Made by a program: the position numbers and the translations under genes. A DNA stretch of 64,000 nt from a virus (taxonomy: Duplodnaviria > Caudoviricetes), in the IMG/VR virus record IMGVR_UViG_2806310684_000002, positions 3,827 to 67,826 of that record. One strand, given 5' to 3'. The notes under the pieces were generated by a model. That model had not been told where the DNA came from, ran no database searches, and worked only from the letters and a program-made list of their open reading frames with translations. Below, one piece after another: positions 1-64,000 of the stretch (positions are counted from its first letter, which is position 1; each line of letters starts with the position of its first letter).

Positions 1-2
1 GT

Positions 3-155
3 TTTATCCCAGACTTCGATACATTATCCGATAAGTTTCCTGAAACCGATTGGGATGTGTTGCAGCAAGAGGTCAGAAGTTTTGCCAATATTCATGAAAT
101 GGATGGAATCAATGTTTTATGGAAAGGTGATTTACGCCTACCACAATATAAATAG
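3..155 (+). CDS. 3' end of a phage hypothetical protein (partial)
   Basis: Open frame FIPDFDTL...RLPQYK ending TAG at 153-155. Confidence 0.6.
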   Translation, partial: FIPDFDTLSDKFPETDWDVLQQEVRSFANIHEMDGINVLWKGDLRLPQYK

Positions 156-219
156 GACAGCTCGGGACGGCCATCCCTTACTGCCCTGGTAAAAAACAAT
201 TTGAAATCAGTATACCACA
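145..219 (-). ncRNA. Putative short antisense RNA (promoter plus terminator hairpin)
   Basis: Minus-strand extended -10 TGTGGTATACT at 209-219, then hairpin AGGGCAG..CTGTCCT and a T-rich tail. Confidence 0.45.
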
Positions 220-232
220 AGGAGGAAAACGA

Positions 233-1066
233 ATGAATAGCTTAACTAACCAATTTCAAGGCGGTCAAGACATGAGCCTTAATTCTCAAGCTGCACAAAG
301 TCGTGAAATGGCTGAGGTTCAATCACAAATTTTCTTAGCTAAACAATTCCCGAGAAATGAATATCAAGCGGAAATTAAGATCTTGAATGCTTGTAAACGT
401 AAGTCTTTAGCGGAAACAGCTCTTTACCAGTACCCAAGAGGGAGCATGACAGTTACGGGTCCATCTATCCGATTGGCTGAAACTATCGCTCAATATTGGG
501 GGAATATCAATTTCGGCATAAAAGAGCTCGAACAAAAAAATGGTGAATCCACTGTTGTTGCTTATGCCTGGGATATGGAAACAAATACTCGCCAAGAAAA
601 GGTGTTTCAAGTTAAACATGAGCGTTATGCAAAAGGGAAAATGACTAAACTTACTGATCCTAGAGATATCTATGAACTGGCTGCTAATAACGGGGCCAGG
701 AGGCTGCGCGCTTGTATCCTAGGGGTTATTCCAGGGGACATCATTGATAACGCTGTTGCTCAGTGTAATCAAACCTTACAGAGCAGTTATGAAGAACCAC
801 TAAAAGATCGGGTAGTATCTGTGCTCAGGTACTTCCAAAAGGAATATGGAATCAATCAGGAAATGGTTGAAGCGAAATTGGGGCACAGCATGGAGTCCTT
901 TACAGAACAGGATTATATAACGTTGAAAAGCATTAACCAATCCTTAAAAGACGGAATGGCCAAACGGGAAGATTTCTTTAAAATCATTCAGTCAAAAGAA
1001 GCTCCCAAAACTTCTTTAGAAGCACAATTCAAGGAGGGTGAAAAAGATGTTGCTAACCAAGGATAA
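233..1066 (+). CDS. Phage recombination protein, putative single-strand annealing protein
   Basis: RBS GGAGG; YPRG..GPSIRLAE motif typical of phage early genes; paired with an exonuclease gene. Confidence 0.6.
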   Translation: MNSLTNQFQGGQDMSLNSQAAQSREMAEVQSQIFLAKQFPRNEYQAEIKILNACKRKSLAETALYQYPRGSMTVTGPSIRLAETIAQYWGNINFGIKELEQKNGESTVVAYAWDMETNTRQEKVFQVKHERYAKGKMTKLTDPRDIYELAANNGARRLRACILGVIPGDIIDNAVAQCNQTLQSSYEEPLKDRVVSVLRYFQKEYGINQEMVEAKLGHSMESFTEQDYITLKSINQSLKDGMAKREDFFKIIQSKEAPKTSLEAQFKEGEKDVANQG

Positions 1067-1838
1067 TTACTACTCTGTGGAGGCGGACCGTCACTATATG
1101 TCCGTTTCCCAATACAAAAAATTCATTCAATGTGAAGCTGCAGCAATGGCGAAGCTCACTGAGGAATATACAGAGCCAAAAAGTGAAGCGTTGTTATTCG
1201 GATCTTACGTTCATTCTTGGCTGGATGATTCACTTGAAGAATTCAAAGAGTCGAATCCAGATATTTTCAGTACCCGTGGAGCTTCCAAAGGGCAGTTAAA
1301 AGCCAATTACCAACTGGGTGATGAAATGATTCGGGTCCTAAAATCTGACCCATTCGTGATGATGGCCTTAGAAGGTGAAAAAGAGGTGATCATGACCGGT
1401 GAATTATTTGGGGCACCATGGAAAATCAGGATGGATGTTTATAATCCGCAGTATGGCCGTTTCGCTGATTTAAAGACCGTTAAAGGCATCTATGAGAAGT
1501 ATTGGCACCAAGAGTATGGGTACTGCTCTTTCGTTGAAGCATACGGCTATATAACGCAAATGGCAGTATACACAGAGATTGAAAGCCAAAACCGAGAAGG
1601 TGACTGGTTAGAAAACTTCATTGTAGCTATTTCCAAACAAGATCCACCAGATAAAGCGGTTATCACTGTAGATCATGTCAGTTTGAATCTCGAACTAGAA
1701 GAAATACAAGCGAAAATGGAACGAATCAAGTCCGTTAAATACGACGGAGAACAGCCGGAAAGCTGCGGAAAGTGTGAGTATTGCCGTAAAAAGAAAATGG
1801 TAACCACTGTATTGGATTATAGAGAATTAATCGGATAG
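1047..1838 (+). CDS. PD-(D/E)XK exonuclease (DUF3799/RecE-like)
   Basis: YMSVSQYK, FGSYVH, D..DLKT and QMAVY motifs; C-terminal CGKCEYC. Confidence 0.8.
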   Translation: MLLTKDNYYSVEADRHYMSVSQYKKFIQCEAAAMAKLTEEYTEPKSEALLFGSYVHSWLDDSLEEFKESNPDIFSTRGASKGQLKANYQLGDEMIRVLKSDPFVMMALEGEKEVIMTGELFGAPWKIRMDVYNPQYGRFADLKTVKGIYEKYWHQEYGYCSFVEAYGYITQMAVYTEIESQNREGDWLENFIVAISKQDPPDKAVITVDHVSLNLELEEIQAKMERIKSVKYDGEQPESCGKCEYCRKKKMVTTVLDYRELIG

Positions 1839-1873
1839 GGGGCCTAAGAGCCCTCTGAAAGGGAGGAAAACAC

Positions 1874-1966
1874 ATGCCAATAGTCGAGGCTTTCTTATTA
1901 GGAGCAGTTCTTTTCTTTGGTGGTTTATTTACCAGAACGGTATTGAAAGATAAAAGTGAGGTGTAA
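1874..1966 (+). CDS. Small hydrophobic peptide (30 aa)
   Basis: RBS GGAGG; MPIVEAFLLGAVLFFGGLF... Confidence 0.5.
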   Translation: MPIVEAFLLGAVLFFGGLFTRTVLKDKSEV

Positions 1967-1969
1967 TGA

Positions 1970-2164
1970 ATGTCCAGAACGAATCCCTTGGAGTACGCAG
2001 TGTACAAAGGCGATGAATTCCTTTGCTTAGGGACTGCTAAAGAGTGTGCTACTTACTTAGGTGTAACCGTCCAAACCATTAGATTTATGGTGTCTCCCAC
2101 CTATAGAAAGAGGACACAAAACTCAAAGGATCCATTGATAGCCATTAAAGTGGATGATGAATAG
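1970..2164 (+). CDS. Small phage protein, HTH-like
   Basis: YAVYKGDEF..GTAKECATYLGV motif; RBS GAGGTG. Confidence 0.7.
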   Translation: MSRTNPLEYAVYKGDEFLCLGTAKECATYLGVTVQTIRFMVSPTYRKRTQNSKDPLIAIKVDDE

Positions 2165-2180
2165 TAGACACAAACTGTGA
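2159..2180. repeat. Cassette-boundary inverted-repeat site (GAATAGT-AGACACAA-ACTGTGA)
   Basis: Left arm contains the stop codon of the upstream gene; right arm abuts the next RBS. Confidence 0.75.
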
Positions 2181-2195
2181 AGGAGTGAAAATACG

Positions 2196-2372
2196 GTGAA
2201 TAAGCAAAAATTCATAATAATCGATGTAACGGGTAGAACCCCAAAAGAAATCGAAGAACATATGAATAGACTTAATTCTATTGGATATAAGAGGGTCTTT
2301 CAAAGTGACATTCAATGGTATCAAGGTAAAGGAGATTGCGGTGTTATAACATTTGAATTAAAAGAAGACTAA
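2196..2372 (+). CDS. Small accessory protein (58 aa) between two boundary sites
   Basis: RBS AAGGAG, GTG start, MNKQKFIIIDVTGRTPKE...ELKED. Confidence 0.65.
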   Translation: MNKQKFIIIDVTGRTPKEIEEHMNRLNSIGYKRVFQSDIQWYQGKGDCGVITFELKED

Positions 2373-2373
2373 C

Positions 2374-2395
2374 GCACAGTACGAATAAACTGTCC
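2374..2395. repeat. Cassette-boundary site (GCACAGT-ACGAATAA-ACTGTCC)
   Basis: ACAGT/ACTGT inverted arms with an 8-bp spacer, 1 bp after a stop codon. Confidence 0.8.
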
Positions 2396-2438
2396 GGAAA
2401 CGAATTCTCGCGCGACATATTAGATAAGGGGGATAAAA

Positions 2439-2666
2439 TTGGAAGCTATAAAAGCAATTGAAAAGCTGAATTGGATGAAGCAGGAACAAATAAATTTGGA
2501 TCTTTGGTTAAGTGATTTGGAAATTAACAATAAGCCTGTAAATGGTGTTCATTGGAGAAGATTAAAAAAGACTATTGAGGTTTTTGAAGAAGATCTAATT
2601 GGGGAGATTCGTTCTTTAGAGTATAAGATTCACCAAAAACTTGGTGATATTGAAATAGACGTCTAA
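2439..2666 (+). CDS. Hypothetical phage protein
   Basis: ORF track; RBS AAGGGGG. Confidence 0.6.
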   Translation: MEAIKAIEKLNWMKQEQINLDLWLSDLEINNKPVNGVHWRRLKKTIEVFEEDLIGEIRSLEYKIHQKLGDIEIDV

Positions 2667-2707
2667 TGTTCACCCCAACGTAATACGGCAACAAAAAAAG
2701 AGGATGC

Positions 2708-2908
2708 TCAGCATTCACTAAGCAACCTCTTTGCTTTCTTTTTCTCAAGTAATTCTTTGTACTTTAAACCGAAAAGGATAAGTTCTTCAAACGCTTGGGA
2801 TCGATTATCTTTACGTTCATTAAAACGATAGTCTTCAACTTTTGAAAGAGTACTTTGATGAAGCGAAACAGTAGTGGTTGGTTTAGATGAATCTTTACGG
2901 ATATGCAT
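2708..2908 (-). CDS. Ribbon-helix-helix-like DNA-binding protein
   Basis: TTVSL strand, helix, then NRSQAFEELILFGL; RBS AAGGAG. Confidence 0.6.
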   Translation of the reverse strand: MHIRKDSSKPTTTVSLHQSTLSKVEDYRFNERKDNRSQAFEELILFGLKYKELLEKKKAKRLLSEC

Positions 2909-2964
2909 GTTATTTAGCTCCTTTATTTTTGGATGTACGTAATACGTTATTGCAATGGTTTTGC

Positions 2965-3177
2965 TTAATCGGATTCTTTTTCAAGGGTAAGCAGGTCGTC
3001 CACTTCGCAATTGAAGTAAGTACATAATCGAGCAATTACATCGAACGTGATTTGGATTGAAGTTTCATTATATAGTTTAGAAATTGATTTTCGGCTAAGG
3101 CCAGTGGCATCGGATACGTCTTGAATATTGACTCCTTTTTTCGCCATTAGGACTCTTAGGTTGTTTTTTACTACCAT
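2965..3177 (-). CDS. XRE/Cro-C1 HTH regulator
   Basis: NNLRVLMAKK..VSDATGLSRKSISKL..LCTYFNCEVDDLL. Confidence 0.9.
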   Translation of the reverse strand: MVVKNNLRVLMAKKGVNIQDVSDATGLSRKSISKLYNETSIQITFDVIARLCTYFNCEVDDLLTLEKESD

Positions 3178-3197
3178 TTGGTATCACCTCATGTTTT

Positions 3198-3326
3198 ATT
3201 ATATCCAAAAGGTTTCAAAATACAACCTCTGGGACTCATTTTGTTAAAAATAATTTGAAATACCTAAAGAAAATTCAAAATAATTAATACCCATGGGTTG
3301 TAGTTAACACCCTTGGGTGGTATAAT
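3198..3326. promoter_or_regulatory. Divergent sigma-A promoters with palindromic operators
   Basis: Rightward TTGTAG-17bp-TATAAT (3298-3326); leftward TATAAT at 3198-3203; ACCCATGGGT at 3289-3298 and ACCCTTGGGT at 3309-3318. Confidence 0.7.
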
Positions 3327-3349
3327 AAAAACAGAGAGGGGGGTTGAAT

Positions 3350-3571
3350 ATGTCGCAAGCTCCGTACATCGAGATAGACTTACATCGTGTAATGAGAGAT
3401 CGGGAAATCAAGACGATTGAACAGCTCAAGGATATGACTGGTCTTTCACGTAAGGCGATATCACATGCCTTAAACAAAAAACAACATAGAATGCACACTG
3501 ATACCATAGCTAAGCTTTGTGCAGCATTAGATTGTAGTGTAGGCGATTTATTAATTTTAAGGAAAGGGTGA
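3350..3571 (+). CDS. XRE/Cro-like HTH regulator
   Basis: LKDMTGLSRKAISHAL..IAKLCAALDCSVGDLL. Confidence 0.9.
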   Translation: MSQAPYIEIDLHRVMRDREIKTIEQLKDMTGLSRKAISHALNKKQHRMHTDTIAKLCAALDCSVGDLLILRKG

Positions 3572-3575
3572 TTGA

Positions 3576-4628
3576 ATGAATCAATTAGTTTTCAACGAGA
3601 ATGGACAGGCCGTAACGGATAGCTTAACTATTGCGGAAGTATTTGGGAAAGAACACAAAAACATACTTAGAGATATAAGAGATTTAGAAATGAAGAGTAC
3701 ATCAGATTTTTTCATTAAAAACTTTAGAGAAGATTATTACATTAGTTATAGGAACAAAAAGTATCCAAAATTCGTATTAACTGAAGACGGATTGACATTT
3801 TTGACGCTTGGTTATAACAAAGAAAAATACATTGAAATTAAGGAAAATTATATCAAGACTTTGAAGAGGTCAATCTCGGAAAATGAGATAAGGACTAATA
3901 TTGAAAAAAACGTTGAGCATATTAAAAGTGCTGAGGATATTTCTATAAAAGAGTATAAGAATCAAAGAGTAGTAACTTTCAAGGATGTCGATGAAGTTCA
4001 CAGAAGGCCTTATGGAACAGCTAGTAGAAACTTCAAACAAAATAAAAAACACTTTATTGAAGGAAAGCACTTTTACAAAATAACTCGAGACGAAATTCGT
4101 CCAGAGTTCGGATTTGGAATAAATGCGCCTAATGGGATATTAATCACAGAATTCGGTTATCTCAAATTAGTGAAATCATTTACCGACGACCTGTCTTGGG
4201 AAGTTCAAGAAAAAATAGTTGAAGTCTATTTTAGAGAAAATCAAAAACAATTAGAACAAATAGTTAGTCTACCAACAAATTTCGCTGAAGCCCTACGTTT
4301 AGCGGCGGATCTCGAAGAAGAAAATGAGCGAAATAGACCTAAAGTTGAAGCTCACGACAAGTTCATCAGTGGGGAGAATTATCAGAAGGTTGGACAGGTT
4401 GCGAAGGTTTTGAATATCGGGAGGAACAAACTGTTTGTCTTCCTAAGAGAGAACAAAATATTAATGAGTGACAATACGCCTTACCAGCAATACATTGATC
4501 GTGGATATTTCGTAGTTAAAGAGAAACCTATAGAGATGGGCTCACAGGTAATAAATAAACCACAAACCTATGTAACAGCTAAGGGTGTTGATTATATATC
4601 TAAGCTTTTGGACAAAAAAATAGCCTGA
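3576..4628 (+). CDS. Phage antirepressor (Rha + ORF6N + KilA-C domains)
   Basis: TDSLTIAEVFGKEHKNILRDI (Rha); EYKNQRVVTFKDVDEVH (ORF6N); IGRNKLF..PYQQYIDRGYF..VTAKG (KilA-C). Confidence 0.85.
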   Translation: MNQLVFNENGQAVTDSLTIAEVFGKEHKNILRDIRDLEMKSTSDFFIKNFREDYYISYRNKKYPKFVLTEDGLTFLTLGYNKEKYIEIKENYIKTLKRSISENEIRTNIEKNVEHIKSAEDISIKEYKNQRVVTFKDVDEVHRRPYGTASRNFKQNKKHFIEGKHFYKITRDEIRPEFGFGINAPNGILITEFGYLKLVKSFTDDLSWEVQEKIVEVYFRENQKQLEQIVSLPTNFAEALRLAADLEEENERNRPKVEAHDKFISGENYQKVGQVAKVLNIGRNKLFVFLRENKILMSDNTPYQQYIDRGYFVVKEKPIEMGSQVINKPQTYVTAKGVDYISKLLDKKIA

Positions 4629-4696
4629 TGCGCCAACATCAGACCTGGTTTTAAATGTTTTTATAAGTTTATGCTCTTGTGGTCAATTATATACCA
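4614..4696 (-). ncRNA. Putative OOP-like antisense RNA upstream of the replication initiator
   Basis: Minus-strand TATAAT at 4686-4691; terminator hairpin TCTGATG-TTGGCG-CATCAGG followed by a T run. Confidence 0.5.
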
Positions 4697-4754
4697 TCTT
4701 TCAAAAGTTGGCTACAGGAGCGTACGTTCGAAATACACAGCAAGGAGTGTTTAC

Positions 4755-5570
4755 ATGGATGTTAAATGGATTAGGTTAAGCACTCATATGTTTGAAGATG
4801 AAAAGATAAAATTGATTGAATCGCTGCCAGAAGCAGACACGATCTTAATTATATGGGTGAAGCTCTTATCTCAAGCAGGTAAGACAAATGCGTCAGGATT
4901 TATTTATCTCAATGAGAACATTCCGTTCACAGATGAGATGATTGCGACTATCTTTAATCGTCCACTTGCGACAGTGAGATTAGCGTTAAATACTCTCAAA
5001 CAGTTCGGAATGATTGAGATTTTAGACAATAATTTCATCAGTATTTGCAATTGGGAAAAGCATCAAAACGTTGCTGGGCTTGAGAAAATCAGAGAACAGA
5101 CAAGGCAACGTGTGGCTAAACACCGAGAAGCAAAAAGTATCTCATCTTGTAACGTTACAGTAACAGAAAGTAACGCTCTAGAACTAGAACTAGAATTAGA
5201 TATAGAACTAGATAAAGAAAAAGATAAAAAGAATAACCCTTACTCAAACGAGTTTGAGCAATTCTGGAATATCTATCCGAGGAAAGTGGATAAGAAGAAA
5301 GCCTTGAAATCGTTCAAGACAGCTTCCAAGATCCACTCTCTAGAAACTATATTGTCTGGTACACAAAAATATGCAAAGCAAGTCCAGAAAACGGACAAAC
5401 AATATATCAAGCACCCAACGACTTTCTTAAACAACGATTCATTCATAGATGGATTTGAAGAAAGGAGCGAGCAGTTTGGACAAGATACAAGAAGTTTTAA
5501 GCAAGCTCCAAGAACGAACGGCAGGCAATACGACATCGAACCACCAGAATTCAACTACGAACAAAGATGA
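4755..5570 (+). CDS. Phage replisome organizer / replication initiator
   Basis: MDVKWIRL..MFEDEKIKLIES..NWEKHQN N-terminal domain; FEQFWNIYPRKVDKKKA..IKHPTTFLN C-terminal domain. Confidence 0.9.
   Translation: MDVKWIRLSTHMFEDEKIKLIESLPEADTILIIWVKLLSQAGKTNASGFIYLNENIPFTDEMIATIFNRPLATVRLALNTLKQFGMIEILDNNFISICNWEKHQNVAGLEKIREQTRQRVAKHREAKSISSCNVTVTESNALELELELDIELDKEKDKKNNPYSNEFEQFWNIYPRKVDKKKALKSFKTASKIHSLETILSGTQKYAKQVQKTDKQYIKHPTTFLNNDSFIDGFEERSEQFGQDTRSFKQAPRTNGRQYDIEPPEFNYEQR
5148..5233. repeat. Probable phage origin: GTAAC/GTTAC iterons and (TAGAAC)n AT-rich repeats inside the initiator gene
   Basis: TGTAACGTTACAGTAACAGAAAGTAAC followed by TAGAAC/TAGATA hexamers. Confidence 0.55.
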
Positions 5571-6348
5571 GTGTTCTGAATGTAACGGTATGGGCTTCGT
5601 AATGTACCTTAAAAACGGTTATGAGTTCGCAAGAGAGTGTAAGTGCCAAGAAGCTATTAAAATGCGAATACGGTACCAAAACGCGACAATTCCAGATGAG
5701 TACGAGGAATACACTTTCAAGAACTTTGAGAAGAGGGAAGATGTACACGATCTGATGGTAACTAAGATTGTGGAGTATTTAAAAAACTTCCCTAATCAAC
5801 GACCGGAACCTACATGGAAAGATGGCAAACAAGAAAGATTTAAAGGCCCATCATTTGGATTCATTGCAACCTTTGGAGAACAGCGGATTAAAAATATAGG
5901 TGATCCTAACGCCAGGAACGATTTAAAACGGAAGCACAATAATTACGGGATTGGCAAAAGTCATTTAACGATAAGTGCAGCCAAGTTTTTACTAAAGAGT
6001 GGTTACAGAGTCCAGGTAGTGAGTGACCCGGTATTCATCCAAGATTTAATGACAGCTAAGTTTAACAACGATAAAGGGGAATCGTTCAATAACATCCTAT
6101 CGAGTGTTACAGCTTATGCGGACTTCGTAATCTGGGACGATCTTGGGAAACTGAAATGGACGGAGCCAAGAGAAGATTTATATTATCAGATTTTCAATGA
6201 GTTATATAAACAGGGTAAGCCGGTTATTTTCAGCAGTAACGAAGATATTGAAACGTTATCGGATAAAATCGGACAAGCTGCAGCAAGCAGGCTAAAAGGT
6301 ATGTGCAAAGGATTTCTATATCCGGTCGAAGGTAAGGACCAACGATAA
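5449..6348 (+). CDS. DnaC-like helicase loader ATPase
   Basis: CSECNGMG..CKC zinc motif; GIGKSHL Walker A; IWDDLG Walker B. Confidence 0.85.
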   Translation: MDLKKGASSLDKIQEVLSKLQERTAGNTTSNHQNSTTNKDECSECNGMGFVMYLKNGYEFARECKCQEAIKMRIRYQNATIPDEYEEYTFKNFEKREDVHDLMVTKIVEYLKNFPNQRPEPTWKDGKQERFKGPSFGFIATFGEQRIKNIGDPNARNDLKRKHNNYGIGKSHLTISAAKFLLKSGYRVQVVSDPVFIQDLMTAKFNNDKGESFNNILSSVTAYADFVIWDDLGKLKWTEPREDLYYQIFNELYKQGKPVIFSSNEDIETLSDKIGQAAASRLKGMCKGFLYPVEGKDQR

Positions 6349-6361
6349 GGGGGGAAGTAAT

Positions 6362-6520
6362 ATGCCATATTACAACGGATTCGGATTATATGATGAATCC
6401 CCATTAACCCCACCTAAGACAGACAAAGCAGATATTTTACACATGATTGACATGGCGATGGACACGAAAGATGAACAGTGGTTCGCGGAGCTAACGGAAC
6501 GACTTAAAAATATGGAGTGA
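6362..6520 (+). CDS. IDEAL-domain small protein
   Basis: MIDMAMDTKDEQWFAELTERL. Confidence 0.65.
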   Translation: MPYYNGFGLYDESPLTPPKTDKADILHMIDMAMDTKDEQWFAELTERLKNME

Positions 6521-6528
6521 GGTGCGGT

Positions 6529-6999
6529 ATGAGAGAAGTTAAATATCGGGCGTGGGATAACGTCGAGAACAAAATGTATTATCCAGGGGAAGAGGAAAAC
6601 ATTCACTTTTACTTCGATAGTTCGGGGATTGTAGCGGAAAGGTTTATTGAAGAAGAGGTATGCACGCCTGAAGGGGAACGTGGGATGTATGGGGGAACTG
6701 AAAAGCTTGAGCATCATAAATACATGCAATACACAGGATTAAAGGATAATGCGTCAGAAGAAGAACATCCAATGGAGATTTTCGAAAGTGACATCCTATT
6801 CGATCCTGTAAACGATGAATATTACATTGTTACTTGGGATGAAAGTTATGCAAATTTCTTTTTGAAAAACATTGATGACTCGCTTGGTAAACCAGATTAT
6901 GATTTTGCTGAGTATGACACGGATGTATGCGACGGCTTGTATGTAGTAGGTAACATTCACGAAAATCCGGAATTGTTGTGTGATTCGAATGTGCGCTAA
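6529..6999 (+). CDS. YopX family protein
   Basis: MREVKYRAWD..MQYTGLKD..EIFESDI..VVGNIHENPELL. Confidence 0.9.
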   Translation: MREVKYRAWDNVENKMYYPGEEENIHFYFDSSGIVAERFIEEEVCTPEGERGMYGGTEKLEHHKYMQYTGLKDNASEEEHPMEIFESDILFDPVNDEYYIVTWDESYANFFLKNIDDSLGKPDYDFAEYDTDVCDGLYVVGNIHENPELLCDSNVR

Positions 7000-7204
7000 T
7001 TGTAACGACCTAAAACACACCCATACAGAGGTAATAGCAGGGGTTTGGCAAGTAACCCCTTGCTCCTGCCTCCCTGATTGGGAAACGACGAGAAAACCGC
7101 AGCTGGAAAAAATCTTGAAGGAAGCGAGGGAGCGTTATGAGAGATACACAAAACAGAAGGATCAAGGATACGGAAGAGAAGTACATGTATCACAAGCGAC
7201 ATAA
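6980..7204 (+). CDS. Small Cys-containing phage protein
   Basis: CANC..PCSC; ORF track. Confidence 0.55.
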   Translation: MIRMCANCNDLKHTHTEVIAGVWQVTPCSCLPDWETTRKPQLEKILKEARERYERYTKQKDQGYGREVHVSQAT

Positions 7205-7406
7205 CCTTTACATCATGCTTGAGGATGAAGATGTGGACTGGTATTGGGACGAAACAGAGGTACTTGAATTCGATCGGATGTTCAATGAGGGAGCAACGGT
7301 CCTGGAACTATCTCAGCACTTTTGCCGCCCTACCATTGAAATCGCTTTGATTACCATTGACCGAGATTTAAAAGGGCTGCTGGGAGTTGATCGGTATGCC
7401 AATTGA
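7137..7406 (+). CDS. Hypothetical phage protein, HTH-like
   Basis: WDETEVLEFDRMFNEGATVLELSQHFCRP. Confidence 0.65.
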   Translation: MRDTQNRRIKDTEEKYMYHKRHNLYIMLEDEDVDWYWDETEVLEFDRMFNEGATVLELSQHFCRPTIEIALITIDRDLKGLLGVDRYAN

Positions 7407-7896
7407 ATTCCGTCCCGTGCCGAAGCCAGTTTCTAAGCCAAAGGAAAAGCCGCGGTATAAGGAGCGCAAGCCAAAGAAACGGAAGAAGCTTGAAACATTC
7501 AAAGGTCGAACAATTCCGCCAGCTAAGGTAAGGGGATCAATTAGCAAGAAGGAATATGGAAAAGTCATTGAGATATATGGTCATAATTGCGCTTATTGCT
7601 TTAGTTCTTATATTGAAATGCATCATATTCGGTTCCGATCGCAGCAAGGCAGAGGGACATACAGAAATTTAATTCCATTGTGCAAGGAGCACCACGGACT
7701 AGCACATAGAAATCGAGTATTCGCGGATCAACTTAGGAGAGAGCGGATACAAGCTTACGGAGAATGGTACTGGGCAGATAAATTTGACCTATGGAAACAA
7801 AACTTAATTCCTAACACCACTGATAAGGCATTTGAGGATTTCATGCTGAAAGAAGAGGTGAAGGCCCGTGAAGCGGTATGTACTAATCAAGACTGA
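7396..7896 (+). CDS. HNH endonuclease
   Basis: CAYC..EMHHIRFRSQQG..NLIPLCKEHH. Confidence 0.85.
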   Translation: MPIEFRPVPKPVSKPKEKPRYKERKPKKRKKLETFKGRTIPPAKVRGSISKKEYGKVIEIYGHNCAYCFSSYIEMHHIRFRSQQGRGTYRNLIPLCKEHHGLAHRNRVFADQLRRERIQAYGEWYWADKFDLWKQNLIPNTTDKAFEDFMLKEEVKAREAVCTNQD

Positions 7897-8042
7897 AAAA
7901 GATATAGATGGAGCTCCGTTACAGGTGGTTCAGGTGCTGGATAGTAAACCAAACAGGGTGGACTTTATTATCTTCGATAGAAAATAGCATATAAAATCCC
8001 ATTATCTATATTAGTCAATTCATGAGGGAGTGACAAGAGAAC

Positions 8043-8516
8043 ATGAGTTTCAAAAGGAAATTAATAGAGTTCGAGGTTGATGATAACGGATGTTTTATAT
8101 GCACTTCTCACGCAAGGAGTAAAGGATACCCCTTAAGTTGGGTCGGCGGAAAGAAAGTCAGGTTATTGCGTTTCATATACGAACAAATGCATGGAGAAAT
8201 CCCGGAAGGACATGTAATAAGACATAAATGTGATGTGCGTCCTTGCATAAATCCTGAACATCTTGAGACGGGAACTCCAAAACAAAATATGAACGATGCT
8301 ATTGAAAGAGGTCGTATGAGACCACTTCTAGGAGAAAAAAATCTTAATTCAAAATTAACCACTGATCAAGTCAGAGAAATAAAGTTTTCTATAAAAAATA
8401 AATCCGATTCCAATTATGGATTAGCTAGAAAATATGGAGTAAGCGAAATGGCTATTAGGAAAATAAAAAAAGGCACTATGTGGGCACATGTGAAATTAGA
8501 GGAGGAAATTATATGA
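8043..8516 (+). CDS. HNH homing-type endonuclease with C-terminal HTH
   Basis: [28 protein letters not shown]; [19 protein letters not shown]. Confidence 0.85.
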
Positions 8517-8998
8517 TGAATCGCACAGTTTTAGTCGGAAGACTTACAAAAGATCCGGAATTACGCTATACACCAAATGGAGTACCAGTGGCTACTTTTA
8601 CATTAGCTGTTAATCGTCCATTCAAAAATGCAGCCGGGGAACAAGAAGCTGATTTCATAAACGTGGTTGTGTGGAGAAAGCCGGCAGAGAACGCAGCCAA
8701 CTATCTAAAGAAGGGCTCACTTGCTGGAGTAGATGGACGAGTTCAAACACGTAATTATGAGGGGCAAGACGGGAAAAGAATTTACGTGACGGAAGTTCTA
8801 GCTGAATCAGTACAGTTTTTAGAGCCTAGGAGCCAGAATACAGGCGGTAACAGCCAAGGTAATACAAATACATCCAGTAGTAACCAAAACCGCACACAGA
8901 GCAATTACACAAGGGTTGATGATGATCCATTTTCAGGTAGTGGCTCGATATCAATTAACGACGATGATCTTCCCTTCGCACCATGGACGGAGGCGTAA
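8513..8998 (+). CDS. ssb: Single-stranded DNA-binding protein
   Basis: [24 protein letters not shown]. Confidence 0.97.
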
Positions 8999-9000
8999 AT

Positions 9001-9780
9001 ATGAAATGGACAGACGAATCCATAACAATAGCTGTTTTTGAATTAAAGGACAAACTCGGAGTAGCTCGTATGCCAAGTAGTACAGAAATGAGAAATAATA
9101 AACAAACCGGATTAATGAGAGCCATTACTGTATCAGGTGGGATGGCACGTTGGTCTAATATTCTAGGTCTACCGATGAAAGAAAAAGAAAAGTTTTGGAC
9201 GGATGAACGGATCGAAAAAGAAATAAGAAAAGCCATGGAATTGTTTGTGATAAATAGGATGCCTACAGCTAGTGAACTGACATCTATAGGCAGAAACGAT
9301 TTGCACTGCGCTTTGAGTAAATCAGAATTGAAATACTCAGGTTGGGCTAAAAAACTTGGATTGGAAATGAAATATTCCGAAACGGTCAAAGGGAACAAGT
9401 ACGAATTAATGATTAAAAATAGAATTGAGCAAATTTCAAATGATTTATTCGTTAAAGAAATGACCACAAGACATCCATATGACTTATTAATCAATGATTG
9501 TGTAAAGGTTGATGTAAAGGTAGCCTCACCTTACTTACTTAGAGGCGAAAGTATAGTTCACACATTTGGTATAAACAAAAAGTATGGAACTTGTGACATT
9601 TATATCTGTATAGCGCTGGATGAAAACGAAGAGATTGAAAGAACCTTTATTATCCCAGCATCACACTTACAGATCGTTACATTGTGTGTAGGTAAAGATA
9701 GTAAGTACAACAAGTACTTAGACAACTGGAATTTCCTTTATCAGTTTGTTCGTCAATATGAAAGGGCCATAAGCATATGA
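9001..9780 (+). CDS. Putative homing-type nuclease (two WTDE.I repeats plus a PD-(D/E)XK domain)
   Basis: KWTDESI..RMPSSTEM and FWTDERI..RMPTASEL repeats; PYDLLINDCVKVDVK. Confidence 0.65.
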   Translation: MKWTDESITIAVFELKDKLGVARMPSSTEMRNNKQTGLMRAITVSGGMARWSNILGLPMKEKEKFWTDERIEKEIRKAMELFVINRMPTASELTSIGRNDLHCALSKSELKYSGWAKKLGLEMKYSETVKGNKYELMIKNRIEQISNDLFVKEMTTRHPYDLLINDCVKVDVKVASPYLLRGESIVHTFGINKKYGTCDIYICIALDENEEIERTFIIPASHLQIVTLCVGKDSKYNKYLDNWNFLYQFVRQYERAISI

Positions 9781-10400
9781 AAATACACTTGGCTACTGAT
9801 ACACAATTAGAAGAAATCACTAAACATGATCATGACTGCCCTCCCTCTCTTTTGGGAGAGGTAGTTGAGGAGATGTTAAATAGAAATCTATTCGACAGGA
9901 TGATTACTCATTGTTGCAAAATGGTGTTCGGAAGTTTTAACCGAATGAAGGAATTACACAGCATGGAGTTAGAAGATTTTTTACAGATAGGGCGCACAGC
10001 TGTATTTAAGGCGGTCAAGATGTTCGAACCCGGGAAAGGGAAATCATTTTCTAGTTTTGTTCACATGTTTATTAAACAAAGAATTGTTGAGTGTATCAAG
10101 TTCTTGGAAAGAGATAGGCGAGATCAGCGTAATGAATTCAGGGATATTGAGACAGAGGATGGCTTAAATATGTTTTATTTCATGCCAAGCCAGACAAATG
10201 TCGAGAAGTTCGTCATTAACAAAATCATGATAGAGGATTTCCTGAATCAATTGACCGAACGGCAAAGGCAAGTGATGGAGTTATATCTTAAGGACCACAA
10301 CTTCGAGGAAATCGCAGAAATGTTAGGGAGAAAAGGCAAAGGGCGATCTTTAAATAAGACCTATAACGATGCAATGAAAAAATTGAGAAAAGGGGCGTAA
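9777..10400 (+). CDS. Phage sigma-70 family sigma factor
   Basis: EDFLQIG..FKAVKMFEPGKGKSFSSF (region 2); LTERQRQV..EEIAEMLG (region 4). Confidence 0.85.
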   Translation: MKIHLATDTQLEEITKHDHDCPPSLLGEVVEEMLNRNLFDRMITHCCKMVFGSFNRMKELHSMELEDFLQIGRTAVFKAVKMFEPGKGKSFSSFVHMFIKQRIVECIKFLERDRRDQRNEFRDIETEDGLNMFYFMPSQTNVEKFVINKIMIEDFLNQLTERQRQVMELYLKDHNFEEIAEMLGRKGKGRSLNKTYNDAMKKLRKGA

Positions 10401-10402
10401 GT

Positions 10403-10729
10403 ATGAATTTTAATGAATACCAACAATTATCTAAAAGGACAATGCCAGGGACACATGATGGGAAAGCATTAGCAAATTATGCATTAGGTCTTACGGGGGA
10501 AGCCGGGGAGTGTGCGGACATCATCAAGAAAGAAGTATTCCATGGCCACAGAAGGGATGCTCAAGCGATTAAAAAGGAACTGGGTGACGTATTACATTAT
10601 TTGACTGGTTTAGCCACCATGTACGGATACACGCTGGAAGAAGTAGCGAATGCAAATATTGAAAAGCTGATGAAGCGTTATCCAAGTGGTTTTTCAAAAG
10701 AGGCAAGCATCAAGAGGATTGATGTATGA
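10403..10729 (+). CDS. MazG-like nucleotide pyrophosphohydrolase
   Basis: LGLTGEAGECADIIKK..ELGDVLHYL..NIEKLMKRYP. Confidence 0.92.
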   Translation: MNFNEYQQLSKRTMPGTHDGKALANYALGLTGEAGECADIIKKEVFHGHRRDAQAIKKELGDVLHYLTGLATMYGYTLEEVANANIEKLMKRYPSGFSKEASIKRIDV

Positions 10730-10872
10730 GTGATCAAGAACGTGCAACCATGATTGAATGGTTAGCCATGACAGGATATAGCAAACAGTATTACGAAAAA
10801 ATGAGTGATAAAGAATTAGAGTTTTATTACCGTGAAATGCTGGAGGAAAACAATGGGGAAAATCAACAGTAA
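10726..10872 (+). CDS. BH0509-like small protein
   Basis: ERATMIEWL..YYEKMSDKELEFYY. Confidence 0.6.
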   Translation: MSDQERATMIEWLAMTGYSKQYYEKMSDKELEFYYREMLEENNGENQQ

Positions 10873-11284
10873 GAAAACAATCGTGGGCGGCATCGTATTT
10901 GACAGCCAAACAGAAGGACAATACTATCAGTACCTTACCAATGATCCTAATGTGAAACATATAGAGTTACAGCCTAAATACACCTTGTTAGAAGCTTTCA
11001 AGATAAGCTGCAGCAAATGCATCGGGGAGGGCAAAACGCCTTCTCCAAAGACTAACAGGATGATTAAATGCAGGACATGTGAAGGGACAGGCAAGAAAAG
11101 CCGGCAACCCTGGACCTATAAAGCTGATTTTAAAGTAACCTACATGAATGGTAATGAGGAAGTAATCGATGTGAAAGGCTTTGCTAACGAACGATTTCCA
11201 CTGGTTAAGAAGATGTGGGAAAGAAAATACGGACAAGAGCTGATCGTGGTGAAGAAAGTAAAAGGTGGATGGAAAAGAGGTTGA
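10853..11284 (+). CDS. DUF1064 family nuclease with an inserted CxxCxGxG zinc finger
   Basis: FDSQTE..LQPKYTL..YKADF..IDVKG; CSKCIGEG and CRTCEGTG. Confidence 0.8.
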   Translation: MGKINSKKTIVGGIVFDSQTEGQYYQYLTNDPNVKHIELQPKYTLLEAFKISCSKCIGEGKTPSPKTNRMIKCRTCEGTGKKSRQPWTYKADFKVTYMNGNEEVIDVKGFANERFPLVKKMWERKYGQELIVVKKVKGGWKRG

Positions 11285-11286
11285 GC

Positions 11287-11622
11287 GTGAAAACAATTGA
11301 GATGTCAGAAGTCGTTCAAGAAATGATGAACGTAAAAACCCGTATGGATGGATCAATTAAAGAAGCATACAAACAAGCAAAAGTTAAGGATGCAGCTGAA
11401 CGAGAATATAGAAAGCAGTTAGCGAAAGAGATACTGAAGCTAAAATCAGAAGGGTATCAAGCCACATTGATTGGAGACATCGCAAGGGGGAATTGTGCAG
11501 ACTTGAAATTCGAAAGAGATATAGCTAAAACACTTTACGATTGTGCAAAGGATTCAAAGGATGTATTGAAAGCTGAAGCAAGTATGCTGCAAACGATAGC
11601 GAAATTCCAAACTGATTTATAG
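11287..11622 (+). CDS. Conserved phage coiled-coil protein
   Basis: AEREYRKQLAKEILKLK..ATLIGDIARG. Confidence 0.7.
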   Translation: MKTIEMSEVVQEMMNVKTRMDGSIKEAYKQAKVKDAAEREYRKQLAKEILKLKSEGYQATLIGDIARGNCADLKFERDIAKTLYDCAKDSKDVLKAEASMLQTIAKFQTDL

Positions 11623-11642
11623 GGTGCGTATCAATACGAGCT

Positions 11643-11737
11643 AAATAAAAAACCCCTAGGTGAGATATTTCAGTTCCTGGTAGACCGTCACCTAAGGGTT
11701 AATGCGAGCAGGCGTATACCTGACTAACCACAGTATA
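11643..11737 (-). ncRNA. Putative stand-alone small RNA cassette
   Basis: Minus-strand TATACT -10; hairpin CAGG-TATACG-CCTG; stem ACCCTTAGGTGA..TCACCTAGGGGT followed by T6. Confidence 0.55.
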
Positions 11738-11799
11738 AAATGAATTTTTTTATAAATAAAGAGTTAACGAGTGAAACGGTTAAGTGAAGATATGGTGTT

Positions 11800-11821
11800 A
11801 CTGAGTGGGCAAAAACTGTTC
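11800..11821. repeat. Cassette-boundary site (ACTGAGT-GGGCAAAA-ACTGTTC)
   Basis: AGT-N8-ACTGT just upstream of the RBS of the next small gene. Confidence 0.65.
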
Positions 11822-11840
11822 ATTAAAAAGGGGTGGTTGA

Positions 11841-12002
11841 GTGAAGCAAACAAACGACATAGTGGATTTATGGATGAAGTTTTGTGAAGCAAACAATGCA
11901 ACATTTATCGAAGGAGGACAAGGGATATACACCTTTAGAGATAAGGTAGGTAGAAAATGGTGGTACTTGTCGGAAAAACAGTTGAGAGAACTTTTTGATT
12001 AA
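11841..12002 (+). CDS. Small accessory protein (53 aa)
   Basis: RBS GGGGTG, GTG start, MKQTNDIVDLW...RELFD. Confidence 0.6.
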   Translation: MKQTNDIVDLWMKFCEANNATFIEGGQGIYTFRDKVGRKWWYLSEKQLRELFD

Positions 12003-12009
12003 TATTATG

Positions 12010-12031
12010 TCGCAGTACGATTAAACAGTGA
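12010..12031. repeat. Cassette-boundary site (TCGCAGT-ACGATTAA-ACAGTGA)
   Basis: Lies between a stop codon (12002) and RBS AGGAGG. Confidence 0.8.
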
Positions 12032-12048
12032 AGGAGGATGATGACATT

Positions 12049-12201
12049 ATGAGTAAAAATTGCGGTATTAGATTTTGTCCACATTGCGGGATTACAACAG
12101 ATAATGAGTTTTTAAATACTCCATTAGGAAATGGTGCTGAATGGGTGTGTAGCGGTTGTGAAAATCACGTGGAAGCTTACATTTTAGACGATGGAGAATA
12201 A
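12049..12201 (+). CDS. Zinc-ribbon microprotein (50 aa)
   Basis: FCPHCG...WVCSGC. Confidence 0.65.
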   Translation: MSKNCGIRFCPHCGITTDNEFLNTPLGNGAEWVCSGCENHVEAYILDDGE

Positions 12202-12202
12202 C

Positions 12203-12238
12203 AAACTGTCCGAACAAACAAGCACACACAAATAGTGC
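12203..12238. repeat. Chained, overlapping cassette-boundary sites
   Basis: ACTGT-CCGAACAA-ACAAGC-ACACACAA-ATAGTGC. Confidence 0.6.
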
Positions 12239-12255
12239 GGAATGGAGGGATATAA

Positions 12256-12492
12256 TTGAATATAAAAACTTTTGAAGAGGCGAGTAATCTTAAAGTTTTG
12301 ATTGAAGCAGAAGAAAGAAATATTAAAGGGTGGATGGAATTATTCAATTCCAATGAAGTGGCTCTTTCATCTGCTACAAAACCACAAAAAATGTTTTTAA
12401 CGGGAGATAAAAAGGAGAAAGTTAAAGAGATTATCATTAGTGAAAACAAGAAAAGACTGGAGGAACACAGACAAAGATTCGAAAGCCTTTAA
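12256..12492 (+). CDS. Small accessory protein (78 aa)
   Basis: ORF track; RBS GGAGG. Confidence 0.7.
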   Translation: MNIKTFEEASNLKVLIEAEERNIKGWMELFNSNEVALSSATKPQKMFLTGDKKEKVKEIIISENKKRLEEHRQRFESL

Positions 12493-12493
12493 T

Positions 12494-12515
12494 ACGCCGT
12501 TTGAATAAACAGTGA
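12494..12515. repeat. Cassette-boundary site (ACGCCGT-TTGAATAA-ACAGTGA)
   Basis: 1 bp after a stop codon and directly before the RBS of the ArpU-type gene. Confidence 0.8.
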
Positions 12516-12527
12516 AGGAGGAAACAC

Positions 12528-12974
12528 ATGAATCAACTATCCTTTTTAAACACATCCATCAGCAAAGAAGCCAAACGTCAGGCAGAGAAGCTAATGAGCC
12601 GGTATAAAGTACTGGATGCCCTTATCGAGAGTAGAAAGTTAGACTTGGAACCAAGGATGACACAAAACCCGGAACCAAGCGAGATCCAAAGAGGTAACCA
12701 GTTTTATAGCTCAGTAGAGAATACAGTAATGACTGAATTTGAGATTGAGGAATATGTAAGAACCAAAAGGAAACTAAGTTTAATTTATGACTCACTGAAA
12801 CCAGAACAGCAAAAAATATGGGATCATCGGTATATCAATGGCAAATATGATACGGATGTACACTATGACTTAGATATTAGACGAAGGACGTATTACAGAT
12901 TAAAAAGGGAAATGGTCGCGATAGTGGCTGAATCATTTGGATTTAATGAGAATAAAATTAGTGGCACTAAATAG
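12528..12974 (+). CDS. ArpU/RinA family late transcriptional activator
   Basis: SLKPEQQKIWDHRY..LDIRRRTYYRLKRE; last early gene before the packaging module. Confidence 0.85.
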   Translation: MNQLSFLNTSISKEAKRQAEKLMSRYKVLDALIESRKLDLEPRMTQNPEPSEIQRGNQFYSSVENTVMTEFEIEEYVRTKRKLSLIYDSLKPEQQKIWDHRYINGKYDTDVHYDLDIRRRTYYRLKREMVAIVAESFGFNENKISGTK

Positions 12975-13224
12975 CTACAAAAACGCACAACATTTCCAAT
13001 ATTGATGTAGTAAGATGATAGTATGGAAAATTAAACATACCCTAACGAAAGGGTCATGTTGGTGATAGTAAAGACGGCTGTTCCTTGCCAGGCAGCCGTT
13101 TTCTTATGTTCTTTGTAAACTAGGCATGCAGAATGGTTGGTAAGTCTTGTGCTTAGTTTAGAGTGAATATGCAGCAGGAGAATAGTCCCTTTTGTCGAAA
13201 TTAGTAGACGAGGGGAGTGATAAA

Positions 13225-13422
13225 ATGGATAATAACCAGGAATTAATTAAACTTATGCAAGTAATAACACAAATTGATGAAAACTTGATGGAAACAGTTA
13301 ATTCTAGAAAAAAAGATGTTATTTCGCTTTATGCTATAGTAGATTTGCTTGTTGAAAAAGGGATATTAACTGAGGATGAAATCAATAAGAAAAGAAATGA
13401 ACTAAGAAGAGAATTTGAATAA
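13225..13422 (+). CDS. Moron: hypothetical protein
   Basis: RBS GGGGAG; LLVEKGILTEDEI; own promoter and terminator. Confidence 0.65.
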   Translation: MDNNQELIKLMQVITQIDENLMETVNSRKKDVISLYAIVDLLVEKGILTEDEINKKRNELRREFE

Positions 13423-13428
13423 ATTTGA

Positions 13429-13460
13429 GGGCATCCATTAATTTGGGTGCTTTTTTTATT
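13429..13460 (+). terminator. Rho-independent terminator
   Basis: GCATCCA..TGGGTGC followed by a T run. Confidence 0.75.
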
Positions 13461-13472
13461 GGGGTGAGAACA

Positions 13473-13619
13473 ATGAATCCTGTTGAGAAGAAGAAACCAG
13501 TTAAGAAGGCAATACAGAAGAAATCTGAAAAGATGAGCCGGCGTGATTGGGAAGAGATTATGGGGATGAACAGAGATACCTTCTCAAGGAAACGTGGAGG
13601 ATCAATCACAAGGAAATAA
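13473..13619 (+). CDS. Small basic phage protein
   Basis: SRRDWEEIMG..RGG; homolog at 47433. Confidence 0.65.
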   Translation: MNPVEKKKPVKKAIQKKSEKMSRRDWEEIMGMNRDTFSRKRGGSITRK

Positions 13620-13637
13620 AAAAGACCCATCACAGGG

Positions 13638-13829
13638 TCAGATACTTTTCTTCATGCCGCAATGACGACATTCGCGTATATAAAGAAAGTCTTTAACGGA
13701 ACTTTTGAATTGGGCATTATTGCAGTTATCGCATCGCCCACTCTTTATATCAGGGTAGTCATTATAATCATAAACGATGGATGTATCGTAGCTTTTGTTT
13801 TCTTCTTCAGACAAATTGTTCACCTTCAT
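13638..13829 (-). CDS. Zinc-ribbon small protein (moron)
   Basis: CDNC...CRHCG. Confidence 0.6.
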   Translation of the reverse strand: MKVNNLSEEENKSYDTSIVYDYNDYPDIKSGRCDNCNNAQFKSSVKDFLYIRECRHCGMKKSI

Positions 13830-13889
13830 TATTGGATTTAACTTTATATATGATATCAGATAATCATTGAGGGAGGTAGGTGTGATGAC

Positions 13890-14324
13890 ATGAAACTAAC
13901 AGAGAAGCAGAAACGATTCGCTGATTTTTATATTGAGACAGGGAACGGCGTGGATTCAGCAAGAAGAGCAGGATATAAAGGGAACAACTTAAACAAGATA
14001 GCGAGCGAGAACTTGACGAAACTAGACATACGTAAATATGTAGATGAACGGATTGCAGAGAAAGAAAGCAAACAGATAGCCAAACAGGATGAAGTCTTGA
14101 CGTTCCTCACAAGTATTATGAGAGGCGAACAGAAAGAAGAAGTTTTGCGAGGCATTGGTGAAGGTGCTCAGACCATAGATGATATGGATGTAGGGGCGAA
14201 GGATAGGATTAAGGCTGCTGAACTTCTTGGTAAGCGTTACGCCATGTGGACTGACAAACAAGATATCGATGTAAAAGGTGTTGTGACATTTGTTGATGAT
14301 ATAGGTGATGAGGATGGAGCGTAA
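13890..14324 (+). CDS. terS: Terminase small subunit
   Basis: KLTEKQKRFADFY..SARRAGY..RIKAAELLGKRY. Confidence 0.93.
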   Translation: MKLTEKQKRFADFYIETGNGVDSARRAGYKGNNLNKIASENLTKLDIRKYVDERIAEKESKQIAKQDEVLTFLTSIMRGEQKEEVLRGIGEGAQTIDDMDVGAKDRIKAAELLGKRYAMWTDKQDIDVKGVVTFVDDIGDEDGA

Positions 14325-15582
14325 GCTATCTGAGTTTCTCCCGAAACACTTCTTTCCTGTATGGAGAGCAGCAAACAATCCTGATATTTTAAATATTGTC
14401 TGTAAGGGAGGCAGGGGTTCCGGTAAGTCATCGGATATTGCACATATAATCGTCCAATTACTTATGAGGCATGCCATTAACGGTGTGGGGATCAGGAAGA
14501 TTGATAACACGATTGAGCTGTCTATATTTGAACAGATGAAATGGGCCATTAGTGAGCAGGGTGTAAGCCATCTATTTAAGGTCAATAAGTCACCAATGCG
14601 TATCACCTATATCCCAAGAGGGAATTACATGGTGTTTCGTGGTGCCCAGGAGCCGGAACGGATTAAGTCCTTAAAATCAGCCAACTTCCCATTTGCTTTA
14701 GCTTGGCTGGAAGAACTGGCGGAATTCAAAACTGAAGATGAAGTTACGGTCATCACCAACTCCCTTTTGCGTGGAGAATTGGAGGATGGTCTTTTTTATA
14801 AATTCTTTTACTCGTACAATCCTCCGAAGAGAAAACAATCTTGGGTGAATAAGAAGTATGAGACGCAATTTGTATCCAATAATACATTCGTGCATCATTC
14901 AACTTATATGGATAACCCGTTCATCTCGAAACAATTCATCGCGGAGGCTGAAGCTGCCAAAGAACGAAGTGAATTGAGGTATCGATGGGAGTATCTTGGT
15001 CATGCGATTGGTTCCGGTGTTGTTCCGTTTGATAACTTAGTGTTCCGTACCATTACTGACGAAGAATACAACTCTTTCGATAATATCAGGCAGGGTAATG
15101 ACTTCGGTTATGGTCCAGATCCTTTATCTTTTGTACGTTGGCACTATGATAAGACACGTAATCGGATATACGCCATGGATGAGATATATGGACACAAAAT
15201 CAGCAATAGGGACTTAGCATCAAGAATTAAGGAAAGAGGCTATGTGCGCCATAGAGTCATTGCTGACAGCGCGGAGCCTAAGAGTATTGATGAGTTGAGG
15301 GATTATGGCATAAAGATCATTGGAGCCAAGAAGGGGCCTGACTCTGTACAGTACGGTGAAGAATGGCTGGATGATTTAGAGGAGATTATCATTGATGTAA
15401 ACAGAACCCCTAACACCGCAAGGGAATTTGAATCAGCAGATTATGCTACTGATAAGAATGGTGATCCTCTTCCGAGGTTGGAGGATAAGAACAATCATAC
15501 GATCGATGCCACACGATATGCCTTTGAAGATGACATGAAGAAGACAGCTAAATTGGTTACTGGTAGAAGATTAACACGTTAA
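14314..15582 (+). CDS. terL: Terminase large subunit, PBSX family
   Basis: KGGRGSGKS, WLEE, NDFGY, ADSAEPKSI, NHTIDATRY. Confidence 0.96.
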   Translation: MERKLSEFLPKHFFPVWRAANNPDILNIVCKGGRGSGKSSDIAHIIVQLLMRHAINGVGIRKIDNTIELSIFEQMKWAISEQGVSHLFKVNKSPMRITYIPRGNYMVFRGAQEPERIKSLKSANFPFALAWLEELAEFKTEDEVTVITNSLLRGELEDGLFYKFFYSYNPPKRKQSWVNKKYETQFVSNNTFVHHSTYMDNPFISKQFIAEAEAAKERSELRYRWEYLGHAIGSGVVPFDNLVFRTITDEEYNSFDNIRQGNDFGYGPDPLSFVRWHYDKTRNRIYAMDEIYGHKISNRDLASRIKERGYVRHRVIADSAEPKSIDELRDYGIKIIGAKKGPDSVQYGEEWLDDLEEIIIDVNRTPNTAREFESADYATDKNGDPLPRLEDKNNHTIDATRYAFEDDMKKTAKLVTGRRLTR

Positions 15583-15593
15583 GGGGGAATGAG

Positions 15594-15788
15594 ATGGAAT
15601 TAGGGCAGAACTTCCTCTTGGTAGCTGACGGGCTGGAAATATCGGCTGATCATACAAGTGATGGATGGTATTGTTTGGAGTTAGTGAATGAAGATGATTT
15701 ATTTTTTAAGGATTTAGGGGTCATAAAATTCGATGACCTAATCAATGAGGTATCTGAAGGTAAATATAAATTAATTAAAACGGTATAG
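15594..15788 (+). CDS. Hypothetical protein between terL and portal
   Basis: ORF track; RBS AAGGGGG. Confidence 0.6.
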   Translation: MELGQNFLLVADGLEISADHTSDGWYCLELVNEDDLFFKDLGVIKFDDLINEVSEGKYKLIKTV

Positions 15789-15806
15789 AGATTGAGGTGA
15801 AAACAC

Positions 15807-17204
15807 TTGGATTTTTCTTATGAGTTAGAACAGCTCGAACAAGGAATCAGGACTCCTGAATTGATACAGAAAATTATTAGCAAACACAAAGAACGTGCTG
15901 AGAAGATGAAACTGCTATATGAGAGATACAAAACAACCTCAGTCCCTATTTTCGATAGGACTCTGGATGACCCAATGGAAGTAAATAATCAAGTGAACAA
16001 TGATTTTTTCTCGGAAATTATTGATACAAAGGTGGGTTACTTCGCTGGCTCGCCAGTAAGTTATCTAACAGAGAATGATGATTCAGGGGACGGAATCATA
16101 AAGGAATTTGGGGACAGGAACAGGCTGGCGGATTTAGATGCTGAGGCCACTAAGTTTGCTGCAATATGCGGGTATGGTGCCAGGTTCATTTACATTGATA
16201 CTGATGGCAAGGAAAGAGCTGCTAATGTGAATCCTTGGGAAGCAATCTTGCTTGGTGAAAAGGGAATGGATGAGCCTGACTATGGACTCCGATATTACAA
16301 ATCCTTTAATGAACAAGGCAAGGAGCAACTAAGGGTTGAACTATGTGAATCAGGATTAATCACTGAATATAGGGGATCAATCAGCGAACTAAAGGAATTC
16401 AAGAAAACCAATCAGCCTTTTTCCGTTTGTCAGATGTACGGAATCATGAATAACGAGGAGCTGCAGGGTGATGGTGAAAAGGTGCTTGCTCTTATCGATG
16501 CGTATGACCGTGCTATTTCAGATGTTAACAGTGAGATTGAAGCGTTTAGGTTGGCTTATATGGCCTTCTATGGGGTGGAGGCTCCGTCGCCAGAGGACGA
16601 ACAATCATTTGCGAAGACTGGAACCTTTTACTTTAGGAATGATGGGCAAGGGGGCGGGCAGAAAGCCGAGTTCATCTCTAAAAGCCTTCAGGATACTGCC
16701 ATAGAGAACCACTTAAATAGGCTTCACAATAACATTTACCGATTCTCTCAGACGCCTGATATGGCTGACGAGGCGTTTGCTGGTAATTCAAGTGGTGTTG
16801 CCATGAAGTTTAAAATACTTGCTCTGGAAAACAAGACAGCGGGCTTTGAACGTAAGTTTAAATCATCTGCCATCCGGATGTTCGAGATTCTGCAAAGTTC
16901 TTGGGCGAAGAGAAGTATTCAGATTGATCCATATACGATTGAGATGAAGTTCACTCGTACTTTCCCACTTGATTTGTTGTATGAGGCTCAGGCTAGTGCT
17001 CAGTTGAAAGGTTTGGTGAGTGAGGAAACGCGCTTAAGCCAATTATCATTTGTTGCCAATCCTGCGGAGGAAGTGACAGCCATGGAAGCAGAATCAGAAC
17101 TGTACGACTTAGGCGGTGATGATGATGGACAAATGGGATCAACATCTTCAAGATCTACAGAAAAGGTTAAACAAGAAGGAAAAAAAGTTACTCAGGCAGA
17201 TTAA
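15807..17204 (+). CDS. Portal protein, SPP1 gp6-like
   Basis: LIDAYD..FAGNSSGVAMKFK..VSEETRLSQL. Confidence 0.93.
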   Translation: MDFSYELEQLEQGIRTPELIQKIISKHKERAEKMKLLYERYKTTSVPIFDRTLDDPMEVNNQVNNDFFSEIIDTKVGYFAGSPVSYLTENDDSGDGIIKEFGDRNRLADLDAEATKFAAICGYGARFIYIDTDGKERAANVNPWEAILLGEKGMDEPDYGLRYYKSFNEQGKEQLRVELCESGLITEYRGSISELKEFKKTNQPFSVCQMYGIMNNEELQGDGEKVLALIDAYDRAISDVNSEIEAFRLAYMAFYGVEAPSPEDEQSFAKTGTFYFRNDGQGGGQKAEFISKSLQDTAIENHLNRLHNNIYRFSQTPDMADEAFAGNSSGVAMKFKILALENKTAGFERKFKSSAIRMFEILQSSWAKRSIQIDPYTIEMKFTRTFPLDLLYEAQASAQLKGLVSEETRLSQLSFVANPAEEVTAMEAESELYDLGGDDDGQMGSTSSRSTEKVKQEGKKVTQAD

Positions 17205-18057
17205 CAAAGAATACAAGGAAGTTTCTAAAGAACTAATCATGGCATTAACTGAAATGTACATGCGTTTAGAAAAGAATGGTGAGTTATCTTACTCGGATGC
17301 TGTCCGTTTCAATGACATCACCAGACTGAAACAGAATGTGGTGTATGAAATCACCGCATTAGTTGAGGTGAACAAGGAAAGAGTTCTAACTATTTTGGAT
17401 GAAACATATTTTCTTTCCTATGCTTACATGAGCTATGTCATCGAAAAAGAGAGCTCAGCTATTTTGAAAGCTGTAACGCCTGATATGCCGAGGCTTCAAC
17501 AACAATTATTTGATAATCCTATCCGCGGGTTAAAGCTGGAGCCGGCATTGGAACGTGATCGCAGGATGATTGTATCGGATATCAATAGAGCTATTGAAAG
17601 AGGCTTGATTGATGGGAAAACCTACGGTTCTATCGCGAAGAACATCCAAGAAGTATTTGAAAGCAGTTTTAAACGTGCTGTTAATATTGCGCATACAGAA
17701 ACACATCGTGTTAGGGAACAGGCTACTCATGAGAGTGCTATGAATGCAGACAGGCAGGGCGTTAAGATGGTGAAGATATGGCGTAACATGGCTGATGAAA
17801 GGGTTAGGAAAAAGAAACAGGCCAACCATCGTTCTATGGAAGGTCAGACAAAGCCGGTGAGTGAGCCATATGAGTTAAAACCATCTGGTCAAACCGATTC
17901 CCCCGGTAACAGTAGGATAGCCTCACAGGACATACGCTGTCGGTGTTATTCCTCGCATAGGGTCAGTCATCTTGAAGGGGCAATACCTAAAAAACCTGTC
18001 ATATCTGATTTTGACGGTTGGTTGATGGAAAGAACACCTGAATTAGTACCAATTTAA
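17125..18057 (+). CDS. Minor head protein (SPP1 gp7/Mu F-like)
   Basis: IAHTETHRV..KIW..DERVR..H..DIRCRC. Confidence 0.88.
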   Translation: MDKWDQHLQDLQKRLNKKEKKLLRQINKEYKEVSKELIMALTEMYMRLEKNGELSYSDAVRFNDITRLKQNVVYEITALVEVNKERVLTILDETYFLSYAYMSYVIEKESSAILKAVTPDMPRLQQQLFDNPIRGLKLEPALERDRRMIVSDINRAIERGLIDGKTYGSIAKNIQEVFESSFKRAVNIAHTETHRVREQATHESAMNADRQGVKMVKIWRNMADERVRKKKQANHRSMEGQTKPVSEPYELKPSGQTDSPGNSRIASQDIRCRCYSSHRVSHLEGAIPKKPVISDFDGWLMERTPELVPI

Positions 18058-18216
18058 AAGGGGTGAAAGTGTGAAAACTTGACATGAATATACAAGATTT
18101 TATGCAAAGAAATAAATCGTGAAATCCAGTAAAATCAACAGAAAAATTTCTGTATATTTACTGTAAATTTTCACCATGAAAAAAGGTAGGTGTAACAAGG
18201 GTTTATAAAAGTATAA

Positions 18217-18244
18217 ACTTCCTATTATGTCTATTATGTTAACT
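18217..18244. other. dif-like Xer recombination site
   Basis: ACTTCCTATTA-TGTCTA-TTATGTTAACT versus B. subtilis dif ACTTCCTAGAA-TATATA-TTATGTAAACT. Confidence 0.8.
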
Positions 18245-18297
18245 AGAATGTATAGGAAATGAATGCGATATACACATTTAAAAGGAGGTCAAAGAGC

Positions 18298-18504
18298 ATG
18301 AAACTAACGCGAACCATGGGCCAATTATCCGAAGTTTTAGAAGGTCCCCCGGAGGAATTGGATGAATATCTTAAATTGGAGGATAAAAGAAATGAATTTC
18401 CGAAAGAAGTTTCGAAGGATGAAGTGGCATTAGGGTTAAGAAAAGAAATTGATAAAGTGTTTAAGCATTTAGATGATTCATTCAATAAACAAACGTTCTC
18501 TTAA
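18298..18504 (+). CDS. Small hypothetical protein downstream of the dif-like site
   Basis: RBS AAGGAGG. Confidence 0.65.
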   Translation: MKLTRTMGQLSEVLEGPPEELDEYLKLEDKRNEFPKEVSKDEVALGLRKEIDKVFKHLDDSFNKQTFS

Positions 18505-18608
18505 ATTTAATAATGTAATTGATAGGAGCCATTGGGGGTCCTTTTTTTATTTAATAAAACATTGCACTTGCTGGGCTTAGGAACTGTAAGGGCGATAGGA
18601 GGATACAA

Positions 18609-19208
18609 ATGAATTTAGAGGATATCAGGTCATATTTAGTACAAAACAAAGACAATCAAGACGTTCGTGAGTTTGTGAATGGACTTAACCCGGTCACTAT
18701 TGACAGAGTAAAGGACTTTGCAACTGTGAATGATGATGGTCGTAATTGGTTACAGAGTCAGAAGGATTCTTTTTTCAGTTCTAGTTTAGATACATGGAAG
18801 AAGAATAATCTGGATGAAGTTGTAATGGGCAAAGTGAAAGAATTATACCCAGAGGAAACAGAGGAACAAAAACGGATTCGTTTGCTCGAGCAAAAGCTTG
18901 AGGAAGCTGAAAAGAAAGAACAACGCGAGACATTGCGCAACAAAGCTTTGTCATTAGCTACCGAAAAGGAATTGCCTACCTCATTGGTTGATTTCTTCTT
19001 AGGTGAAGATGAGGAAAAGACAATCGCTAACCTTGCTAAGTTGGAAGATACGTTTAATCCATATATTGAATCTAAAGTTGAACAACGCTTTAAGGATACA
19101 GGACGTAAGTTCCAAAAAGGTTCTAATGGGGATAACAGCATCGCCACAGATATTGCTAAACAAAGAAATGAGCAACAACAAACATCACAAAATAATGCTT
19201 GGGGTTAA
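18609..19208 (+). CDS. Capsid scaffolding protein (DUF4355-like)
   Basis: TWKKNNL..PEETEEQKRIR; position before the capsid genes. Confidence 0.85.
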   Translation: MNLEDIRSYLVQNKDNQDVREFVNGLNPVTIDRVKDFATVNDDGRNWLQSQKDSFFSSSLDTWKKNNLDEVVMGKVKELYPEETEEQKRIRLLEQKLEEAEKKEQRETLRNKALSLATEKELPTSLVDFFLGEDEEKTIANLAKLEDTFNPYIESKVEQRFKDTGRKFQKGSNGDNSIATDIAKQRNEQQQTSQNNAWG

Positions 19209-19224
19209 GAAAGGGGAATTTTAA

Positions 19225-19539
19225 ATGCCGTATTATAAAAATCTAGGTCCATTTACTGAAATTAACTTTTTGGCATCAGCTAAATATCAAACATTCACTA
19301 CACAAGTTAGTGATACGGGTGTGGTAGCAGATGCAAATGGAAGAAAAATCGTGAAGGCTGGTACAATCCTTCCTGCCAACGATGCAACAGCAGCGGGTAT
19401 CTTGTTTAATGAAGTTGATGTAACGAACGGACCACAACCAGGATCTTTAATGGTCGAAGGATATGTCCATGAAGCACGTTTACCGGTTGCTCCAGCAGCT
19501 GCAGCAAAAACAGCACTTAAAGAAATCAAGTTCCGTTAA
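19225..19539 (+). CDS. Head decoration protein
   Basis: RKIVKAGTILP..GILFNEVDVT. Confidence 0.75.
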   Translation: MPYYKNLGPFTEINFLASAKYQTFTTQVSDTGVVADANGRKIVKAGTILPANDATAAGILFNEVDVTNGPQPGSLMVEGYVHEARLPVAPAAAAKTALKEIKFR

Positions 19540-19564
19540 GGGATAAAGAAAAGGGGATAAAAAT

Positions 19565-20587
19565 ATGCCAACTATTGCAGAGCTTTTTAGTAAAAAGGAA
19601 TTAATCACATACATGATGAACCGCCAGTATCCAACATTACTTGGGGAACAACTTTTCCCAGAAGTAAAAAGAGATACATTGGAATTTGACCAAATTAAAG
19701 GTGCGAGCCGTGTTCCTGTAATCGCAAGCGTTCATGCTTTCGATACTGAAGCAGAAATCGGCAGCCGCGAAGCAAGCAGACAAGCGCTAGAACTTGCTTA
19801 CGTTAAAAGGAAGATGCAACTAAAGGAGAAGGATCTATACGCTCTACAACGTCCGCGTGACGCTAAAGAACAGCAGTATCTAACATCCCTTGTTTACAAC
19901 GATATCGACCAAATGGCTGCAAGCTTACGGGCTAGAGCGGAAGCGATGAGGATGGAAGCCTTAGCTAAAGGTATTGTTACTCTTGAAGGAGAAAAGGGGA
20001 ATCTTGGAATTGTTGATTACCAAGTGCCTTCAGCTAACAAGCAAGCGTTGTCAGGTACTTCGTTGTGGACTGATCCAACATCAGATCCTCTTAATGATAT
20101 TCTGCGGTGGGGAACAACATTAAATGGTATGGGTACTCGCGCTTTAACATCGACTGCAGTGCTGCAAACATTGCTTCGTCATCCTAAAGTGCTGGGCGCA
20201 ATCTATGGACAAAATTCCGGACGCGTCCTTTCCGTATCTGAATTTAATGCATGGATGCAACAACAAAACCTTCCTACGATTGCAACTTACGACCAAGTTT
20301 ATCGTAAACAGCAAGCTAATGGGACTTATGTACAAAACCGTTATTTCCCTCTAAATTCATTCGTTATGTTTGGCAATGAAGCACTTGGAGAAACAATCTA
20401 TGGACCGACTCCGGAGGAATTACGCTTAATCAATGATCCTAGCGTTGATACATCCAATATCGGGAATCTATACGCGATGGTTTATGAATCTGGCCTTGAT
20501 CCTGTTGGAACTTGGAAAAAGGTTTCTGGCGTTTACCTGCCATCATTCCCTGCAGCTGATGAAGTGTTCCAAGCAACAGTTATTTAA
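19565..20587 (+). CDS. Major capsid protein (phage cap E family)
   Basis: LGEQLFP..AFDTEAEIGSR..LGETIYGPTPEE. Confidence 0.9.
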   Translation: MPTIAELFSKKELITYMMNRQYPTLLGEQLFPEVKRDTLEFDQIKGASRVPVIASVHAFDTEAEIGSREASRQALELAYVKRKMQLKEKDLYALQRPRDAKEQQYLTSLVYNDIDQMAASLRARAEAMRMEALAKGIVTLEGEKGNLGIVDYQVPSANKQALSGTSLWTDPTSDPLNDILRWGTTLNGMGTRALTSTAVLQTLLRHPKVLGAIYGQNSGRVLSVSEFNAWMQQQNLPTIATYDQVYRKQQANGTYVQNRYFPLNSFVMFGNEALGETIYGPTPEELRLINDPSVDTSNIGNLYAMVYESGLDPVGTWKKVSGVYLPSFPAADEVFQATVI

Positions 20588-20611
20588 TTAATAAAGAGGA
20601 GGAATCGGTAT

Positions 20612-20764
20612 ATGGCAGCAGAAAAGAAAGATAAAATAATCAAAGTAAAGGTGAAAGAAATCCCTGTTCTCCATAATGGAGATGACTTTCAGCCAGGAAA
20701 AACATATGAGATCGAGGAAAAGCATTTTAATGAGAGCCTGTTTGAGAAAATAGAAAAAGAGTAG
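20612..20764 (+). CDS. Small head-associated protein
   Basis: RBS GGAGG; 50 aa directly after the capsid gene. Confidence 0.6.
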   Translation: MAAEKKDKIIKVKVKEIPVLHNGDDFQPGKTYEIEEKHFNESLFEKIEKE

Positions 20765-20772
20765 GTGTTGTT

Positions 20773-21150
20773 ATGACACTATCAGAATTAAAACAACTCA
20801 TGGGGATAGCGGCTGAGGATACAACTCAGGATGCTATCCTTTCTCTTTATCTGGAGTCAGCCCTAGATGATGCGAAAACATATGCAGATAAATTGGATTG
20901 GACGACTGGATCATTACCTGGTGCGATCAAGTTAGGGATAGTGAGATGGGCGGAATTAGCTCAAGTCCGAAAGGAACGTTCCGGCATACAAAGCGAAAGC
21001 ATTGGCGGAATGAGTCAAACATTCTTAAATGGTTCCGGTGATGAGTATTTTTCGGAAGTTTATGATTTTTGGAAGCCATACCATACAGTTAACAATGGCT
21101 TGGTATTTCGTACTGCTAAACATCCAAAACCGAGAGTTGGCTATATATGA
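20773..21150 (+). CDS. Head-tail connector protein
   Basis: LSELKQLMGI..GIQSESIGGMSQTF. Confidence 0.8.
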   Translation: MTLSELKQLMGIAAEDTTQDAILSLYLESALDDAKTYADKLDWTTGSLPGAIKLGIVRWAELAQVRKERSGIQSESIGGMSQTFLNGSGDEYFSEVYDFWKPYHTVNNGLVFRTAKHPKPRVGYI

Positions 21151-21647
21151 GGATTCGCATAAAGGATAAAAACCGTATACCTCAAGCCATTAAAAAGGTG
21201 GAAGATCTAAACGGCAGCAAGATAAACGCTGGTGTCCTTGGAGAGGGCGAACAGCAGATGATTGCTGGTGTGCATGAGTATGGTATTCAAATTAATGTAA
21301 CGCCTAAAATGAGGGGCTTCTTGGCTTCTAAAGGGCTCCATCTTAAAAAGAGCACAACTCACATTACAATCCCTGAGCGTTCTTTTATTCGATCTGGTTG
21401 GGATGCTCACGAAAAGGAAGTTCTGGATAAATCCGATCAGATGATTCCGGACTTGATTGCCAAAGGATTATCTGTTGAAACCTTCTTAGAGGCATTAGGT
21501 CAAGAGTCTCGGGATTTGCTTAGAGACTATGCTAGGGATCTAAGGAATCCAGCAAACCACCCTTTCACCATTGATCAAAAAGGCTCGAGTAATCCATTAG
21601 TGGATAGTGGCGGTATGATTGGAGCGATTACGTATGAAATCCTTTAG
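21147..21647 (+). CDS. Neck / tail completion protein
   Basis: IAGVHEYG..IPERSFIR..KGSSNPLVDSG. Confidence 0.8.
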   Translation: MRIRIKDKNRIPQAIKKVEDLNGSKINAGVLGEGEQQMIAGVHEYGIQINVTPKMRGFLASKGLHLKKSTTHITIPERSFIRSGWDAHEKEVLDKSDQMIPDLIAKGLSVETFLEALGQESRDLLRDYARDLRNPANHPFTIDQKGSSNPLVDSGGMIGAITYEIL

Positions 21648-22008
21648 GTTTCAATCACTAATCAAAAAATATACTGTCTTTTTCACCATTGAATATCCCG
21701 AAAATCAGAATGTCTCTATGAATCCTGAAGATTATGACAATCTAGGGAAATACATTGGCCCTGAAATTCCAGAAGGTCCACAGTCATCTAGTGGAGCTCT
21801 GATGCCTCCTAACGATAGACAGGTGTATAACAGTGGTGGAAGGATTACAACGTCTGACAGGATGCTATATTCATTAAATACGAACATCCCGGAAGGGAGT
21901 TTAATTCGTTACAAGGGCAAGAGTTATCAAGTGATGCCTCGTTCTAATTTCGAGGACTTTGCTGACTTCTCCCTATACGAATGCAAGGCGGTGGATACCA
22001 TTGATTGA
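21634..22008 (+). CDS. Head closure-like protein
   Basis: Synteny; ORF track. Confidence 0.6.
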   Translation: MKSFRFQSLIKKYTVFFTIEYPENQNVSMNPEDYDNLGKYIGPEIPEGPQSSSGALMPPNDRQVYNSGGRITTSDRMLYSLNTNIPEGSLIRYKGKSYQVMPRSNFEDFADFSLYECKAVDTID

Positions 22009-22459
22009 TTATGAATCTATCGTAAAATCTGTTAATGCAGAGATCCGGAAGGAAACAAATTGCATACCTCGAGAACAAGAGGCTGTTACCAAACAACCTA
22101 AATATCCATTCTTCACATATTCCATCATCAGTCCGTATCTGAATGCCAAGGTGTTTAGGGATGGCAACTCACATATTGAGGAGGTAGAAATAGTCATTTC
22201 CATAACCTTTTACTCCTTAAAATCATTTGAGGTTATGTCATTGGCTCAGCGGTCAGCAACCATGCTGAAATCAACAGCAACCAGACAAATCCTTTATGAT
22301 AAAGGGATAACCGTTGTGAGGATTGATGATTTAAATAAACGAGACAATTTCATAAGCATTGAAACAGAACGGAGAGCGGGCTTTGATTTGCGTATCCGTA
22401 TTAGACATTCAGAAACAAAATCGTTTGATCACATTGAAACGATAACTATAGGGGGTTAG
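22001..22459 (+). CDS. Tail terminator-like protein
   Basis: PKYPFFTYSIISPY; precedes the sheath gene. Confidence 0.7.
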   Translation: MIDYESIVKSVNAEIRKETNCIPREQEAVTKQPKYPFFTYSIISPYLNAKVFRDGNSHIEEVEIVISITFYSLKSFEVMSLAQRSATMLKSTATRQILYDKGITVVRIDDLNKRDNFISIETERRAGFDLRIRIRHSETKSFDHIETITIGG

Positions 22460-22462
22460 GAT

Positions 22463-23446
22463 ATGCCATTAACTGACGTTAAAGTAACGATTAATGTCGC
22501 AAGTCCCGCGCCTAAAATAGGGCTGGGGCGTCCTGTTATTTTTGTTCAAAAGACAGGGGCAGCAGATTACAAAGAATATTCAACTTTGTCTGCCTTGCAA
22601 GCGGATTACGCAGTAGGAACAGCGGTGGAAGCGAAAGCAGGAGCCATCTTTAAACAAGATAACCGGCCGGATAAAGTGGCGGTTGCTACGTATGCCACAG
22701 ATATTAAAACATCTATGGCTCTTTTTTATGGCCGTGAATGGCATTTTGCACTTGTGGCAAATGACCTGGCAGCGGATCAACTTGCAGCGGCAACGTTCAT
22801 GAATGATAAGGATTTTAAATTCTTGGCGGTTCAAGTTAATACGGATGCAAACCGTAAAGCGCTAAAAACCAAAAAACGTACTATTATTTTTGATCATACC
22901 ATTGCTGGAGAACATTTAGATGCGGCAGCAGTTGGTGATTTAGGTTCACAAACAGTTGGATCGGTTACCTGGAAGTTTAAGAGCCTTAAAGGTATTACCG
23001 GTAGATACTTAAATGAAACAGAAATTAATACCATTGATGGAGATTTCGCCATTGCATATGTGGTTAAAGGCGGGCGCGGCCAATTATCAGAAGGCTGGTT
23101 TGCTGACGGATCTTACATCGATGATTTACATGGGCAGGATTGGATTAAGGCAGATATGGAAAATGAAATTTCCTACACGCTGGGGAATACTCCGAAAACT
23201 CCTTTTGACGCCAGAGGAATTGGTGCTATCGAGGCGGCCATGACTACTACATTGCAAAGAGGATTCAACAACGGAATCGTTGCCGTGTTAGAAGGCGGTC
23301 TACCTGATTATTCAGTCACTACCCTTCCGAGAGATCAAGTTGATATACAAGATCGGGCGTTACGTGTATATCGGGGAGGCTCCTTCGAATATGGCAGAAG
23401 CGGAGGCATCCATGAAGCAAGAGTTACAGGGGTTGTAAATATTTAA
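22463..23446 (+). CDS. Tail sheath protein (DUF3383-like)
   Basis: LTDVKVTI..VGSVTWKFKSLKG..YIDDLHGQDWIK. Confidence 0.88.
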   Translation: MPLTDVKVTINVASPAPKIGLGRPVIFVQKTGAADYKEYSTLSALQADYAVGTAVEAKAGAIFKQDNRPDKVAVATYATDIKTSMALFYGREWHFALVANDLAADQLAAATFMNDKDFKFLAVQVNTDANRKALKTKKRTIIFDHTIAGEHLDAAAVGDLGSQTVGSVTWKFKSLKGITGRYLNETEINTIDGDFAIAYVVKGGRGQLSEGWFADGSYIDDLHGQDWIKADMENEISYTLGNTPKTPFDARGIGAIEAAMTTTLQRGFNNGIVAVLEGGLPDYSVTTLPRDQVDIQDRALRVYRGGSFEYGRSGGIHEARVTGVVNI

Positions 23447-23463
23447 TGACAGGAGGTAAAGGG

Positions 23464-23889
23464 ATGTTAAAACTAGATTTGCAGTTTTTTGCTAATTCAT
23501 ACACGTTTGATGCTTCGCAGTCAAGCTGTGTAGTGGATGGAAGATTCATAAATGATTTCGCAGAAGGAGACGCGGTTAAATGGGAGAGGGAAGAGGATAA
23601 CTTCGAGCCTAAAGTTGGTGTTACCGGGGCAGTTGGTATTACAAAGAAAAATAACAATATCGGGAGAATCACCCTTCTCATTATGCAAGGCTCGCCGGAG
23701 GTTACTTTCTTGAAGAGTTTGGCGAATTCTGGTAAACAGTTTCCGATATGGGTTAATACAGGTGGTGCTAATAGTGAGAAAATCGGCGGTTCGAATGCAA
23801 TGGTGTTAAAAACCCCAGAAGGCTCCATTGCGGATGAAACGGGTGAAAGAGAATTTGAAGTAATGGTATTTGATTATACAGACGTTTAA
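23464..23889 (+). CDS. Tail tube protein (DUF3277-like)
   Basis: Follows the sheath gene; GRITLLIMQGSP. Confidence 0.8.
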   Translation: MLKLDLQFFANSYTFDASQSSCVVDGRFINDFAEGDAVKWEREEDNFEPKVGVTGAVGITKKNNNIGRITLLIMQGSPEVTFLKSLANSGKQFPIWVNTGGANSEKIGGSNAMVLKTPEGSIADETGEREFEVMVFDYTDV

Positions 23890-23973
23890 GGGGACAGTTC
23901 GCTGTCCTTTTTTTAGGAGGTTTCTTAATTGAAAAAAGCAAGGCACAACTCAAATAAAAGGGAGATGTTATAT

Positions 23974-24246
23974 ATGGCAACAAAAGCAGGAAGTCAAAAA
24001 GAATTTATTGTTACTAATGAACAAGGGGAAGAAACAAAATACTTATTCCAACATCCAGGTGTTAAAGGCGGCGTGCAGCTTAGAGGACGCGCAAAAGATA
24101 TGAATGGAAATTTAGACGAGGAAAAATACTACGGTGAATTAATGTCTAAGGTCATTGTTCAGCCTAAAGTGAATTGGGATTACTGGGAAGAAAATGAGGG
24201 GTTCCAAGAGGTGATGAAAGAAGCAAGTACATTTCTTATGGGCTAA
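23974..24246 (+). CDS. Tail assembly chaperone
   Basis: YLFQHPG..VIVQPK; between the tube and tape measure genes. Confidence 0.75.
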   Translation: MATKAGSQKEFIVTNEQGEETKYLFQHPGVKGGVQLRGRAKDMNGNLDEEKYYGELMSKVIVQPKVNWDYWEENEGFQEVMKEASTFLMG

Positions 24247-24451
24247 CTTTCCTAAAAACCCCTGGAAGGTCATTGTGGAGGAACCAGGGGAATGGATGCG
24301 TTGGCGATTAGTAATGGCTGAAGATTGCAATGTGAGTGTGACGGAAGCATTGGCAATGGATGATATCACGTTATCAATTGCCAATGCAGCACTCGACAAG
24401 ATGATAAAGATAAAAAATGACGCGATGAAGACGAAAGGGAAAGGACGGTGA
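24233..24451 (+). CDS. Frameshift extension of the tail assembly chaperone (+1 frame)
   Basis: Open +1 frame from TTTC at 24232: FLWANFPKNPW..IANAALDK..GR. Confidence 0.55.
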   Translation, partial: FLWANFPKNPWKVIVEEPGEWMRWRLVMAEDCNVSVTEALAMDDITLSIANAALDKMIKIKNDAMKTKGKGR

Positions 24452-24455
24452 AAAG

Positions 24456-26948
24456 ATGTCGGTACGTGAAACCCACATCCTGATTGATGTTATAGCAAAT
24501 GCAGATCCATTGAAGGATATGAACAATGCGATCAATGACACAATCAGGCAAACAAAACAAATTGACGCCGATCCTTTCAGAGATTTAAACGATGAAATGC
24601 GTAGAGGGACGAAATATTCTCATAAGATGCGTGAAAGTTACTACGGTTTAACGGATGAATCCCGGCGAATGTTGCACGAAATGAAATACGGTTGGCAGAA
24701 AAACAATAAAGAATTCCTAAAACACAAAAATGACTTGATAAAGGCTAAGTATGGATATTTCGAACTTGCGAAAGCAAGCGGTGATTATAAAGGAACCACA
24801 CAAGATTTAATGCGGGACGTACAGAGATTAGGAAAAATTCATAAAGATGCAACAGACAATATGATCAACAATAATAAAAGGGTTCTTCAAGGTATGTATC
24901 AACAAGCTGGAACCTTTATGAATATGACAACACAAGCAAAACGGATTAGTGAAAATTACGATAGAATGAACAATCCGTTACTTTTGGTAAATAAAAATTC
25001 ATTAAGAGCGGCAGACGGTTTGAATCGGTTAGCTAACCGAGGAAACGCTGCCGTTTTAGCTTTATCCATGTTAGGACCAAACGCTGGGATTAAGAAGCTT
25101 AGAGATATGACCATGATGATTAATCAAGGGATGATCCGTATGACGCACGTTGCCATTGGTGCGGCTATATCTACCGGACTTTTAGCTTATGCATTAACCA
25201 AACTAGCATTTGGGGCCAAGCCTTCGGAGGTATTTCAAGAGCAAGCGGCAGCGTTGGCAGAATACCGGGATGCCGTTAAAAGTAGAACAACAGAAATTGC
25301 CGAAGCTTGGGGGATATTCGAAAACATCCAATTGACGAAGACAAGCGGCGGGCAACTTACCAAGAATTTGCAAGAACAAGTAAATGCAATGACTCAATGG
25401 AAGGACAACCTAGGGAAGATAACACAAGTGGCGGGCAAAGAATTTGCGGATTACTTATCTTCGCTAGGACCTACAGCAGCGGGTGAGGTAGCTGCTATTT
25501 CTAAAATGTCCGAACCAGAATTGACAAAATACGTTGATTTGTGGCGACAAAAAATGGGCCTATCTAAACAAGTGGCTGTTACAGAACTTGAAGGTTTAAA
25601 ACTAGAGACGGATAAGAAAATAAAAGAACTTCAAAGCACATTAAAGCCTTTTGGATTAGCGTGGGAGCAATTAAAACAAACAGCTATTCAAGCCATTCAA
25701 CCAATGGTTACAGCTTTCACAATGGTTATGGTCCCCATTATGAATTTCCTTAATGCGGTAGGACAATTAGTGATTAAGTTTAACGAATTGCATCCGGCGG
25801 CTGCGTTAGTTATTCAGGCAATATTGATGTTAATTCCAGTTCTAACCTTGCTGTTATCTCCGTTAGCGGCAGGTATTGGGTTGATTGCAGGATTTAAGGC
25901 GGCCCTAGCTTTTGTAGCACCTTTCATTATGCCGTTAATAACTGGATTGGCAGCAATGAGTTCGACCGTTTGGTTAGTCGCAGCTGCGTTAGTTGCAGCT
26001 ACCGCCGGTATCATTTGGCTATGGAATAACGTTCAATGGTTCCGAGATGGGGTGACAGCAGCTTGGGAGTGGATTAAAACCAATACAATAGCAGCTTGGG
26101 CTATCATTTCCGCGTCTTTGCAACAGGCAATTTCAGCAATCTCTATATTTGTCTCTGCAAAACTAGCAGAGATTAAGGCGTTTTGGTCGGCGCATGGTAC
26201 CGAAATTATGGCTGTAGTCAATGTATACATGAACATGGTGAGAGGTTATATTTCCGTTGGGATGGCCTTAATTAAAACGGTTTTCTCTGTTGGGTGGACG
26301 TTGATCACAAGTGTTATCCGTGTTGCCTGGGAACTTATTAAGTTAGTAATAAATAATTCAATTGCTGTTATTACCGGGCTTTTATCTGCAGCGATGGCAA
26401 TTATCCAAGGTGATTGGGAAGGTGCATGGACAGCAATTAAGGGAACAGCAGAATCTATATGGCATAACATTGAAGCCTTTTTTGCCGCAATCGATTTAAC
26501 ATCCATCGGTAAAAATATTATTCAAGGTCTAATTAATGGTATTAGTTCAATGGCTGGAGCAGCATTGAGCGCCGCCAAAGGGGTAGCCGAAAGTATCAAG
26601 GGAGCTGTAACGGGAGCCTTAAATATCCATTCTCCTTCAAGAGTTATGTTTGAATACGGTGGATTCGTTACAGAAGGTTTAGGTCTTGGTATTGAAGACG
26701 GAAATGATTACGTTAAGAAAATGGCGTTAGAAATGACTGGAGGAGTAATTCCTAACGAAAATTATTCACCGGGAACGGCGTCAGGTAGCACTGTAAGCAA
26801 TTCCAGGAGTTCTGTAACTCTAAGCCCTACCATTTACATTTCAGGAACTGGTGAAGACGGTAAGGGCATTAAAGATCAAGTGAAAGAGGTATTTGAAGAA
26901 ATGTTCGACCACCTCAACTTTCTTTATGAACCAGAGGGGGAATATTGA
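24456..26948 (+). CDS. Tape measure protein
   Basis: 830 aa, helical and Ala-rich with periodic Trp; IHSPSRV motif. Confidence 0.92.
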   Translation: MSVRETHILIDVIANADPLKDMNNAINDTIRQTKQIDADPFRDLNDEMRRGTKYSHKMRESYYGLTDESRRMLHEMKYGWQKNNKEFLKHKNDLIKAKYGYFELAKASGDYKGTTQDLMRDVQRLGKIHKDATDNMINNNKRVLQGMYQQAGTFMNMTTQAKRISENYDRMNNPLLLVNKNSLRAADGLNRLANRGNAAVLALSMLGPNAGIKKLRDMTMMINQGMIRMTHVAIGAAISTGLLAYALTKLAFGAKPSEVFQEQAAALAEYRDAVKSRTTEIAEAWGIFENIQLTKTSGGQLTKNLQEQVNAMTQWKDNLGKITQVAGKEFADYLSSLGPTAAGEVAAISKMSEPELTKYVDLWRQKMGLSKQVAVTELEGLKLETDKKIKELQSTLKPFGLAWEQLKQTAIQAIQPMVTAFTMVMVPIMNFLNAVGQLVIKFNELHPAAALVIQAILMLIPVLTLLLSPLAAGIGLIAGFKAALAFVAPFIMPLITGLAAMSSTVWLVAAALVAATAGIIWLWNNVQWFRDGVTAAWEWIKTNTIAAWAIISASLQQAISAISIFVSAKLAEIKAFWSAHGTEIMAVVNVYMNMVRGYISVGMALIKTVFSVGWTLITSVIRVAWELIKLVINNSIAVITGLLSAAMAIIQGDWEGAWTAIKGTAESIWHNIEAFFAAIDLTSIGKNIIQGLINGISSMAGAALSAAKGVAESIKGAVTGALNIHSPSRVMFEYGGFVTEGLGLGIEDGNDYVKKMALEMTGGVIPNENYSPGTASGSTVSNSRSSVTLSPTIYISGTGEDGKGIKDQVKEVFEEMFDHLNFLYEPEGEY

Positions 26949-27502
26949 TGGCTAAGCTTGATAATGTTTCCTTGTTTATAGAAACTGAAAATGAAAATTA
27001 CAAGGTAGATGTTACAGAATATGCCGTTGAGAAAGGGGAGCCGTTTACTGATCATGTTTCTAAACGGTCCCCAGAGTTTACTATAAGCGGATATATTCTT
27101 TCTTCTGACTATGAAACAAGTAAGAAGAAATTAATTTCCATAATGGAAAGCGGGAAAATCATAAAATATGTTGGGAAATTGAGTGCATCGAATGTAGTCA
27201 TCACAAACATTAGTGGCAAGCGGACTTCCAATGTTCAAAATGGAATGGGAATCGATATTTCACTAAGGCGAATTCGAATCTCCACAACCTCTTGGAAAAA
27301 GAAGCCCACAAATAATAGCGGCAAGAAAAAGCCGGTAAGTAAGAAAAAGCCAGCTAACAAAAACAAATACCATGTAACAAGAAAAGGAGATACGTATTGG
27401 GGATTAAGTAGAAAATACGGATCATCCATCCCACAACTTAGAAAATGGAATAAGTACCCTGACCGCCGAATCCCCATTGGGGTGAAATTAAGAGTGAAGT
27501 AG
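26948..27502 (+). CDS. LysM-domain tail/baseplate protein
   Basis: YHVTRKGDTYWGLSRKYG..IPIGVKLRV. Confidence 0.88.
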   Translation: MAKLDNVSLFIETENENYKVDVTEYAVEKGEPFTDHVSKRSPEFTISGYILSSDYETSKKKLISIMESGKIIKYVGKLSASNVVITNISGKRTSNVQNGMGIDISLRRIRISTTSWKKKPTNNSGKKKPVSKKKPANKNKYHVTRKGDTYWGLSRKYGSSIPQLRKWNKYPDRRIPIGVKLRVK

Positions 27503-27510
27503 GTGAATAG

Positions 27511-27858
27511 ATGGATTATATTCCTATTGATAAAGAAAACCTTCCAGAAATGTTTGACATAGATTTAGCGGATGAGACGTTCAAGCTCAAATTTGCTTAT
27601 AACGAAACCGGAGACTTTTTCACCGTAGATCTATTCCGCCCTACAGGAGAAGAAGAGGACGAAGAAATGATTATAGGTGAAAAAATGGTCCTGAATAAGC
27701 CTTTGTGGAGTGATATCACAGACTTATCTTTGCCTGCCCCTCAGTTAGTACCCATGGATTTATCAGGCATAGAAACACGCCTTACCTGGGACAATTTTGA
27801 GAAAACCGTATTTTTATATATTAATGATCAGGCAGATGATGAAGATGACCCTCTATAA
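27511..27858 (+). CDS. Baseplate protein
   Basis: YIPIDKENLP..YNETGDFFTVDL; synteny. Confidence 0.75.
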   Translation: MDYIPIDKENLPEMFDIDLADETFKLKFAYNETGDFFTVDLFRPTGEEEDEEMIIGEKMVLNKPLWSDITDLSLPAPQLVPMDLSGIETRLTWDNFEKTVFLYINDQADDEDDPL

Positions 27859-28666
27859 CTTTAAGCGCGTGATGAAAGTTAGCATCGGAAGAGCTACTTT
27901 CACGAATGAAGATCTCCATATCCGATTCGAAATTATTTTCGATGACGATATGAAACCGAATAAAAACAAAGTACAGTTGTTCAACTTATCCAAAAGTACC
28001 ATCTCAACATTCAAGCAAGGCGATACATTAACTGTACAGGCTGGATATTCCAATGATGTGGGAGTATTGAGTGAGGGCAAAGTATACAGCATCAAAACAA
28101 GCTTCGATGGAGTAGACAAGATAACCACCATCTATTCCTCAGAGGGTGATGATTACACCAAAAAGAAGATAGACAGTAAGACAGCAGACAAAGGGAAAAA
28201 GGACTCCATAACCTTTAAGAAGAACAGCAAAGGCTCAACCATGATCAGAAGGATGCTGGATTTATTAGATATCAAATTAGGCGCCCCCATGAAGCTTAAG
28301 AACGATAAAGTTTACAAGAAGGGCTATACCATATCTAAACTGATTTACAACGACTTAGAGGATATTGTGAGGGATTGCGGCAGCATCATTTACCATCGCC
28401 GTGGAAAATTGGTCATTAGGCCATTGAAAGAAGGTACTGACGAGCGCTTTGTGTTAGAAGAAGCAAGCGGATTAATTGGAAGCCCATCAGTCTTTACAGA
28501 AAATAATAAAACCGGGTATTCGGTTAAATGTTTAATGCAACACAGAATTACCACATGCAGCATCATCGAGCTTAAATCCAAAACAGCTAATGGGAAGTAT
28601 CGAGCTTTCAAAGGAAAACATGTAGCGGATAAAAATGACTTCTATACGGAGTTTTCATGTGAATAA
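27845..28666 (+). CDS. Baseplate hub protein
   Basis: LFNLS..AGY..GLIGSP; synteny. Confidence 0.75.
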   Translation: MTLYNFKRVMKVSIGRATFTNEDLHIRFEIIFDDDMKPNKNKVQLFNLSKSTISTFKQGDTLTVQAGYSNDVGVLSEGKVYSIKTSFDGVDKITTIYSSEGDDYTKKKIDSKTADKGKKDSITFKKNSKGSTMIRRMLDLLDIKLGAPMKLKNDKVYKKGYTISKLIYNDLEDIVRDCGSIIYHRRGKLVIRPLKEGTDERFVLEEASGLIGSPSVFTENNKTGYSVKCLMQHRITTCSIIELKSKTANGKYRAFKGKHVADKNDFYTEFSCE

Positions 28667-28678
28667 GTGGGTGAATAT

Positions 28679-29029
28679 ATGAGCTCAGAATCTCTTTTTA
28701 TAGAAAACTTAATCAAAAATATCATGCTTCAAATTCACACGAATTTACCTGCACGTGTAATTTCTTATGATGGTAGCACCAAGCCACCCGAAGCAGATAT
28801 CGAAATATTATTTATGTCCAAAAGTAAAAGCGGTGAATTAAGCAAATATCCATTAGTTCAGTCGGTACCTTGTTTGCGTCATGTGGGGCCTTTAATTAAA
28901 GGAGATGTGATCCAGGTAGCGGTAGCAGAAAGGGCAATGGATGAATTGCAAAATGTTCCCTTTGATCCTGGCATGCGGCGGATGTTTAACCTAAATGACG
29001 CAGTTGTGATTGGGGTGTTTGATTTATGA
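28679..29029 (+). CDS. Baseplate spike (Gp138-like)
   Basis: LPARVISYD..RMFNLNDAVVIG. Confidence 0.75.
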   Translation: MSSESLFIENLIKNIMLQIHTNLPARVISYDGSTKPPEADIEILFMSKSKSGELSKYPLVQSVPCLRHVGPLIKGDVIQVAVAERAMDELQNVPFDPGMRRMFNLNDAVVIGVFDL

Positions 29030-29382
29030 AGTCATTCAAATTAGATGAAAAAGGAGATCTGATTTTACAAAATGGATCATTCATCATGATAGAAGGGGAT
29101 GAAGAACTTGCACAACAAGCCCGCATCTCCATAAAAACAGAAAAAGGCGAATGGTTTTTAGATCCGGAAGAAGGGATGGATCGGGGCCCTCTTTTTTCAA
29201 AGTTTTTTAATGAAGCTGAAGCGAAAGATAATATTTTGGAATCTACGATGGGTACCAGTGAACCATTAAATTTTGAAAGTATTATTTTTAATCGGGATAC
29301 AAGAAATAGAAAATTGACGGTTGATATCATTATGCGAAAGGAAGATGATGAAACGTTAGCGCTGGAAGGAGTTGAGTTTTAA
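29026..29382 (+). CDS. Baseplate wedge / sheath initiator (DUF2634-like)
   Basis: KGEWFLDPEEG. Confidence 0.8.
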   Translation: MKSFKLDEKGDLILQNGSFIMIEGDEELAQQARISIKTEKGEWFLDPEEGMDRGPLFSKFFNEAEAKDNILESTMGTSEPLNFESIIFNRDTRNRKLTVDIIMRKEDDETLALEGVEF

Positions 29383-30566
29383 TGGCATGGGGCCTTTCCG
29401 AAAAAGGATTTAATCGTCCAAACCAAGCGGATTTAAAAGAGGAAATTGATCAAAGGCAAAAAGAATTGTTTGGCGAGGATGTAAACTTGTCTTACAAAAG
29501 CCCAAATGGTATTATCAGTGGTCTTTTATCTTGGGTGCTGGCAAAAGTGTGGGAACTTGGGGAGGCGATTTATCATAGCGGACATCCTTCCGAAGCGACG
29601 GATAAGAACCTGGATTATTTAACGAGCTACTTTTTAACTTCTCGGAATCCTGAACTTTCTGCAGAAGGTCAGGTAGACATAGTTGGAACACCAAATTTTG
29701 TTGTGGTTGCTGGAACAAGATACGAAAAAGAATCAGGTATTGAATATGCCGTTAAAGAAAATGTGACATTAAGTTCAATCGGAACCGGCACAGCAGAGGT
29801 TGTAAGTCTTACACCAGGGATAATTGGAAACGCATTACCTGGAGAAATTACCATTCAAAGCGAACCAAGTTCAAGTGTGGAATCGGTAACGAATTCGCAA
29901 GCCATTACAGGCGGACGAGAAAAAGAAACGGATGTTGAGTTAAGAAAAAGATTGTTAGATACGAACGGGATTAAAGGATACGCAACGCCTAACAGTATTG
30001 TTTCGGCCGTTCAGAACGTTTTAGGTGTTCGCGCTGCAAACGTTCATAATAACAACACAAATGCCACAGTTAACGGAACACCTCCTAACAGTTATCAAGT
30101 CTATGTATTAGGTGGAAATGGACAAGAAATTGCAGAAGCTATATTCGATAAGGGGCCAGCCGGTATTGAGCCTTATGGAACCTCATCTTTTCAAGTTAAG
30201 GATATAAGCGGCATTCCCCATAAAGTTTCCTATACACCCGCCAATACGGTTAACATATTTGCTAGCGTAGACTTGACAACTGATAATACTTTCCAAAGTA
30301 CAAGTATTACAGAGGTTAAAGATACCATCGTTCGATTCGTTGGTGGGACGGCAAGTGACGGATCTATTTATACTGGGTTGAACATGGGGGATAAGGTTAT
30401 TGTCCAACAACTAAACTTCGAAGTGATGCAAATTCAAGGGGTTAAAGATGTTGGAATAAAGATTGGTAAAACGGCTGGATCCTTAGCAACAAGTAATATC
30501 AATATTGCTACAAATGAAGTGGCTCAAACAAATGCAGCTAATATCTCGGTTGCGGTGACCATATGA
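29382..30566 (+). CDS. Baseplate J/gp47 protein
   Basis: GGREKETDVELRKR; PAGIEPYG. Confidence 0.92.
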   Translation: MAWGLSEKGFNRPNQADLKEEIDQRQKELFGEDVNLSYKSPNGIISGLLSWVLAKVWELGEAIYHSGHPSEATDKNLDYLTSYFLTSRNPELSAEGQVDIVGTPNFVVVAGTRYEKESGIEYAVKENVTLSSIGTGTAEVVSLTPGIIGNALPGEITIQSEPSSSVESVTNSQAITGGREKETDVELRKRLLDTNGIKGYATPNSIVSAVQNVLGVRAANVHNNNTNATVNGTPPNSYQVYVLGGNGQEIAEAIFDKGPAGIEPYGTSSFQVKDISGIPHKVSYTPANTVNIFASVDLTTDNTFQSTSITEVKDTIVRFVGGTASDGSIYTGLNMGDKVIVQQLNFEVMQIQGVKDVGIKIGKTAGSLATSNINIATNEVAQTNAANISVAVTI

Positions 30567-31204
30567 TTTCATTCATTGATACTTTTCGGAAATTAACGGA
30601 TGTCTTTACCAAGAACCCTGATTCGTTGATTGGGAAATTTATATTGCTGATTACCGAGAAAACAAATGAGGTACGCTTAACTTTTGAAAAAATTGAATCT
30701 TGGCGTGATATTCAGCAAGCTAAAGGGACAACGCTTGATTTAATCGGTAAAGGCTGGGGGCAGGAGCGCGGAAACGTAAGTGACGAAGTGCTAAGGCTGC
30801 TCATAATGGCAAGAATCGCCCGTAATAACAGCAACGGAACATTTAATAACATGATAGAGGTATTAGCAAGAACGTTGAATACGAACCCCTCTACAATCAA
30901 AATGAGGGCTTTGTATGAGGTTGCGGAAGGAAAAAAGGCTGCAGCACTTAGGATAGAAGGTTTGCCAATCAAGGCATTAAATGATGCGGGCCTATCCACC
31001 CAACAATTTGCTTTTTTGGTGCAAAGGGTCGCACCAGCTGGTGTTAAAGTAGAAAGCATTAGTTTACAAGGGACGTTCAGAATGTCCCGCATTAAAAATC
31101 AAGTAGAGACGAGCGCTCAAGGTTTTGCACCTGTAGACCAAAGCAGAGGTGGCACACTAAGCGCTATTTACGAGCCTTCTGAGGAAAATGACTTACCAAT
31201 TTAA
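30563..31204 (+). CDS. Baseplate wedge protein (DUF2612-like)
   Basis: AKGTTLDLIG..R; PAGVKV. Confidence 0.8.
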   Translation: MISFIDTFRKLTDVFTKNPDSLIGKFILLITEKTNEVRLTFEKIESWRDIQQAKGTTLDLIGKGWGQERGNVSDEVLRLLIMARIARNNSNGTFNNMIEVLARTLNTNPSTIKMRALYEVAEGKKAAALRIEGLPIKALNDAGLSTQQFAFLVQRVAPAGVKVESISLQGTFRMSRIKNQVETSAQGFAPVDQSRGGTLSAIYEPSEENDLPI

Positions 31205-31216
31205 GGAGGTATCTGA

Positions 31217-31993
31217 ATGCCGTTTAATCAAGTATTACTTCCGGTATGGACCGCCGTTGGTTCAGCGCCACCGGAATCAAAGAAAAATATTGGATATCTT
31301 CCTGATGAGCACCCACCTGCGGACTGGTGGAATTGGCAAATGAATTTAACGTACCGCGCTTTGAAGGACTTACAAGATAACGCTGCGGACAAAACGCCCG
31401 TTACTACAACAACAAATGGTTTAATGAGTAAGGAAGATAAGATTAAGTTAAATGGAGTTTCGACAGGGGCGAATAATTATGTTCATCCTTCTACACATCC
31501 AGCAACTATGATTATTCAGGATATGAATAACAGGATGTTGACCGATGTTCAGATTCAGTATTTAAGCGAAAAAGCGGATACGACAACAGCAACGACAGCC
31601 AAAAACGGTTTAATGAGTAAAGAAGACAAAAAGTACTTAGAGGATTTAAAGAGTACACCATGGATCAATTTGACATTACAAAATGGGGTTAAGTCATACC
31701 AATCGAACCGAACACCACAATACAAAAAGATTGGGAACATTGTATATTTACGTGGCGCAGTCACAAATGTATTAGCGAATGGTACGATAATGGCAACTTT
31801 ACCAATTGGATATAGACCTCTTGATATGACGCATAACTACGCACAAAACGGGAGTAATATATCTGGGCGATCAACAAATACAAGGATTTCCGTTACGACT
31901 GTTGGTGAAATTATTATGGATGGAGCGTCCGAGCTTTCCCAATACGAAGATGGTAAGTGGTTCCCTATTAACACAAGCTTTCCGGTTGATTAA
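31217..31993 (+). CDS. Tail fiber protein
   Basis: HPPADWWNW; two NGLMSKEDK repeats; YKKIGNIVYLRG..LPIGYRP. Confidence 0.82.
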   Translation: MPFNQVLLPVWTAVGSAPPESKKNIGYLPDEHPPADWWNWQMNLTYRALKDLQDNAADKTPVTTTTNGLMSKEDKIKLNGVSTGANNYVHPSTHPATMIIQDMNNRMLTDVQIQYLSEKADTTTATTAKNGLMSKEDKKYLEDLKSTPWINLTLQNGVKSYQSNRTPQYKKIGNIVYLRGAVTNVLANGTIMATLPIGYRPLDMTHNYAQNGSNISGRSTNTRISVTTVGEIIMDGASELSQYEDGKWFPINTSFPVD

Positions 31994-32006
31994 ATAGAAA
32001 AGGAGG

Positions 32007-32366
32007 ATGGAAATGAAGTTAGCCTATAAGTATGATAAGAACACTTTGCAATATGTACCAGGCGGAGACATTCTATTGAATGACAATGACCCAATACCTA
32101 AATGGTACACAGACAACCCGCCAGTGACAACAGGTGGCCAGGGAATGTATAAACCCAAGTTCGTCAACGGGCTTTGGGAAGAAGCATCAGAAAACACAAT
32201 CCCCATTCCTCCAGTCTTGCCGAAAACTGAAATGGAGATTTTGCAAGAAGATAACTTGGCATTGAAGATGGCAATTGCTGAAATGGCTGAAAAAATAGAA
32301 AGTGAGAAAATTGAAATGATGCTTGCGGTTGCTGAGTTAGCAGAATTAATCAAAGGCGGTGCTTGA
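32007..32366 (+). CDS. Tail fiber assembly-like protein
   Basis: Synteny; C-terminal LAVAELAE coiled coil. Confidence 0.6.
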   Translation: MEMKLAYKYDKNTLQYVPGGDILLNDNDPIPKWYTDNPPVTTGGQGMYKPKFVNGLWEEASENTIPIPPVLPKTEMEILQEDNLALKMAIAEMAEKIESEKIEMMLAVAELAELIKGGA

Positions 32367-32368
32367 TT

Positions 32369-32476
32369 GTGGCAAAAATTTATTATGATTTAATCAAACT
32401 AAAATTAAGGAAAATAGAAAACGTCCCTTTAGCTTGGAAGCAGGCCACACAAGATATGTTGGACGCTGATAAATAG
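32369..32476 (+). CDS. CD1375/XkdX-like small protein
   Basis: MAKIYYDLIK..IENVP.W. Confidence 0.65.
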   Translation: MAKIYYDLIKLKLRKIENVPLAWKQATQDMLDADK

Positions 32477-32541
32477 GCGAGGTTTTCAAGTCATCCTGTT
32501 ATGGAGGCTTTTTTATTTTGTCTAAAAAAAGGAGTGAAAAC

Positions 32542-34902
32542 ATGAAGGATGTAAATGTTAATTTCCCGCCAACTGCTTCACCGAGTAGATCGGTAACTGC
32601 TGGTGATGTTGAATCACTGGTAACGCAAGTTAAGGCAGATGTCGAAGGCCAACTTAGTGCAGTTTCGGAACAATTGACTGGTGCGGTTAAAAAAGTTAAT
32701 GGAGTTGCACCTGTAAACGGTAATGTATCTATTCCTATTCCAGAAGTGGATACAAGTAAATTGGCAACAAAAACTGAACTAGGTGATATAGCAACAATCC
32801 CTCAGGCAAACGTGGTGGCTGCCTTGAAGGATAAAGACGATAAAATCGCTGGAGTTACCGCACAGTTGGCCGATACTGCGACAAAAACAGAACTGTCTAC
32901 ATCTGTTGCTCCTAAAGCTGATAAAACTTACGTAGATACCGAGGTAGGAAAGAAATTAGACAAAACAGGTACTATTGCAATTAATCAAATTGATAAAAAC
33001 AAAGGATTGATAGATGAAACGTATTTATCCGATACCTTAAAAGCGCAGATGGCAGGTACAACAGCAATTGGTCCAACTCCACCCAATAGAAGTATCACTC
33101 TTGCAAAGACTACATTCGCTAAGACAGGGAAAAACTTATTCAATAAAAATAAAGTTACCCCAGGATCTAGAGTTTCTAATACAACGGGCGAACTTGTTGC
33201 TGATGCTGCATTCGATTCGAGTGAACATATCCCAATATCCCCCAATACACAGTATGTAAAAGTAGGGGGTTACGCTTATGCGACATATACTTCAAATGGT
33301 GTTTTTATAAGTGGTGGATTGACTACCTCGTTTACAACTCCTGCCAATGCAGCAACAGTAAGATTTTCTACAACGCCAGCACTAGCGAATACTCAACAAC
33401 TAGAATTAGGCACTGTACCCACAGCCTACGAAGCGTTTAAAGAAATGATTGAATCGAAGTATGTTGAGAAAACGCCAATAATGCTCTCGGATATACCACC
33501 ATTGTCAGTAGGATCTCTTTCTTTTAGTAAATCAGGTAGCAATCTATTTAATAAAGATGATGTTGTTGCTAATAGTTATATTAGTGGAACAACAGGTGCA
33601 GTAACGGCTACTTCTGGATTTACTGCAGGTGGTTTTTTACCAATTTCACCAAATACATCATATATTATTAAGGTGCTTCGGCATATCGCTTATTATGATA
33701 CGAATAAAACGTATATAAGTGGGGTATCAGGATCGCCTATATCAAATTATCAAGCAACAACTCCTGCAAATGCTGCTTATATGCGTTTTAGTTGGTATAC
33801 CGGTGATGGCGCAACTGTTGATACTCAACAAGTGAATAAGGGAACTGAATTATTACCCTATGAGAATTTTGGGTTAAAGATAGCAAAGGAATATCTAGAA
33901 TTACCTGGTCTTTCAGGTGAACCAGACCGCAAATCGATTTTACCTCCAAATATTTACGGAGTTGTAGGGAAGGAAGTTAATATTTATTTTCAAAACACTT
34001 TAACAGTTCCGCAAAACGATGTACAAATAGATGTTACGTGTTCAGTAGGTAGACAAGATGAACGTAAGTGGACTTGTACGCCTACTATAGCTGGAACATA
34101 TCCCTTAACAATCACTGTATACCGAAACTTTAACCTGGTTAAGCAAGTAACAACTAACTTCATCGTAAAGGCTGCTACAGTTGGTGCAGGGAATAAAAAA
34201 GTACTTATTATCGGTGACAGTACTGTTAATGATGGAAGAATGACACAACGGCTATTAGATTTAACAGCAAGTGACCCTATGAAAGTTTCATTACTAGGCA
34301 CCAGAGGGGCAACTTCTAATAAACATGAGGGGCGCGGTGGATGGACAGCCGCACAGTATAGGACGGGTGATTTGTATCTGGGGGTGGCTAACCCATTCTA
34401 TAATTCTGCAGTTAGTGACTTTGATTTTAGTTACTACATGACGAACCAAGGATATGCTTCTTTAGATTATGTGGGAATTTGTTTAGGTATTAACGATACT
34501 TTTACGTACAATAATGATACTGATCTTCTAAATGCAATCCCAACAATTTTGGGTCATTTTGATGCAATGATTAACAAAATTAAAGTATATAGCTCTACAA
34601 TTAAAGTGGGGATATTCGTCACGATACCACCAAATGAAAATCAAGATTCTTTTGGGTTGGCATACGGAAATGGTCAAACGCAATGGAGATATAAACGTAA
34701 TAATGCATTGTGGATTGATGAAGTAATCAAGTACTTCAAAGGTAAAGAAGCGCAAGGAATTTATCTTATTCCTGATAATACTAATATTGATGCCAAAAAT
34801 GGCTTTGACATTGACGCTAATGGCGGTGTGCATCCTAATGCCACGGGTTATAATCAACGTGGTGATACTTTGTATTACTGGCTTAAATCGTTTGAATCTT
34901 AA
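32542..34902 (+). CDS. Receptor-binding / tail spike protein with carbohydrate-binding-like repeats and an SGNH hydrolase domain
   Basis: Two (K/S)NLFNK...TTPANAA modules; IIGDS, EGRGGW, LGIND and GGVHPN SGNH blocks. Confidence 0.85.
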   Translation: MKDVNVNFPPTASPSRSVTAGDVESLVTQVKADVEGQLSAVSEQLTGAVKKVNGVAPVNGNVSIPIPEVDTSKLATKTELGDIATIPQANVVAALKDKDDKIAGVTAQLADTATKTELSTSVAPKADKTYVDTEVGKKLDKTGTIAINQIDKNKGLIDETYLSDTLKAQMAGTTAIGPTPPNRSITLAKTTFAKTGKNLFNKNKVTPGSRVSNTTGELVADAAFDSSEHIPISPNTQYVKVGGYAYATYTSNGVFISGGLTTSFTTPANAATVRFSTTPALANTQQLELGTVPTAYEAFKEMIESKYVEKTPIMLSDIPPLSVGSLSFSKSGSNLFNKDDVVANSYISGTTGAVTATSGFTAGGFLPISPNTSYIIKVLRHIAYYDTNKTYISGVSGSPISNYQATTPANAAYMRFSWYTGDGATVDTQQVNKGTELLPYENFGLKIAKEYLELPGLSGEPDRKSILPPNIYGVVGKEVNIYFQNTLTVPQNDVQIDVTCSVGRQDERKWTCTPTIAGTYPLTITVYRNFNLVKQVTTNFIVKAATVGAGNKKVLIIGDSTVNDGRMTQRLLDLTASDPMKVSLLGTRGATSNKHEGRGGWTAAQYRTGDLYLGVANPFYNSAVSDFDFSYYMTNQGYASLDYVGICLGINDTFTYNNDTDLLNAIPTILGHFDAMINKIKVYSSTIKVGIFVTIPPNENQDSFGLAYGNGQTQWRYKRNNALWIDEVIKYFKGKEAQGIYLIPDNTNIDAKNGFDIDANGGVHPNATGYNQRGDTLYYWLKSFES
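32860..32881. repeat. In-frame cassette-boundary site (GCACAGT-TGGCCGAT-ACTGCGA; encodes AQLADTA)
   Basis: Left arm identical to the site at 2374; same 8-bp spacer geometry. Confidence 0.7.
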
Positions 34903-34903
34903 T

Positions 34904-34925
34904 AATTAGTAGGAACAAACTGTGC
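34904..34925. repeat. Cassette-boundary site (AATTAGT-AGGAACAA-ACTGTGC)
   Basis: 1 bp after the stop codon of the RBP gene. Confidence 0.75.
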
Positions 34926-35014
34926 GGTAACAAAATACTCTGAAGGTTAAAAATTTTTGATATCAGATATTAATGTATCAGTTATAATGATGGTAAACCA
35001 TTGGAGGTGTTTAG

Positions 35015-35251
35015 GTGATTGAAGTATTTGTAGATCATTCTTATGAAGATGATTACCATTGTATATCTCAAATAAATGTTAATTTAGCAGAAGACGAAAA
35101 CAAAAGGATTAATAAAATATTGTCCGAAAATAACGATTTTGGCGGTGCTATTTTTAACTCAGGTTTAGATGTAGAGTTATTTTTAAGCAATGCCCTAAAC
35201 GTTGACCAAAATTGCATCAACATTGAGATCTTAGAAATTGATCTATTATAG
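35015..35251 (+). CDS. Moron: small acidic protein
   Basis: Own TATAAT, RBS GGAGGTG and downstream terminator; AT-rich. Confidence 0.7.
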   Translation: MIEVFVDHSYEDDYHCISQINVNLAEDENKRINKILSENNDFGGAIFNSGLDVELFLSNALNVDQNCINIEILEIDLL

Positions 35252-35338
35252 TGAACAGCATATTTAAGTCGTCCCAAAGGGCGGCTTTTTTTTATGGATA
35301 AACATTATAGACAGAGATAAATAATTTCAAAGGGGGCC

Positions 35339-35782
35339 ATGAATGTGCTAAAGCAGAGAGGGGAACCACCACTTATGAAAACGATGATCTGGCCATTCGA
35401 AATAGTAATGTCTTTTGTATCACTTGGTTGGGCATATGTCATGTTCAGACAAATCAATTTGTTTGAGGAGCAGTCTTCACGTTGGTTAGTATTAAATGCC
35501 ACATTAGATGAGTGGGCCGTTGGGGTCATTACTCTTACACTAGCCTTGATTAAAATTTATGGTTTTGTTTTAAAAAGTAACAAATGGAGAAAAGTCGGAC
35601 TAACGCTATCAGGTGTTTGGTGGAGTTTGATTTGCGTTGCGATTACTATGGGGGATGGATCCTTCAGTATTGGTACAGGTAGTGTAGCTTATGCTGGCTA
35701 TGCTTTTTTGTGCTTCCTGACCAGTTCGTCAATTAAGGAGGGGGAGAAGGTTGACGATTCCCACGAACGAAGCGTTAGCTGA
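35339..35782 (+). CDS. Four-TM membrane protein in the lysis module
   Basis: Four hydrophobic segments. Confidence 0.7.
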   Translation: MNVLKQRGEPPLMKTMIWPFEIVMSFVSLGWAYVMFRQINLFEEQSSRWLVLNATLDEWAVGVITLTLALIKIYGFVLKSNKWRKVGLTLSGVWWSLICVAITMGDGSFSIGTGSVAYAGYAFLCFLTSSSIKEGEKVDDSHERSVS

Positions 35783-36245
35783 ACAAAATAAGAATCAACA
35801 GTATCAGTTAAACGACATTAAAGACGATGTTAAAGACATCAAGGGTATATTGAGAAACTATGAGGATAGGATGCGGAAAACTGAAGAGTCAGCTTTATTA
35901 GGAAAAGAAACCATGGTTGGATTTAAAGAAGCCATAACTGAAATGAAGTCGTTTTTCCAAAACCTTACCACCAAGCTCGATAAACAAAATGAAGATATGA
36001 ATTCCAAAATTGATGAACAAAATAAACACTTGAATACAAAGATTGACGATCAAAACAAAAATGTAAATACAAAGATAGATGAGCAAAACCAAAAGATTGA
36101 TGTATTTATTACACAAAAAGAAATAGAAAAGAGCAAAGGAACTGGTGCTTTTAAGATTGCTCTAGTCAATGCTGCCACCTCGATATGCGTCGGGGTAATT
36201 GGTTTAGTTACAGCTATATGGTCAGGGTGGATAAAATTACCCTAA
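35751..36245 (+). CDS. Coiled-coil protein with C-terminal TM (XhlA-like lysis accessory)
   Basis: 11-aa K(I/L)DxQN repeats; C-terminal hydrophobic helix. Confidence 0.65.
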   Translation: MTIPTNEALAEQNKNQQYQLNDIKDDVKDIKGILRNYEDRMRKTEESALLGKETMVGFKEAITEMKSFFQNLTTKLDKQNEDMNSKIDEQNKHLNTKIDDQNKNVNTKIDEQNQKIDVFITQKEIEKSKGTGAFKIALVNAATSICVGVIGLVTAIWSGWIKLP

Positions 36246-36259
36246 AGGAGAGGGATTAG

Positions 36260-36526
36260 ATGATTAATTGGAAAGTGAGATTTAAAAATCCATTGTTTAT
36301 AACACAATTATTTTTAGCTGTTTTTGTACCGATTCTCGGTTATTTTGGATTAACTGCACAGGATTTAACTACATGGGGTTCTGTTTATAATTTGTTGGTT
36401 GATTCACTTTCTAATCCATATGTAGTTGTGATCATGGTAATTAGTTTGTGGAATGCAATTAATGACCCGACAACAAAGGGTGTTAAGGATAGCCCAAGTG
36501 CGATGAACTATAACGAACCAAAATAA
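36260..36526 (+). CDS. Holin, phi LC3 family
   Basis: MINWKVRFKN..DPTTKGVKDS. Confidence 0.93.
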   Translation: MINWKVRFKNPLFITQLFLAVFVPILGYFGLTAQDLTTWGSVYNLLVDSLSNPYVVVIMVISLWNAINDPTTKGVKDSPSAMNYNEPK

Positions 36527-36581
36527 GCTGCCTTCGGGTGGCTTTTTATTATGACTTTAAATTAAAAGGAGACGATGGGAA

Positions 36582-37559
36582 ATGACAGTAGCATTGCAAA
36601 CTTTATTAGATCGTTCAATTAAAAACATGGGTTCTGGAATGAATTCAGTAGTGAAAGCCTCTGCTTTAGAAATGATTAAACGGGCTTACAAAGAAGGTAT
36701 CTATGCTCAAATCAGTGCTGGCTTTAGGTCGATGGAAGAACAGGCAGCTCTTTACGGCCAGGGGCGACTTTTTTATAGTTACCGCGGCAAAAACTACGCT
36801 GATTTATCTAAACCTCAGGTTACCAAAGCGAAGCCTGGTCAATCCTTTCATAACTTTGGCGTAGCAATCGATTTCTTCATTGTAAGCGATGATGGAAAGA
36901 ATGCAATCTGGACCATTAATACAAAGTGGACACGAGTGGCCTCCATTGGTAAAGAATTAGGCTTTAAATGGGGTGGAGATTGGACAGGCTTTAAGGATTA
37001 TCCTCACTTGGAAATGACGGGTGGATTGTCTTATGCACAAATGCAATTAGGGAAAAAGCCAAGTCTATCATTGAAATTTAAGGATGATGATGATATTGCT
37101 GTCATTGAGCCACCTAAGAAAGATGTAGACTCGGAAGTCACCAAGGAGCCTTCCAAGGATAATGGTGACAGAACGATCGTATCCATTCAGAAAACATTAA
37201 ATAGCCGTTATGATGCCGGTCTTGTTGTGGATGGTATTAATGGACCTAAAACTCAAACAGCTCTGATCAAAGCGTTGCAAACCGAGCTTAACAAGCAGTT
37301 TAATAAAAAGCTTATTGTGGACGGAAAATGGGGAGCTAAGACAAAGGCGGCCATTGTTACCCTTGAAAAAGGAGCGAAAGGAAATTTGACTTGGATTCTC
37401 CAAGCCGCGCTTTACACAGAAGGATATAAGCCGGGAACACTGGATTCTATCTTTGGACAAGCTACAGAAACGGCATTGGCAAAATTCCAAAAGGCTAAAA
37501 TGATTGCTGCAGATAAGAAGGCCGGAAAAGCTACTTTCGCTGAATTATTTGCTGCATAA
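36582..37559 (+). CDS. Endolysin: M15 L-Ala-D-Glu peptidase with peptidoglycan-binding domains
   Basis: RSMEEQAALY..SFHNFGVAID..WGGDW..DYPHLE; VDGINGPKT repeats. Confidence 0.93.
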   Translation: MTVALQTLLDRSIKNMGSGMNSVVKASALEMIKRAYKEGIYAQISAGFRSMEEQAALYGQGRLFYSYRGKNYADLSKPQVTKAKPGQSFHNFGVAIDFFIVSDDGKNAIWTINTKWTRVASIGKELGFKWGGDWTGFKDYPHLEMTGGLSYAQMQLGKKPSLSLKFKDDDDIAVIEPPKKDVDSEVTKEPSKDNGDRTIVSIQKTLNSRYDAGLVVDGINGPKTQTALIKALQTELNKQFNKKLIVDGKWGAKTKAAIVTLEKGAKGNLTWILQAALYTEGYKPGTLDSIFGQATETALAKFQKAKMIAADKKAGKATFAELFAA

Positions 37560-37619
37560 ACAATAAATAATTGGAGAATGTACTACTATGGTACAAACTC
37601 CACCAGGTACCCCACTTAA

Positions 37620-37654
37620 AAAGCCCTTACTCATTGAGTAGGGGCAATTTTTTA
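37620..37654. terminator. Bidirectional terminator after the endolysin
   Basis: GCCCTTACTCA-T-TGAGTAGGGGC flanked by A and T runs. Confidence 0.8.
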
Positions 37655-37758
37655 TGAAGATGATAAATTAGAGGTGAGATGGAGAAAAAAATCATTAACG
37701 TAATTTCCCCGGTAAAACCTCAAATTTTTTAGTACTTTAGGAAGTGGTTAAATGAAAC

Positions 37759-37926
37759 TTACTTTTTTCTTTCTTCAAAGTATACATGTCTTGGTTTAAA
37801 CACACCTTTTGGGTCTAAACGTAAAGCATCACTTTGAACATCTCTAGGAGTAAAAGGATTTTTTTTCGGAATTGGTTTTAAGCTGCCCTTACTTTTATCC
37901 TTCCACCAGCTATCTTTATCTGCCAT
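37759..37926 (-). CDS. Small basic protein (55 aa)
   Basis: RBS AGGAGG; MADKDSWWKDK...EERKK. Confidence 0.55.
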   Translation of the reverse strand: MADKDSWWKDKSKGSLKPIPKKNPFTPRDVQSDALRLDPKGVFKPRHVYFEERKK

Positions 37927-37937
37927 GCGATATCCTC

Positions 37938-38507
37938 CTATAAAATTAATTTTAGTAACTCTTTAAGCAGGTAAGTAACTACAATACCTATAATTGCTAT
38001 TGTTAATTTATCAATACCTTCTTTAAAATCATCGACTTTTTCATCGTTCGATATAGCATTTGATTTGACCACAGCAGTGTATGATTCCATTAAATCGAAT
38101 GAAAGCTCATTTTGATTCCTTTTTGCTGTCTCTATGTCAAAACCATCAAGCCCGATTCTCTGATAAGATTTGGTTTTAAGTACGTTAATGAATTTATTAA
38201 ATGACAATAACAACATGACAACTGGGAATAAATAAATTAATGATATTAAGATAAAACATAAAACCTCGACTTTGGAGTTAGCTGTTTTAAAAGAAGAAAA
38301 ATTAATCTCCGTTAAATAGAAAACCACGACTGCTCCAAGTAATGCTATTAGTATACCAGCACGAGTTTCTAAGTCTCTTTTTCTCCCCACTTCAATATCA
38401 TATTCACTTTGAATAATGCTTAAAAGTAATTCACTACTAGGATATTCTTCGTTCGACTCTGTAGTGGGTTCTACTTCATCTTGTGTAGGCGTATTTTCTG
38501 TACTCAA
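37938..38507 (-). CDS. Three-TM membrane protein (moron)
   Basis: RKRDLETRAGILI followed by three hydrophobic helices; AT-rich. Confidence 0.7.
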   Translation of the reverse strand: MSTENTPTQDEVEPTTESNEEYPSSELLLSIIQSEYDIEVGRKRDLETRAGILIALLGAVVVFYLTEINFSSFKTANSKVEVLCFILISLIYLFPVVMLLLSFNKFINVLKTKSYQRIGLDGFDIETAKRNQNELSFDLMESYTAVVKSNAISNDEKVDDFKEGIDKLTIAIIGIVVTYLLKELLKLIL

Positions 38508-38528
38508 CCTTGACTCTCCTTATTTAAC

Positions 38529-38777
38529 CTAAATATTAGGTTTAACCTTCTTAACTAACTCCGTAATGTCATGTTCCCCGTTATAAATTACCTGATCGAT
38601 TCGAAAATCTTCACTTACGTAAAAACTCATTTTAATTTGTTGGATCCATTCGTAAGCGGCAATGGCTGCTGTCCAATCAGGATCTTTCTTGAAATCTGAA
38701 TTCATTACTGGAAAGCTGCCACTTTTTAAGAATTTAGTTCCATTAGAATGTAGGTTAACCCTGAGATTTATGTTCAT
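38529..38777 (-). CDS. Hypothetical phage protein
   Basis: ORF track; translationally coupled to the upstream gene. Confidence 0.7.
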   Translation of the reverse strand: MNINLRVNLHSNGTKFLKSGSFPVMNSDFKKDPDWTAAIAAYEWIQQIKMSFYVSEDFRIDQVIYNGEHDITELVKKVKPNI

Positions 38778-39415
38778 TATTTTAAGGTAATGGATTCGGT
38801 TTCAGTACCGAAGACGCCAGTTTGTACTTGAACCTTCAAATCAGAAGCATCTGCAACTTCTGGAGCTACATCGAATACCACTTTTCCTGATGCTTCAGAA
38901 TCAGGGTTAACTTCTTGGAAGAAGAAACTGTTTTCAATTTGACCGTCTTCTCCTTGGTTAGCCGATATGCTTGCTGCTGAATCTGCTTCATAAACTTTTT
39001 CTCCGCGTTTCAATTTGAAGAAACTCGCGTCTGCAGTAACAGCTTTGTTTCCGTTGTTCTTTAATGTAACTTCTAAGACAACAAATTTCCCACTTGCCTT
39101 GTCAGGTAAAGCAGAAGGTCCTACTTGGTCAGCTGCTTTTCTCTCTTTGATTGTATACTCCATATTACCTACTTTAACAAGATCGCCAATTCCATAAGTT
39201 TTTTCTTTTTTCTTTTCCTTTTTAGGAGCTTCTTTCTTCTCCTTAACAACTTCTTCTTTAGCGACTTCTTCCTTAGTTTCTGTGCTTGCTGGAGCCGTTT
39301 TTTCATTATCTGTATCTTCCCCGCCGCCTGCAATTGCACCGATAATAATAATTGCTAAAACCCAAACCCACCATTTTTTATAAAACGGTTTATTAACTTT
39401 TTCTTTTTTTGCCAT
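38777..39415 (-). CDS. DUF4352-like membrane-anchored surface protein
   Basis: KPFYKKWWVW anchor; VTLKNNG..NPDSEASGKVVFDV. Confidence 0.82.
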   Translation of the reverse strand: MAKKEKVNKPFYKKWWVWVLAIIIIGAIAGGGEDTDNEKTAPASTETKEEVAKEEVVKEKKEAPKKEKKKEKTYGIGDLVKVGNMEYTIKERKAADQVGPSALPDKASGKFVVLEVTLKNNGNKAVTADASFFKLKRGEKVYEADSAASISANQGEDGQIENSFFFQEVNPDSEASGKVVFDVAPEVADASDLKVQVQTGVFGTETESITLK

Positions 39416-39476
39416 AATAGTATGATCCCCCTAAAATTGTAGTCCAAAAGTAATAGTAGCACATATTACCAAAATA

Positions 39477-39671
39477 TCAATCCTCTTCTTCATATAAATC
39501 ATCAACTTTTACTTCTAACAACCTAGCCAGCTTAAATAATTGATCTGCCGATGGATTCGTCTTTCCTTGGCTCCAATTCGAAATTGTGTTTCTCGATACA
39601 CCCATTTCCTTTTGAATATAATCCCGTTTGAATTTGGAATCTTTGATTAATTTTCCAATATTAGACTTCAT
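39477..39671 (-). CDS. XRE HTH regulator
   Basis: MGVSRNTISNW..PSADQLFKLARLL. Confidence 0.9.
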   Translation of the reverse strand: MKSNIGKLIKDSKFKRDYIQKEMGVSRNTISNWSQGKTNPSADQLFKLARLLEVKVDDLYEEED

Positions 39672-39806
39672 CTACATCACCACTATATAACATTCTCCAT
39701 GTATTTATGTATTCCTGCTTAGAAAATTTTGCACAAATATTTGTGCAAAGTACAGGCAAGTAATTGGGCAGATGACCATACAATGCATAATACAACGTAG
39801 AGGAGA

Positions 39807-39998
39807 GTGGAATATATGGATCCGTTTACTTTTGGAATGGTCTTTACTGGTCTTACTGGTGGATCACTTATGGGCATTGCTTTATTGGATAAGGGCGGAG
39901 TTAAAATCAATGAAGATTTGTTAATACTCGTTTTAGAAATTGCGAAGTACGGCAGCATCCTTTATTTGCTGAAGAAATTATCAATGCTATTCTTGTAA
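39807..39998 (+). CDS. Small membrane protein
   Basis: Hydrophobic; precedes the FtsK gene. Confidence 0.6.
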   Translation: MEYMDPFTFGMVFTGLTGGSLMGIALLDKGGVKINEDLLILVLEIAKYGSILYLLKKLSMLFL

Positions 39999-40170
39999 AC
40001 ACACTTTATTACATGTTCCAATTGGTTGATTGTGGATTATAGTGTGTAATTTTATTGCCCATCTATTGTTCGGCTTGTCTAATTTTGTGTTTTGATTGTA
40101 CGACAGATATGTTTCACATATCTCTTTTCTGTCTGTTTCATCCAGAAAAGATTGATTTCAAAACAAGGGA

Positions 40171-40416
40171 GTGTGGATGATGGATTTTGAAATACACCAT
40201 ATTAAAAAGAAAGCATTTAAGCCATTACAGGAGTTTTTAGCCGATTGGAGCAACGATAAAGAAGATATCGAAAATACTTTAAGCCAATACATGTACATGT
40301 GCCATGATGAAGAAAAAACCTATTACAAACACTTTGGGAATCGAGAGTACTTTAACATCTTAAATAATGGTACAACTGAGGGAGAACTAGAGGATTGGAG
40401 GAATTGGTATGATTGA
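40171..40416 (+). CDS. Hypothetical protein
   Basis: ORF track. Confidence 0.6.
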   Translation: MWMMDFEIHHIKKKAFKPLQEFLADWSNDKEDIENTLSQYMYMCHDEEKTYYKHFGNREYFNILNNGTTEGELEDWRNWYD

Positions 40417-41602
40417 ATGGTTAGCTATTCCTGCCATTGCTTTAGTGGCTGCCTTTATTCCGGGTAAGAAAATGACGGACGAAAAGAAGATTCAACAAAT
40501 ATTTGAAAACAGGAAGGTCGGTATTAATCAGAATGATAATTTCCTTTACCCCAAATTGATCCGTAAATATAACCACCACACATACACCACTTATATCTAC
40601 TCCTTGCCATTAGGCGTACCTTCAGAAGCGTTCGAATCCTTTATCCCTGTACTGAAAGATGGACTCAATAAAGATGTTGAAGTTGATTTTGATGAGGTTT
40701 TAAAAATTAATGTATTTGAACATGGCCTGCCTGAAAGCTGGAATTATGACGATTCCCTCCTTAGGTCTGCAACATGGGAGATACCTATCGGAAACAATCA
40801 TAAAGGAACTTTGTATCACGATTTCGAAAAGTATCCTCATATGCTCGTTGGAGGAGTTACACGTTTTGGCAAAACAGTCTTTATAAAAGAAGCCTTTTAT
40901 ACATTGCTCATGGATCAGTTAGAGAATGTTGAATTTTATTTCTTGGACTTGAAAGGCGGCTTGGAGTTTGGGAAATATCTTTCATTGCCACAAGTAAAGG
41001 CAGTGGCTAGTGATGTTTTTGAAGCAGCGGAAGTGTTGTCCGAAATTGTGGATGACTTAAAAAATCGTGAAAAGATGTTTCGTGCAAAGGGATTTACAAA
41101 CATTGTGGATACTCCTATTAAGAAAAGGACCTTTGTGGTAGTGGATGAGGGAGCCGAGTTATCTCCCAATATCATTGCTGGGGAGGGAAAGAAATACGCT
41201 AAATTCTGTCAGGCTGCCCTTTCTGAAATATCTCGAATAGGCGGAGGTTTAGGATTAAGACTGCTTTACTGTACGCAATACCCCACTAAAGAAGCGGTCC
41301 CGATGCAAGTAAAAATGAATATAGTTTCTTGGATTTCATTCATAGCTGCAGCGCAAATTGGCAGCATGGTTATTTTAGATGAAAAGGGAGCAGAGGATTT
41401 ACCTAGCACTCCAGGAAGAGCTATTTACAAAATTGAAAAGAAAAAAGTTGTTCAAGTTCCCTATATTGACGATAAATATATGTTCAAAAAAATGGAGGAA
41501 AGAGAACATGAAATCATTCACGCAGCAACGAATAGAAAGTCTGTTAACGACAATAGACCAGCTGAGTATGACGAAAATACGCCACCTGCAGCAAATACAT
41601 GA
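40409..41602 (+). CDS. FtsK/SpoIIIE-domain ATPase
   Basis: PHMLVGGVTRFGKT, DLKGG, VVVDE, TQYP. Confidence 0.92.
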   Translation: MIEWLAIPAIALVAAFIPGKKMTDEKKIQQIFENRKVGINQNDNFLYPKLIRKYNHHTYTTYIYSLPLGVPSEAFESFIPVLKDGLNKDVEVDFDEVLKINVFEHGLPESWNYDDSLLRSATWEIPIGNNHKGTLYHDFEKYPHMLVGGVTRFGKTVFIKEAFYTLLMDQLENVEFYFLDLKGGLEFGKYLSLPQVKAVASDVFEAAEVLSEIVDDLKNREKMFRAKGFTNIVDTPIKKRTFVVVDEGAELSPNIIAGEGKKYAKFCQAALSEISRIGGGLGLRLLYCTQYPTKEAVPMQVKMNIVSWISFIAAAQIGSMVILDEKGAEDLPSTPGRAIYKIEKKKVVQVPYIDDKYMFKKMEEREHEIIHAATNRKSVNDNRPAEYDENTPPAANT

Positions 41603-42158
41603 TCTAAAAAGTTACAGCAATGCTTGTCGAGTGATTAAACAACTTAGTCCGTATATCCATGAAACCATGTTCAATAAGGAAAAAGTAATATATCTCAATA
41701 AAGAAGGAAGGGAATTAATCGGATCTAAAAAAGAGGTGAAAAAGAATATGTTAATCGAGCATACTCTTTTGTGTAACGAGGCTTATTTATACTTTAATTG
41801 TCCGTTGGATTGGAAAACGGAGTATGTTATTGAAACAAAAGAATCAGTTCAGTCATCGTTTGGAATACAATTCAAAGGACTGGCACTAGCGGATAAGAAG
41901 AAGGTCGTCAGTGACGCCAGTTTTAGCCGTAATGGATACCTTCACTTAATTGAAGTTGATAACATTCGAGGCATGGCAGATAATAAAAGTAAAATTGAAT
42001 CCTATGCAGATGTGCTTCCGAAATTGAAGGAAAGACTAGGGTTAGTTCCAACACTTTATGTATTTACTTCAACAGAAGATAGGAAGCGTAAATTCGAAGG
42101 TTATATGAAGAAAAATAATTTAAGAGGGGAAGTAAAAACCTTTGATGAAATAAAATGA
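41508..42158 (+). CDS. Replication-relaxation family protein
   Basis: LNKEG..EHTLLCNE..SDASF..LIEVDN; paired with FtsK. Confidence 0.8.
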   Translation: MKSFTQQRIESLLTTIDQLSMTKIRHLQQIHDLKSYSNACRVIKQLSPYIHETMFNKEKVIYLNKEGRELIGSKKEVKKNMLIEHTLLCNEAYLYFNCPLDWKTEYVIETKESVQSSFGIQFKGLALADKKKVVSDASFSRNGYLHLIEVDNIRGMADNKSKIESYADVLPKLKERLGLVPTLYVFTSTEDRKRKFEGYMKKNNLRGEVKTFDEIK

Positions 42159-42206
42159 GAGGGGTGAAATATTTCACCCCTCCGTTTACCCCTCTTTCAC
42201 CCCTCT
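42159..42206. repeat. Integrase arm-type repeats (TT(C/T)ACCCCTC x3 plus one inverted copy)
   Basis: GAGGGGTGAAATATTTCACCCCTCCGTTTACCCCTCTTTCACCCCTCT, ~110 bp from the att core. Confidence 0.7.
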
Positions 42207-42313
42207 ATGATTAAAACGATTTGAAAAGGTTTGAAAAGCATCCCGAAACAAAATGGACTATATCAACAGATTAATGGAATTGGAAGGTATAAAAAAGGTA
42301 ATATTTATAGTTG

Positions 42314-42373
42314 GATATGTTCCGCACGCAAGTCCACCCATGGGAACGCGAACAATATATGTCCATGTATTAA
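42314..42373 (+). other. glnA: att junction: displaced 3' end of the glutamine synthetase gene
   Basis: Translates as DMFRTQVHPWEREQYMSMY*, matching the Bacillus GlnA C-terminus. Confidence 0.9.
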
Positions 42374-42380
42374 TAGCTTC

Positions 42381-42425
42381 AAAGCCTTGGTATTACTGAG
42401 TTTCTCAGTTGCCAAGGCTTTTTTT
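42381..42425. terminator. Terminator-like hairpin between the glnA fragment and the integrase
   Basis: AAAGCCTTGG..CCAAGGCTTTTTTT. Confidence 0.75.
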
Positions 42426-42471
42426 ATTTTTATAAATTGAAGGAGAAAGGGCTGGCTGACCACATTTCAAA

Positions 42472-43655
42472 CTATTTCATATTCAACTGCGTATAATCCA
42501 TGTAATTTGAATATCCGTCTACACTTTTTTCTTCGAGTATTTTTGACACGTGAGCATAGACATCTGCTGTTGTTTGAATGGATTTATGTCCTAAACGTTC
42601 CTGCACATCTTTTAAACTGGATCCAGATTCAAGAAGTAAAACGGCGTGGGTATGTCGTAAACCGTGGATGGTTATATGTTTAGTAATTCCTGCTTTTCTA
42701 CAGATGCGATTAAAAGCTCTGTGTAAGGTGGATTTTGAATAGGGGAGGCCATTCCCTCTTTCGAAAACAAGAGTTGTTTCTCTATGATATCTATCTGCCA
42801 ATTTCAACCTTATTTCCTTTTGCTTAATGACATGACGTGTTAACAGAGCGGCAAGGCTTTCTGCGATTAAAATTTTCTATACGATGTTTCAGTTTTAGGT
42901 GGTCCAAACATTTTATCAATATCCAATGCATCATACTTTATAGTTTTGTATACTTTAATTTTATTTTCGGTAAAGTCTAAATCGTGAAACTGGAGAGCTA
43001 AAGCTTCGCCTTTTCTTAAACCAGTATAAATCAGTGTTTTAAATAAAATAAAATAGTTCCAATCTTCTGCTTGAGCAGCATCTAAAAATCTAAATACTTC
43101 ATCTTTGCTTAGATATTCTAAATCTTCATCTTCTTTTATCTGGTTTATTGCCTTATTAGGGATTGTCACTCCAGAACAAGGGTTTTTAGATATCATTTCA
43201 AGAGAAACGGCTTTATTCATCGCATTGTAAAGAGTAGTGTGGATGATTTCTACAGTTCTTTTACTTTTTTCTTGATCAGCGAGTTTATTAATGATTTTTT
43301 GATAATGTGTTGGGGTTAAATCTTTTATCTTCATATGACCTATTAACGGAAGGAGTTTTTTTTGAACATTTCGTTCATGAAGCTTAAATGTATTTTCTTT
43401 CACTGCATTCTTTTTATAGGTGACTAACCAATCAGGTAAGTAATCTTTAAAAAGAATATCTTTGTTATAAGCCTGTCCGTTATTTATAATAATGTCTTTA
43501 AGTGCTTCCTCCACCTTAAAAGCAGCTTCTTTTTTAGTATCTGCACGTCGTGTAATTTGAGTTCTTTTACCAGTTGCGGGATTGCGAGGACCTTCTTCAG
43601 TACAATTCCATTTGTAGCCCTGTTTATTTTTAGCAGGAACTTTTTTGATATTAAG
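42472..43655 (-). pseudogene. int: Tyrosine integrase, frameshifted near 42867 and lacking a start codon
   Basis: TGLRKGEALAL; HGLRHTHA..RLGH..TTADVY; split into two ORFs. Confidence 0.9.
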
Positions 43656-44069
43656 ACAAAATGGACACAGTCTTTAATTTTTTGTTTTTTGTCAGCAATG
43701 ATTGCTCACAATTCTTCCGACAATCCTTCCGACAGTTCTTCCGGCAAACCGGTTCCAGGTAAAGAAGAAGGAAAAAAGGAATTAAATGCTTTTCAATTTT
43801 ATGAACAAGAAGGTTTTGGGACCATCAGTGGATTTATGGCAGAAAGAATAGGCTTCTTGATTGATGATTTTGGTGAAGCATCATTAATAGCAGCCATGCA
43901 GGAATCAGTATTGCAAGGAGCTCGAAACTTAAAATATGTAGAAGCTATCTTGCTAAATCCTAAGAAAAATTCAGGTGATAAAAAAGGGGGAAAGTTCAAA
44001 ATGCTAAGAAAAATGAGTCTACAGGAGCCTTACTTGAAAAATACGACTTCGGTACCCCGTTTCGGATAA
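43656..44069 (+). pseudogene. Remnant of a DnaD-domain replication initiator
   Basis: NAFQFYEQEGFG..NLKYVEAIL; TTCCGACA iterons near 43713-43748; N-terminus missing. Confidence 0.7.
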
Positions 44070-44094
44070 AAGGTGCGGTGATTGCCAAAAGTTA

Positions 44095-44823
44095 ATGTTC
44101 TTAGATGGTTTCCGAAATTCATTCTGTTGGTACTGCGAAGAGATTAAAGGACAAGATTGGCAATTAGCTAAAGAAACTGAACTTATTCACCAAAGGAATC
44201 AGATAAGGGGGCTCTATGAGGAGTTTGCTGAGAATAGTTTAATCAACGAAAAGTTGAAGAAAGCTACATTTGCCAATTATGTTCCTCCTTCACCTGATCT
44301 TGATAGTGCAAAACATGCTTATATAGACTTCGTGAAGAACTATGATCCTGATAATCCTCAGAGTCTCCTGGTCATTGGAAATTATGGTACTGGGAAAAGC
44401 CATTTAGCAGTGGCGGCTACAAAAGAATTTATGAAGCAGGAGAAATCGGCATTGTTCATCCAAGTAAACAAGTTATTTACCAAAATTACTTCTACCTGGA
44501 ATAAAAACAGCGAGTTAACAGAAGGGAAACTGATGGAAATCATTGCTTCTGTAGAACTGTTAGTTATTGATGATTTTGGTGCGGAATTTACGGAAAAGGA
44601 CAAATCCCAAATAACTTGGAAAGTAACAAAAATGAACGAAATTATAGATTCACGTTGTGGTAAATCTACTATTTTCACGACAAACTTCACTATTTCAGAG
44701 CTATCTGCCATGTACGGTGAAAGAGATTTTTCCCGGATGATTCAGGATGCCGATCCGATTGAGATGTACGGAGACAATTATAGATTGCGAAAATTCCAGA
44801 AAGAAAAGGGAGAATTCAAATGA
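44095..44823 (+). CDS. DnaC/IstB-like helicase loader (5' end probably damaged)
   Basis: GNYGTGKSHLA, LVIDDFGAE, TIFTTN. Confidence 0.85.
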   Translation: MFLDGFRNSFCWYCEEIKGQDWQLAKETELIHQRNQIRGLYEEFAENSLINEKLKKATFANYVPPSPDLDSAKHAYIDFVKNYDPDNPQSLLVIGNYGTGKSHLAVAATKEFMKQEKSALFIQVNKLFTKITSTWNKNSELTEGKLMEIIASVELLVIDDFGAEFTEKDKSQITWKVTKMNEIIDSRCGKSTIFTTNFTISELSAMYGERDFSRMIQDADPIEMYGDNYRLRKFQKEKGEFK

Positions 44824-45056
44824 CCCAAATTAATTTATTAGGCTTTAATGGCCCCGCGCCACACTCGATTATTTACTGGCAGCAAGGCGGGGAGGATCAA
44901 TCAAAAACGGTCTGCTATACGCCGGATGAAGAAAAATGGGCGCTAGATCGTTTTCATACAGCTGGTGATTATTATTATAAAACTTATGATAAAGCTGTTG
45001 TGGATTATGGAGATGAGGTTGTTGATTATCCTCACTCGTTAAGAAAGGGGGCATAA
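44820..45056 (+). CDS. Hypothetical phage protein
   Basis: ORF track; RBS. Confidence 0.6.
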   Translation: MTQINLLGFNGPAPHSIIYWQQGGEDQSKTVCYTPDEEKWALDRFHTAGDYYYKTYDKAVVDYGDEVVDYPHSLRKGA

Positions 45057-45058
45057 GC

Positions 45059-45202
45059 ATGTATTGTCCCGTGTGTAATCGTCCATTAAAAAGCAAAGAA
45101 AGTATTGCCAAGGGTATCGTTCCTGTTTGCGAAGCAAAGCTAAAAAAGATGAAGAATGAAGCTCCTGAGAATCAAATTATGATGGAATTGAAGGTGAAGT
45201 AA
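45059..45202 (+). CDS. DUF6011-like zinc-binding small protein
   Basis: CPVCNRPLKSKESIAKGI.PVC. Confidence 0.7.
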   Translation: MYCPVCNRPLKSKESIAKGIVPVCEAKLKKMKNEAPENQIMMELKVK

Positions 45203-45543
45203 TGCCAGTCAGTAAATACGGCAACAAGAAGGTGACCTTGGATGGCCATACATTTGATAGTAAAGCTGAGGCGAAATACTACGAGCAGCTTAAGTGGTCT
45301 CAACTTCACAACCAAATTTTATTTTTCCGAATACAGCCTCGGTATCTTCTTCAGGCGGCTTTCATGAAGAACGGTAAAACTTTTCGGAAAATTGAATATG
45401 TTGCGGATTTTGAAATCCATAACCTCGACGGATCCATTGAGATAATCGATGTGAAAGGCGTGGAAACGGAGGCATTTAAGATTAAGAGAAAGCTATTTGA
45501 AAAGATTTACCCGCATAAGCTTTCTTCTCCTCAACTTAGATGA
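45202..45543 (+). CDS. DUF1064 family nuclease (C-terminus possibly frameshifted)
   Basis: SKYGNKK..FDSKAEA..YVADF..IDVKG. Confidence 0.85.
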   Translation: MPVSKYGNKKVTLDGHTFDSKAEAKYYEQLKWSQLHNQILFFRIQPRYLLQAAFMKNGKTFRKIEYVADFEIHNLDGSIEIIDVKGVETEAFKIKRKLFEKIYPHKLSSPQLR

Positions 45544-45748
45544 TACATACGGCTGGATTGAGCTGGATGACCCAAGAAGCGTGAGAAAAAAGCAGGGAAG
45601 GTGAAAGCCAATGCAAAGGCGCGTAAGCCGAGAATGGGTACTCCTGTTTCGAAGAGAAGGCGTGCATAAGGTATTCGTTTATGAGCTATTGCGAAAGAAG
45701 GAGCTGGCCAACCGGCTCAGGAGAGGTTGGAAAGTATTAAATTAAATC

Positions 45749-45770
45749 GCGCGGTCGACACAAACAGTGC
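45749..45770. repeat. Cassette-boundary site (GCGCGGT-CGACACAA-ACAGTGC)
   Basis: Same family as the prophage 1 sites; spacer GACACAA shared with the 2159 site. Confidence 0.75.
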
Positions 45771-45794
45771 CGACTGAAAATTTGTCATATCTAC

Positions 45795-45985
45795 TTATTC
45801 AGCATTTTTCTTTTCATAAAAAATCATTGCTATATGGATAATTAAACTTATTGAAAGGGCAATAACAATACTAATATCTAGTGTTCCTGCGTCTTCGGGT
45901 TTATTAAAGAATCCGTTAATTGTAGTGAATATTAGAAGAACTAAATAAATATAGATTACATTTTTCGGGAAAAATGAAATTGGGA
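45795..45985 (-). pseudogene. Two-TM small protein remnant in an inverted cassette
   Basis: RKNVIYIYLVLLIF..ISIVIALSISLIIHIAMIFYEKKNAE*; no intact start codon. Confidence 0.5.
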
Positions 45986-46089
45986 ATACCCCCTTTAAGA
46001 ATTGATGTTATCAATTTCCTGTCAGTAACTATTGTATCTAAAAAGAGAGTACCTTGATAGAGGCCTAATGTATTTTTAAGAAAAGTACA

Positions 46090-46111
46090 GCATAGTTCGA
46101 ATAAACACTGA
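46090..46111. repeat. Cassette-boundary site (GCATAGT-TCGAATAA-ACACTGA)
   Basis: Spacer CGAATAA shared with the 2374 site. Confidence 0.75.
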
Positions 46112-46138
46112 CATTAGGAAGGAAGGAAGGAGCCAGTA

Positions 46139-46303
46139 ATGGAGGCCAATGAGATACCAAGGGAAGAATTACTGTTGCGGGATGTCAACATTCAGTTTTG
46201 GGAGCTGCGCAGGGTTAGAGAGGAGAATCTTCAATTAAAGGAAGAAAACAAGCAGTTGAGGATCATCAAACAAGCTTATGAAGCGTTGAAGACAGCATTA
46301 TAA
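46139..46303 (+). CDS. Small coiled-coil protein
   Basis: RBS AAGGAG; 54 aa. Confidence 0.55.
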   Translation: MEANEIPREELLLRDVNIQFWELRRVREENLQLKEENKQLRIIKQAYEALKTAL

Positions 46304-46382
46304 AAAACTCCCCGTCTGCAAAAGGGGAATCCGAGATTTCTCTAAACATCCTATTTTTATTTTACCACAGGGAGGAATCTCA

Positions 46383-46619
46383 ATGAAAGAAGCTGCCAAG
46401 CTAAATAGTGGATATATTACAAGGTTACAAAACATTGAAATTGATCCTAGTACAATGAGACTAGAAATTGATATAATGAAACAAAAGGGAAGCTTTTCCA
46501 TAGTAGTATGTGATGGTAAGGCAAAATTTATTCAGTTGCCGAATCATGGGGAGACAAGGATTGTTACTCATCAAGGAAAAGTCAAGAGGGTGAAGTTTGA
46601 TGAAGGGGAAGAATTTTAG
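46383..46619 (+). CDS. XtrA/YqaO family protein
   Basis: DGKAK..LPNHGETRIVTHQGKVKRVKFDEGEEF. Confidence 0.8.
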   Translation: MKEAAKLNSGYITRLQNIEIDPSTMRLEIDIMKQKGSFSIVVCDGKAKFIQLPNHGETRIVTHQGKVKRVKFDEGEEF

Positions 46620-46623
46620 TTCT

Positions 46624-47379
46624 ATGAAAGAAAATATTAAAAGGTGGAGATTTTCACTAAATACATTGTTTTTTGTACTGATTATGCTTATTTGCTGTAT
46701 ATTTTCGTTATCTTTTGAATTACTGGTGCAAATACTTTCGGAAGTTATTTCTTTACTATTAATATCCTTTTGCATATATAATTTTATGAAAATATCTAAC
46801 AAGGTACTGGATAAGCTTGAATTAAAAAGTATAAAAAAATCTGTTGAAAATAAAAATCAAACACTTTATGGTTGGACCGGCAATGTAAATGCAGATTTTA
46901 TCTTTGAATTATTAGGAGATGAAAAGGAAAAAGGGAATACTCTTGAAAATCTTAGGTATATAAAGGGGGAAATTGAATTAAAAGTAGGTTCAAATAAAGG
47001 TGATTATATTCTGCTTAAAAATTATATAGAAAGCTACGATAAAAATAGTATTTTTAGTAAATTTAATACAATCGTTTTCGGATTGTTAGTTGCAGTATTA
47101 ACTTCCGGGCTTACATTGTTTATTAAATCGGAAAAAGTTAAATCTTTTACAAATAGTTTTTTCTTTAGCCCACAACCTATTAAACCTCTCGAATACATTC
47201 AATTTATTGTTGATGTGGGATATATAGTTATGATAGGTTGTGCTTTCCTTATATTTATTATTAATCATTTAATGCGAGAAAAGCGTAAGCTAGAAGGTCT
47301 TAAAGCTATTATAGAAACAATTATATATGAAAAAGATAATAATATTAGTTCTACCAGCTCACTGGAGGACACTGAATGA
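46624..47379 (+). CDS. Inserted AT-rich four-TM membrane protein
   Basis: Two pairs of TM helices; flanked by a TTAGTTCTA direct repeat. Confidence 0.7.
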   Translation: MKENIKRWRFSLNTLFFVLIMLICCIFSLSFELLVQILSEVISLLLISFCIYNFMKISNKVLDKLELKSIKKSVENKNQTLYGWTGNVNADFIFELLGDEKEKGNTLENLRYIKGEIELKVGSNKGDYILLKNYIESYDKNSIFSKFNTIVFGLLVAVLTSGLTLFIKSEKVKSFTNSFFFSPQPIKPLEYIQFIVDVGYIVMIGCAFLIFIINHLMREKRKLEGLKAIIETIIYEKDNNISSTSSLEDTE

Positions 47380-47414
47380 ACGGTTAACGCCGTCGTTTGG
47401 TGTCCTCTTTTTTT
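47359..47414 (+). terminator. Large terminator/attenuator hairpin
   Basis: GAGGACAC...GTGTCCTC followed by T7. Confidence 0.7.
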
Positions 47415-47432
47415 GTATAGGGGGGCAATGGG

Positions 47433-47573
47433 ATGAATTCAGAAGCAAAAATAAAATCGAAGCAACCTGTACAAACGAACGAGCAAAAGCTTTCTGAAAG
47501 AGAATGGAAAGAACTTATGGGTATTGGCAGGCCGGTTTATCGCAGGCATAGAGGATCGCTTAGACAAAAATAA
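47433..47573 (+). CDS. Small basic phage protein (homolog of 13473)
   Basis: LSEREWKELMG..YRRHRG. Confidence 0.6.
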   Translation: MNSEAKIKSKQPVQTNEQKLSEREWKELMGIGRPVYRRHRGSLRQK

Positions 47574-47588
47574 TGAAGGAGTGGTCAT

Positions 47589-48083
47589 GTGAGACAATTA
47601 CTTATCGAATATAAACGGTCACTACGAGAAGCCAGGAAGATGTTGAAAACGATTGATAGCAAATTAGATCCTTCTTTAATAGATAAAGAGGATAAAGGTT
47701 TGATAAATAACATAATCAGCGACCTAGAATACGCTATTGAATGGTTAAAATCCGGAAGAAATCCAGATGCCAGAAGAGGAATCGATAAAAATGGGGTATA
47801 TCTTACTGATCCTGGTGTGCTTGACATTTTGCCTGTTCAGGTAGTGTATAAGGAACTCTCTAAAGAATTACCATCTTTCGAAAGGGAGTTAATCGAAGAT
47901 GCCCTTTGTACCCTTAGCGATAGAGAAAAGGATGTATTTATGATGATTAAAGTTGAAGGTCTCACCTTTGACAACACTGCAGATTTATTAGGGGTAAAAA
48001 AAAGTACTGTTCAAACGCATCTTGAAAGAGCAGAAAAGAAAATCAATGAAAGAAAAATCGGGAGCCTTTTTCTAGTTTCATGA
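47589..48083 (+). CDS. Xpf-like phage sigma / positive control factor
   Basis: IISDLEYAIEWLKSGRNP..RRG; LSDREKDVF..STVQTHLERAEKKI. Confidence 0.85.
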   Translation: MRQLLIEYKRSLREARKMLKTIDSKLDPSLIDKEDKGLINNIISDLEYAIEWLKSGRNPDARRGIDKNGVYLTDPGVLDILPVQVVYKELSKELPSFERELIEDALCTLSDREKDVFMMIKVEGLTFDNTADLLGVKKSTVQTHLERAEKKINERKIGSLFLVS

Positions 48084-48218
48084 AAAAGGTTTTTTTTTGT
48101 CGTACAAATGATGTATATATATAGATATATATTTAAATGTAAATAATTCACCCTTTCTCTAATTTGAGGTAACAGATACTAAATGTGGTATTATAGAGTT
48201 AAGGGGAGGTAGTTTCTT

Positions 48219-48443
48219 ATGCCGAAAAATGTTCTGAGCGAAGAAAGTAGAATTGCTATAAAATCCACCTTAAATATTAATATAACAAAATCTAAAAACA
48301 ATTGCAGAAATTGTCACTATCGCCCAGTTGATTATATCTGTAATAAACATTTTATTAAAACAGAGAATAATGAGACGTGCCAGCAATTTAAAAAAGATAT
48401 TAAATTTACTTTTGTAAACGGCGGAAGAATGTCGCCTAGATAA
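48219..48443 (+). CDS. Small Cys-rich protein (moron)
   Basis: CRNCHY..ICNKH..CQQF; own TGGTATTAT promoter and terminator. Confidence 0.65.
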   Translation: MPKNVLSEESRIAIKSTLNINITKSKNNCRNCHYRPVDYICNKHFIKTENNETCQQFKKDIKFTFVNGGRMSPR

Positions 48444-48510
48444 GATATAATCATGCATCCTCCGGGATGTTTTTTCTTTTTTAGATATCCACTTCGGAAG
48501 TACTTGTTTA

Positions 48511-48753
48511 TCAGTTTGATCCTTTCAATTTACGAATCATTAATCTAACAGCGTTATCCAATTCTCTTTCTGATCTAGTTGATTCGATTTCAGTGCGGAC
48601 TTCTTCAAACTTTATTTTTTTTCCTGTTTCAACTTCTTCTACTAAAACAGGAATTACAGATCCTACAAGCGTGTAATAAACTAGATAAGAATTATCTTCT
48701 GCATTTACTAATGAAACTTGTAGTTTATTGTTGTGTAGCCAAGGACTAGTCAT
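48511..48753 (-). CDS. Hypothetical protein (moron)
   Basis: RBS AAGGAGG; sigma-H-like promoter. Confidence 0.65.
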   Translation of the reverse strand: MTSPWLHNNKLQVSLVNAEDNSYLVYYTLVGSVIPVLVEEVETGKKIKFEEVRTEIESTRSERELDNAVRLMIRKLKGSN

Positions 48754-48877
48754 TGTAACACCTCCTTTTCAACAATATTCGGCAAGAAGAAGTAAAAACC
48801 TCTAAATCTCTTATCCACTCGTATGAATGTTGGAGGAATAAACCTTTTTTTTTTGAAATAAAATAATAAGAGGGAGA

Positions 48878-49144
48878 TGGTAGTATTAATAAAAACAAAT
48901 TGATCAGGGAAATAAAGTATTGTCAGAGGCGGATTTTGGATTAGAACAAGAAATGTTCGATGATGCAGTTAACTATCTTAGAAGAGATGGATATTTAAAA
49001 GGGTTACACTATGGAGATAACAGATCGCAATTTTTTGAAGGAACTGCATATTTAACGAAAAAAGGGGAAACTTACCTTTCTAAAAATAGCACCCTGTCAA
49101 AGACATACAAAGGGCTCAAAGAGATAAGAAGCTGGCTACCTTGA
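48878..49144 (+). pseudogene. YjcQ-like protein with a damaged 5' end
   Basis: YLRRDGYLKG..LTKKGETYLSKNSTLSKTYKGLKEIR; upstream RBS/ATG frame stops early. Confidence 0.6.
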
Positions 49145-49566
49145 AAAGCACTAAATGGGGTGCTTTTTTTCTTTGCTCATGTACAAATAAAATACTTGGA
49201 GGTGGTGGTGAACGGAACATGGCTAGGGCGTCACCTTTCGGTGGCGTTTTTTTATATAATTTTACTTGTACCCCATCCCTATAAAAGAGACGGGGCACTT
49301 TGTATTTTTTTGTTTTATTTTTTATCTGAAGTAAAATCCTATAGCTATCGACGCGATTAACAAGAGTTTTTTAAAGAACCCTTTTTCAAAATCTACCCAA
49401 ATATATATTGATTTACCTGTACACATAAAGAAAAACTTCATTTAGCTCCTAACCGTGCCCAGTCATATAATATTATGTGTTAGAAGAAAAAAATTTATTC
49501 ATTTTCTCCTATTAACTAAAAGAAACTTTAAGATATACTTTATATTAAAAACGGTGGGGGACAAAA

Positions 49567-50133
49567 ATGAATTATTTTGAATTAACTCAAGCTATAGGTT
49601 CAGTAGCAACTGCAGGTGCTTTTATTTGGGCGTTTATTTCACATCGACTTGATAGCAAACGTTATGATAACCAATTGGAAGAAGAAAGACGTAAACATCT
49701 TCAAGATAGAAGTGATATTGAAATTAGTCAAATCGAAAGCAAAATAACTAACCTTAACGAAACAATGAATAATTACGCAGGAATATTATTAACAAGTGAA
49801 AAACTTAAATGGTCATTAAAGAGAATGTCTGAAAATATAGAACAAAATAAAAACTCTTTTGTTATATCGGATTATGAACCTCATTTAGAGGAAATGAGAC
49901 AGTTGCTTAATCATTTATTACCTTGGCAGCAGTCAATTATAGGAGATCTACCAATAGACCCTTTAATCAATAACTTTTACGCATACTATAAATATAGTTC
50001 TAAGGAAGAGTTATTGGAATGGGTAGAAAACTTCGAATTGCAAGTAGAACAAGCAGCAGAGATTTGTGGAGACACTATAGAAAGAATATCTAATATTATT
50101 GAGAATTTACAAAATAAATTAATGTCATTTTAA
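49567..50133 (+). CDS. Hypothetical protein with N-terminal TM and coiled coil (moron)
   Basis: QAIGSVATAGAFIWAF; own TATACT; AT-rich. Confidence 0.7.
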   Translation: MNYFELTQAIGSVATAGAFIWAFISHRLDSKRYDNQLEEERRKHLQDRSDIEISQIESKITNLNETMNNYAGILLTSEKLKWSLKRMSENIEQNKNSFVISDYEPHLEEMRQLLNHLLPWQQSIIGDLPIDPLINNFYAYYKYSSKEELLEWVENFELQVEQAAEICGDTIERISNIIENLQNKLMSF

Positions 50134-50289
50134 TACAAGGACTCTATAGTCCTTTTTATTTTGCTCCAAAACAATTCAATACTAGGAGGTGCAGGTGATG
50201 TAAAGTGGCTTAGGCAAAGCCTTCCGGTGGCGTATCAAATATTATATAATTTTATTAATTATTTTTTGCATTTGTGGATATATTAATCC

Positions 50290-50488
50290 TATAAAGCGAT
50301 ATAGCGATATCGATATATCGTGATGCCCTAGGTTGCACCCTAGAACATCACTTGTTGTTTAGATCAGATATCTGAATAACCAAACAACTATCAACAACAA
50401 TAACGGATCGCTTATAATAATAGTCATGTTTGCCTTCTTTCTGATGGATACGATTTAGTATCTTTCAATTGAAAGGGGGCTATACATG
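50290..50488 (+). ncRNA. Putative orphan structured RNA
   Basis: Closing stem TATAAAGCGAT/ATCGCTTATA around three hairpins, followed by an RBS-occluding hairpin. Confidence 0.45.
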
Positions 50489-50537
50489 TACCTTGAAATA
50501 ATCCACTATTCGCCGATAAACTTTTTGGAGGTGGGTT

Positions 50538-50759
50538 ATGGAAAAAATTAATTGGACTCCTTTAAAATCTGATTTTGATAATATTATTACTTTTCCATTC
50601 ATTAGATTATTAATTTCACTTGCAATTGTTTATGTAGTTGTTTTTATTGTTCTAATTAAGATTAGATTACCAAAACAATTAGCTAATTACATAGCTACAG
50701 CAGCTCTGTTAGCAGTATTGTACTATTCATTTACACATGGTTATTTACCAGGAACTTAA
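50538..50759 (+). CDS. Small two-TM protein
   Basis: RBS GGAGG; hydrophobic. Confidence 0.7.
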   Translation: MEKINWTPLKSDFDNIITFPFIRLLISLAIVYVVVFIVLIKIRLPKQLANYIATAALLAVLYYSFTHGYLPGT

Positions 50760-50857
50760 GGCACTCAGTGATGGGTGTTTTAAATTTTCCATAATGAAAA
50801 GATATCTATATCCTTTAATGAACTGTACCCCATTTTACGGACAGTATAAAAAAGTGC

Positions 50858-51765
50858 CTAAATGGCTAATAAGTGGTCCCGGTATTGTACCGGGGCCATT
50901 TTCTTTAACCCCCGTTGGTATCGATGTTCATTATATTCTTCAATAACTCGATCAATTTCTTCCTTCACATCCGTTAAATTAGTACATGTTTTATATTCTG
51001 CCAAATCCTTAAAGTGGCCAAAAAAACTTTCCATTGGCGCATTATCCCAACAGTTTCCCTTACGGGACATGGATTGGGTTATCCCAAGTTCCTTCACTTT
51101 GCGTTGAAATAGAGGATTGGTGTAATGGAACCCCTGGTCAGAATGAAGGATTACACTCGGATGGAATTCGTGACACACAGCCTGCTTTAGCTTATGTAAG
51201 GTCTCGTAAACAATATCCATTTCTAATGAAGTAGATAAATGGTACGTAACGATTTCTTTTGTGGCGGCATCCTTCACGCATGATAAATAAGCTTTTTGGC
51301 CTTTCCCATAATAAAGATAGGTAATGTCAGTAAGCAGGACCTTCCCTGGCACCTCCTGATTGAATTTACGTTTAAGAAGGTTTGGACAAGTAAGGTGCTC
51401 CTTGGTTGCCTTGGCCATCTTCCTATAGGGGTTCGCCCTTCTGATTTTCGCTAGGAGATTATATTTTGTCATCAACCGTCTGATTTTCTTATGATTCATT
51501 ACAGCAGAGTAGTCATTCTCCATAATCATTTTGATTTGGAGAGCGCCTACTTTTTCCTTTTTGCTGATGAAAATATTTCTGATCAATTCTATATCCAATC
51601 CATCCTGTTCTTCACGTAGCTCCCGGTAAGGAGCTGCCTTTACCCAATCATAGTAACCACTTCGACTTACACCAGCCAATTTGCATAGATAAGAAACAGC
51701 CTTCTTTAATTGGTGTATTCTAATCGTCCTTTCAATCAGATAGAACTTCTCGGCAGAAGTTAGAA
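50858..51765 (-). CDS. IS3 transposase OrfB (DDE)
   Basis: TDITY, HSDQG, SRKGNCWDNAPMESFF; -1 frame relative to orfA. Confidence 0.92.
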
Positions 51766-52191
51766 TTATTTCTTTTTCAAAGCCTGCCTTTCTAGCTCTT
51801 CCAGCTTTTTTAGGAAGTCATTTTCTGCTTCAAGGAATTTAATTCTCGCCTCGGCCTTCCTAAGTTGTTCCTCTACAGACTGTGGCTTGGAAGTGGGACG
51901 TCCTGTACTTCCTTTTCCACGCCGTTCCGTAAGGAAGCCTTCCTCACCAAACCTTTCAAAGGTACTACGCCAGCGCTGTAGACAACGTATGGGTTGTTTC
52001 TTTCCAACTATTTCGAGATTAATTCCCTGGTCCATGAAAATTTGAGAGGGGGCTTTCCCCTTTTTATATTCTTTAACAGATTTTTTCTTGAATTCAGGAC
52101 TATAGGAAATAGATCGCTCGGAAGCACTAATGATATTTGGATTCTTTTCAAGTTCTTTAATTTGAAATTCAGTATATATATTCTTACTCAT
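51766..52191 (-). CDS. IS3 transposase OrfA
   Basis: YSPEFK..LEAENDFLKK; A-AAA-AAG slippery site near 51806. Confidence 0.88.
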   Translation of the reverse strand: MSKNIYTEFQIKELEKNPNIISASERSISYSPEFKKKSVKEYKKGKAPSQIFMDQGINLEIVGKKQPIRCLQRWRSTFERFGEEGFLTERRGKGSTGRPTSKPQSVEEQLRKAEARIKFLEAENDFLKKLEELERQALKKK

Positions 52192-52346
52192 AGAAACCCT
52201 CCGTCCATACTCATTACATCCATTGAAACATAAAAAAACCCGGATAAGGAACACTTTTTTATGTGTGTCCGTTATCCGGGGTATAGTTCATAAATGAGTT
52301 TTGAGACATTTAGTTTGGTTTTCCTTTAAAACAAACATTGGATGGA

Positions 52347-52514
52347 ATGGCGTTAAAATTAGCAATCATTTTAGTTATCCCTTTATTAGTTGGATTAATC
52401 GTTAAGTTTACCCTTGGTCGAATAATAAAGTTACCTGATACAATTTCAAATTTTATATCCACAATAGTTTTTCTGGTTATTTTTTATAAGATTATAATTT
52501 GGGTTTTGGGTTAA
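52347..52514 (+). CDS. Small two-TM protein, similar to 50538
   Basis: IKLPDTISNFISTIVF versus IRLPKQLANYIATAAL. Confidence 0.5.
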   Translation: MALKLAIILVIPLLVGLIVKFTLGRIIKLPDTISNFISTIVFLVIFYKIIIWVLG

Positions 52515-52593
52515 ACAGGAGATAGCATCCATTGAATTGGATGCTTTTTCTTTTCAGGAAAAACGAAAAATATATAAAATATTCCAAATATTA

Positions 52594-52622
52594 TTGACGT
52601 GAGTAAATATAAATGATATAAT
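52594..52622 (+). promoter_or_regulatory. Strong sigma-A promoter
   Basis: TTGACG-17bp-TATAAT with a TG extension. Confidence 0.8.
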
Positions 52623-52649
52623 TAATATATAGAAAGGGGGGACAAGCAA

Positions 52650-52937
52650 GTGGCAAAAACGGCAATCGTGCTAGGGTTGGTACTAACATCGCTGATGATA
52701 GTAGAAAAAACCTTAGACATAATTACAAAAATAAAAAGCCCAAAAATGACGCTACCGGGAAGTAAGCAATCAAAATTTGAGCCGAGGGAGAGAAGTTCGC
52801 AGCTTCTCTTCCTTAATAAGAATTATAACAGGATGCCACTTGTTAAACAATATGATGAAAAGGGTAATAGATTACGACAGCTTTTTAGTACTGGTGATTT
52901 TAGCTTATCTCTTGTTTTTCCAAGACAAGGTACATGA
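52650..52937 (+). CDS. Type I toxin-like peptide (N-terminal TM, basic tail; 3' part may be run-on)
   Basis: MAKTAIVLGLVLTSLMIVEK; overlapped by an antisense unit. Confidence 0.5.
   Translation: MAKTAIVLGLVLTSLMIVEKTLDIITKIKSPKMTLPGSKQSKFEPRERSSQLLFLNKNYNRMPLVKQYDEKGNRLRQLFSTGDFSLSLVFPRQGT
52728..52830 (-). ncRNA. Putative antisense (antitoxin-like) RNA
   Basis: Minus-strand TGTTATAAT, hairpin GAGAAG..CTTCTC, terminal stem plus TTTTTATTT. Confidence 0.5.
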
Positions 52938-53046
52938 AGGATTATTAAAGAGCACTTTGGAAATCTTACTTATTATCTTGATGGTACTCATGATAATCGA
53001 TAAAGTATTGTCTCTTTATCATCGTTACCAGGAAAGGAAATCGTAA
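52852..53046 (+). CDS. Small two-TM protein
   Basis: FLVLVILAYLLFF..ILLIILMVLMII. Confidence 0.6.
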   Translation: MMKRVIDYDSFLVLVILAYLLFFQDKVHEGLLKSTLEILLIILMVLMIIDKVLSLYHRYQERKS

Positions 53047-53276
53047 TGTATACATTTAATTCAAGAGAAGAACTTGCTGCATTCGTACAGGATGAAATAA
53101 TTAACACCACTGAAGCATTAGATATTTTACAATGCTCTAGGCAAAACTTAAATAACTTAGTCAAAAGAGAAGTTTTAACTCCAATTAAAGATCTGCCTCG
53201 GGACCGACTGTTTTTTAAAGAGGATATCGTAAAGCGTAAGGATTATATGGATAAGAAAAGAGAAGCATCATCCTAG
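53046..53276 (+). CDS. Excisionase/MerR-like HTH DNA-binding protein
   Basis: INTTEALDILQCSRQNLNNLVK..RLFFKEDI. Confidence 0.8.
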   Translation: MYTFNSREELAAFVQDEIINTTEALDILQCSRQNLNNLVKREVLTPIKDLPRDRLFFKEDIVKRKDYMDKKREASS

Positions 53277-53370
53277 CCGATGGTGCTTTTTTGTTTGTCA
53301 TTATTTGTCGAAGGTTACCTGTTGTTAAAATAGTTCCTTTTACTCATAATAATGGGTGGAGGAGATTAAT

Positions 53371-54276
53371 ATGTCTAGAGTGAAAAGAATTGGTTTTAAT
53401 TTTTTTAAAAGTATGACACAGAATGCAGATGGTAGATATGTAAGGTTAAACTTAAGTCCTATTTTTAACCATATTATTGATCAATACCAAAGGGCAAGAA
53501 CTAGCGGAGACCCAGAATATAAAAGAGTTTATTCTTATAATAATGAACCTGCAAGACTTTCAGAAATTAATGTTGATTTTAATACACAGTATTTTCATCT
53601 CACTTTCGAAAGATTGAACTATGCTTTACCGAATAAAACTACTCTTCATGGGGAGTCAGAGATATTAGATCTAGACTCTGATGAATTTATAGGTCACGAA
53701 GCTACGGTGCTTTATGATTCGCAAAATCATATATTAATGATACAAAGAAATAGGGATTCATTGGGACCAACTGCTATTGCAGCGTTTATAGAATCTCTTG
53801 TTGTACAAGCAAATGTATCAAGTAATTTTTCTTGCGCGATGGTCACTGATAAAACAGCTAAAAGAAGAGCTTTTAATCAAACTTCCTATAGAAAAATTAC
53901 GACAAAGGTTGTGGGCACAAAAGCTAATGGTCTTCTTGAACGTTTATTTGATACCAATCCAGGAGTCGCTTCAATTGAGATATCTTTCAATTCAAAGGCG
54001 GTAAAAGATGCAGAAATTGATCAGGACTTCACTCTACAGTTACTGGAGGACTTTATTGATGATCCAGAAGTTGAAAGATTGAGAATAAGAGCTAGAGAAA
54101 ATGAAGAATCGCCTGTTGAACCAATTGACTTAATAAACCATAAACTTGAAGCTTCACAAACAGTTGATTTAAGGACTGACAGGCAATTAAACACCTATAG
54201 GGTTTTTGAGTATATGGTTGAACTTTATAATACGACAGATGGTGGGTATAAAAATAAAATACTAAGGATGGATTGA
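53371..54276 (+). CDS. DUF6731-like soluble protein (RexA-like candidate)
   Basis: LDSDEFIGHEATVLYD..ILMIQRN..PIDLI. Confidence 0.65.
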   Translation: MSRVKRIGFNFFKSMTQNADGRYVRLNLSPIFNHIIDQYQRARTSGDPEYKRVYSYNNEPARLSEINVDFNTQYFHLTFERLNYALPNKTTLHGESEILDLDSDEFIGHEATVLYDSQNHILMIQRNRDSLGPTAIAAFIESLVVQANVSSNFSCAMVTDKTAKRRAFNQTSYRKITTKVVGTKANGLLERLFDTNPGVASIEISFNSKAVKDAEIDQDFTLQLLEDFIDDPEVERLRIRARENEESPVEPIDLINHKLEASQTVDLRTDRQLNTYRVFEYMVELYNTTDGGYKNKILRMD

Positions 54277-54277
54277 G

Positions 54278-54781
54278 ATGCGGTTTAGCTATTTATTCGT
54301 TACCATAGCTATAGTGTTATCGTTAATCATTAGCACCATTATATATATATATTTACCGATTTTTAAATTTGAAGGATTTGAAAAAGCTCTTGATGGAATC
54401 TTATTGCTTTCAAGTATTTCTCTAGGGTTTTACGGTGCTTGTTTGAGTGTGTTAGCCTCAATATTTAACACAAAGATGGTTAAAGAAATAATGAATGATA
54501 AAAATTATAGAGCTGAATTTATATTTGTTTCAGTTTCTGCTTTAATCATTGGCTTTGTTTTAGTTATCACAACTATTGTATATCAGGTTCTTTTTGCCAA
54601 TGGTAGGGTTAGTTTTGCTATTATGAACTGTGTAAATTCAGTTTGGATATTTTTGTTAATGATATTCCTTAGTTTTAGCTTTCTTTTTGTTTTAACTGCA
54701 TTTTTTATATTCTTTAAAAATAAAGATAAGCAAGAAGATGAACAAGTTAATTCAGGTGAGATCAGAAACCCTGAATTTTAA
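54278..54781 (+). CDS. Four-TM membrane protein (RexB-like candidate)
   Basis: Four hydrophobic helices; starts 1 bp after the partner's stop codon. Confidence 0.7.
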   Translation: MRFSYLFVTIAIVLSLIISTIIYIYLPIFKFEGFEKALDGILLLSSISLGFYGACLSVLASIFNTKMVKEIMNDKNYRAEFIFVSVSALIIGFVLVITTIVYQVLFANGRVSFAIMNCVNSVWIFLLMIFLSFSFLFVLTAFFIFFKNKDKQEDEQVNSGEIRNPEF

Positions 54782-55017
54782 TTAAGGATCCGTTAGGATG
54801 TTTTTGTATATTGAATATTGTGAGTGTATTCCTAGCTATGTTTGAAGAATTCTTCAAGACGCTCTTAAGGACTTACTAGGGTAATGTATAAATAATTAAA
54901 CTAATGAGCTATCTCAATCATGGGATGGCTTTTTCTTTTGGAGAAAGAAGGTGGATTATAAAAGGGTTATGGCTGAGTACAAGACAGAAGCACAGAAGAA
55001 GAAGGGAGAAATAAACC

Positions 55018-55383
55018 ATGATAGTTGAAACAAGAAAAACAGCATCTGGTACGGAGTATTGGGATGCAAAAGAAAAGAAAGTTTTATTTGTACCTAAAGG
55101 ACAGAAGCCTAACTTTGAAATGACAGAGAATCCAAAGTCTATGATATATGGAATGGATTTAGCAAAAGGTAAAGATAAGACGTTGATTAACGATGAATTT
55201 GTGGATACAACTCCATATGGTGTAAATGATGGAGAAACAAGTTACCAGCTTAATGAAATGACGATTAAAGAGCTTAGGTCACTTGCAGAACAACAGGAGA
55301 TTAAGATTCCTAAGGATGTAACAAAGCGTGATGATATGGCTCAGTGCATCTTCGAGAACTGGTCAACTGATGATGAAGAATGA
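55018..55383 (+). CDS. Phage protein with a C-terminal Rho-N/HeH-like motif
   Basis: LNEMTIKELRSLAEQQEIKIP. Confidence 0.65.
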   Translation: MIVETRKTASGTEYWDAKEKKVLFVPKGQKPNFEMTENPKSMIYGMDLAKGKDKTLINDEFVDTTPYGVNDGETSYQLNEMTIKELRSLAEQQEIKIPKDVTKRDDMAQCIFENWSTDDEE

Positions 55384-55796
55384 AATACTGTGATTTTAAC
55401 GGTTGTACAAACAAGATAAATCGTGGGGCCTATTGTGACGAACATAAGAAATCTAAGGAAACCGTTAAGCGAAAGCAAAATAAGAAAACCATTTACCACA
55501 ACCAAAATAAATCTTTCTATAATTCAAAGGAATGGAAACATAGGAGGTCTTTCATATATGAGCGAGAAAGTGGTTGCTGTCAGAAATGCGGAAGGTTTGT
55601 CTTTGGAAAGCAAGCGCAAGTTCATCACATTGTCACCAATAAAAAAAATCCATTATTGAAACTCGATCCCACTAACTTAATGCTTCTTTGTCCTTCATGC
55701 CACATGGAAGAAGAAAATAAGGACAAGGGGAAAATGGCAAAAGTTTATCCAAGTTATTTTAAAGTCCCCCTACCAAAAAATAATTTATTTGCTTAA
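55380..55796 (+). CDS. Terminase-associated HNH endonuclease
   Basis: FYNSKEWK..CQKCG..VHHI..NLMLLCPSCH. Confidence 0.9.
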   Translation: MKYCDFNGCTNKINRGAYCDEHKKSKETVKRKQNKKTIYHNQNKSFYNSKEWKHRRSFIYERESGCCQKCGRFVFGKQAQVHHIVTNKKNPLLKLDPTNLMLLCPSCHMEEENKDKGKMAKVYPSYFKVPLPKNNLFA

Positions 55797-55835
55797 GGAA
55801 GACCGGTGAGATGGTAGGCACACGTATCGTTATAC
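55763..55835. other. Probable cos region
   Basis: CCCCC tract then GACCGG.. between the HNH and terS genes, the usual position in HNH-dependent cos phages. Confidence 0.4.
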
Positions 55836-55868
55836 AAAATTCCAAAAAAATAAAGGGGGGTGTGAATA

Positions 55869-56309
55869 TTGGCTACCAAAAAAGAGCGAGAAAAGATCGT
55901 TGCAACTAAAACAGAAGGTGAAAAAAATCGTATTTTAAAGATCATGAGGGATGCAGATATTTACACCCTCACGTTGGATCCATTATTAGAATCTTATCTT
56001 GATATCTATGAAATTTATACAACCATGCATTTGCAGTGGAAGGAAAAAGGCTTCCCTCCAACTCAACGTCACACCAACAAAGCAGGAGACACAAATAATT
56101 CAAAACATCCATTAGCGCAGCAAGTTGAAACTTGGTCTGAAAAGAAAACGAAAGCTTTGGATATGCTTGGTCTAACCAACAAATCGAAATCATCAAAGAT
56201 TGTTACGGGTGGTTCTTCTGTAGGGAAGAACGAAAAGATGGAAAAACCTGTTGAGAAACCAAAAGATGCATTAGCGGAACATAGGGGAAAATGGCGGAAT
56301 TCTACATGA
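55869..56309 (+). CDS. terS: Terminase small subunit, P27 family
   Basis: HTNKAG..SKHPL..LGLT. Confidence 0.85.
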   Translation: MATKKEREKIVATKTEGEKNRILKIMRDADIYTLTLDPLLESYLDIYEIYTTMHLQWKEKGFPPTQRHTNKAGDTNNSKHPLAQQVETWSEKKTKALDMLGLTNKSKSSKIVTGGSSVGKNEKMEKPVEKPKDALAEHRGKWRNST

Positions 56310-58036
56310 TTGAACGTGGAGTTAATTATGCCGATATATTCGCCAAGAAGGTAAGAAAAAATTCGAAAAAATACCATAATACGATTAAGTTGATGGTAGA
56401 TCGTTGGTACAAGTGGAAAAAGCGTAAAGATATTTGGTTTGATGTAGACCGGGCAAATGAAATGATGGATTGGGTAGAAACTTTTGTCCGCCACACGAAA
56501 GGTAGTCTTGCGGGTCAAACATTTATTCTGGAAGATTGGGAGAAGTTTGCGTACTCGTGGATTTATGGATGGGTACACTATAACGAAGCTGGTAAGGTGA
56601 TACGCGTTACGAGGGAATCTTACATTCAAATTCCTTAAAAGAACGGGAAGACTTTACTTGCGGTTGGTGCTCTTGGGTATTCAATGTATGGCGAGGGAGT
56701 ACTTGGTGCAGATTGTTATTGTTGGGCTAGTGATTTTAACCAAGCTCAATTTGCAGCTAAACCATTTGCTGCCACCATCCTTAATCATGATGCACTATTG
56801 AATGTTTCGAAAATTTATAAAGGCCCAAAAGGAACAGTAACAAGTGTCACATACGATTACATTCATAACGATTTAGCGTACACAAATACTTTTATTGTTA
56901 TGAGTAAAAATATAGATTCTATAGAAGGTTCCAATCCTCACTTTGTATTAAATGACGAGCTGCACAAACAGGAAAACATGGAGCAATACGATAACTTTAA
57001 ATCGGCTCAGATTTCTCGGGATGAACCGATTATGTTTAATATCTCGACAGCTGGAAAAGGCTCGTCCAGTGTGGGGATGCGCGTTTATCGTGAAGCAAAA
57101 GAAGTCTTAAAAAATGACGATAATGATGCTAGTTTTGTCATGGTTTACGAACCAAATAAGAATTATGATTGGACAGACCGTAAAGTGTGGGAAATGGTCA
57201 ATCCAAACATTCGTGTTTCTGTTACAATGAGTGCCGTCGAAACGGAATTCATTTCTGCAGCACGTTCTGCTCATAAGAAAGCTGAATTTCTTTCCAAGCA
57301 CTTGAATGTTTTTGTAAATGGAGCAAATAATTTCTTTGAACAAGATCAGGTTGCTCATGTCCTGGTGAATGACCTAGGGGATTTTACTGGGGAAACTTGT
57401 TATATTGGATTGGACTTATCAAAGACGACCGACTTAACGTGTGTAAATTTGAATTTTCCAACCTATGATGAGGAAGGAAAAGCTATTTTGAAAGTAAAAC
57501 AAATGTATTTTATTCCTAATGCTGATATTGAATTCAGAGAAAAAGAGGACAATGTACCCTACACGGAAATGGTAGAGCAGGGTTACGTTCAGTTCTGTGA
57601 TGGGAAAATGATAGATCAAGACCAGGTGCTGGATTATATAAAAGAGTGTATGGATTTATATAATATACGACAATTAAATTATGATCCTGCCATGTCTCAA
57701 AAACTCATTGAGAAATGTGAAAATCTTGGTTTGGAATGTATTGTAGTTAACCAGTATCCCAATGTCATGATTGATGATGCAGAGCGATTAATTTATGAAA
57801 AGAGATTGTTTACGGACAATCCTTTATTTATTTACTGTGCTTTGAATCTAGTAGTTATTACGAATATGAATGGAATGAAAGGTCCGTCTAAGAGCCAATC
57901 CAAAAAGAAAATTGATGGATATGTCGCTTTTTTAGTTGCTCATAAAGAAACCATGATGGTCATGGATGATATAGCTGAGAATGGAATGGACGAATTGATT
58001 AGCGATATTTACAGGGGAGGGGGTGATAAGATTTGA
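56306..58036 (+). pseudogene. terL: Terminase large subunit with a nonsense codon in Walker A
   Basis: IP*KNGKT (TAA at 56636-56638); DELH, ISTAG, GLDLS, KIDG. Confidence 0.92.
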
Positions 58037-59241
58037 GATTAAGAGATGGGTTCTCAAACTTTTTATATAGACTAGCTGAAAAACGTGGCTGGACAGAAGA
58101 TGTATATTCAAGCTCTATTCGTTTTGGTGGTCGCTATGTAAATGACGAGAGCATTTTAGAGTCGAGTGATGTTTACGAATTGATGCAGGATATTAGTAAT
58201 CAAATTATGCTGGCTGAGTTTGTTGTGGAAGACGAGAACGGCCAGGGATTTAAAAAACATAAGGCATTAAAAACTCTAGAGAATCCAAATAATTATTTAA
58301 CAGGTTCCGAATTCAAGAAACTTATGACCAATACGTATTTATTGCAAGGAGAAGTTTTTCCGATATTGGACGGTAATCAAATGCATCTTGCTACCAATGT
58401 TTATACGGAGTTAGACGATAGACTCATAGAGCATTTTAAGATTGGTGGAGCAGAAATTCCTAACTTTATGATTAGGCATATTAAAAATATCGGAACTAAT
58501 CATCTTAACGGTGTCGGTTTAATGCAATTAGGTAAAGAAACGCTCGAAGGCGTCTTGAGTGCAGAAAAGGTCCTTACAGACAAATATAAGAAAGGCGGAC
58601 TTCTTAGCCTTCCTTTTGGAATTAGATGCCCATATCAACCCACAGAATGGGGCCCAATCGAAATTAATTAAAGCGATACTGGATCAGTTGGAACAAATAG
58701 ACGAATCTCGGTCTGTAAAAATGATTTAGGAAAAGGGTACAAGATAGACACTCTTAAAAGCCCTATAGAGGACGAAAAGACCCTTTCCTATCTTAAATTA
58801 AATGTCTATAAGAAGGATTTAGGGAAGTTCTTGGGTATAAACGTGGACACGTACACGTCGTTATTAAAGTCTGATTTAGAAAAGGCCATGATGTATTTGC
58901 ACAATAAAGCAGTTAAACCCATAATGAAGAATTTCGAGGACCATTTGAGTCTTCTTTTTTTTGGTTGTGATTCCAAATTAAGAATCAAACTAAAAATGAA
59001 CATTCTGGATTTTGTCAGCTACAGCACTAAAACCAACATCGGCTATAACATTGTTCGTACTGGAATTACATCACCAGATAACATTGCTGAAATGCTTGGT
59101 TTCCCTAAGCAAAATACACCAGAAGCACAAGCAATCTATATATCTAATGATCTATCAAAATTAGGAGAGAAAAAAGCTACAGATGATAGCTTGAAGGGAG
59201 GTGACGGAAGTGGCAAAGCAAAAGGCAATGAGGACATTTGA
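58033..59241 (+). pseudogene. HK97-family portal, frameshifted
   Basis: Split into the 58033 and 58831 ORFs; ENPNNYLTG. Confidence 0.85.
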
Positions 59242-59790
59242 CATCACCCAATTGACAACTCGTGATGCTACTGAGGATACTCCATCGGTGATAACCGGTA
59301 ATGCAGCTGTGTTTAATTCACCGACAATAATCGGGGATTGGTTTACTGAAATGATTGCTCCAGGAGCTTTCTCCCGTTCTCTTTTTGAAAACGGAGATAT
59401 TAGAGCATTATTCAACCATAACTGGGATAACGTGTTGGGACGTACCAAAAGCGGCACATTGAAACTCGAAGAGGATGAACGAGGATTAAAATTTGAAATT
59501 GAATTGCCGAATACGACAATTGCTCGTGATTTAGCTGAGAGTATGTCCCGAGGTGATATTAATCAATGTTCATTTGGTTTTTGGGTAACTAAGGAGACTT
59601 GGGATTATTCGGTGGAACCGTATGTTAGAACGGTGAATGAAGTGGAATTGTTTGAAATATCGGTAGTTTCTATTCCGGCTTACGATGGTACCGAGGCATC
59701 ACTGGTAAGAAGTAAAGAGGAAGATAATTCACTTGAACAAAGGATGTCCATAATCAAAACAATAAATAATACTTTGGAGGGAAAATTAAA
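59210..59790 (+). CDS. HK97 prohead protease (now reads into the capsid remnant)
   Basis: AAVFNS..ALFNH..LGRT..CSFGF..EISVVSIPAY. Confidence 0.88.
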
Positions 59791-60570
59791 TGAAAAAAAA
59801 CTATTACTAGCTTTGCAAAAACGAAATAACCAACGCTTAACAGAATTGCGTAGTAAATTAGAAAAGAATGAAGTTCGCGCTGATGATTTAGAAGCTGTTC
59901 AAACAGAAGTACAGGATCTTGCGGATGAAGCGCAAGAAATTGCTGATGCATTAGCAAATCTCGATGAAAGCGAAGAACGTGAAGATTTCCCGAAGGTGAT
60001 GGTGCTGGATCTAAGGGAGAAGAAAGTCGTGATGGAGAAGAAGACTCTAAGGGTTCAGAAGGAGAAGGTCCATCAAAAGACGATCAAGAAGATGAACAAA
60101 CGGATGAGAGGGAAGGTCAGCGTTCATCTGTTATTTCACAAGAGCACCGTAATGCGGCCATGTCACAAATCGGGAAAGCACTTTCCACTCGCGGTTCTAA
60201 GTCTACTAAGAAAAAAGAAAAAGAAATTCGTTCCGCATTTGCTAATTTTGTAGTAGGTAAAATCACAGAAGGCCAAGCACGTTCACTTGGTATTGAAGTA
60301 GGTAATGGGTCCGTCACTATTCCGGAATTAATTGCTACTGAAATTATTACTTATGCTCAAGAAGAAAATTTATTACGTAAATATGGCTCTGTCCATAGAA
60401 CAAAAGGTAATGTGAAGTATCTAATGTAAATAAGAAAGAACGCACTCAGGAAATTGCTGAAACTGATATTGAATTTGATGAAATTCTTCTTGATCCAGCA
60501 GAATTTGATGCTTTAGCAACAGTAACAATGAAATTGATGAAAATGTCTGGTGTAAACATTGAAGAAAATA
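59790..60570 (+). pseudogene. HK97 major capsid protein, multiply frameshifted and truncated
   Basis: Fragments LLLALQKR.., VTIPELIATEII, IEFDEILLDP. Confidence 0.85.
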
Positions 60571-61508
60571 CGGCCGTGTATACAGCCTTCATTGATTCCT
60601 ATGATGGAGCACTAAGAGCGCGAATTACCGAGAAGAGAGTCAACGGCTCAAAGAAAAACACGCAAGAAAGTTGGCTGACATTTACAGATAAAACCGTTAC
60701 GTCCCAGCGTGAAGTACACTCAGGATCCGTTGATTATAAGGACGCTAGATTCATTGATTTCTTCGCGGATGAAACGCTTAATGGCGATGTTGCGGGGCTG
60801 GGTATGCATATTTACTCTGGTCAAAACACCTTGATTGAAGCGGCCTACAATATGGATATCAAAACCGGGTCAGGCCAATATTTAACGATTAATTCTGGTG
60901 GAGGAGCCGCCATAGAATCCACCAATAATATTTTGTCATTAAGACGAACATCAGCGTATACAGCCACCTCAGGAACCATCCTGACTTTCCAAAGTTCCGA
61001 TAAGAATTGGCAGGGGGCTGTCGGGATCTGGAATAGTGAGAGGAACATGCACCTGGTTATGTATTTTGGGGACTATATCATGCTGAGATCAAGAGTGGAA
61101 GTTCGATCCATGGATGTGAACGGCGATAATTACAGAGCGATGAGAGCCAGTGCATTCAATACATCCTCTTCAAGGATATATAAAACGAATATAAAGAACC
61201 TGACGTTTGATGCCCTTAAACAGGTTAATCAATTAAAAGTCGTAGAATATGACCTGAAAGCAGACTTGGCAGAAGGAATTTTTACTAATCGACAAGTGGG
61301 GTTCATTAGTGAAGAGAACATGATGATAGCCACGACAGACATGAGTGCCATCAATATCTATAAGGTGACATCACTCAACACAGCGGCCATTCAGATACTT
61401 GATTCAAAGGTTGATACTCATACTGATCGCATTAATCTGTTAGAAATTGAAAACCAATATTTAAAACAAAAAATAAAACAGTTAGAAGACCGCCTTGACG
61501 CGGCCTAA
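60570..61508 (+). pseudogene. C-terminal part of a tail fiber with a peptidase S74 chaperone domain, fused to the capsid remnant
   Basis: SSRIYKTNI..VGFISEE..AIQIL coiled coil. Confidence 0.8.
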
Positions 61509-61520
61509 GGAGGAAATGAC

Positions 61521-61955
61521 ATGCAAGTAAACATTCAATATTCCTATTTAGTGGATTCCATTCATTTTTTGTCATCCATGAATTTAAAAGGAAAGCAATC
61601 CATTCACCGCACACGTTTTATCAAACTGCTATCTGAAAAACTGAAACAGGTATCAGAAGAGGAGTTGCAGTTGATTAAAGAATTTGCCGGTATAGATGCG
61701 AATGGGGACCCTAATAAAAAGGACGACGGTAGTTTTGCCATTGAGGATGTCCCCGAGTTTAAGAAGCAGCAAGGAGAATACTTGTCCGAGTACTATGTCA
61801 TTGAAGGAGGCGATGCCCATGGTATGTTGAAAACCTTGAAGGGAATTATCGAGAATTTTGATAAAGAGGTTTCAGGTAAAGAGGCAGACGCGTTTGAACA
61901 TTTGTTCACGGCATTTGAAAACTCACAGGAAAAAGGAGGGGAAGAATCATGCTAA
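61521..61955 (+). CDS. DUF1617-like protein
   Basis: LKGKQSIHRTRFIKLL. Confidence 0.7.
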   Translation: MQVNIQYSYLVDSIHFLSSMNLKGKQSIHRTRFIKLLSEKLKQVSEEELQLIKEFAGIDANGDPNKKDDGSFAIEDVPEFKKQQGEYLSEYYVIEGGDAHGMLKTLKGIIENFDKEVSGKEADAFEHLFTAFENSQEKGGEESC

Positions 61956-62170
61956 ATATTCAAATCACATCTACCACCATCCGTTATGCAGAAGGGGTCG
62001 TTTCTACGGTTCATGTGCAGTTCCAAAGTCAAGATCCGGAGGGGACCATTACTCTCAATGGGTATATTCCTCTTAGTGCGGAAGAGTATGAACAAAACGA
62101 AGCTCTTCCAGCCTTAACGGAAGTGGTGAGAACCAAGTTAATTAATCGATTGCAGCCAGAAGTCGGATAG
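61949..62170 (+). CDS. Hypothetical phage protein
   Basis: RBS GGAGG. Confidence 0.65.
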   Translation: MLNIQITSTTIRYAEGVVSTVHVQFQSQDPEGTITLNGYIPLSAEEYEQNEALPALTEVVRTKLINRLQPEVG

Positions 62171-62182
62171 GAGGGGGCATTC

Positions 62183-62497
62183 TTGGAGATAGGAATAGGG
62201 TATTTAATTACATGCATAGGGCTTTTTTGTACCGTGGCCGGATTGGTCATCGGCTTTTTTACGTTTCATCGAAATCGGGATAAGGACGTGAAAAGTGAAG
62301 CTGCAGAAGCAGCAAGCATCACTACAAAGTTAGACCATATTGGCCAATCAGTGGATTCCATTCGGATTGATCTTAAAGCAAGTGATCAACGTTGGACTAC
62401 TTTGTCAGGAACGGTTATTCGAATTGATGAAAGTACCATACAGGCGCATAAGCGCATCGATCAAATCGAAAAGAAAGGAGAGAGCCGAGTTGGATAA
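62183..62497 (+). CDS. Lysis-module protein with TM and coiled coil
   Basis: N-terminal TM; QAHKRID. Confidence 0.7.
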   Translation: MEIGIGYLITCIGLFCTVAGLVIGFFTFHRNRDKDVKSEAAEAASITTKLDHIGQSVDSIRIDLKASDQRWTTLSGTVIRIDESTIQAHKRIDQIEKKGESRVG

Positions 62498-62735
62498 AAC
62501 CAAACAATATATAGCGATGATAGGCGGTGCACTGGGTGCGCTGCTTTTATTTTTTCAATCAATCGGGTTTCAGATAGAATGGTTCAATGAAAATACCATT
62601 AATTCGTTCATCAATTTCCTTACAGCGATAGTTCCTCTGGGTTTTGCTTTATATGGCGTTTACAAGAATCAATACCTCCTAACCAATAAAGCCAAGGAAC
62701 AAGAAGAATTTTTAAAAGAACAAGGATTTAAATGA
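62490..62735 (+). CDS. Holin, SPP1 family
   Basis: YKNQYLLTNKAKEQEEFLK; two TM helices. Confidence 0.8.
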   Translation: MDKTKQYIAMIGGALGALLLFFQSIGFQIEWFNENTINSFINFLTAIVPLGFALYGVYKNQYLLTNKAKEQEEFLKEQGFK

Positions 62736-62791
62736 GCTGCCCATCGGGTGGCTTTTTATTATGAACATACATGAAAAGGAGACGATGGAAA

Positions 62792-63766
62792 ATGACAGTA
62801 GCATTGCAAACTTTATTAGATCGTTCAAATAAAAATATGGGTTCTTATATGAATTCAGTGGTGAAGGCCTCGGCATTGGAAATGATAAAACGAGCATATA
62901 AGGAAGGGATATACGTCCAAATAAGTTCAGGTTATCGGTCAATGGAAGAACAGGCTACCCTATACGGTCAAAGCCGTCTTTATAGCTACAAGGGTAAAAA
63001 TTATAGCAATTTAGCCAAGCCAAAAGTGACGCAAGCGAAACCTGGACAATCCATTCACAATTATGGATATGCCATTGATTATTTCCTTGTGAGTGATGAT
63101 GGAAAAACAGCTTTGTGGACGGTAAATGCAAAATGGAGACGTGTAGCTGACATTAGGAAAGAACTTGGCTTCAAATGGGGGGTAGATTGGACAGGCTTTA
63201 AGGATTATCCACATTTAGAAATGACAGGTGGCTTGTCCTTTGCACAGCTGCAGGCCGGAAAAAGACCGAATCTAACCTTGAAGTTTAAGACAGGTACAGA
63301 AGTTGTTGATGCTGGTTCACCTAAAAAAGAAGTAGCTCCTGAGGTAAGTAAGAAGCCTTCGAAAGGCAAAGGAGATATCACTGTTATCTCTATTCAAAAA
63401 ACACTAAATAGCAGGTATCGGTGTAACCTCATTGAGGACGGTATTCCAGGTCCAAAAACGAAGTCCGCGCTTATCAAAGCATTACAAACAGAACTTAACA
63501 AGCAGTTCAATAAAAAGTTGGTTGTGGACGGAAAATGGGGAGCCAAGACTAAGGCAGCCATTGTCACTGTTCAAAAGGGTGCAAAAGGCAATTTAACTTG
63601 GATTCTGCAGGCTACACTTTACATTGAAGGATATAACCCGGGATCACTCGATTCCATCTTTGGGGAAGGTACTGAAACGGCATTGGAAAAGTACCAGAAA
63701 GCCAAAAAGATTACTGCTGATAAAAAGGCCGGCAAAGCTTCTTTCGCTGAATTATTTGCTGCATAA
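62792..63766 (+). CDS. Endolysin, M15 peptidase; close homolog of 36582
   Basis: Same architecture; WGGDW changed to WGVDW. Confidence 0.9.
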   Translation: MTVALQTLLDRSNKNMGSYMNSVVKASALEMIKRAYKEGIYVQISSGYRSMEEQATLYGQSRLYSYKGKNYSNLAKPKVTQAKPGQSIHNYGYAIDYFLVSDDGKTALWTVNAKWRRVADIRKELGFKWGVDWTGFKDYPHLEMTGGLSFAQLQAGKRPNLTLKFKTGTEVVDAGSPKKEVAPEVSKKPSKGKGDITVISIQKTLNSRYRCNLIEDGIPGPKTKSALIKALQTELNKQFNKKLVVDGKWGAKTKAAIVTVQKGAKGNLTWILQATLYIEGYNPGSLDSIFGEGTETALEKYQKAKKITADKKAGKASFAELFAA

Positions 63767-63823
63767 ATAAAAAACATTTGAGAAAGAATGATTATGGTAC
63801 TAACTCCACAGGTAACTCCATTA

Positions 63824-63858
63824 AAAATGCCCTTACTCGCTTTGAGTTGGGGCTTTTT
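63824..63858. terminator. Terminator after the endolysin
   Basis: GCCCTTACTC..GAGTTGGGGC followed by a T run. Confidence 0.75.
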
Positions 63859-64000
63859 AATTAGAGGTAATAATATGAAGTTCAATATAAAATATTATTC
63901 TACCACACTGAAAGAACTCAAAGATTATTCGTTTAACTCTTTCCTTTTTTTTATATTTAGTATAGTATTACATTTGAACCATAAAAAGTTAATAATATAG

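Follow-up and report, generated by a model that had tools for sequence, protein, structure and literature searches.

Temperate phages acquire and shed small accessory genes while their essential genes stay intact; how they do so is a long-standing question, and to our knowledge most mosaic joints carry no recognisable signal. The stretch of viral DNA analysed here (64,000 nucleotides, hereafter the window) contains two prophages in which small genes lie between copies of a short inverted repeat, which we call the M-site. This raises the question of whether the M-site is a genuine sequence family and whether it marks the places where accessory genes are exchanged.

The M-site is best described as an imperfect palindrome of about 20 bp, CACAGT-N8-ACTGTG, with two main spacer classes, GACAC and CGAAT. 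A sequence-only reading of the window had given the family as SCAGT-N8-ACWGTG; as a strict regular expression, that pattern matches only two places in the window (12012 on the + strand and 32861 on the - strand, against 0.05 expected), and therefore the family is looser than the pattern allows. Each proposed copy was scored with a leave-one-out weight matrix, and the genome positions scoring at least as high were counted against a background of 10,013,964. Seven window copies are strong: two positions reach the score of the copy at 34904, eight each those of 2159 and 2374, 11 that of 12010, 19 that of 46090, 23 that of 12494 and 36 that of 45749. The copy at 11800 is weak (leave-one-out score 9.4, with 396 positions as high or higher), and that at 12203 (8.4 with the full matrix) is graded marginal because 793 genome positions score at least 8. 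The original list, of at least ten copies, was retained to this extent, but four entries are not members. Full-matrix scores of 0.8, -9.0 and -0.5 led to the rejection of 12238, 11619 and 35253 (the last adjoins a hairpin and T-run), and 32860 (7.5) was dropped as probably a chance match, since it lies inside a 794-aa ORF at 32518-34902. The sites and the ORFs between them are:

2162 to 2180, + strand: M-site 2159, GACAC class, overlapping the TAG stop of a Gam-like ORF (1970-2164), with AAGGAG directly after
2196 to 2372, + strand: cassette ORF, 58 aa, no known family (ORF table, family searches)
2377 to 2395, + strand: M-site 2374, CGAAT class, 4 nt past the stop at 2370-2372 (matrix)
11803 to 11821, + strand: weak M-site copy 11800, upstream of ORF 11841-12002
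11841 to 12002, + strand: cassette ORF, 53 aa, no known family (ORF table, family searches)
12013 to 12031, + strand: M-site 12010, CGATT spacer, AAGGAGG directly after (matrix)
12049 to 12201, + strand: cassette ORF with CxxC pairs, 50 aa from ATG (57 aa from the GTG at 12028)
12206 to 12224, + strand: marginal, degenerate M-like copy 12203
12256 to 12492, + strand: cassette ORF, 78 aa, no known family (ORF table, family searches)
12497 to 12515, + strand: M-site 12494, TGAAT spacer, preceded by the stop at 12490-12492 and followed by the ribosome-binding site of an ArpU-like regulator (12528-12974)
34907 to 34925, + strand: M-site 34904, GGAAC spacer, 4 nt past the stop of the 794-aa ORF
35015 to 35251, + strand: 78-aa ORF with its own sigma-A-like promoter, no known family, followed by a hairpin and T-run (by eye)
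45752 to 45770, + strand: M-site 45749, GACAC spacer, bordering the shared cassette on its left
45798 to 45980, - strand: 61-aa ORF with two hydrophobic helices, no known family, own promoter region, start apparently ATT
46093 to 46111, + strand: M-site 46090, CGAAT spacer, bordering the shared cassette on its right, with the next + strand gene's ribosome-binding site after it

The cassette ORFs matched no PHROG or Pfam family, the sole match being a sub-threshold Pfam zinc ribbon in ORF 12049-12201. The 794-aa ORF is tail-fibre-like by size and position only; the site behind it, 34904, is the left border of a promoter-ORF-terminator unit, and its 16-mer is also present in G056 and G023. All eight accepted window copies read along the + strand, in the same direction as the phage genes, and the M-sites lie after the stop codon of one gene and before the ribosome-binding site of the following one. 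As the sequence-only reading had claimed, the stop codon lies within the site or 4-10 nt upstream at six copies (2159, 2374, 12010, 12494, 34904 and 45749, from the ORF table and sequence), and GTGAAGGAG follows directly at 2159, 12010 and 12494. The same is seen at one more copy, which lies 630 nt before the window begins. Two other claims were confirmed: the intervals each hold one small unrelated ORF in either orientation (+ strand ORFs plus the 61-aa - strand ORF), and spacers are common to both prophages (GACAC at 2159/45749, CGAAT at 2374/46090), which have almost no proteins in common.

The limits of homology between replicons fall inside these sites. The cassette between 45749 and 46090 recurs at eight other places in six genomes, with both ends of the homology inside the two sites. 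A third prophage, unrelated to the others, contains C1 661266-637, which is 94% identical to 45754-46107, and the flanks are unrelated from within each site outwards. At the seven further places, in five other genomes, the alignment starts at query 255 in four (237, 267 and 278 in the others) and ends at 604-607 in six, with an early stop at 498 in the seventh. Ordered GACAC/CGAAT pairs occur at 2159/2374, 45749/46090, C1 1834055/1834293, 661264/661623 and 694924/694472. The module with a 61-aa ORF near C1 694k is inverted in G041, where homology starts at an M-like right arm; the M-like sites at the borders of this inverted module are themselves inverted. The repeated-border evidence comes mainly from one cassette family, and those borders could be the ends of a mobile unit.

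Related phages show the same site types at equivalent places around different cassettes. In the G056 phage, homology of the Gam-like gene stops at window position 2180, inside M-site 2159, and homology of the ArpU-like gene begins at 12503, inside M-site 12494. IMG/VR contig L020 has a recombination-gene backbone as in prophage 1 (77% identity), and there an ordered GACAC/CGAAT pair brackets a different, reverse-oriented 57-aa membrane ORF. The proposal that breakpoints between relatives fall inside the sites holds for the shared cassette and for G056, but it does not extend to every relative: homology with the fetched relatives of prophage 2 starts only some 220 nt past the 46090 site, in the downstream direction, and the G024 phage has the same upstream gene and the same ArpU-like gene with an HNH gene between them and no M-site. 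Among phages at a greater distance, those with a Gam-like gene or an exonuclease showed no M-sites. The comparisons support the conclusion that M-sites coincide with the borders of exchangeable single-gene modules. Of the earlier claim that they are recombination sites for the gain and loss of accessory genes, the part about swappable modules stands; the exchange may be either site-specific or driven by short homology.

The family extends well beyond this window. The 16-letter pattern GTNSRMWYAAACWGTG has seven matches in this genome against none for the reversed control, and 96 against 20 in 47 genomes of the genus; together with the high matrix rank of the seven copies, this shows that the family is non-random. 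One exact 16-mer of the GACAC class, spacer included, accounts for 52 of the 96 matches and spans many species, and the M-site is conserved across species where both flanks are unrelated. An exact 16-mer also lies, by chance, within a conserved gene in L077. M-sites of the genus mostly adjoin LE, a hairpin/terminator repeat of about 95 nt that is less well conserved than the M-site itself; this is so for 14 of 20 sampled GTTGACACAAACTGTG sites, and the cassettes behind them are diverse. LE separates the cassettes of arrays, with 37 elements on this strain's 87-kb second contig (C2) and 13 in a chromosomal island. Array M-sites, which are perfect or near-perfect palindromes, lie on both sides of LE irrespective of gene content.

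LE begins just past the stop codon and is predicted to fold (-32.7 and -44.6 kcal/mol) into a structure in which an outer stem leads through an internal loop to an inner stem and a terminal hairpin, with CTAAC...GTTAG boxes. On the sense strand of the cassettes it carries a terminator-like hairpin and a U-run. Its boxes AACTAAC and GTTAGTT each match six of seven attC-box positions (RYYYAAC/GTTRRRY), with little covariation. The array cassettes have unrelated functions (GNAT, methyltransferase, MFS, esterase-like). Several cassettes have their own promoters. By a crude ORF call, 16 of the 36 C2 intervals contain one ORF, 18 two or more and two none, with 57 ORFs on the + strand and 21 on the - strand. 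It is thus supported that M-sites also form part of chromosomal and plasmid cassette arrays outside phages. Because the same conserved inverted repeat borders small phage genes and array cassettes across the genus, it probably marks the places where accessory genes are swapped.

As to the machinery, the sequence-only reading saw no cognate recombinase in the window. None found here is tied to the sites, but the window does encode the following:

233 to 1838, + strand: prophage 1 recombination module, comprising a phrog_3657 protein (233-1066) and an exonuclease (1038-1838)
42472 to 43514, - strand: tyrosine integrase of prophage 2, broken into two ORFs and adjoining a 78-nt att repeat (42313-42390)

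No evidence links either to the M-sites. PHROG gives the phrog_3657 protein no function, and we infer from its position that it is an annealing protein; the module is a candidate engine for short-homology exchange. No co-occurring tyrosine recombinase emerged in the arrays: PF00589 has no match on C2, and none was found beside the chromosomal array. Partial matches to tyrosine-recombinase models number 6-26 in every one of the 47 genus genomes. Integron integrase TIGR02249 is above cut-off in none of the 47 (best about 99 bits against a cut-off of 265), and the sites are simple 20-bp sequences and not attC hairpins; membership of the integron family is not supported. No Y1 transposase was found, and the arrays carry none. 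The host dif lies at C1 2366061, the GC-skew maximum, and by eye neither M-site nor LE arms bear a convincing likeness to it.

Our preferred reading, plausible but tentative, is that M-sites are cis-acting junctions for the exchange of single-gene modules, with a slight leaning toward short-homology recombination. Exchange would take place between temperate phages, and between phages and chromosomal or plasmid arrays of the Peribacillus type. The M-site fills the gap from one gene's stop codon to the next gene's ribosome-binding site, and a typical module has a GACAC-class site on its left and a CGAAT-class site on its right; being bracketed by two sites, it could be replaced by a double crossover with the neighbouring genes unharmed. 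The phage's own annealing protein and exonuclease might serve this route in phages and host RecA in arrays, in parallel with the mode proposed for the PeSL motifs of T4-type phages. Recombination at M-sites, and its mode, we infer. Doubt falls on short homology because 16-19 nt is short for homologous exchange. Furthermore, the exact 16-mer in 52 of 96 matches, better kept than LE, suggests recognition by a protein, which would fit site-specific recombination better.

That the M-sites are true site-specific recombination sites is a real possibility, if a somewhat doubtful one. They would then consist of 6-7-bp inverted arms around a 6-8-bp crossover region, acted on by a host Xer-like or other tyrosine recombinase encoded elsewhere, much as XerC/XerD of the host act on the pdif sites around dif modules in Acinetobacter plasmids. 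Sites of the two spacer classes would not be compatible with each other, and a GACAC...CGAAT pair would let one replicon's cassette replace another's with no excision step, as a natural form of recombinase-mediated cassette exchange. The geometry fits, as do the palindromic array copies, the exactly conserved GACAC-class spacer, the ordered heterotypic pairs in the prophages, C1 and L020, the inverted module with its inverted borders, and the partial recombinase matches in each genus genome. However, no recombinase is linked to the sites, either on C2 or beside the chromosomal array, integron integrase and Y1 transposase were both not found, and the arms are unlike dif. The right arm is ACAGTG in five phage copies, which breaks the palindrome, the CGAAT-class spacer varies (CGAATA, CGACTA, CGATTA, TGAATA), and in G056 one cassette lies between two GACAC sites that are in direct order.

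Quite doubtful is an extension of this scheme, an integron analogue lacking the integron integrase and common to Peribacillus-type bacteria, plasmids and phages, in which an attC-like LE would be bracketed by the two M-site classes and the recombinase encoded elsewhere. The bare M-site pairs of phages would be docking points, so that single genes could pass, through double site-specific exchange, between phage genomes and the pool of cellular cassettes. If true, it would be natural recombinase-mediated cassette exchange with incompatible spacers.

It is unlikely that M-sites are regulatory, as protein-binding sites or an RNA signal at gene starts (an operator or stoperator of a phage or host repressor, or a translation-initiation context), with their place at module borders a by-product. 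Palindromes of 20 bp are typical operators of helix-turn-helix dimers, and the strict co-orientation with transcription in the prophages and the ribosome-binding site directly after four copies would suit such a role. There are precedents in the stoperators and start-associated sequences of mycobacteriophages. Like the linker/boundary sequences of lambdoid phages, these are short, conserved, located at gene junctions and aligned with the direction of transcription, in some cases overlapping a stop or start signal; stoperators are repressor sites in tens of copies per genome. We know of no lambdoid boundary sequences that are palindromic sites shared with chromosomal cassette arrays. Against regulation, the ArpU-like gene of G024 has no site, sites flank reverse-oriented cassettes with their own promoters, and array sites lie on both sides of LE whatever the genes. 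Phage M-sites form weak predicted hairpins (-2.3 and -2.9 kcal/mol), the TTGACA of the GACAC class has no consistent -10 element behind it (read by eye), and an Rfam search matched no family. Finally, that M-sites are functionless relics, either ends of one small mobile-element family or ancestry plus chance, is very improbable given the 96 matches against 20 controls, the diverse cassettes and the cross-species conservation amid unrelated flanks, even though the border evidence is mostly from one family, 11800 and 12203 are degenerate and a chance 16-mer occurs in L077.

The joint described here is a defined sequence of 16-20 nt, open to mutation, relocation and assay. It connects the genomes of phages with large cassette arrays, and does so in a phylum with almost no known integrons. 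Should the M-site be the substrate of an enzyme, this would be a new gene-capture system and a possible cassette-exchange tool in Bacillaceae; should it work through short homology, the PeSL idea would extend from lytic T4-type phages to temperate Gram-positive phages and host plasmids.

Among known systems, the M-site relates to the integron, the dif module and the PeSL as a variant. Like integrons, the arrays consist of mostly co-oriented cassettes with unrelated functions, separated by a repeat that starts just after the stop codon and is predicted to fold much as attC does, whereas no integron integrase scored above cut-off in the 47 genomes, the phage sites are not of the hairpin kind, promoters of their own are present in many cassettes and about half of the C2 intervals hold more than one ORF. 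For Firmicutes, the available part of the IntegronFinder paper gives only one complete integron and "a few CALIN", and Bacillus is unmentioned in the available part of the phage-integron paper (10.1101/2022.02.28.482270 and PMC9892861). The dif modules of Acinetobacter plasmids, stated in the accessible text to be unique to that genus (PMC13141974), likewise place accessory modules between sites of about 20-28 bp with two arms and a 6-bp spacer; no recombinase lies in the module, modules are shared between replicons and spacer identity matters. M-sites differ in arms unlike the host dif (by eye), in their direct rather than alternating orientation, one inverted module aside, and in their occurrence in prophages. 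In the portion of the PeSL study available to us, a PeSL combines a sigma-70 promoter with a terminator stem-loop, conserved motifs flank ORFans and exchange occurs between motifs with no dedicated recombinase, and mini-circles were shown by inverse PCR (PMC2839356). The phage M-site, in contrast, is about 20 bp and neither promoter nor terminator, is known from assembled contigs alone, and occurs in temperate Bacillaceae phages as well as in chromosomes and plasmids. In both systems, short conserved motifs surround ORFans in hyperplastic regions with no dedicated recombinase encoded, and the insertions, deletions and replacements that distinguish relatives fall at the motifs. A further likeness lies in the arrays, where an LE terminator with an M-site on each side forms a conserved regulatory block between cassettes.

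The M-sites, imperfect palindromes of about 20 bp (CACAGT-N8-ACTGTG), are a conserved, non-random family bound to gene junctions. The strict pattern put forward in the sequence-only reading, SCAGT-N8-ACWGTG, matches at only two places, whereas a clear family emerges with a weight matrix. All eight good copies in the window lie on the + strand, and in a leave-one-out matrix test seven of the eight had ranks of 2 to 36 among 10 million genome positions. The copy at 11800 was weak (rank 396), the copy at 12203 was marginal by matrix score, and three other proposed members (12238, 11619 and 35253) were ruled out by their scores. The copy at 32860 is probably a chance match; it lies inside a 794-aa ORF (32518-34902) and fits the loose palindrome only. 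The proposed placement at gene borders was borne out: the stop codon is inside the site or a few nucleotides before it in six copies, GTGAAGGAG follows directly as a ribosome-binding site at 2159, 12010 and 12494, and each interval holds one small ORF, without a PHROG or Pfam family. The copy at 34904 is the start of a promoter-ORF-terminator unit, which has the 794-aa ORF on one side and the next + strand genes on the other. Two recurrent spacer classes, GACAC and CGAAT/CGATT, were observed, and an ordered GACAC / CGAAT-class pair surrounds one cassette at six places.

The host genome is 5.0 Mb in two contigs (C1 and C2), and the window is C1:1834687-1898686. Three copies of a 74-78-nt repeat and two integrase loci indicate that P1 and P2 are tandem prophages at one attachment site; the P2 integrase is split into two ORFs, thus P2 may be defective. 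These prophages and a third, P3, have almost no proteins in common.

Prophages of the host genome, with their repeats and integrases
C1 1830696; window 42313-42390; C1 1903660: three copies of the 74-78-nt repeat
C1 1830861-1832012: integrase gene upstream of the window
Window 42472-43514 (42472-42807 + 42867-43514): integrase of P2, split in two ORFs
From ~4 kb before the window start to 42.3 kb: extent of P1
42.4 kb to about 5 kb past the window end: extent of P2
Near C1 652-693 kb: P3

Further M-site copies from the genome scan
C1 1834055, 1834293: P1 copies just upstream of the window
C1 661264, 661623: copy pair in P3
C1 694924, 694472, minus strand: further copy pair
C1 4077483: single copy
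C2: single copy

A tandem run of ~50-nt units at C1 4409600-4409990, carrying GGTCGAATAAAC-like words, has a weak M-site matrix score and is probably unrelated to the M-sites. Other features of the prophages were also observed. A stretch of ~80-90 nt within 11630-11725, with a minus-strand hairpin and T-run, has matches of ~76-81% in 23 other genus genomes, a single one in each, and one more in the host genome itself (C1 3891993-3892081); it has no Rfam family match and is possibly a prophage-borne small RNA. No tRNA or Rfam family was found in the window, at 11500-12600 (E<=1) or on C2, and window 1-14000 had no megablast match in the phage collection. A 397-aa FtsK/SpoIIIE-domain protein (40409-41602) is encoded between the P1 lysis region and the right attachment repeat. 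An insertion sequence within P2 (50814-52291) has two further copies on C1 (>99.6% identity) and a partial copy at the C2 end (87194-87367), beside which a 277-aa ORF (C2 85998-86831) reads as an IS3-type transposase.

Module homology ends within M-sites. The cassette at 45754-46107 carries a 61-aa ORF on the reverse strand, which encodes two hydrophobic helices and has a promoter region of its own. This interval shares 94% identity with P3 661266-661637, and the flanks are unrelated. Among 7 further places of this cassette in 5 other genomes, alignments start at query position 255 in 4 and end at 604-607 in 6, positions that fall within the two flanking sites. A 61-aa-ORF module near C1 694 kb is inverted in another genome (G041), where homology starts at an M-like right arm. 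Against a P1-like phage of genome G056, homology of the Gam-like gene ends at window 2180 and that of the ArpU-like gene begins at 12503, and the M-sites of this phage enclose other cassettes than those of P1; a scan of genome contigs with the ArpU-like protein gave only 2 loci, both in genomes already known from earlier matches. The IMG/VR contig L020, with P1-type recombination genes at 77% identity, has an ordered site pair around another cassette, a reverse-strand 57-aa membrane ORF. It is the sole relative among 19 IMG/VR contigs with the exact CGAWT-class pattern; the other 18 each have a single isolated match, which we take as chance, and in one of these, L030, the unit is repeated in tandem. 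The expectation that breakpoints in relatives fall inside the sites held for several homology borders but not throughout: a phage of genome G024 has the flanking genes of P1 with an HNH gene and no M-site between them, and homology to the P2 relatives compared, whose loci do not reach the upstream flank, starts only ~220 nt past the 46090 site. More distant exonuclease and Gam-like relatives (L089, L092, L093) have no M-sites.

The cassettes within M-site pairs are often reverse-oriented and encode hydrophobic peptides of 35-61 aa with their own promoters, which are reminiscent of type I toxins or of exclusion proteins.

Hydrophobic-peptide cassettes
Window 45798-45980, minus strand: ORF with an apparent ATT start
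L020 4166-4339: cassette in the IMG/VR contig
L002 about 890-1290: cassette in a further locus

The M-sites belong to a cassette-array system that extends well beyond phages. Across 47 genus genomes (one genome per species), the M-site pattern has 96 matches, compared with 20 for the reversed control, and the exact 16-mer GTTGACACAAACTGTG accounts for 52 of the 96. In other genomes a repeat of ~95 nt, LE, stands upstream of the left M-site. Among 20 sampled M-sites, 14 adjoin LE on the upstream side, 4 cassettes end in a CGAAT-class site with the next LE directly after, and one site lies within a conserved gene by chance. The LE adjoining GACAC sites and the closure by CGAAT-class sites lead to an array junction of the form M(CGAAT)-LE-M(GACAC), in contrast to the bare M-sites of the prophages. 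Folding energies of M-sites are -7.5 to -9.8 kcal/mol in arrays, where the copies are near-perfect palindromes, and -2.3 and -2.9 in phages, where they often are not.

A profile built from 8 copies detected 46 LE in the host genome at E<=1e-3: 28 on C2, all on the same strand, 13 co-oriented on C1 (4,042,444-4,085,656) and 5 scattered. At E<=1e-2 the C2 array (33.1-85.9 kb, loci L060-L063) has 40 matches. After merging, these give 37 elements and 36 intervals (median length 989 nt); one ORF is present in 16 intervals, two or more in 18 and none in 2, with 57 ORFs on the + strand and 21 on the - strand. Seven of 10 cassette proteins scanned belong to unrelated families (DUF6584, methyltransferase, MFS, DUF4181, GNAT, erythromycin-esterase-like, YesK-like), and three have no family. 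Most C2 LE are without M-sites, with only one matrix match at a score of at least 15, therefore M-site and LE are separable. LE arrays also occur in genomes G056, G012, G011 and G057 and on a plasmid recorded as Bacillus bombysepticus, where, by coordinate comparison, 6 of 11 LE start 0-18 nt past an annotated stop codon. An LE 22-mer (<=1 mismatch) was present in 13 of 151 genomes sampled across the order and, counted by genus, in 11 of 84; the control had zero matches.

Each LE has two CTAAC-N6/7-GTTAG palindromes flanking a hairpin, and for most cassettes the sense strand has a U-run after this hairpin. The predicted fold comprises an outer stem, an internal loop, an inner stem and a terminal hairpin (-32.7 and -44.6 kcal/mol); most of its pairs are conserved, and compensatory changes are few. 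Alignment ends between arrays fell within 30 nt of LE in 2 of 16 cases (1.0 expected), a comparison that carries no weight because too few cassettes are shared between arrays. The C2 and C1 arrays each have a 277-aa ORF at the edge, and these two ORFs are unrelated to each other; judged by sequence, one looks hydrolase-like and the other IS transposase-like.

We infer that recombination takes place at the M-sites. Modules would be exchanged there by short-homology recombination, a reading that we favor tentatively. Among the P1 products are an exonuclease, a Gam-like protein and a phrog_3657 protein taken as the annealing partner of the exonuclease, and the PeSL provide a precedent (PMC2839356). 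This reading also fits the lack of a linked recombinase: none was evident in the window to the sequence-only reading, and no array-linked one was found in the host genome. None of 47 genus genomes has an integron integrase over the cut-off, of the 11 tyrosine-recombinase matches in the host genome none lies on C2 or next to the chromosomal array, no Y1 transposase was found, and C2 has no recombinase other than a disrupted resolvase and, near the end of the array, a 94-aa piece resembling a resolvase. A somewhat less likely possibility is that a site-specific enzyme encoded elsewhere acts on the M-sites. This could explain the core-site geometry, the spacer kept exactly across species, the ordered heterotypic pairs, the inverted module and the higher conservation of the M-site than of the neighboring repeat, and the dif modules provide a precedent. 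The M-sites are unlikely to be regulatory sites; TTGACA in the GACAC class was considered as a promoter, and this was rejected because, by eye, no -10 element occurs at the right distance in 20 sampled contexts. It is very improbable that these conserved sites are relics.

No description of the M-site and LE elements was found among the top-ranking literature, main texts only, on Bacillus integron-like cassettes or Peribacillus repeats, and a literal search for M-site strings, again outside supplements, matched solely an unrelated Drosophila paper. One study reports integrons as close to absent in Firmicutes (10.1101/2022.02.28.482270), and the accessible part of a paper on integron parts in phages makes no mention of Bacillus (PMC9892861). 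P1 contains a 28-nt dif-like site (18217-18244), which separates ORFs 17116-18057 and 18609-19208. Compared with the host dif (C1 2366061), it has one letter changed in each arm and a different spacer. The host dif lies at the GC-skew maximum, and the M-site and LE arms are, by eye, unlike it. Given the negative integrase test, the system is not an integron; it does not consist of dif modules as known in Acinetobacter because the sites are unlike dif, and the M-site is not a PeSL because it has no promoter or terminator. The predicted fold of the whole LE is attC-like in architecture, and the M-site system behaves like all three: integrons, dif modules and PeSL.

Follow-up and report, generated by a model that had tools for sequence, protein, structure and literature searches.

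The final tail gene of the window (the whole 64,000-nucleotide stretch of tailed-phage DNA that was analysed) carries a short DNA element in frame at the border between its anchor and its C-terminal cassette, and an inverted copy of this element lies just past the stop codon. The two elements are inverted copies of one asymmetric site, and each copy consists of a conserved 12-nt arm (TTACCGCACAGT), an 8-nt spacer, and a second arm that is weak or absent. In the best explanation, to which we assign a probability of about 0.45, the sites would be crossover points for exchanging receptor-binding cassettes between phages.

The tail-fibre (receptor-binding) gene (32542-34902, plus strand) encodes a 786-aa protein and was identified from its ORF and translation and from matches to PHROG virion and tail-fibre families. 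It begins with the ATG at 32542, ends with a TAA at 34900-34902, and is located ahead of the lysis genes, with baseplate J at 29382 and endolysin at 36582. The sites had been noted to enclose carbohydrate-binding-like repeats and an SGNH esterase domain, and both regions were recovered. The enclosed part has two tandem repeats of about 135 aa each (33091-33921, plus strand; residues about 184-460; 38% identical, E 1e-23) that match phrog_11541 and phrog_6782 and are possibly carbohydrate-binding. A putative SGNH/GDSL-like esterase domain covers residues 554-772 (34201-34857, plus strand); its Pfam score (PF13472, 29.7 bits) is below the cut-off of 32.9, but PHROG matches support it (phrog_26878 at 1.7e-44). 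This region is also 34% identical to the baseplate/receptor-binding protein of Lactococcus phage 98204, and the SGNH blocks IIGDST, GINDT, and GVHPN are legible in the translation. Relatives exceed the PF13472 cut-off (63.6 bits for P0002 and 64.2 bits for L249). A Pfam search found no BppU_N domain in the window protein (P0001), and a BppU_N anchor is present in L240, L137, and L139, all of which have the same sites. The tail-fibre protein had no sequence match among solved structures.

Within this gene, GCACAGTTGGCCGATACTGCGA is found at 32860-32881, shares the reading frame of the ATG at 32542, and encodes residues 107-113 (AQLADTA). This agrees with the original prediction, which had placed GCACAGT and ACTGCGA in frame near codon 107 and had noted the same left arm in an intergenic site at 2374, where GCACAGT is indeed present. 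The in-gene site (32855-32878, plus strand) comprises the arm TTACCGCACAGT at 32855-32866, the spacer TGGCCGAT, and ACTG, and it encodes (V)TAQLADT. Beyond the TAA, the after-stop site TAGTAGGAACAAACTGTGCGGTAAC (34907-34931) reads TAGT-AGGAACAA-ACTGTGCGGTAAC on the top strand, and its arm is on the bottom (minus) strand, inverted relative to the in-gene arm. This second site had been placed 1 bp past the stop codon, at 34904; because the TAA occupies 34900-34902 and the site begins at 34907, the start is 4 nt after the stop. The two sites contain a perfect 14-bp inverted repeat, with GTTACCGCACAGTT at 32854-32867 (codons V-T-A-Q-L) and its complement, which begins 15 nt past the stop, at 34918-34931. 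With up to two mismatches allowed, this 14-mer has three matches (0.25 expected), a number attained in 0 of 100 shuffles. The third match is part of the site at 2374, a full 12-8-12 palindrome of the same site family (CTAACGCACAGT-ACGAATAA-ACTGTCCGGAAA; 2369-2400, no strand assigned). It is located 4 nt past the stop of a 58-aa early-region ORF, and each of its arms agrees with TTACCGCACAGT at 10 of 12 positions.

Other descriptions of the site are close to background. The palindrome CAGT-N8-ACTG, by which the site was originally defined, has two occurrences against 0.48 expected (10 of 100 shuffles attain two), and 13 against 15.7 expected when one mismatch is allowed; it is at chance level, and relatives do not retain its right arm. 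GCACAGT occurs six times (3.6 expected). A 13-mer is present in 33 of 401 Bacillales genomes, mostly within host genes, and all of the 30 loci inspected were chance matches in host genes except L026 and L027; a reversed control pattern gave matches of roughly the same order in Bacillales genomes. Neither a general search for the best inverted 13-mer match nor one for exact inverted repeats (11 nt or longer) around the recombinase did better than shuffled controls, and both were dropped.

Partner sites past the stop codon were also predicted for relatives, and they are present. The after-stop site is located 8-16 nt past the tail-fibre stop in L064/L004, L137, L139, L240, L207, L244, L249, L251, and L253, beyond a second gene in L138, and 236 nt past the stop in L143. 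Tail-fibre genes that share it have unrelated C-termini and otherwise unrelated flanks, and the site is an island of similarity of 14-32 nt between such loci. The in-gene DNA is present in L162 and in Lactococcus phage bIL285 (L187/L189), where the after-stop partner was not found.

The junction peptide was proposed to mark module borders, and this is true of part of the family. Protein P0002 is 88% identical to the window protein over residues 1-119 and unrelated beyond AQLADT, and a shorter anchor is joined to at least five different cassettes straight after AQLA[DE][TK]; but more distant anchors mostly lack the motif, which takes the form [ST]AQLA[DE] in only 5 of the 16 fetched. Their junction peptides are GQVED, GKVDG, EKLAD, and similar sequences. 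Therefore, the domain border is general and the DNA site special to a subset, and exchange at the border needs no site. Most anchor homologs (17 of 21) stop within residues 46-57. The window protein has a decayed first junction motif at residues 42-48 (SEQLTGA; GAA CAA TTG ACT GGT; 32665-32685, plus strand), which occupies the place of SAQLADT in relatives when aligned with L003 and L004. In Lactococcus relatives, similarity breaks 15-20 residues ahead of the motif; bIL285 and its copies were the sole matches of a short-peptide tblastn search. Relatives were otherwise scarce: the window gene had no DNA match in the phage collection, the anchor was absent from all 46 of the other genomes searched in the genus, and the back-translated junction pattern matched 0 of 67 family genomes. 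Scanning genome contigs yielded one broken relative (L002). No relatives were found in the metagenome scan, and none in the scans that used the VKKVNG-module alignment or only the cassette; the cassette-alignment scan returned two distant loci, both without sites.

Codon usage indicates constraint at the nucleotide level. In 14 loci that were not selected on their in-gene DNA (W, L002, L003, L004, L137, L138, L139, L143, L240, L244, L248, L249, L253, and L276), the junction Gln is CAG in every case (14/14), and CAG accounts for 21% of Gln codons in these genes. Similarly, the junction Leu is TTG in 13/13 loci, with TTG at 22% of Leu codons. Other Q[LVI]x motifs of the same genes use mainly CAA, as does the decayed first motif of the window. 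The synonymous constraint that had been anticipated is thus found in the left part (ACC GCA CAG TTG), but the right arm ACTG varies freely, the codons that follow being ACT, ACC, ACA, AAA, GTG, and ATG-type. The base preceding CAGT also covaries: in 12 of 13 loci, all except L248, the in-gene site and the after-stop site have the same allele (GCA or GCG), giving p of about 0.014 in a Fisher test done by hand on lineages that are non-independent. Arm identity between the two sites is 9/12 in L137, 10/12 in L139, and 7/12 in L248. There are two spacer classes: in-gene spacers resemble TGGCGGAT, and after-stop spacers resemble xTxxTCCx on the bottom strand. The two 8-nt spacers of the window match at 3 of 8 positions.

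Locus L003 is a natural chimera that switches parents inside the site. Upstream of the site it is 95.8% identical to L064, and from the site onward it is 99.8-100% identical to L240 over 882 nt. L240 carries a different, BppU-type anchor, and upstream of the site its similarity to L003 is at random level. The crossover is within a shared 28-nt stretch, and the site coincides with an actual junction of exchange. Where this recent exchange ends on the right is out of view because the L003 contig stops first. In the gene, about 25-28 nt are shared, which could suffice for short-homology recombination without a dedicated enzyme.

Tyrosine recombinases are encoded beside the after-stop site in related loci. 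These proteins match PF00589 (E 4e-38) and are assigned to the Xer family (NF040815, 222.9 bits against a cut-off of 220), and they are 32-34% identical to host Xer genes. The recombinase gene is located 217-464 nt beyond the after-stop site in eight loci and 1250 nt beyond it in L252. In the close group of 18 recombinase loci (at least 57% identity; 72% and 68% for L273 and L277), nine have the site beside the recombinase, compared to 0 of 11 checked loci of a more distant group; about 0.2 matches of the site regex near the recombinase are expected by chance. The regex found no site in the other nine close loci, of which L241 shows a variant by eye. Homology among recombinase loci starts within about 10 nt of the after-stop site and continues into the recombinase gene as a single module. 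The recombinase of this clade was not found in the window or its genome, where the best match was 34%, to host Xer genes. The window contains only one tyrosine recombinase, encoded by a split gene (42.5-43.5 kb); it is unrelated to the site-linked clade and was rejected as the site enzyme. No PF00239 resolvase/invertase gene is located within the window, the six matches in the genome all being outside it, and the L137 record, which is rated 100% complete, had no PF00589 match.

Each locus has one cassette and two sites only. Contigs of two probable source runs have the reference orientation without joints, and no inverted or recombined form of the window locus was found in them, although rare variants drop from contigs. 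No inverted state was seen among 118 loci retrieved by site pattern. When seven loci were inverted in silico, a stop codon appeared 0-59 codons past the junction in all of them, giving a truncated protein, and none had an alternative cassette on the opposite strand. The peptide had originally been read as the translated footprint of a recombination site. The L003 crossover inside the site favors that view, but no recombinase able to act was found in or near the window, and its locus was seen in neither recombined nor inverted form.

In the mechanism that we favor, the site pair would bound an exchangeable receptor-binding cassette, and the Xer-family tyrosine recombinase encoded beside the after-stop site in related phages would act on the sites. 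Since the in-gene and after-stop spacers differ, the two would not recombine together, which would invert the cassette and truncate the fibre. Each site would recombine only with the equivalent site of another phage or prophage, and two such crossovers would swap the cassette. We infer that the recombinase would bind and cut the sites and that exchange would proceed by this double site-specific crossover. In the window, which has no such recombinase gene, the sites may be served in trans by another phage, or they may be recent relics. Engineered recombinase-mediated cassette exchange uses heterospecific sites with shared arms and different spacers, each reacting with its twin elsewhere, and by analogy the site pair would be a natural counterpart of the laboratory method. 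A wider reading, which we consider doubtful, is that temperate phages of Bacillaceae and relatives have a natural cassette-exchange system with one Xer-like recombinase, a common 12-nt arm, and several module borders. These borders would be the in-frame site of the tail-fibre gene, the site past its stop, and the early-region site at 2369-2400. Because each border would have its own 8-nt spacer, sites of the same genome would never react together, and each would react with its twin carried by an incoming phage or by a co-resident one. Such a system would allow precise in-frame swapping of host-range modules with no risk of deletion.

Ordinary short-homology recombination at a conserved linker, with host RecA or a phage annealing protein making the crossovers, is a rather unlikely explanation for the same data. 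The approximately 25 nt of AQLADT codons would stay identical because recombinants form only where sequences match. The L003 crossover in the shared 28-nt stretch, protein junctions at the same position in anchors without the motif, the Lactococcus breaks ahead of it, and the absence of the recombinase from many site-bearing loci are all consistent with this. The after-stop element would then be part of a terminator/recombinase module with another job (dif-like resolution or a regulatory site), and its likeness to the in-gene arm would be secondary; homology of the after-stop site through the recombinase gene as one module fits this proposal, which we likewise hold to be unlikely. Short-homology recombination does not account for the inverted match of the after-stop element to the in-gene arm, which is perfect over 14 nt in the window, for the agreement of the GCA/GCG alleles in 12 of 13 loci, or for the survival of the after-stop site as a lone island in loci that have lost the recombinase. 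That AQLADT is simply a coiled-coil or hinge motif with an accidental likeness to the after-stop sequence is highly improbable. The chance-level palindrome as first defined, and the 13-mer matches in Bacillales host genes with their comparable reversed control, agree with coincidence, but the 14-mer count was never attained in shuffles, and the pairing recurs in independent loci with codon bias and GCA/GCG covariation.

Two further alternatives take the inverted arrangement as functional within a single genome. An invertible on/off switch, like a one-segment shufflon, would leave only the anchor when flipped and so turn the fibre off in part of the population. Short asymmetric inverted sites around an adhesin-type C-terminal part, an adjacent armless Xer-like recombinase in relatives, and a layout similar to the Rin shufflon (PMC6109161) would suit a switch, which is improbable given truncation in 7/7 loci without an opposite-strand cassette, only two sites per locus, spacers in the window that agree at only three of eight positions, and the lack of an inverted-looking state in the 118 pattern loci. 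Long-range mRNA pairing of the in-gene arm with the after-stop arm (10-14 bp across 1-3 kb), affecting stability, processing, or translation, is distinctly improbable. In all loci, the two arms are complementary within a single strand, an in-gene A-to-G change is accompanied by an after-stop T-to-C change as in Watson-Crick compensation, a C-to-T change in L207 preserves a G-U pair, and the after-stop arm is within the 3' untranslated region upstream of the terminator. However, the sequence itself is kept across distant phages beyond what complementarity requires, pairing is interrupted in L137, L139, and L248 (arm identity of 9, 10, and 7 of 12), and no Rfam family matched around the after-stop site. 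RNA pairing also fails to account for the short second arm and the spacer that are conserved past the stop, for the 2369-2400 palindrome, and for the presence of the arm at an exchange junction.

Shufflons of the R64 type are rearranged by the tyrosine recombinase Rci at sfx sites, which consist of a conserved arm, a spacer, and a non-conserved second arm. The sfx sites are in frame at the junction between the constant N-terminus and variable C-termini of an adhesin; several segments are rearranged by multiple inversion, and rci is, as far as is known, always next to them. The window has neither multiple inversion nor an adjacent rci. The tail-fibre locus does have the short asymmetric inverted repeats of tyrosine-recombinase shufflons, with one repeat placed in frame where the constant and variable parts meet. 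It differs from them in that there are not two or more alternative C-terminal segments brought into frame by inversion, and in that the recombinase gene, which adjoins the site in 9 of 18 related loci, is missing from the window and its genome. Among known systems, the Rin shufflon and Xer dif modules come closest. In Rin of Bifidobacterium prophages, a constant N-terminal receptor-binding part and variable C-termini are joined at 11-bp rix sites, the locus is flanked by an armless XerD-like tyrosine recombinase gene, and a simpler inverted locus without an adjacent recombinase is also described (PMC6109161). Rin, as presented there, has several alternative C-terminal genes and observed inverted isoforms; the loci reported here have one cassette and two sites, with no isoforms seen, an unrelated site sequence, differing spacers, and inversion that truncates the protein.

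The flanking sites of Acinetobacter dif modules are inverted. These discrete modules of plasmid genes have Xer-type sites at their borders and are moved from one replicon to another; the sites are 28-bp XerC/XerD sites between plasmid genes, acted on by host Xer proteins (PMC6449649, PMC13141974). In the phage loci, one site is in frame inside a gene, the arm is 12 nt and the spacer 8 nt, and the recombinase is phage-encoded in some loci. The site at 2369-2400 is a full 12-8-12 palindrome, and the tail-fibre sites each have only one strong arm. Gin, Cin, and Min are serine recombinases that switch two or more opposed cassettes, with one site inside the tail-fibre gene at the constant/variable junction and a partner beyond the variable part. 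The in-gene junction site and its partner resemble that arrangement; unlike it, the window has no PF00239 gene. Such serine-invertase tail-fibre switches are mentioned for Mu, P1, and p15B in PMC6109161 and PMC9881135. A full-text search found no description of a site pair like the present one, including in the portions returned of PMC9881135, PMC6109161, and PMC9703825.

Clean in-frame swaps of receptor-binding domains at one and the same junction are usually ascribed to chance recombination followed by selection. The junction described here bears a nucleotide-level signal, with a partner after the gene, covariation, and recombinase adjacency in relatives. If the sites prove to be genuine targets of a recombinase, the evolution of host range in these phages would be programmed in part, a DNA function would have shaped the protein motif AQLA(D/E)T, and two short sites and one enzyme would provide a testable handle. 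If they are ordinary recombination hot spots, they still mark cassette borders for annotation of prophage tail-fibre genes.

Downstream of the after-stop site, a 78-aa ORF of no known family (35015-35251, plus strand; profile searches gave no match) fills the slot of the Xer-like recombinase gene in related loci. It was considered as a recombinase remnant and rejected, having no similarity to the recombinase. A terminator-like hairpin (35266-35287, plus strand) that is conserved in relatives ends the tail-fibre transcription unit, and this terminator flanking the 78-aa ORF is common to L239 and L240.

The last tail gene of the prophage (32542-34902, + strand) encodes a tail-fibre protein of 786 aa, based on the ORF and its translation. 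The prophage resides in a two-contig genome of 5.0 Mb, and the host appears to be Peribacillus-like, going by the names of the closest protein homologs. On its 5' side the gene is preceded by baseplate J and by two tail-fibre-like genes; small ORFs and an endolysin gene follow 3' of it. The protein is modular and begins with a short anchor (residues 1-41) and the decayed junction motif SEQLTGA (residues 42-48). A VKKVNG...ATKTEL module separates the latter from the motif TAQLADT (residues 106-112). Beyond a linker come two repeats in tandem, each of about 135 aa (38% identical, E 1e-23), and then an SGNH/GDSL-like domain (residues 554-772) with a Pfam score slightly below cut-off and strong PHROG support. 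No sequence match to this protein was found among solved structures. A conserved leader, GCTTTTTTATTTTGTCTAAAA..AGGAGTGAAAA, precedes the gene (32490-32541) and is common to L003 and L004, two loci of relatives. By eye, a T-run before the leader resembles a terminator end, and the gene may be transcribed as a unit of its own.

The original prediction described an in-frame palindrome, CAGT-N8-ACTG, within the codons of AQLADTA. Its quoted letters, frame, and codon number were all correct, but the palindrome is not significant in the window (2 found vs 0.48 expected, equaled in 10 of 100 shuffles; 13 vs 15.7 with one mismatch), nor is the left arm GCACAGT (6 vs 3.6 expected). The observation is real, and stronger than that description. 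GTTACCGCACAGTT at 32854-32867 recurs as its exact reverse complement at 34918-34931, forming a perfect 14-bp inverted repeat whose second arm begins 15 nt past the stop codon. At up to two mismatches, this 14-mer has three matches (0.25 expected), a number reached in 0 of 100 shuffles. The third match is part of an intergenic site previously placed at 2374, which is a full palindrome with 12-nt arms, CTAACGCACAGT-ACGAATAA-ACTGTCCGGAAA (2369-2400); each arm fits the consensus at 10 of 12 positions. This palindrome lies 4 nt past the stop of a 58-aa early-region ORF, and the distance from stop codon to first arm is the same at the tail-fibre gene.

In this phage group, the peptide marks a module junction, as had been proposed. 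Homolog P0002 is 88% identical to the window protein over residues 1-119 and unrelated thereafter. A shorter anchor, MTDVNVNFPP...EGQVSVV, directly precedes [ST]AQLA[DE][TK] and is followed by at least five different cassettes (polysaccharide deacetylase, two pectate-lyase-like types, a NosD-like beta-helix, and a DUF1565 type). Residues 1-170 were matched by 107 proteins in a search of 1.84 billion representatives; 21 of these matches begin at residue 1, of which 17 stop at residues 46-57, the position of the first motif. Only 5 of 16 fetched anchors carry [ST]AQLA[DE] (the other 11 have GQVED, GKVDG, EKLAD, and similar), so the domain border applies generally and the DNA site is restricted to a subset. 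In Lactococcus P335-type relatives of L207 and bIL285, similarity stops 15-20 residues ahead of the motif.

A partner site had been predicted after the stop codon of each such gene. In a DNA-level comparison of few fetched relatives, L004 has AAACTGTGCGGTAA 15-16 nt past the stop, despite carrying another cassette and, downstream, a flank that is otherwise unrelated. Scanning viral contigs with the L004 14-mer gave at least 118 loci, for the most part chance matches; among the matches listed, a tail-fibre ORF of >300 aa ends at most 60 nt upstream in three (L064, L137, and L139), and two more are tail-fibre loci (L138 and L143). A scan with the in-gene DNA gave 85 loci, the majority from an unrelated antirepressor-like family. 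Among its tail-fibre genes with readable downstream sequence, the partner was found in L064, L143, and L207, the last having both in-gene motif and partner, but not in L162 and bIL285 (L187/L189); three tail-fibre loci that end before the downstream region are outside this count. The partner was not found in three Lactococcus phages without the in-gene motif either. In L138 (8602-11855), the site pair spans an SGNH tail-fibre gene together with a second gene, for an Acyl_transf_3 membrane protein of 324 aa, indicating that the exchangeable unit can carry a passenger gene.

Synonymous codon choice at the junction is constrained in the left arm, while the right arm and the codons past GAT/GAA vary. 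In loci picked independently of in-gene DNA, not all of them independent of each other, the junction Gln is CAG in 14 of 14 and the Leu is TTG in 13 of 13. Across these genes, the share of CAG among Gln codons is 21%, that of TTG among Leu codons 22%, and that of ACC among Thr codons 9%. Other Q[LVI]x motifs of the same genes mostly use CAA, as does the decayed first motif of the window. The arm has two alleles, CGCACAGT and TGCGCAGT, and the base before CAGT is the same at both sites in 12 of 13 loci (L248 is discordant; hand Fisher test about 0.014, inflated by related lineages).

One natural exchange was identified. Up to the site, L003 shares 95.8% identity with L064, and from the site onward it is 99.8-100% identical to L240 over 882 nt, to the end of the L003 contig. 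Ahead of the site, the similarity of L003 to L240 is at a random level (22-38%), and the L240 anchor is BppU-type; therefore, one cassette occurs on two unrelated anchors. The crossover falls in about 28 shared nt that include the site, at the left border. The viral record names of L239, L240, and L003, all site-bearing, have one numeric prefix in common; among them, two recombinases are near-identical (96% aa) and one cassette is 100% identical in two records.

The 8-nt spacers differ between in-gene and after-stop sites and form two classes, one for each border, which favors cassette exchange between genomes as the role of the site pair (probability about 45%). Each site would recombine with its counterpart of another phage, and the cassette would be swapped by two crossovers, one per border. 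Ordinary short-homology recombination at a conserved linker, which we consider doubtful, explains the L003 chimera but leaves the inverted copy and the allele covariation unexplained. Pairing of the two arms in a long-range RNA structure would account for their complementarity and for a compensated change. Left without explanation are then the conserved sequence, the second arm, the complete palindrome of 2369-2400, and the location at the junction; this reading is highly improbable.

A switch turning one segment on and off is also improbable. In-silico inversion between the sites makes the protein end 0-59 codons past the junction in 7 of 7 loci, and no second cassette was found at the loci examined. 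The inverted state was absent from the 118 listed 14-mer loci and from contigs of two probable source runs, although contigs cannot show rare forms. The proposal of a recombination site that allows swapping of host-range domains is partly supported, as regards the sites, the constraint, and the exchange junction; the enzyme and the mode of exchange we only infer.

In L143, a gene for a 350-aa tyrosine recombinase begins about 300 nt beyond the after-stop site. The protein matches PF00589 (E 4e-38), reaches the cut-off of an Xer-type NCBIfam model, and shares 32-34% identity with the host Xer genes. Forty homolog loci were fetched, and the 18 closest and 11 more distant were scanned for the after-stop element by regex (chance expectation about 0.2 matches). 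The element lies 217-1250 nt ahead of the recombinase gene in 9 of the 18; this regex found no site in the other half, and none in the 11 distant loci. L241 carries a variant. The shared order is stop, 2-4 nt, [CT]AGT, AGGAnnAn, ACTG[TC]GC..TA, GAAAA, and terminator, which identifies the second predicted palindrome as a conserved after-stop feature; its in-gene twin is not conserved. Similarity among these loci sets in no more than about 10 nt from the element and continues into the recombinase gene, and the cassettes to the left are unrelated. Besides the half of the close loci where the regex found no site, two further results speak against a link between site and recombinase: no recombinase of the L143 type was found in the window or its genome, and no tyrosine recombinase in the complete L137 record. 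The integrase of the prophage itself seems to be located about 3.2 kb ahead of the window. A tyrosine recombinase split into two ORFs (42867-43514 and 42472-42807, - strand) adjoins an FtsK/SpoIIIE-domain gene (40409-41602), and the stretch 40409-43514 probably represents the margin of a second mobile element located past the prophage.

Among described systems, the Rin shufflon of bifidophages comes closest: it combines an XerD-like recombinase of the armless kind with asymmetric sites of 11 bp and with one constant plus several variable receptor-binding parts (PMC6109161). Its defining feature is the presence of several invertible cassettes, which the window locus lacks. Programmed inversion of tail fibres is also known beyond this system (PMC9881135). 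Full-text literature searches returned no description of this site pair in the portions of articles they cover. Xer-bounded dif modules on Acinetobacter plasmids are a second analogue. Further parallels are offered by the sfx sites of R64 and by engineered cassette exchange with heterospecific sites.

Related sites occur elsewhere in the same genome. Outside the window, a hairpin element, tcttatggaactaacGGGGCAGGatagttc, has 22 copies at up to two mismatches, on contig 2 (about 33-86 kb) and on contig 1 (694973 and 4.04-4.08 Mb); positions relative to genes were checked at C1:694973 and C2:35604. The 88-kb contig 2 has 15 copies on the + strand and one on the - strand, spaced 0.3-16 kb apart. 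In five cases, a (C)GCAGT-N8-ACTG(C/T)G-type palindrome lies 5-15 nt past the copy, and two of these palindromes end in ACTGTGCGGTAA. The copies resemble a cassette-type array whose sites belong to the same family. CAGTTGACGCAAACTGTGCGGTAAC (contig 1, 694919-694942, - strand) is a solitary full-type site with no adjoining tail-fibre gene; its strong arm is identical to the after-stop arm of the window, and the L026 genome, from the same genus, has a similar site.
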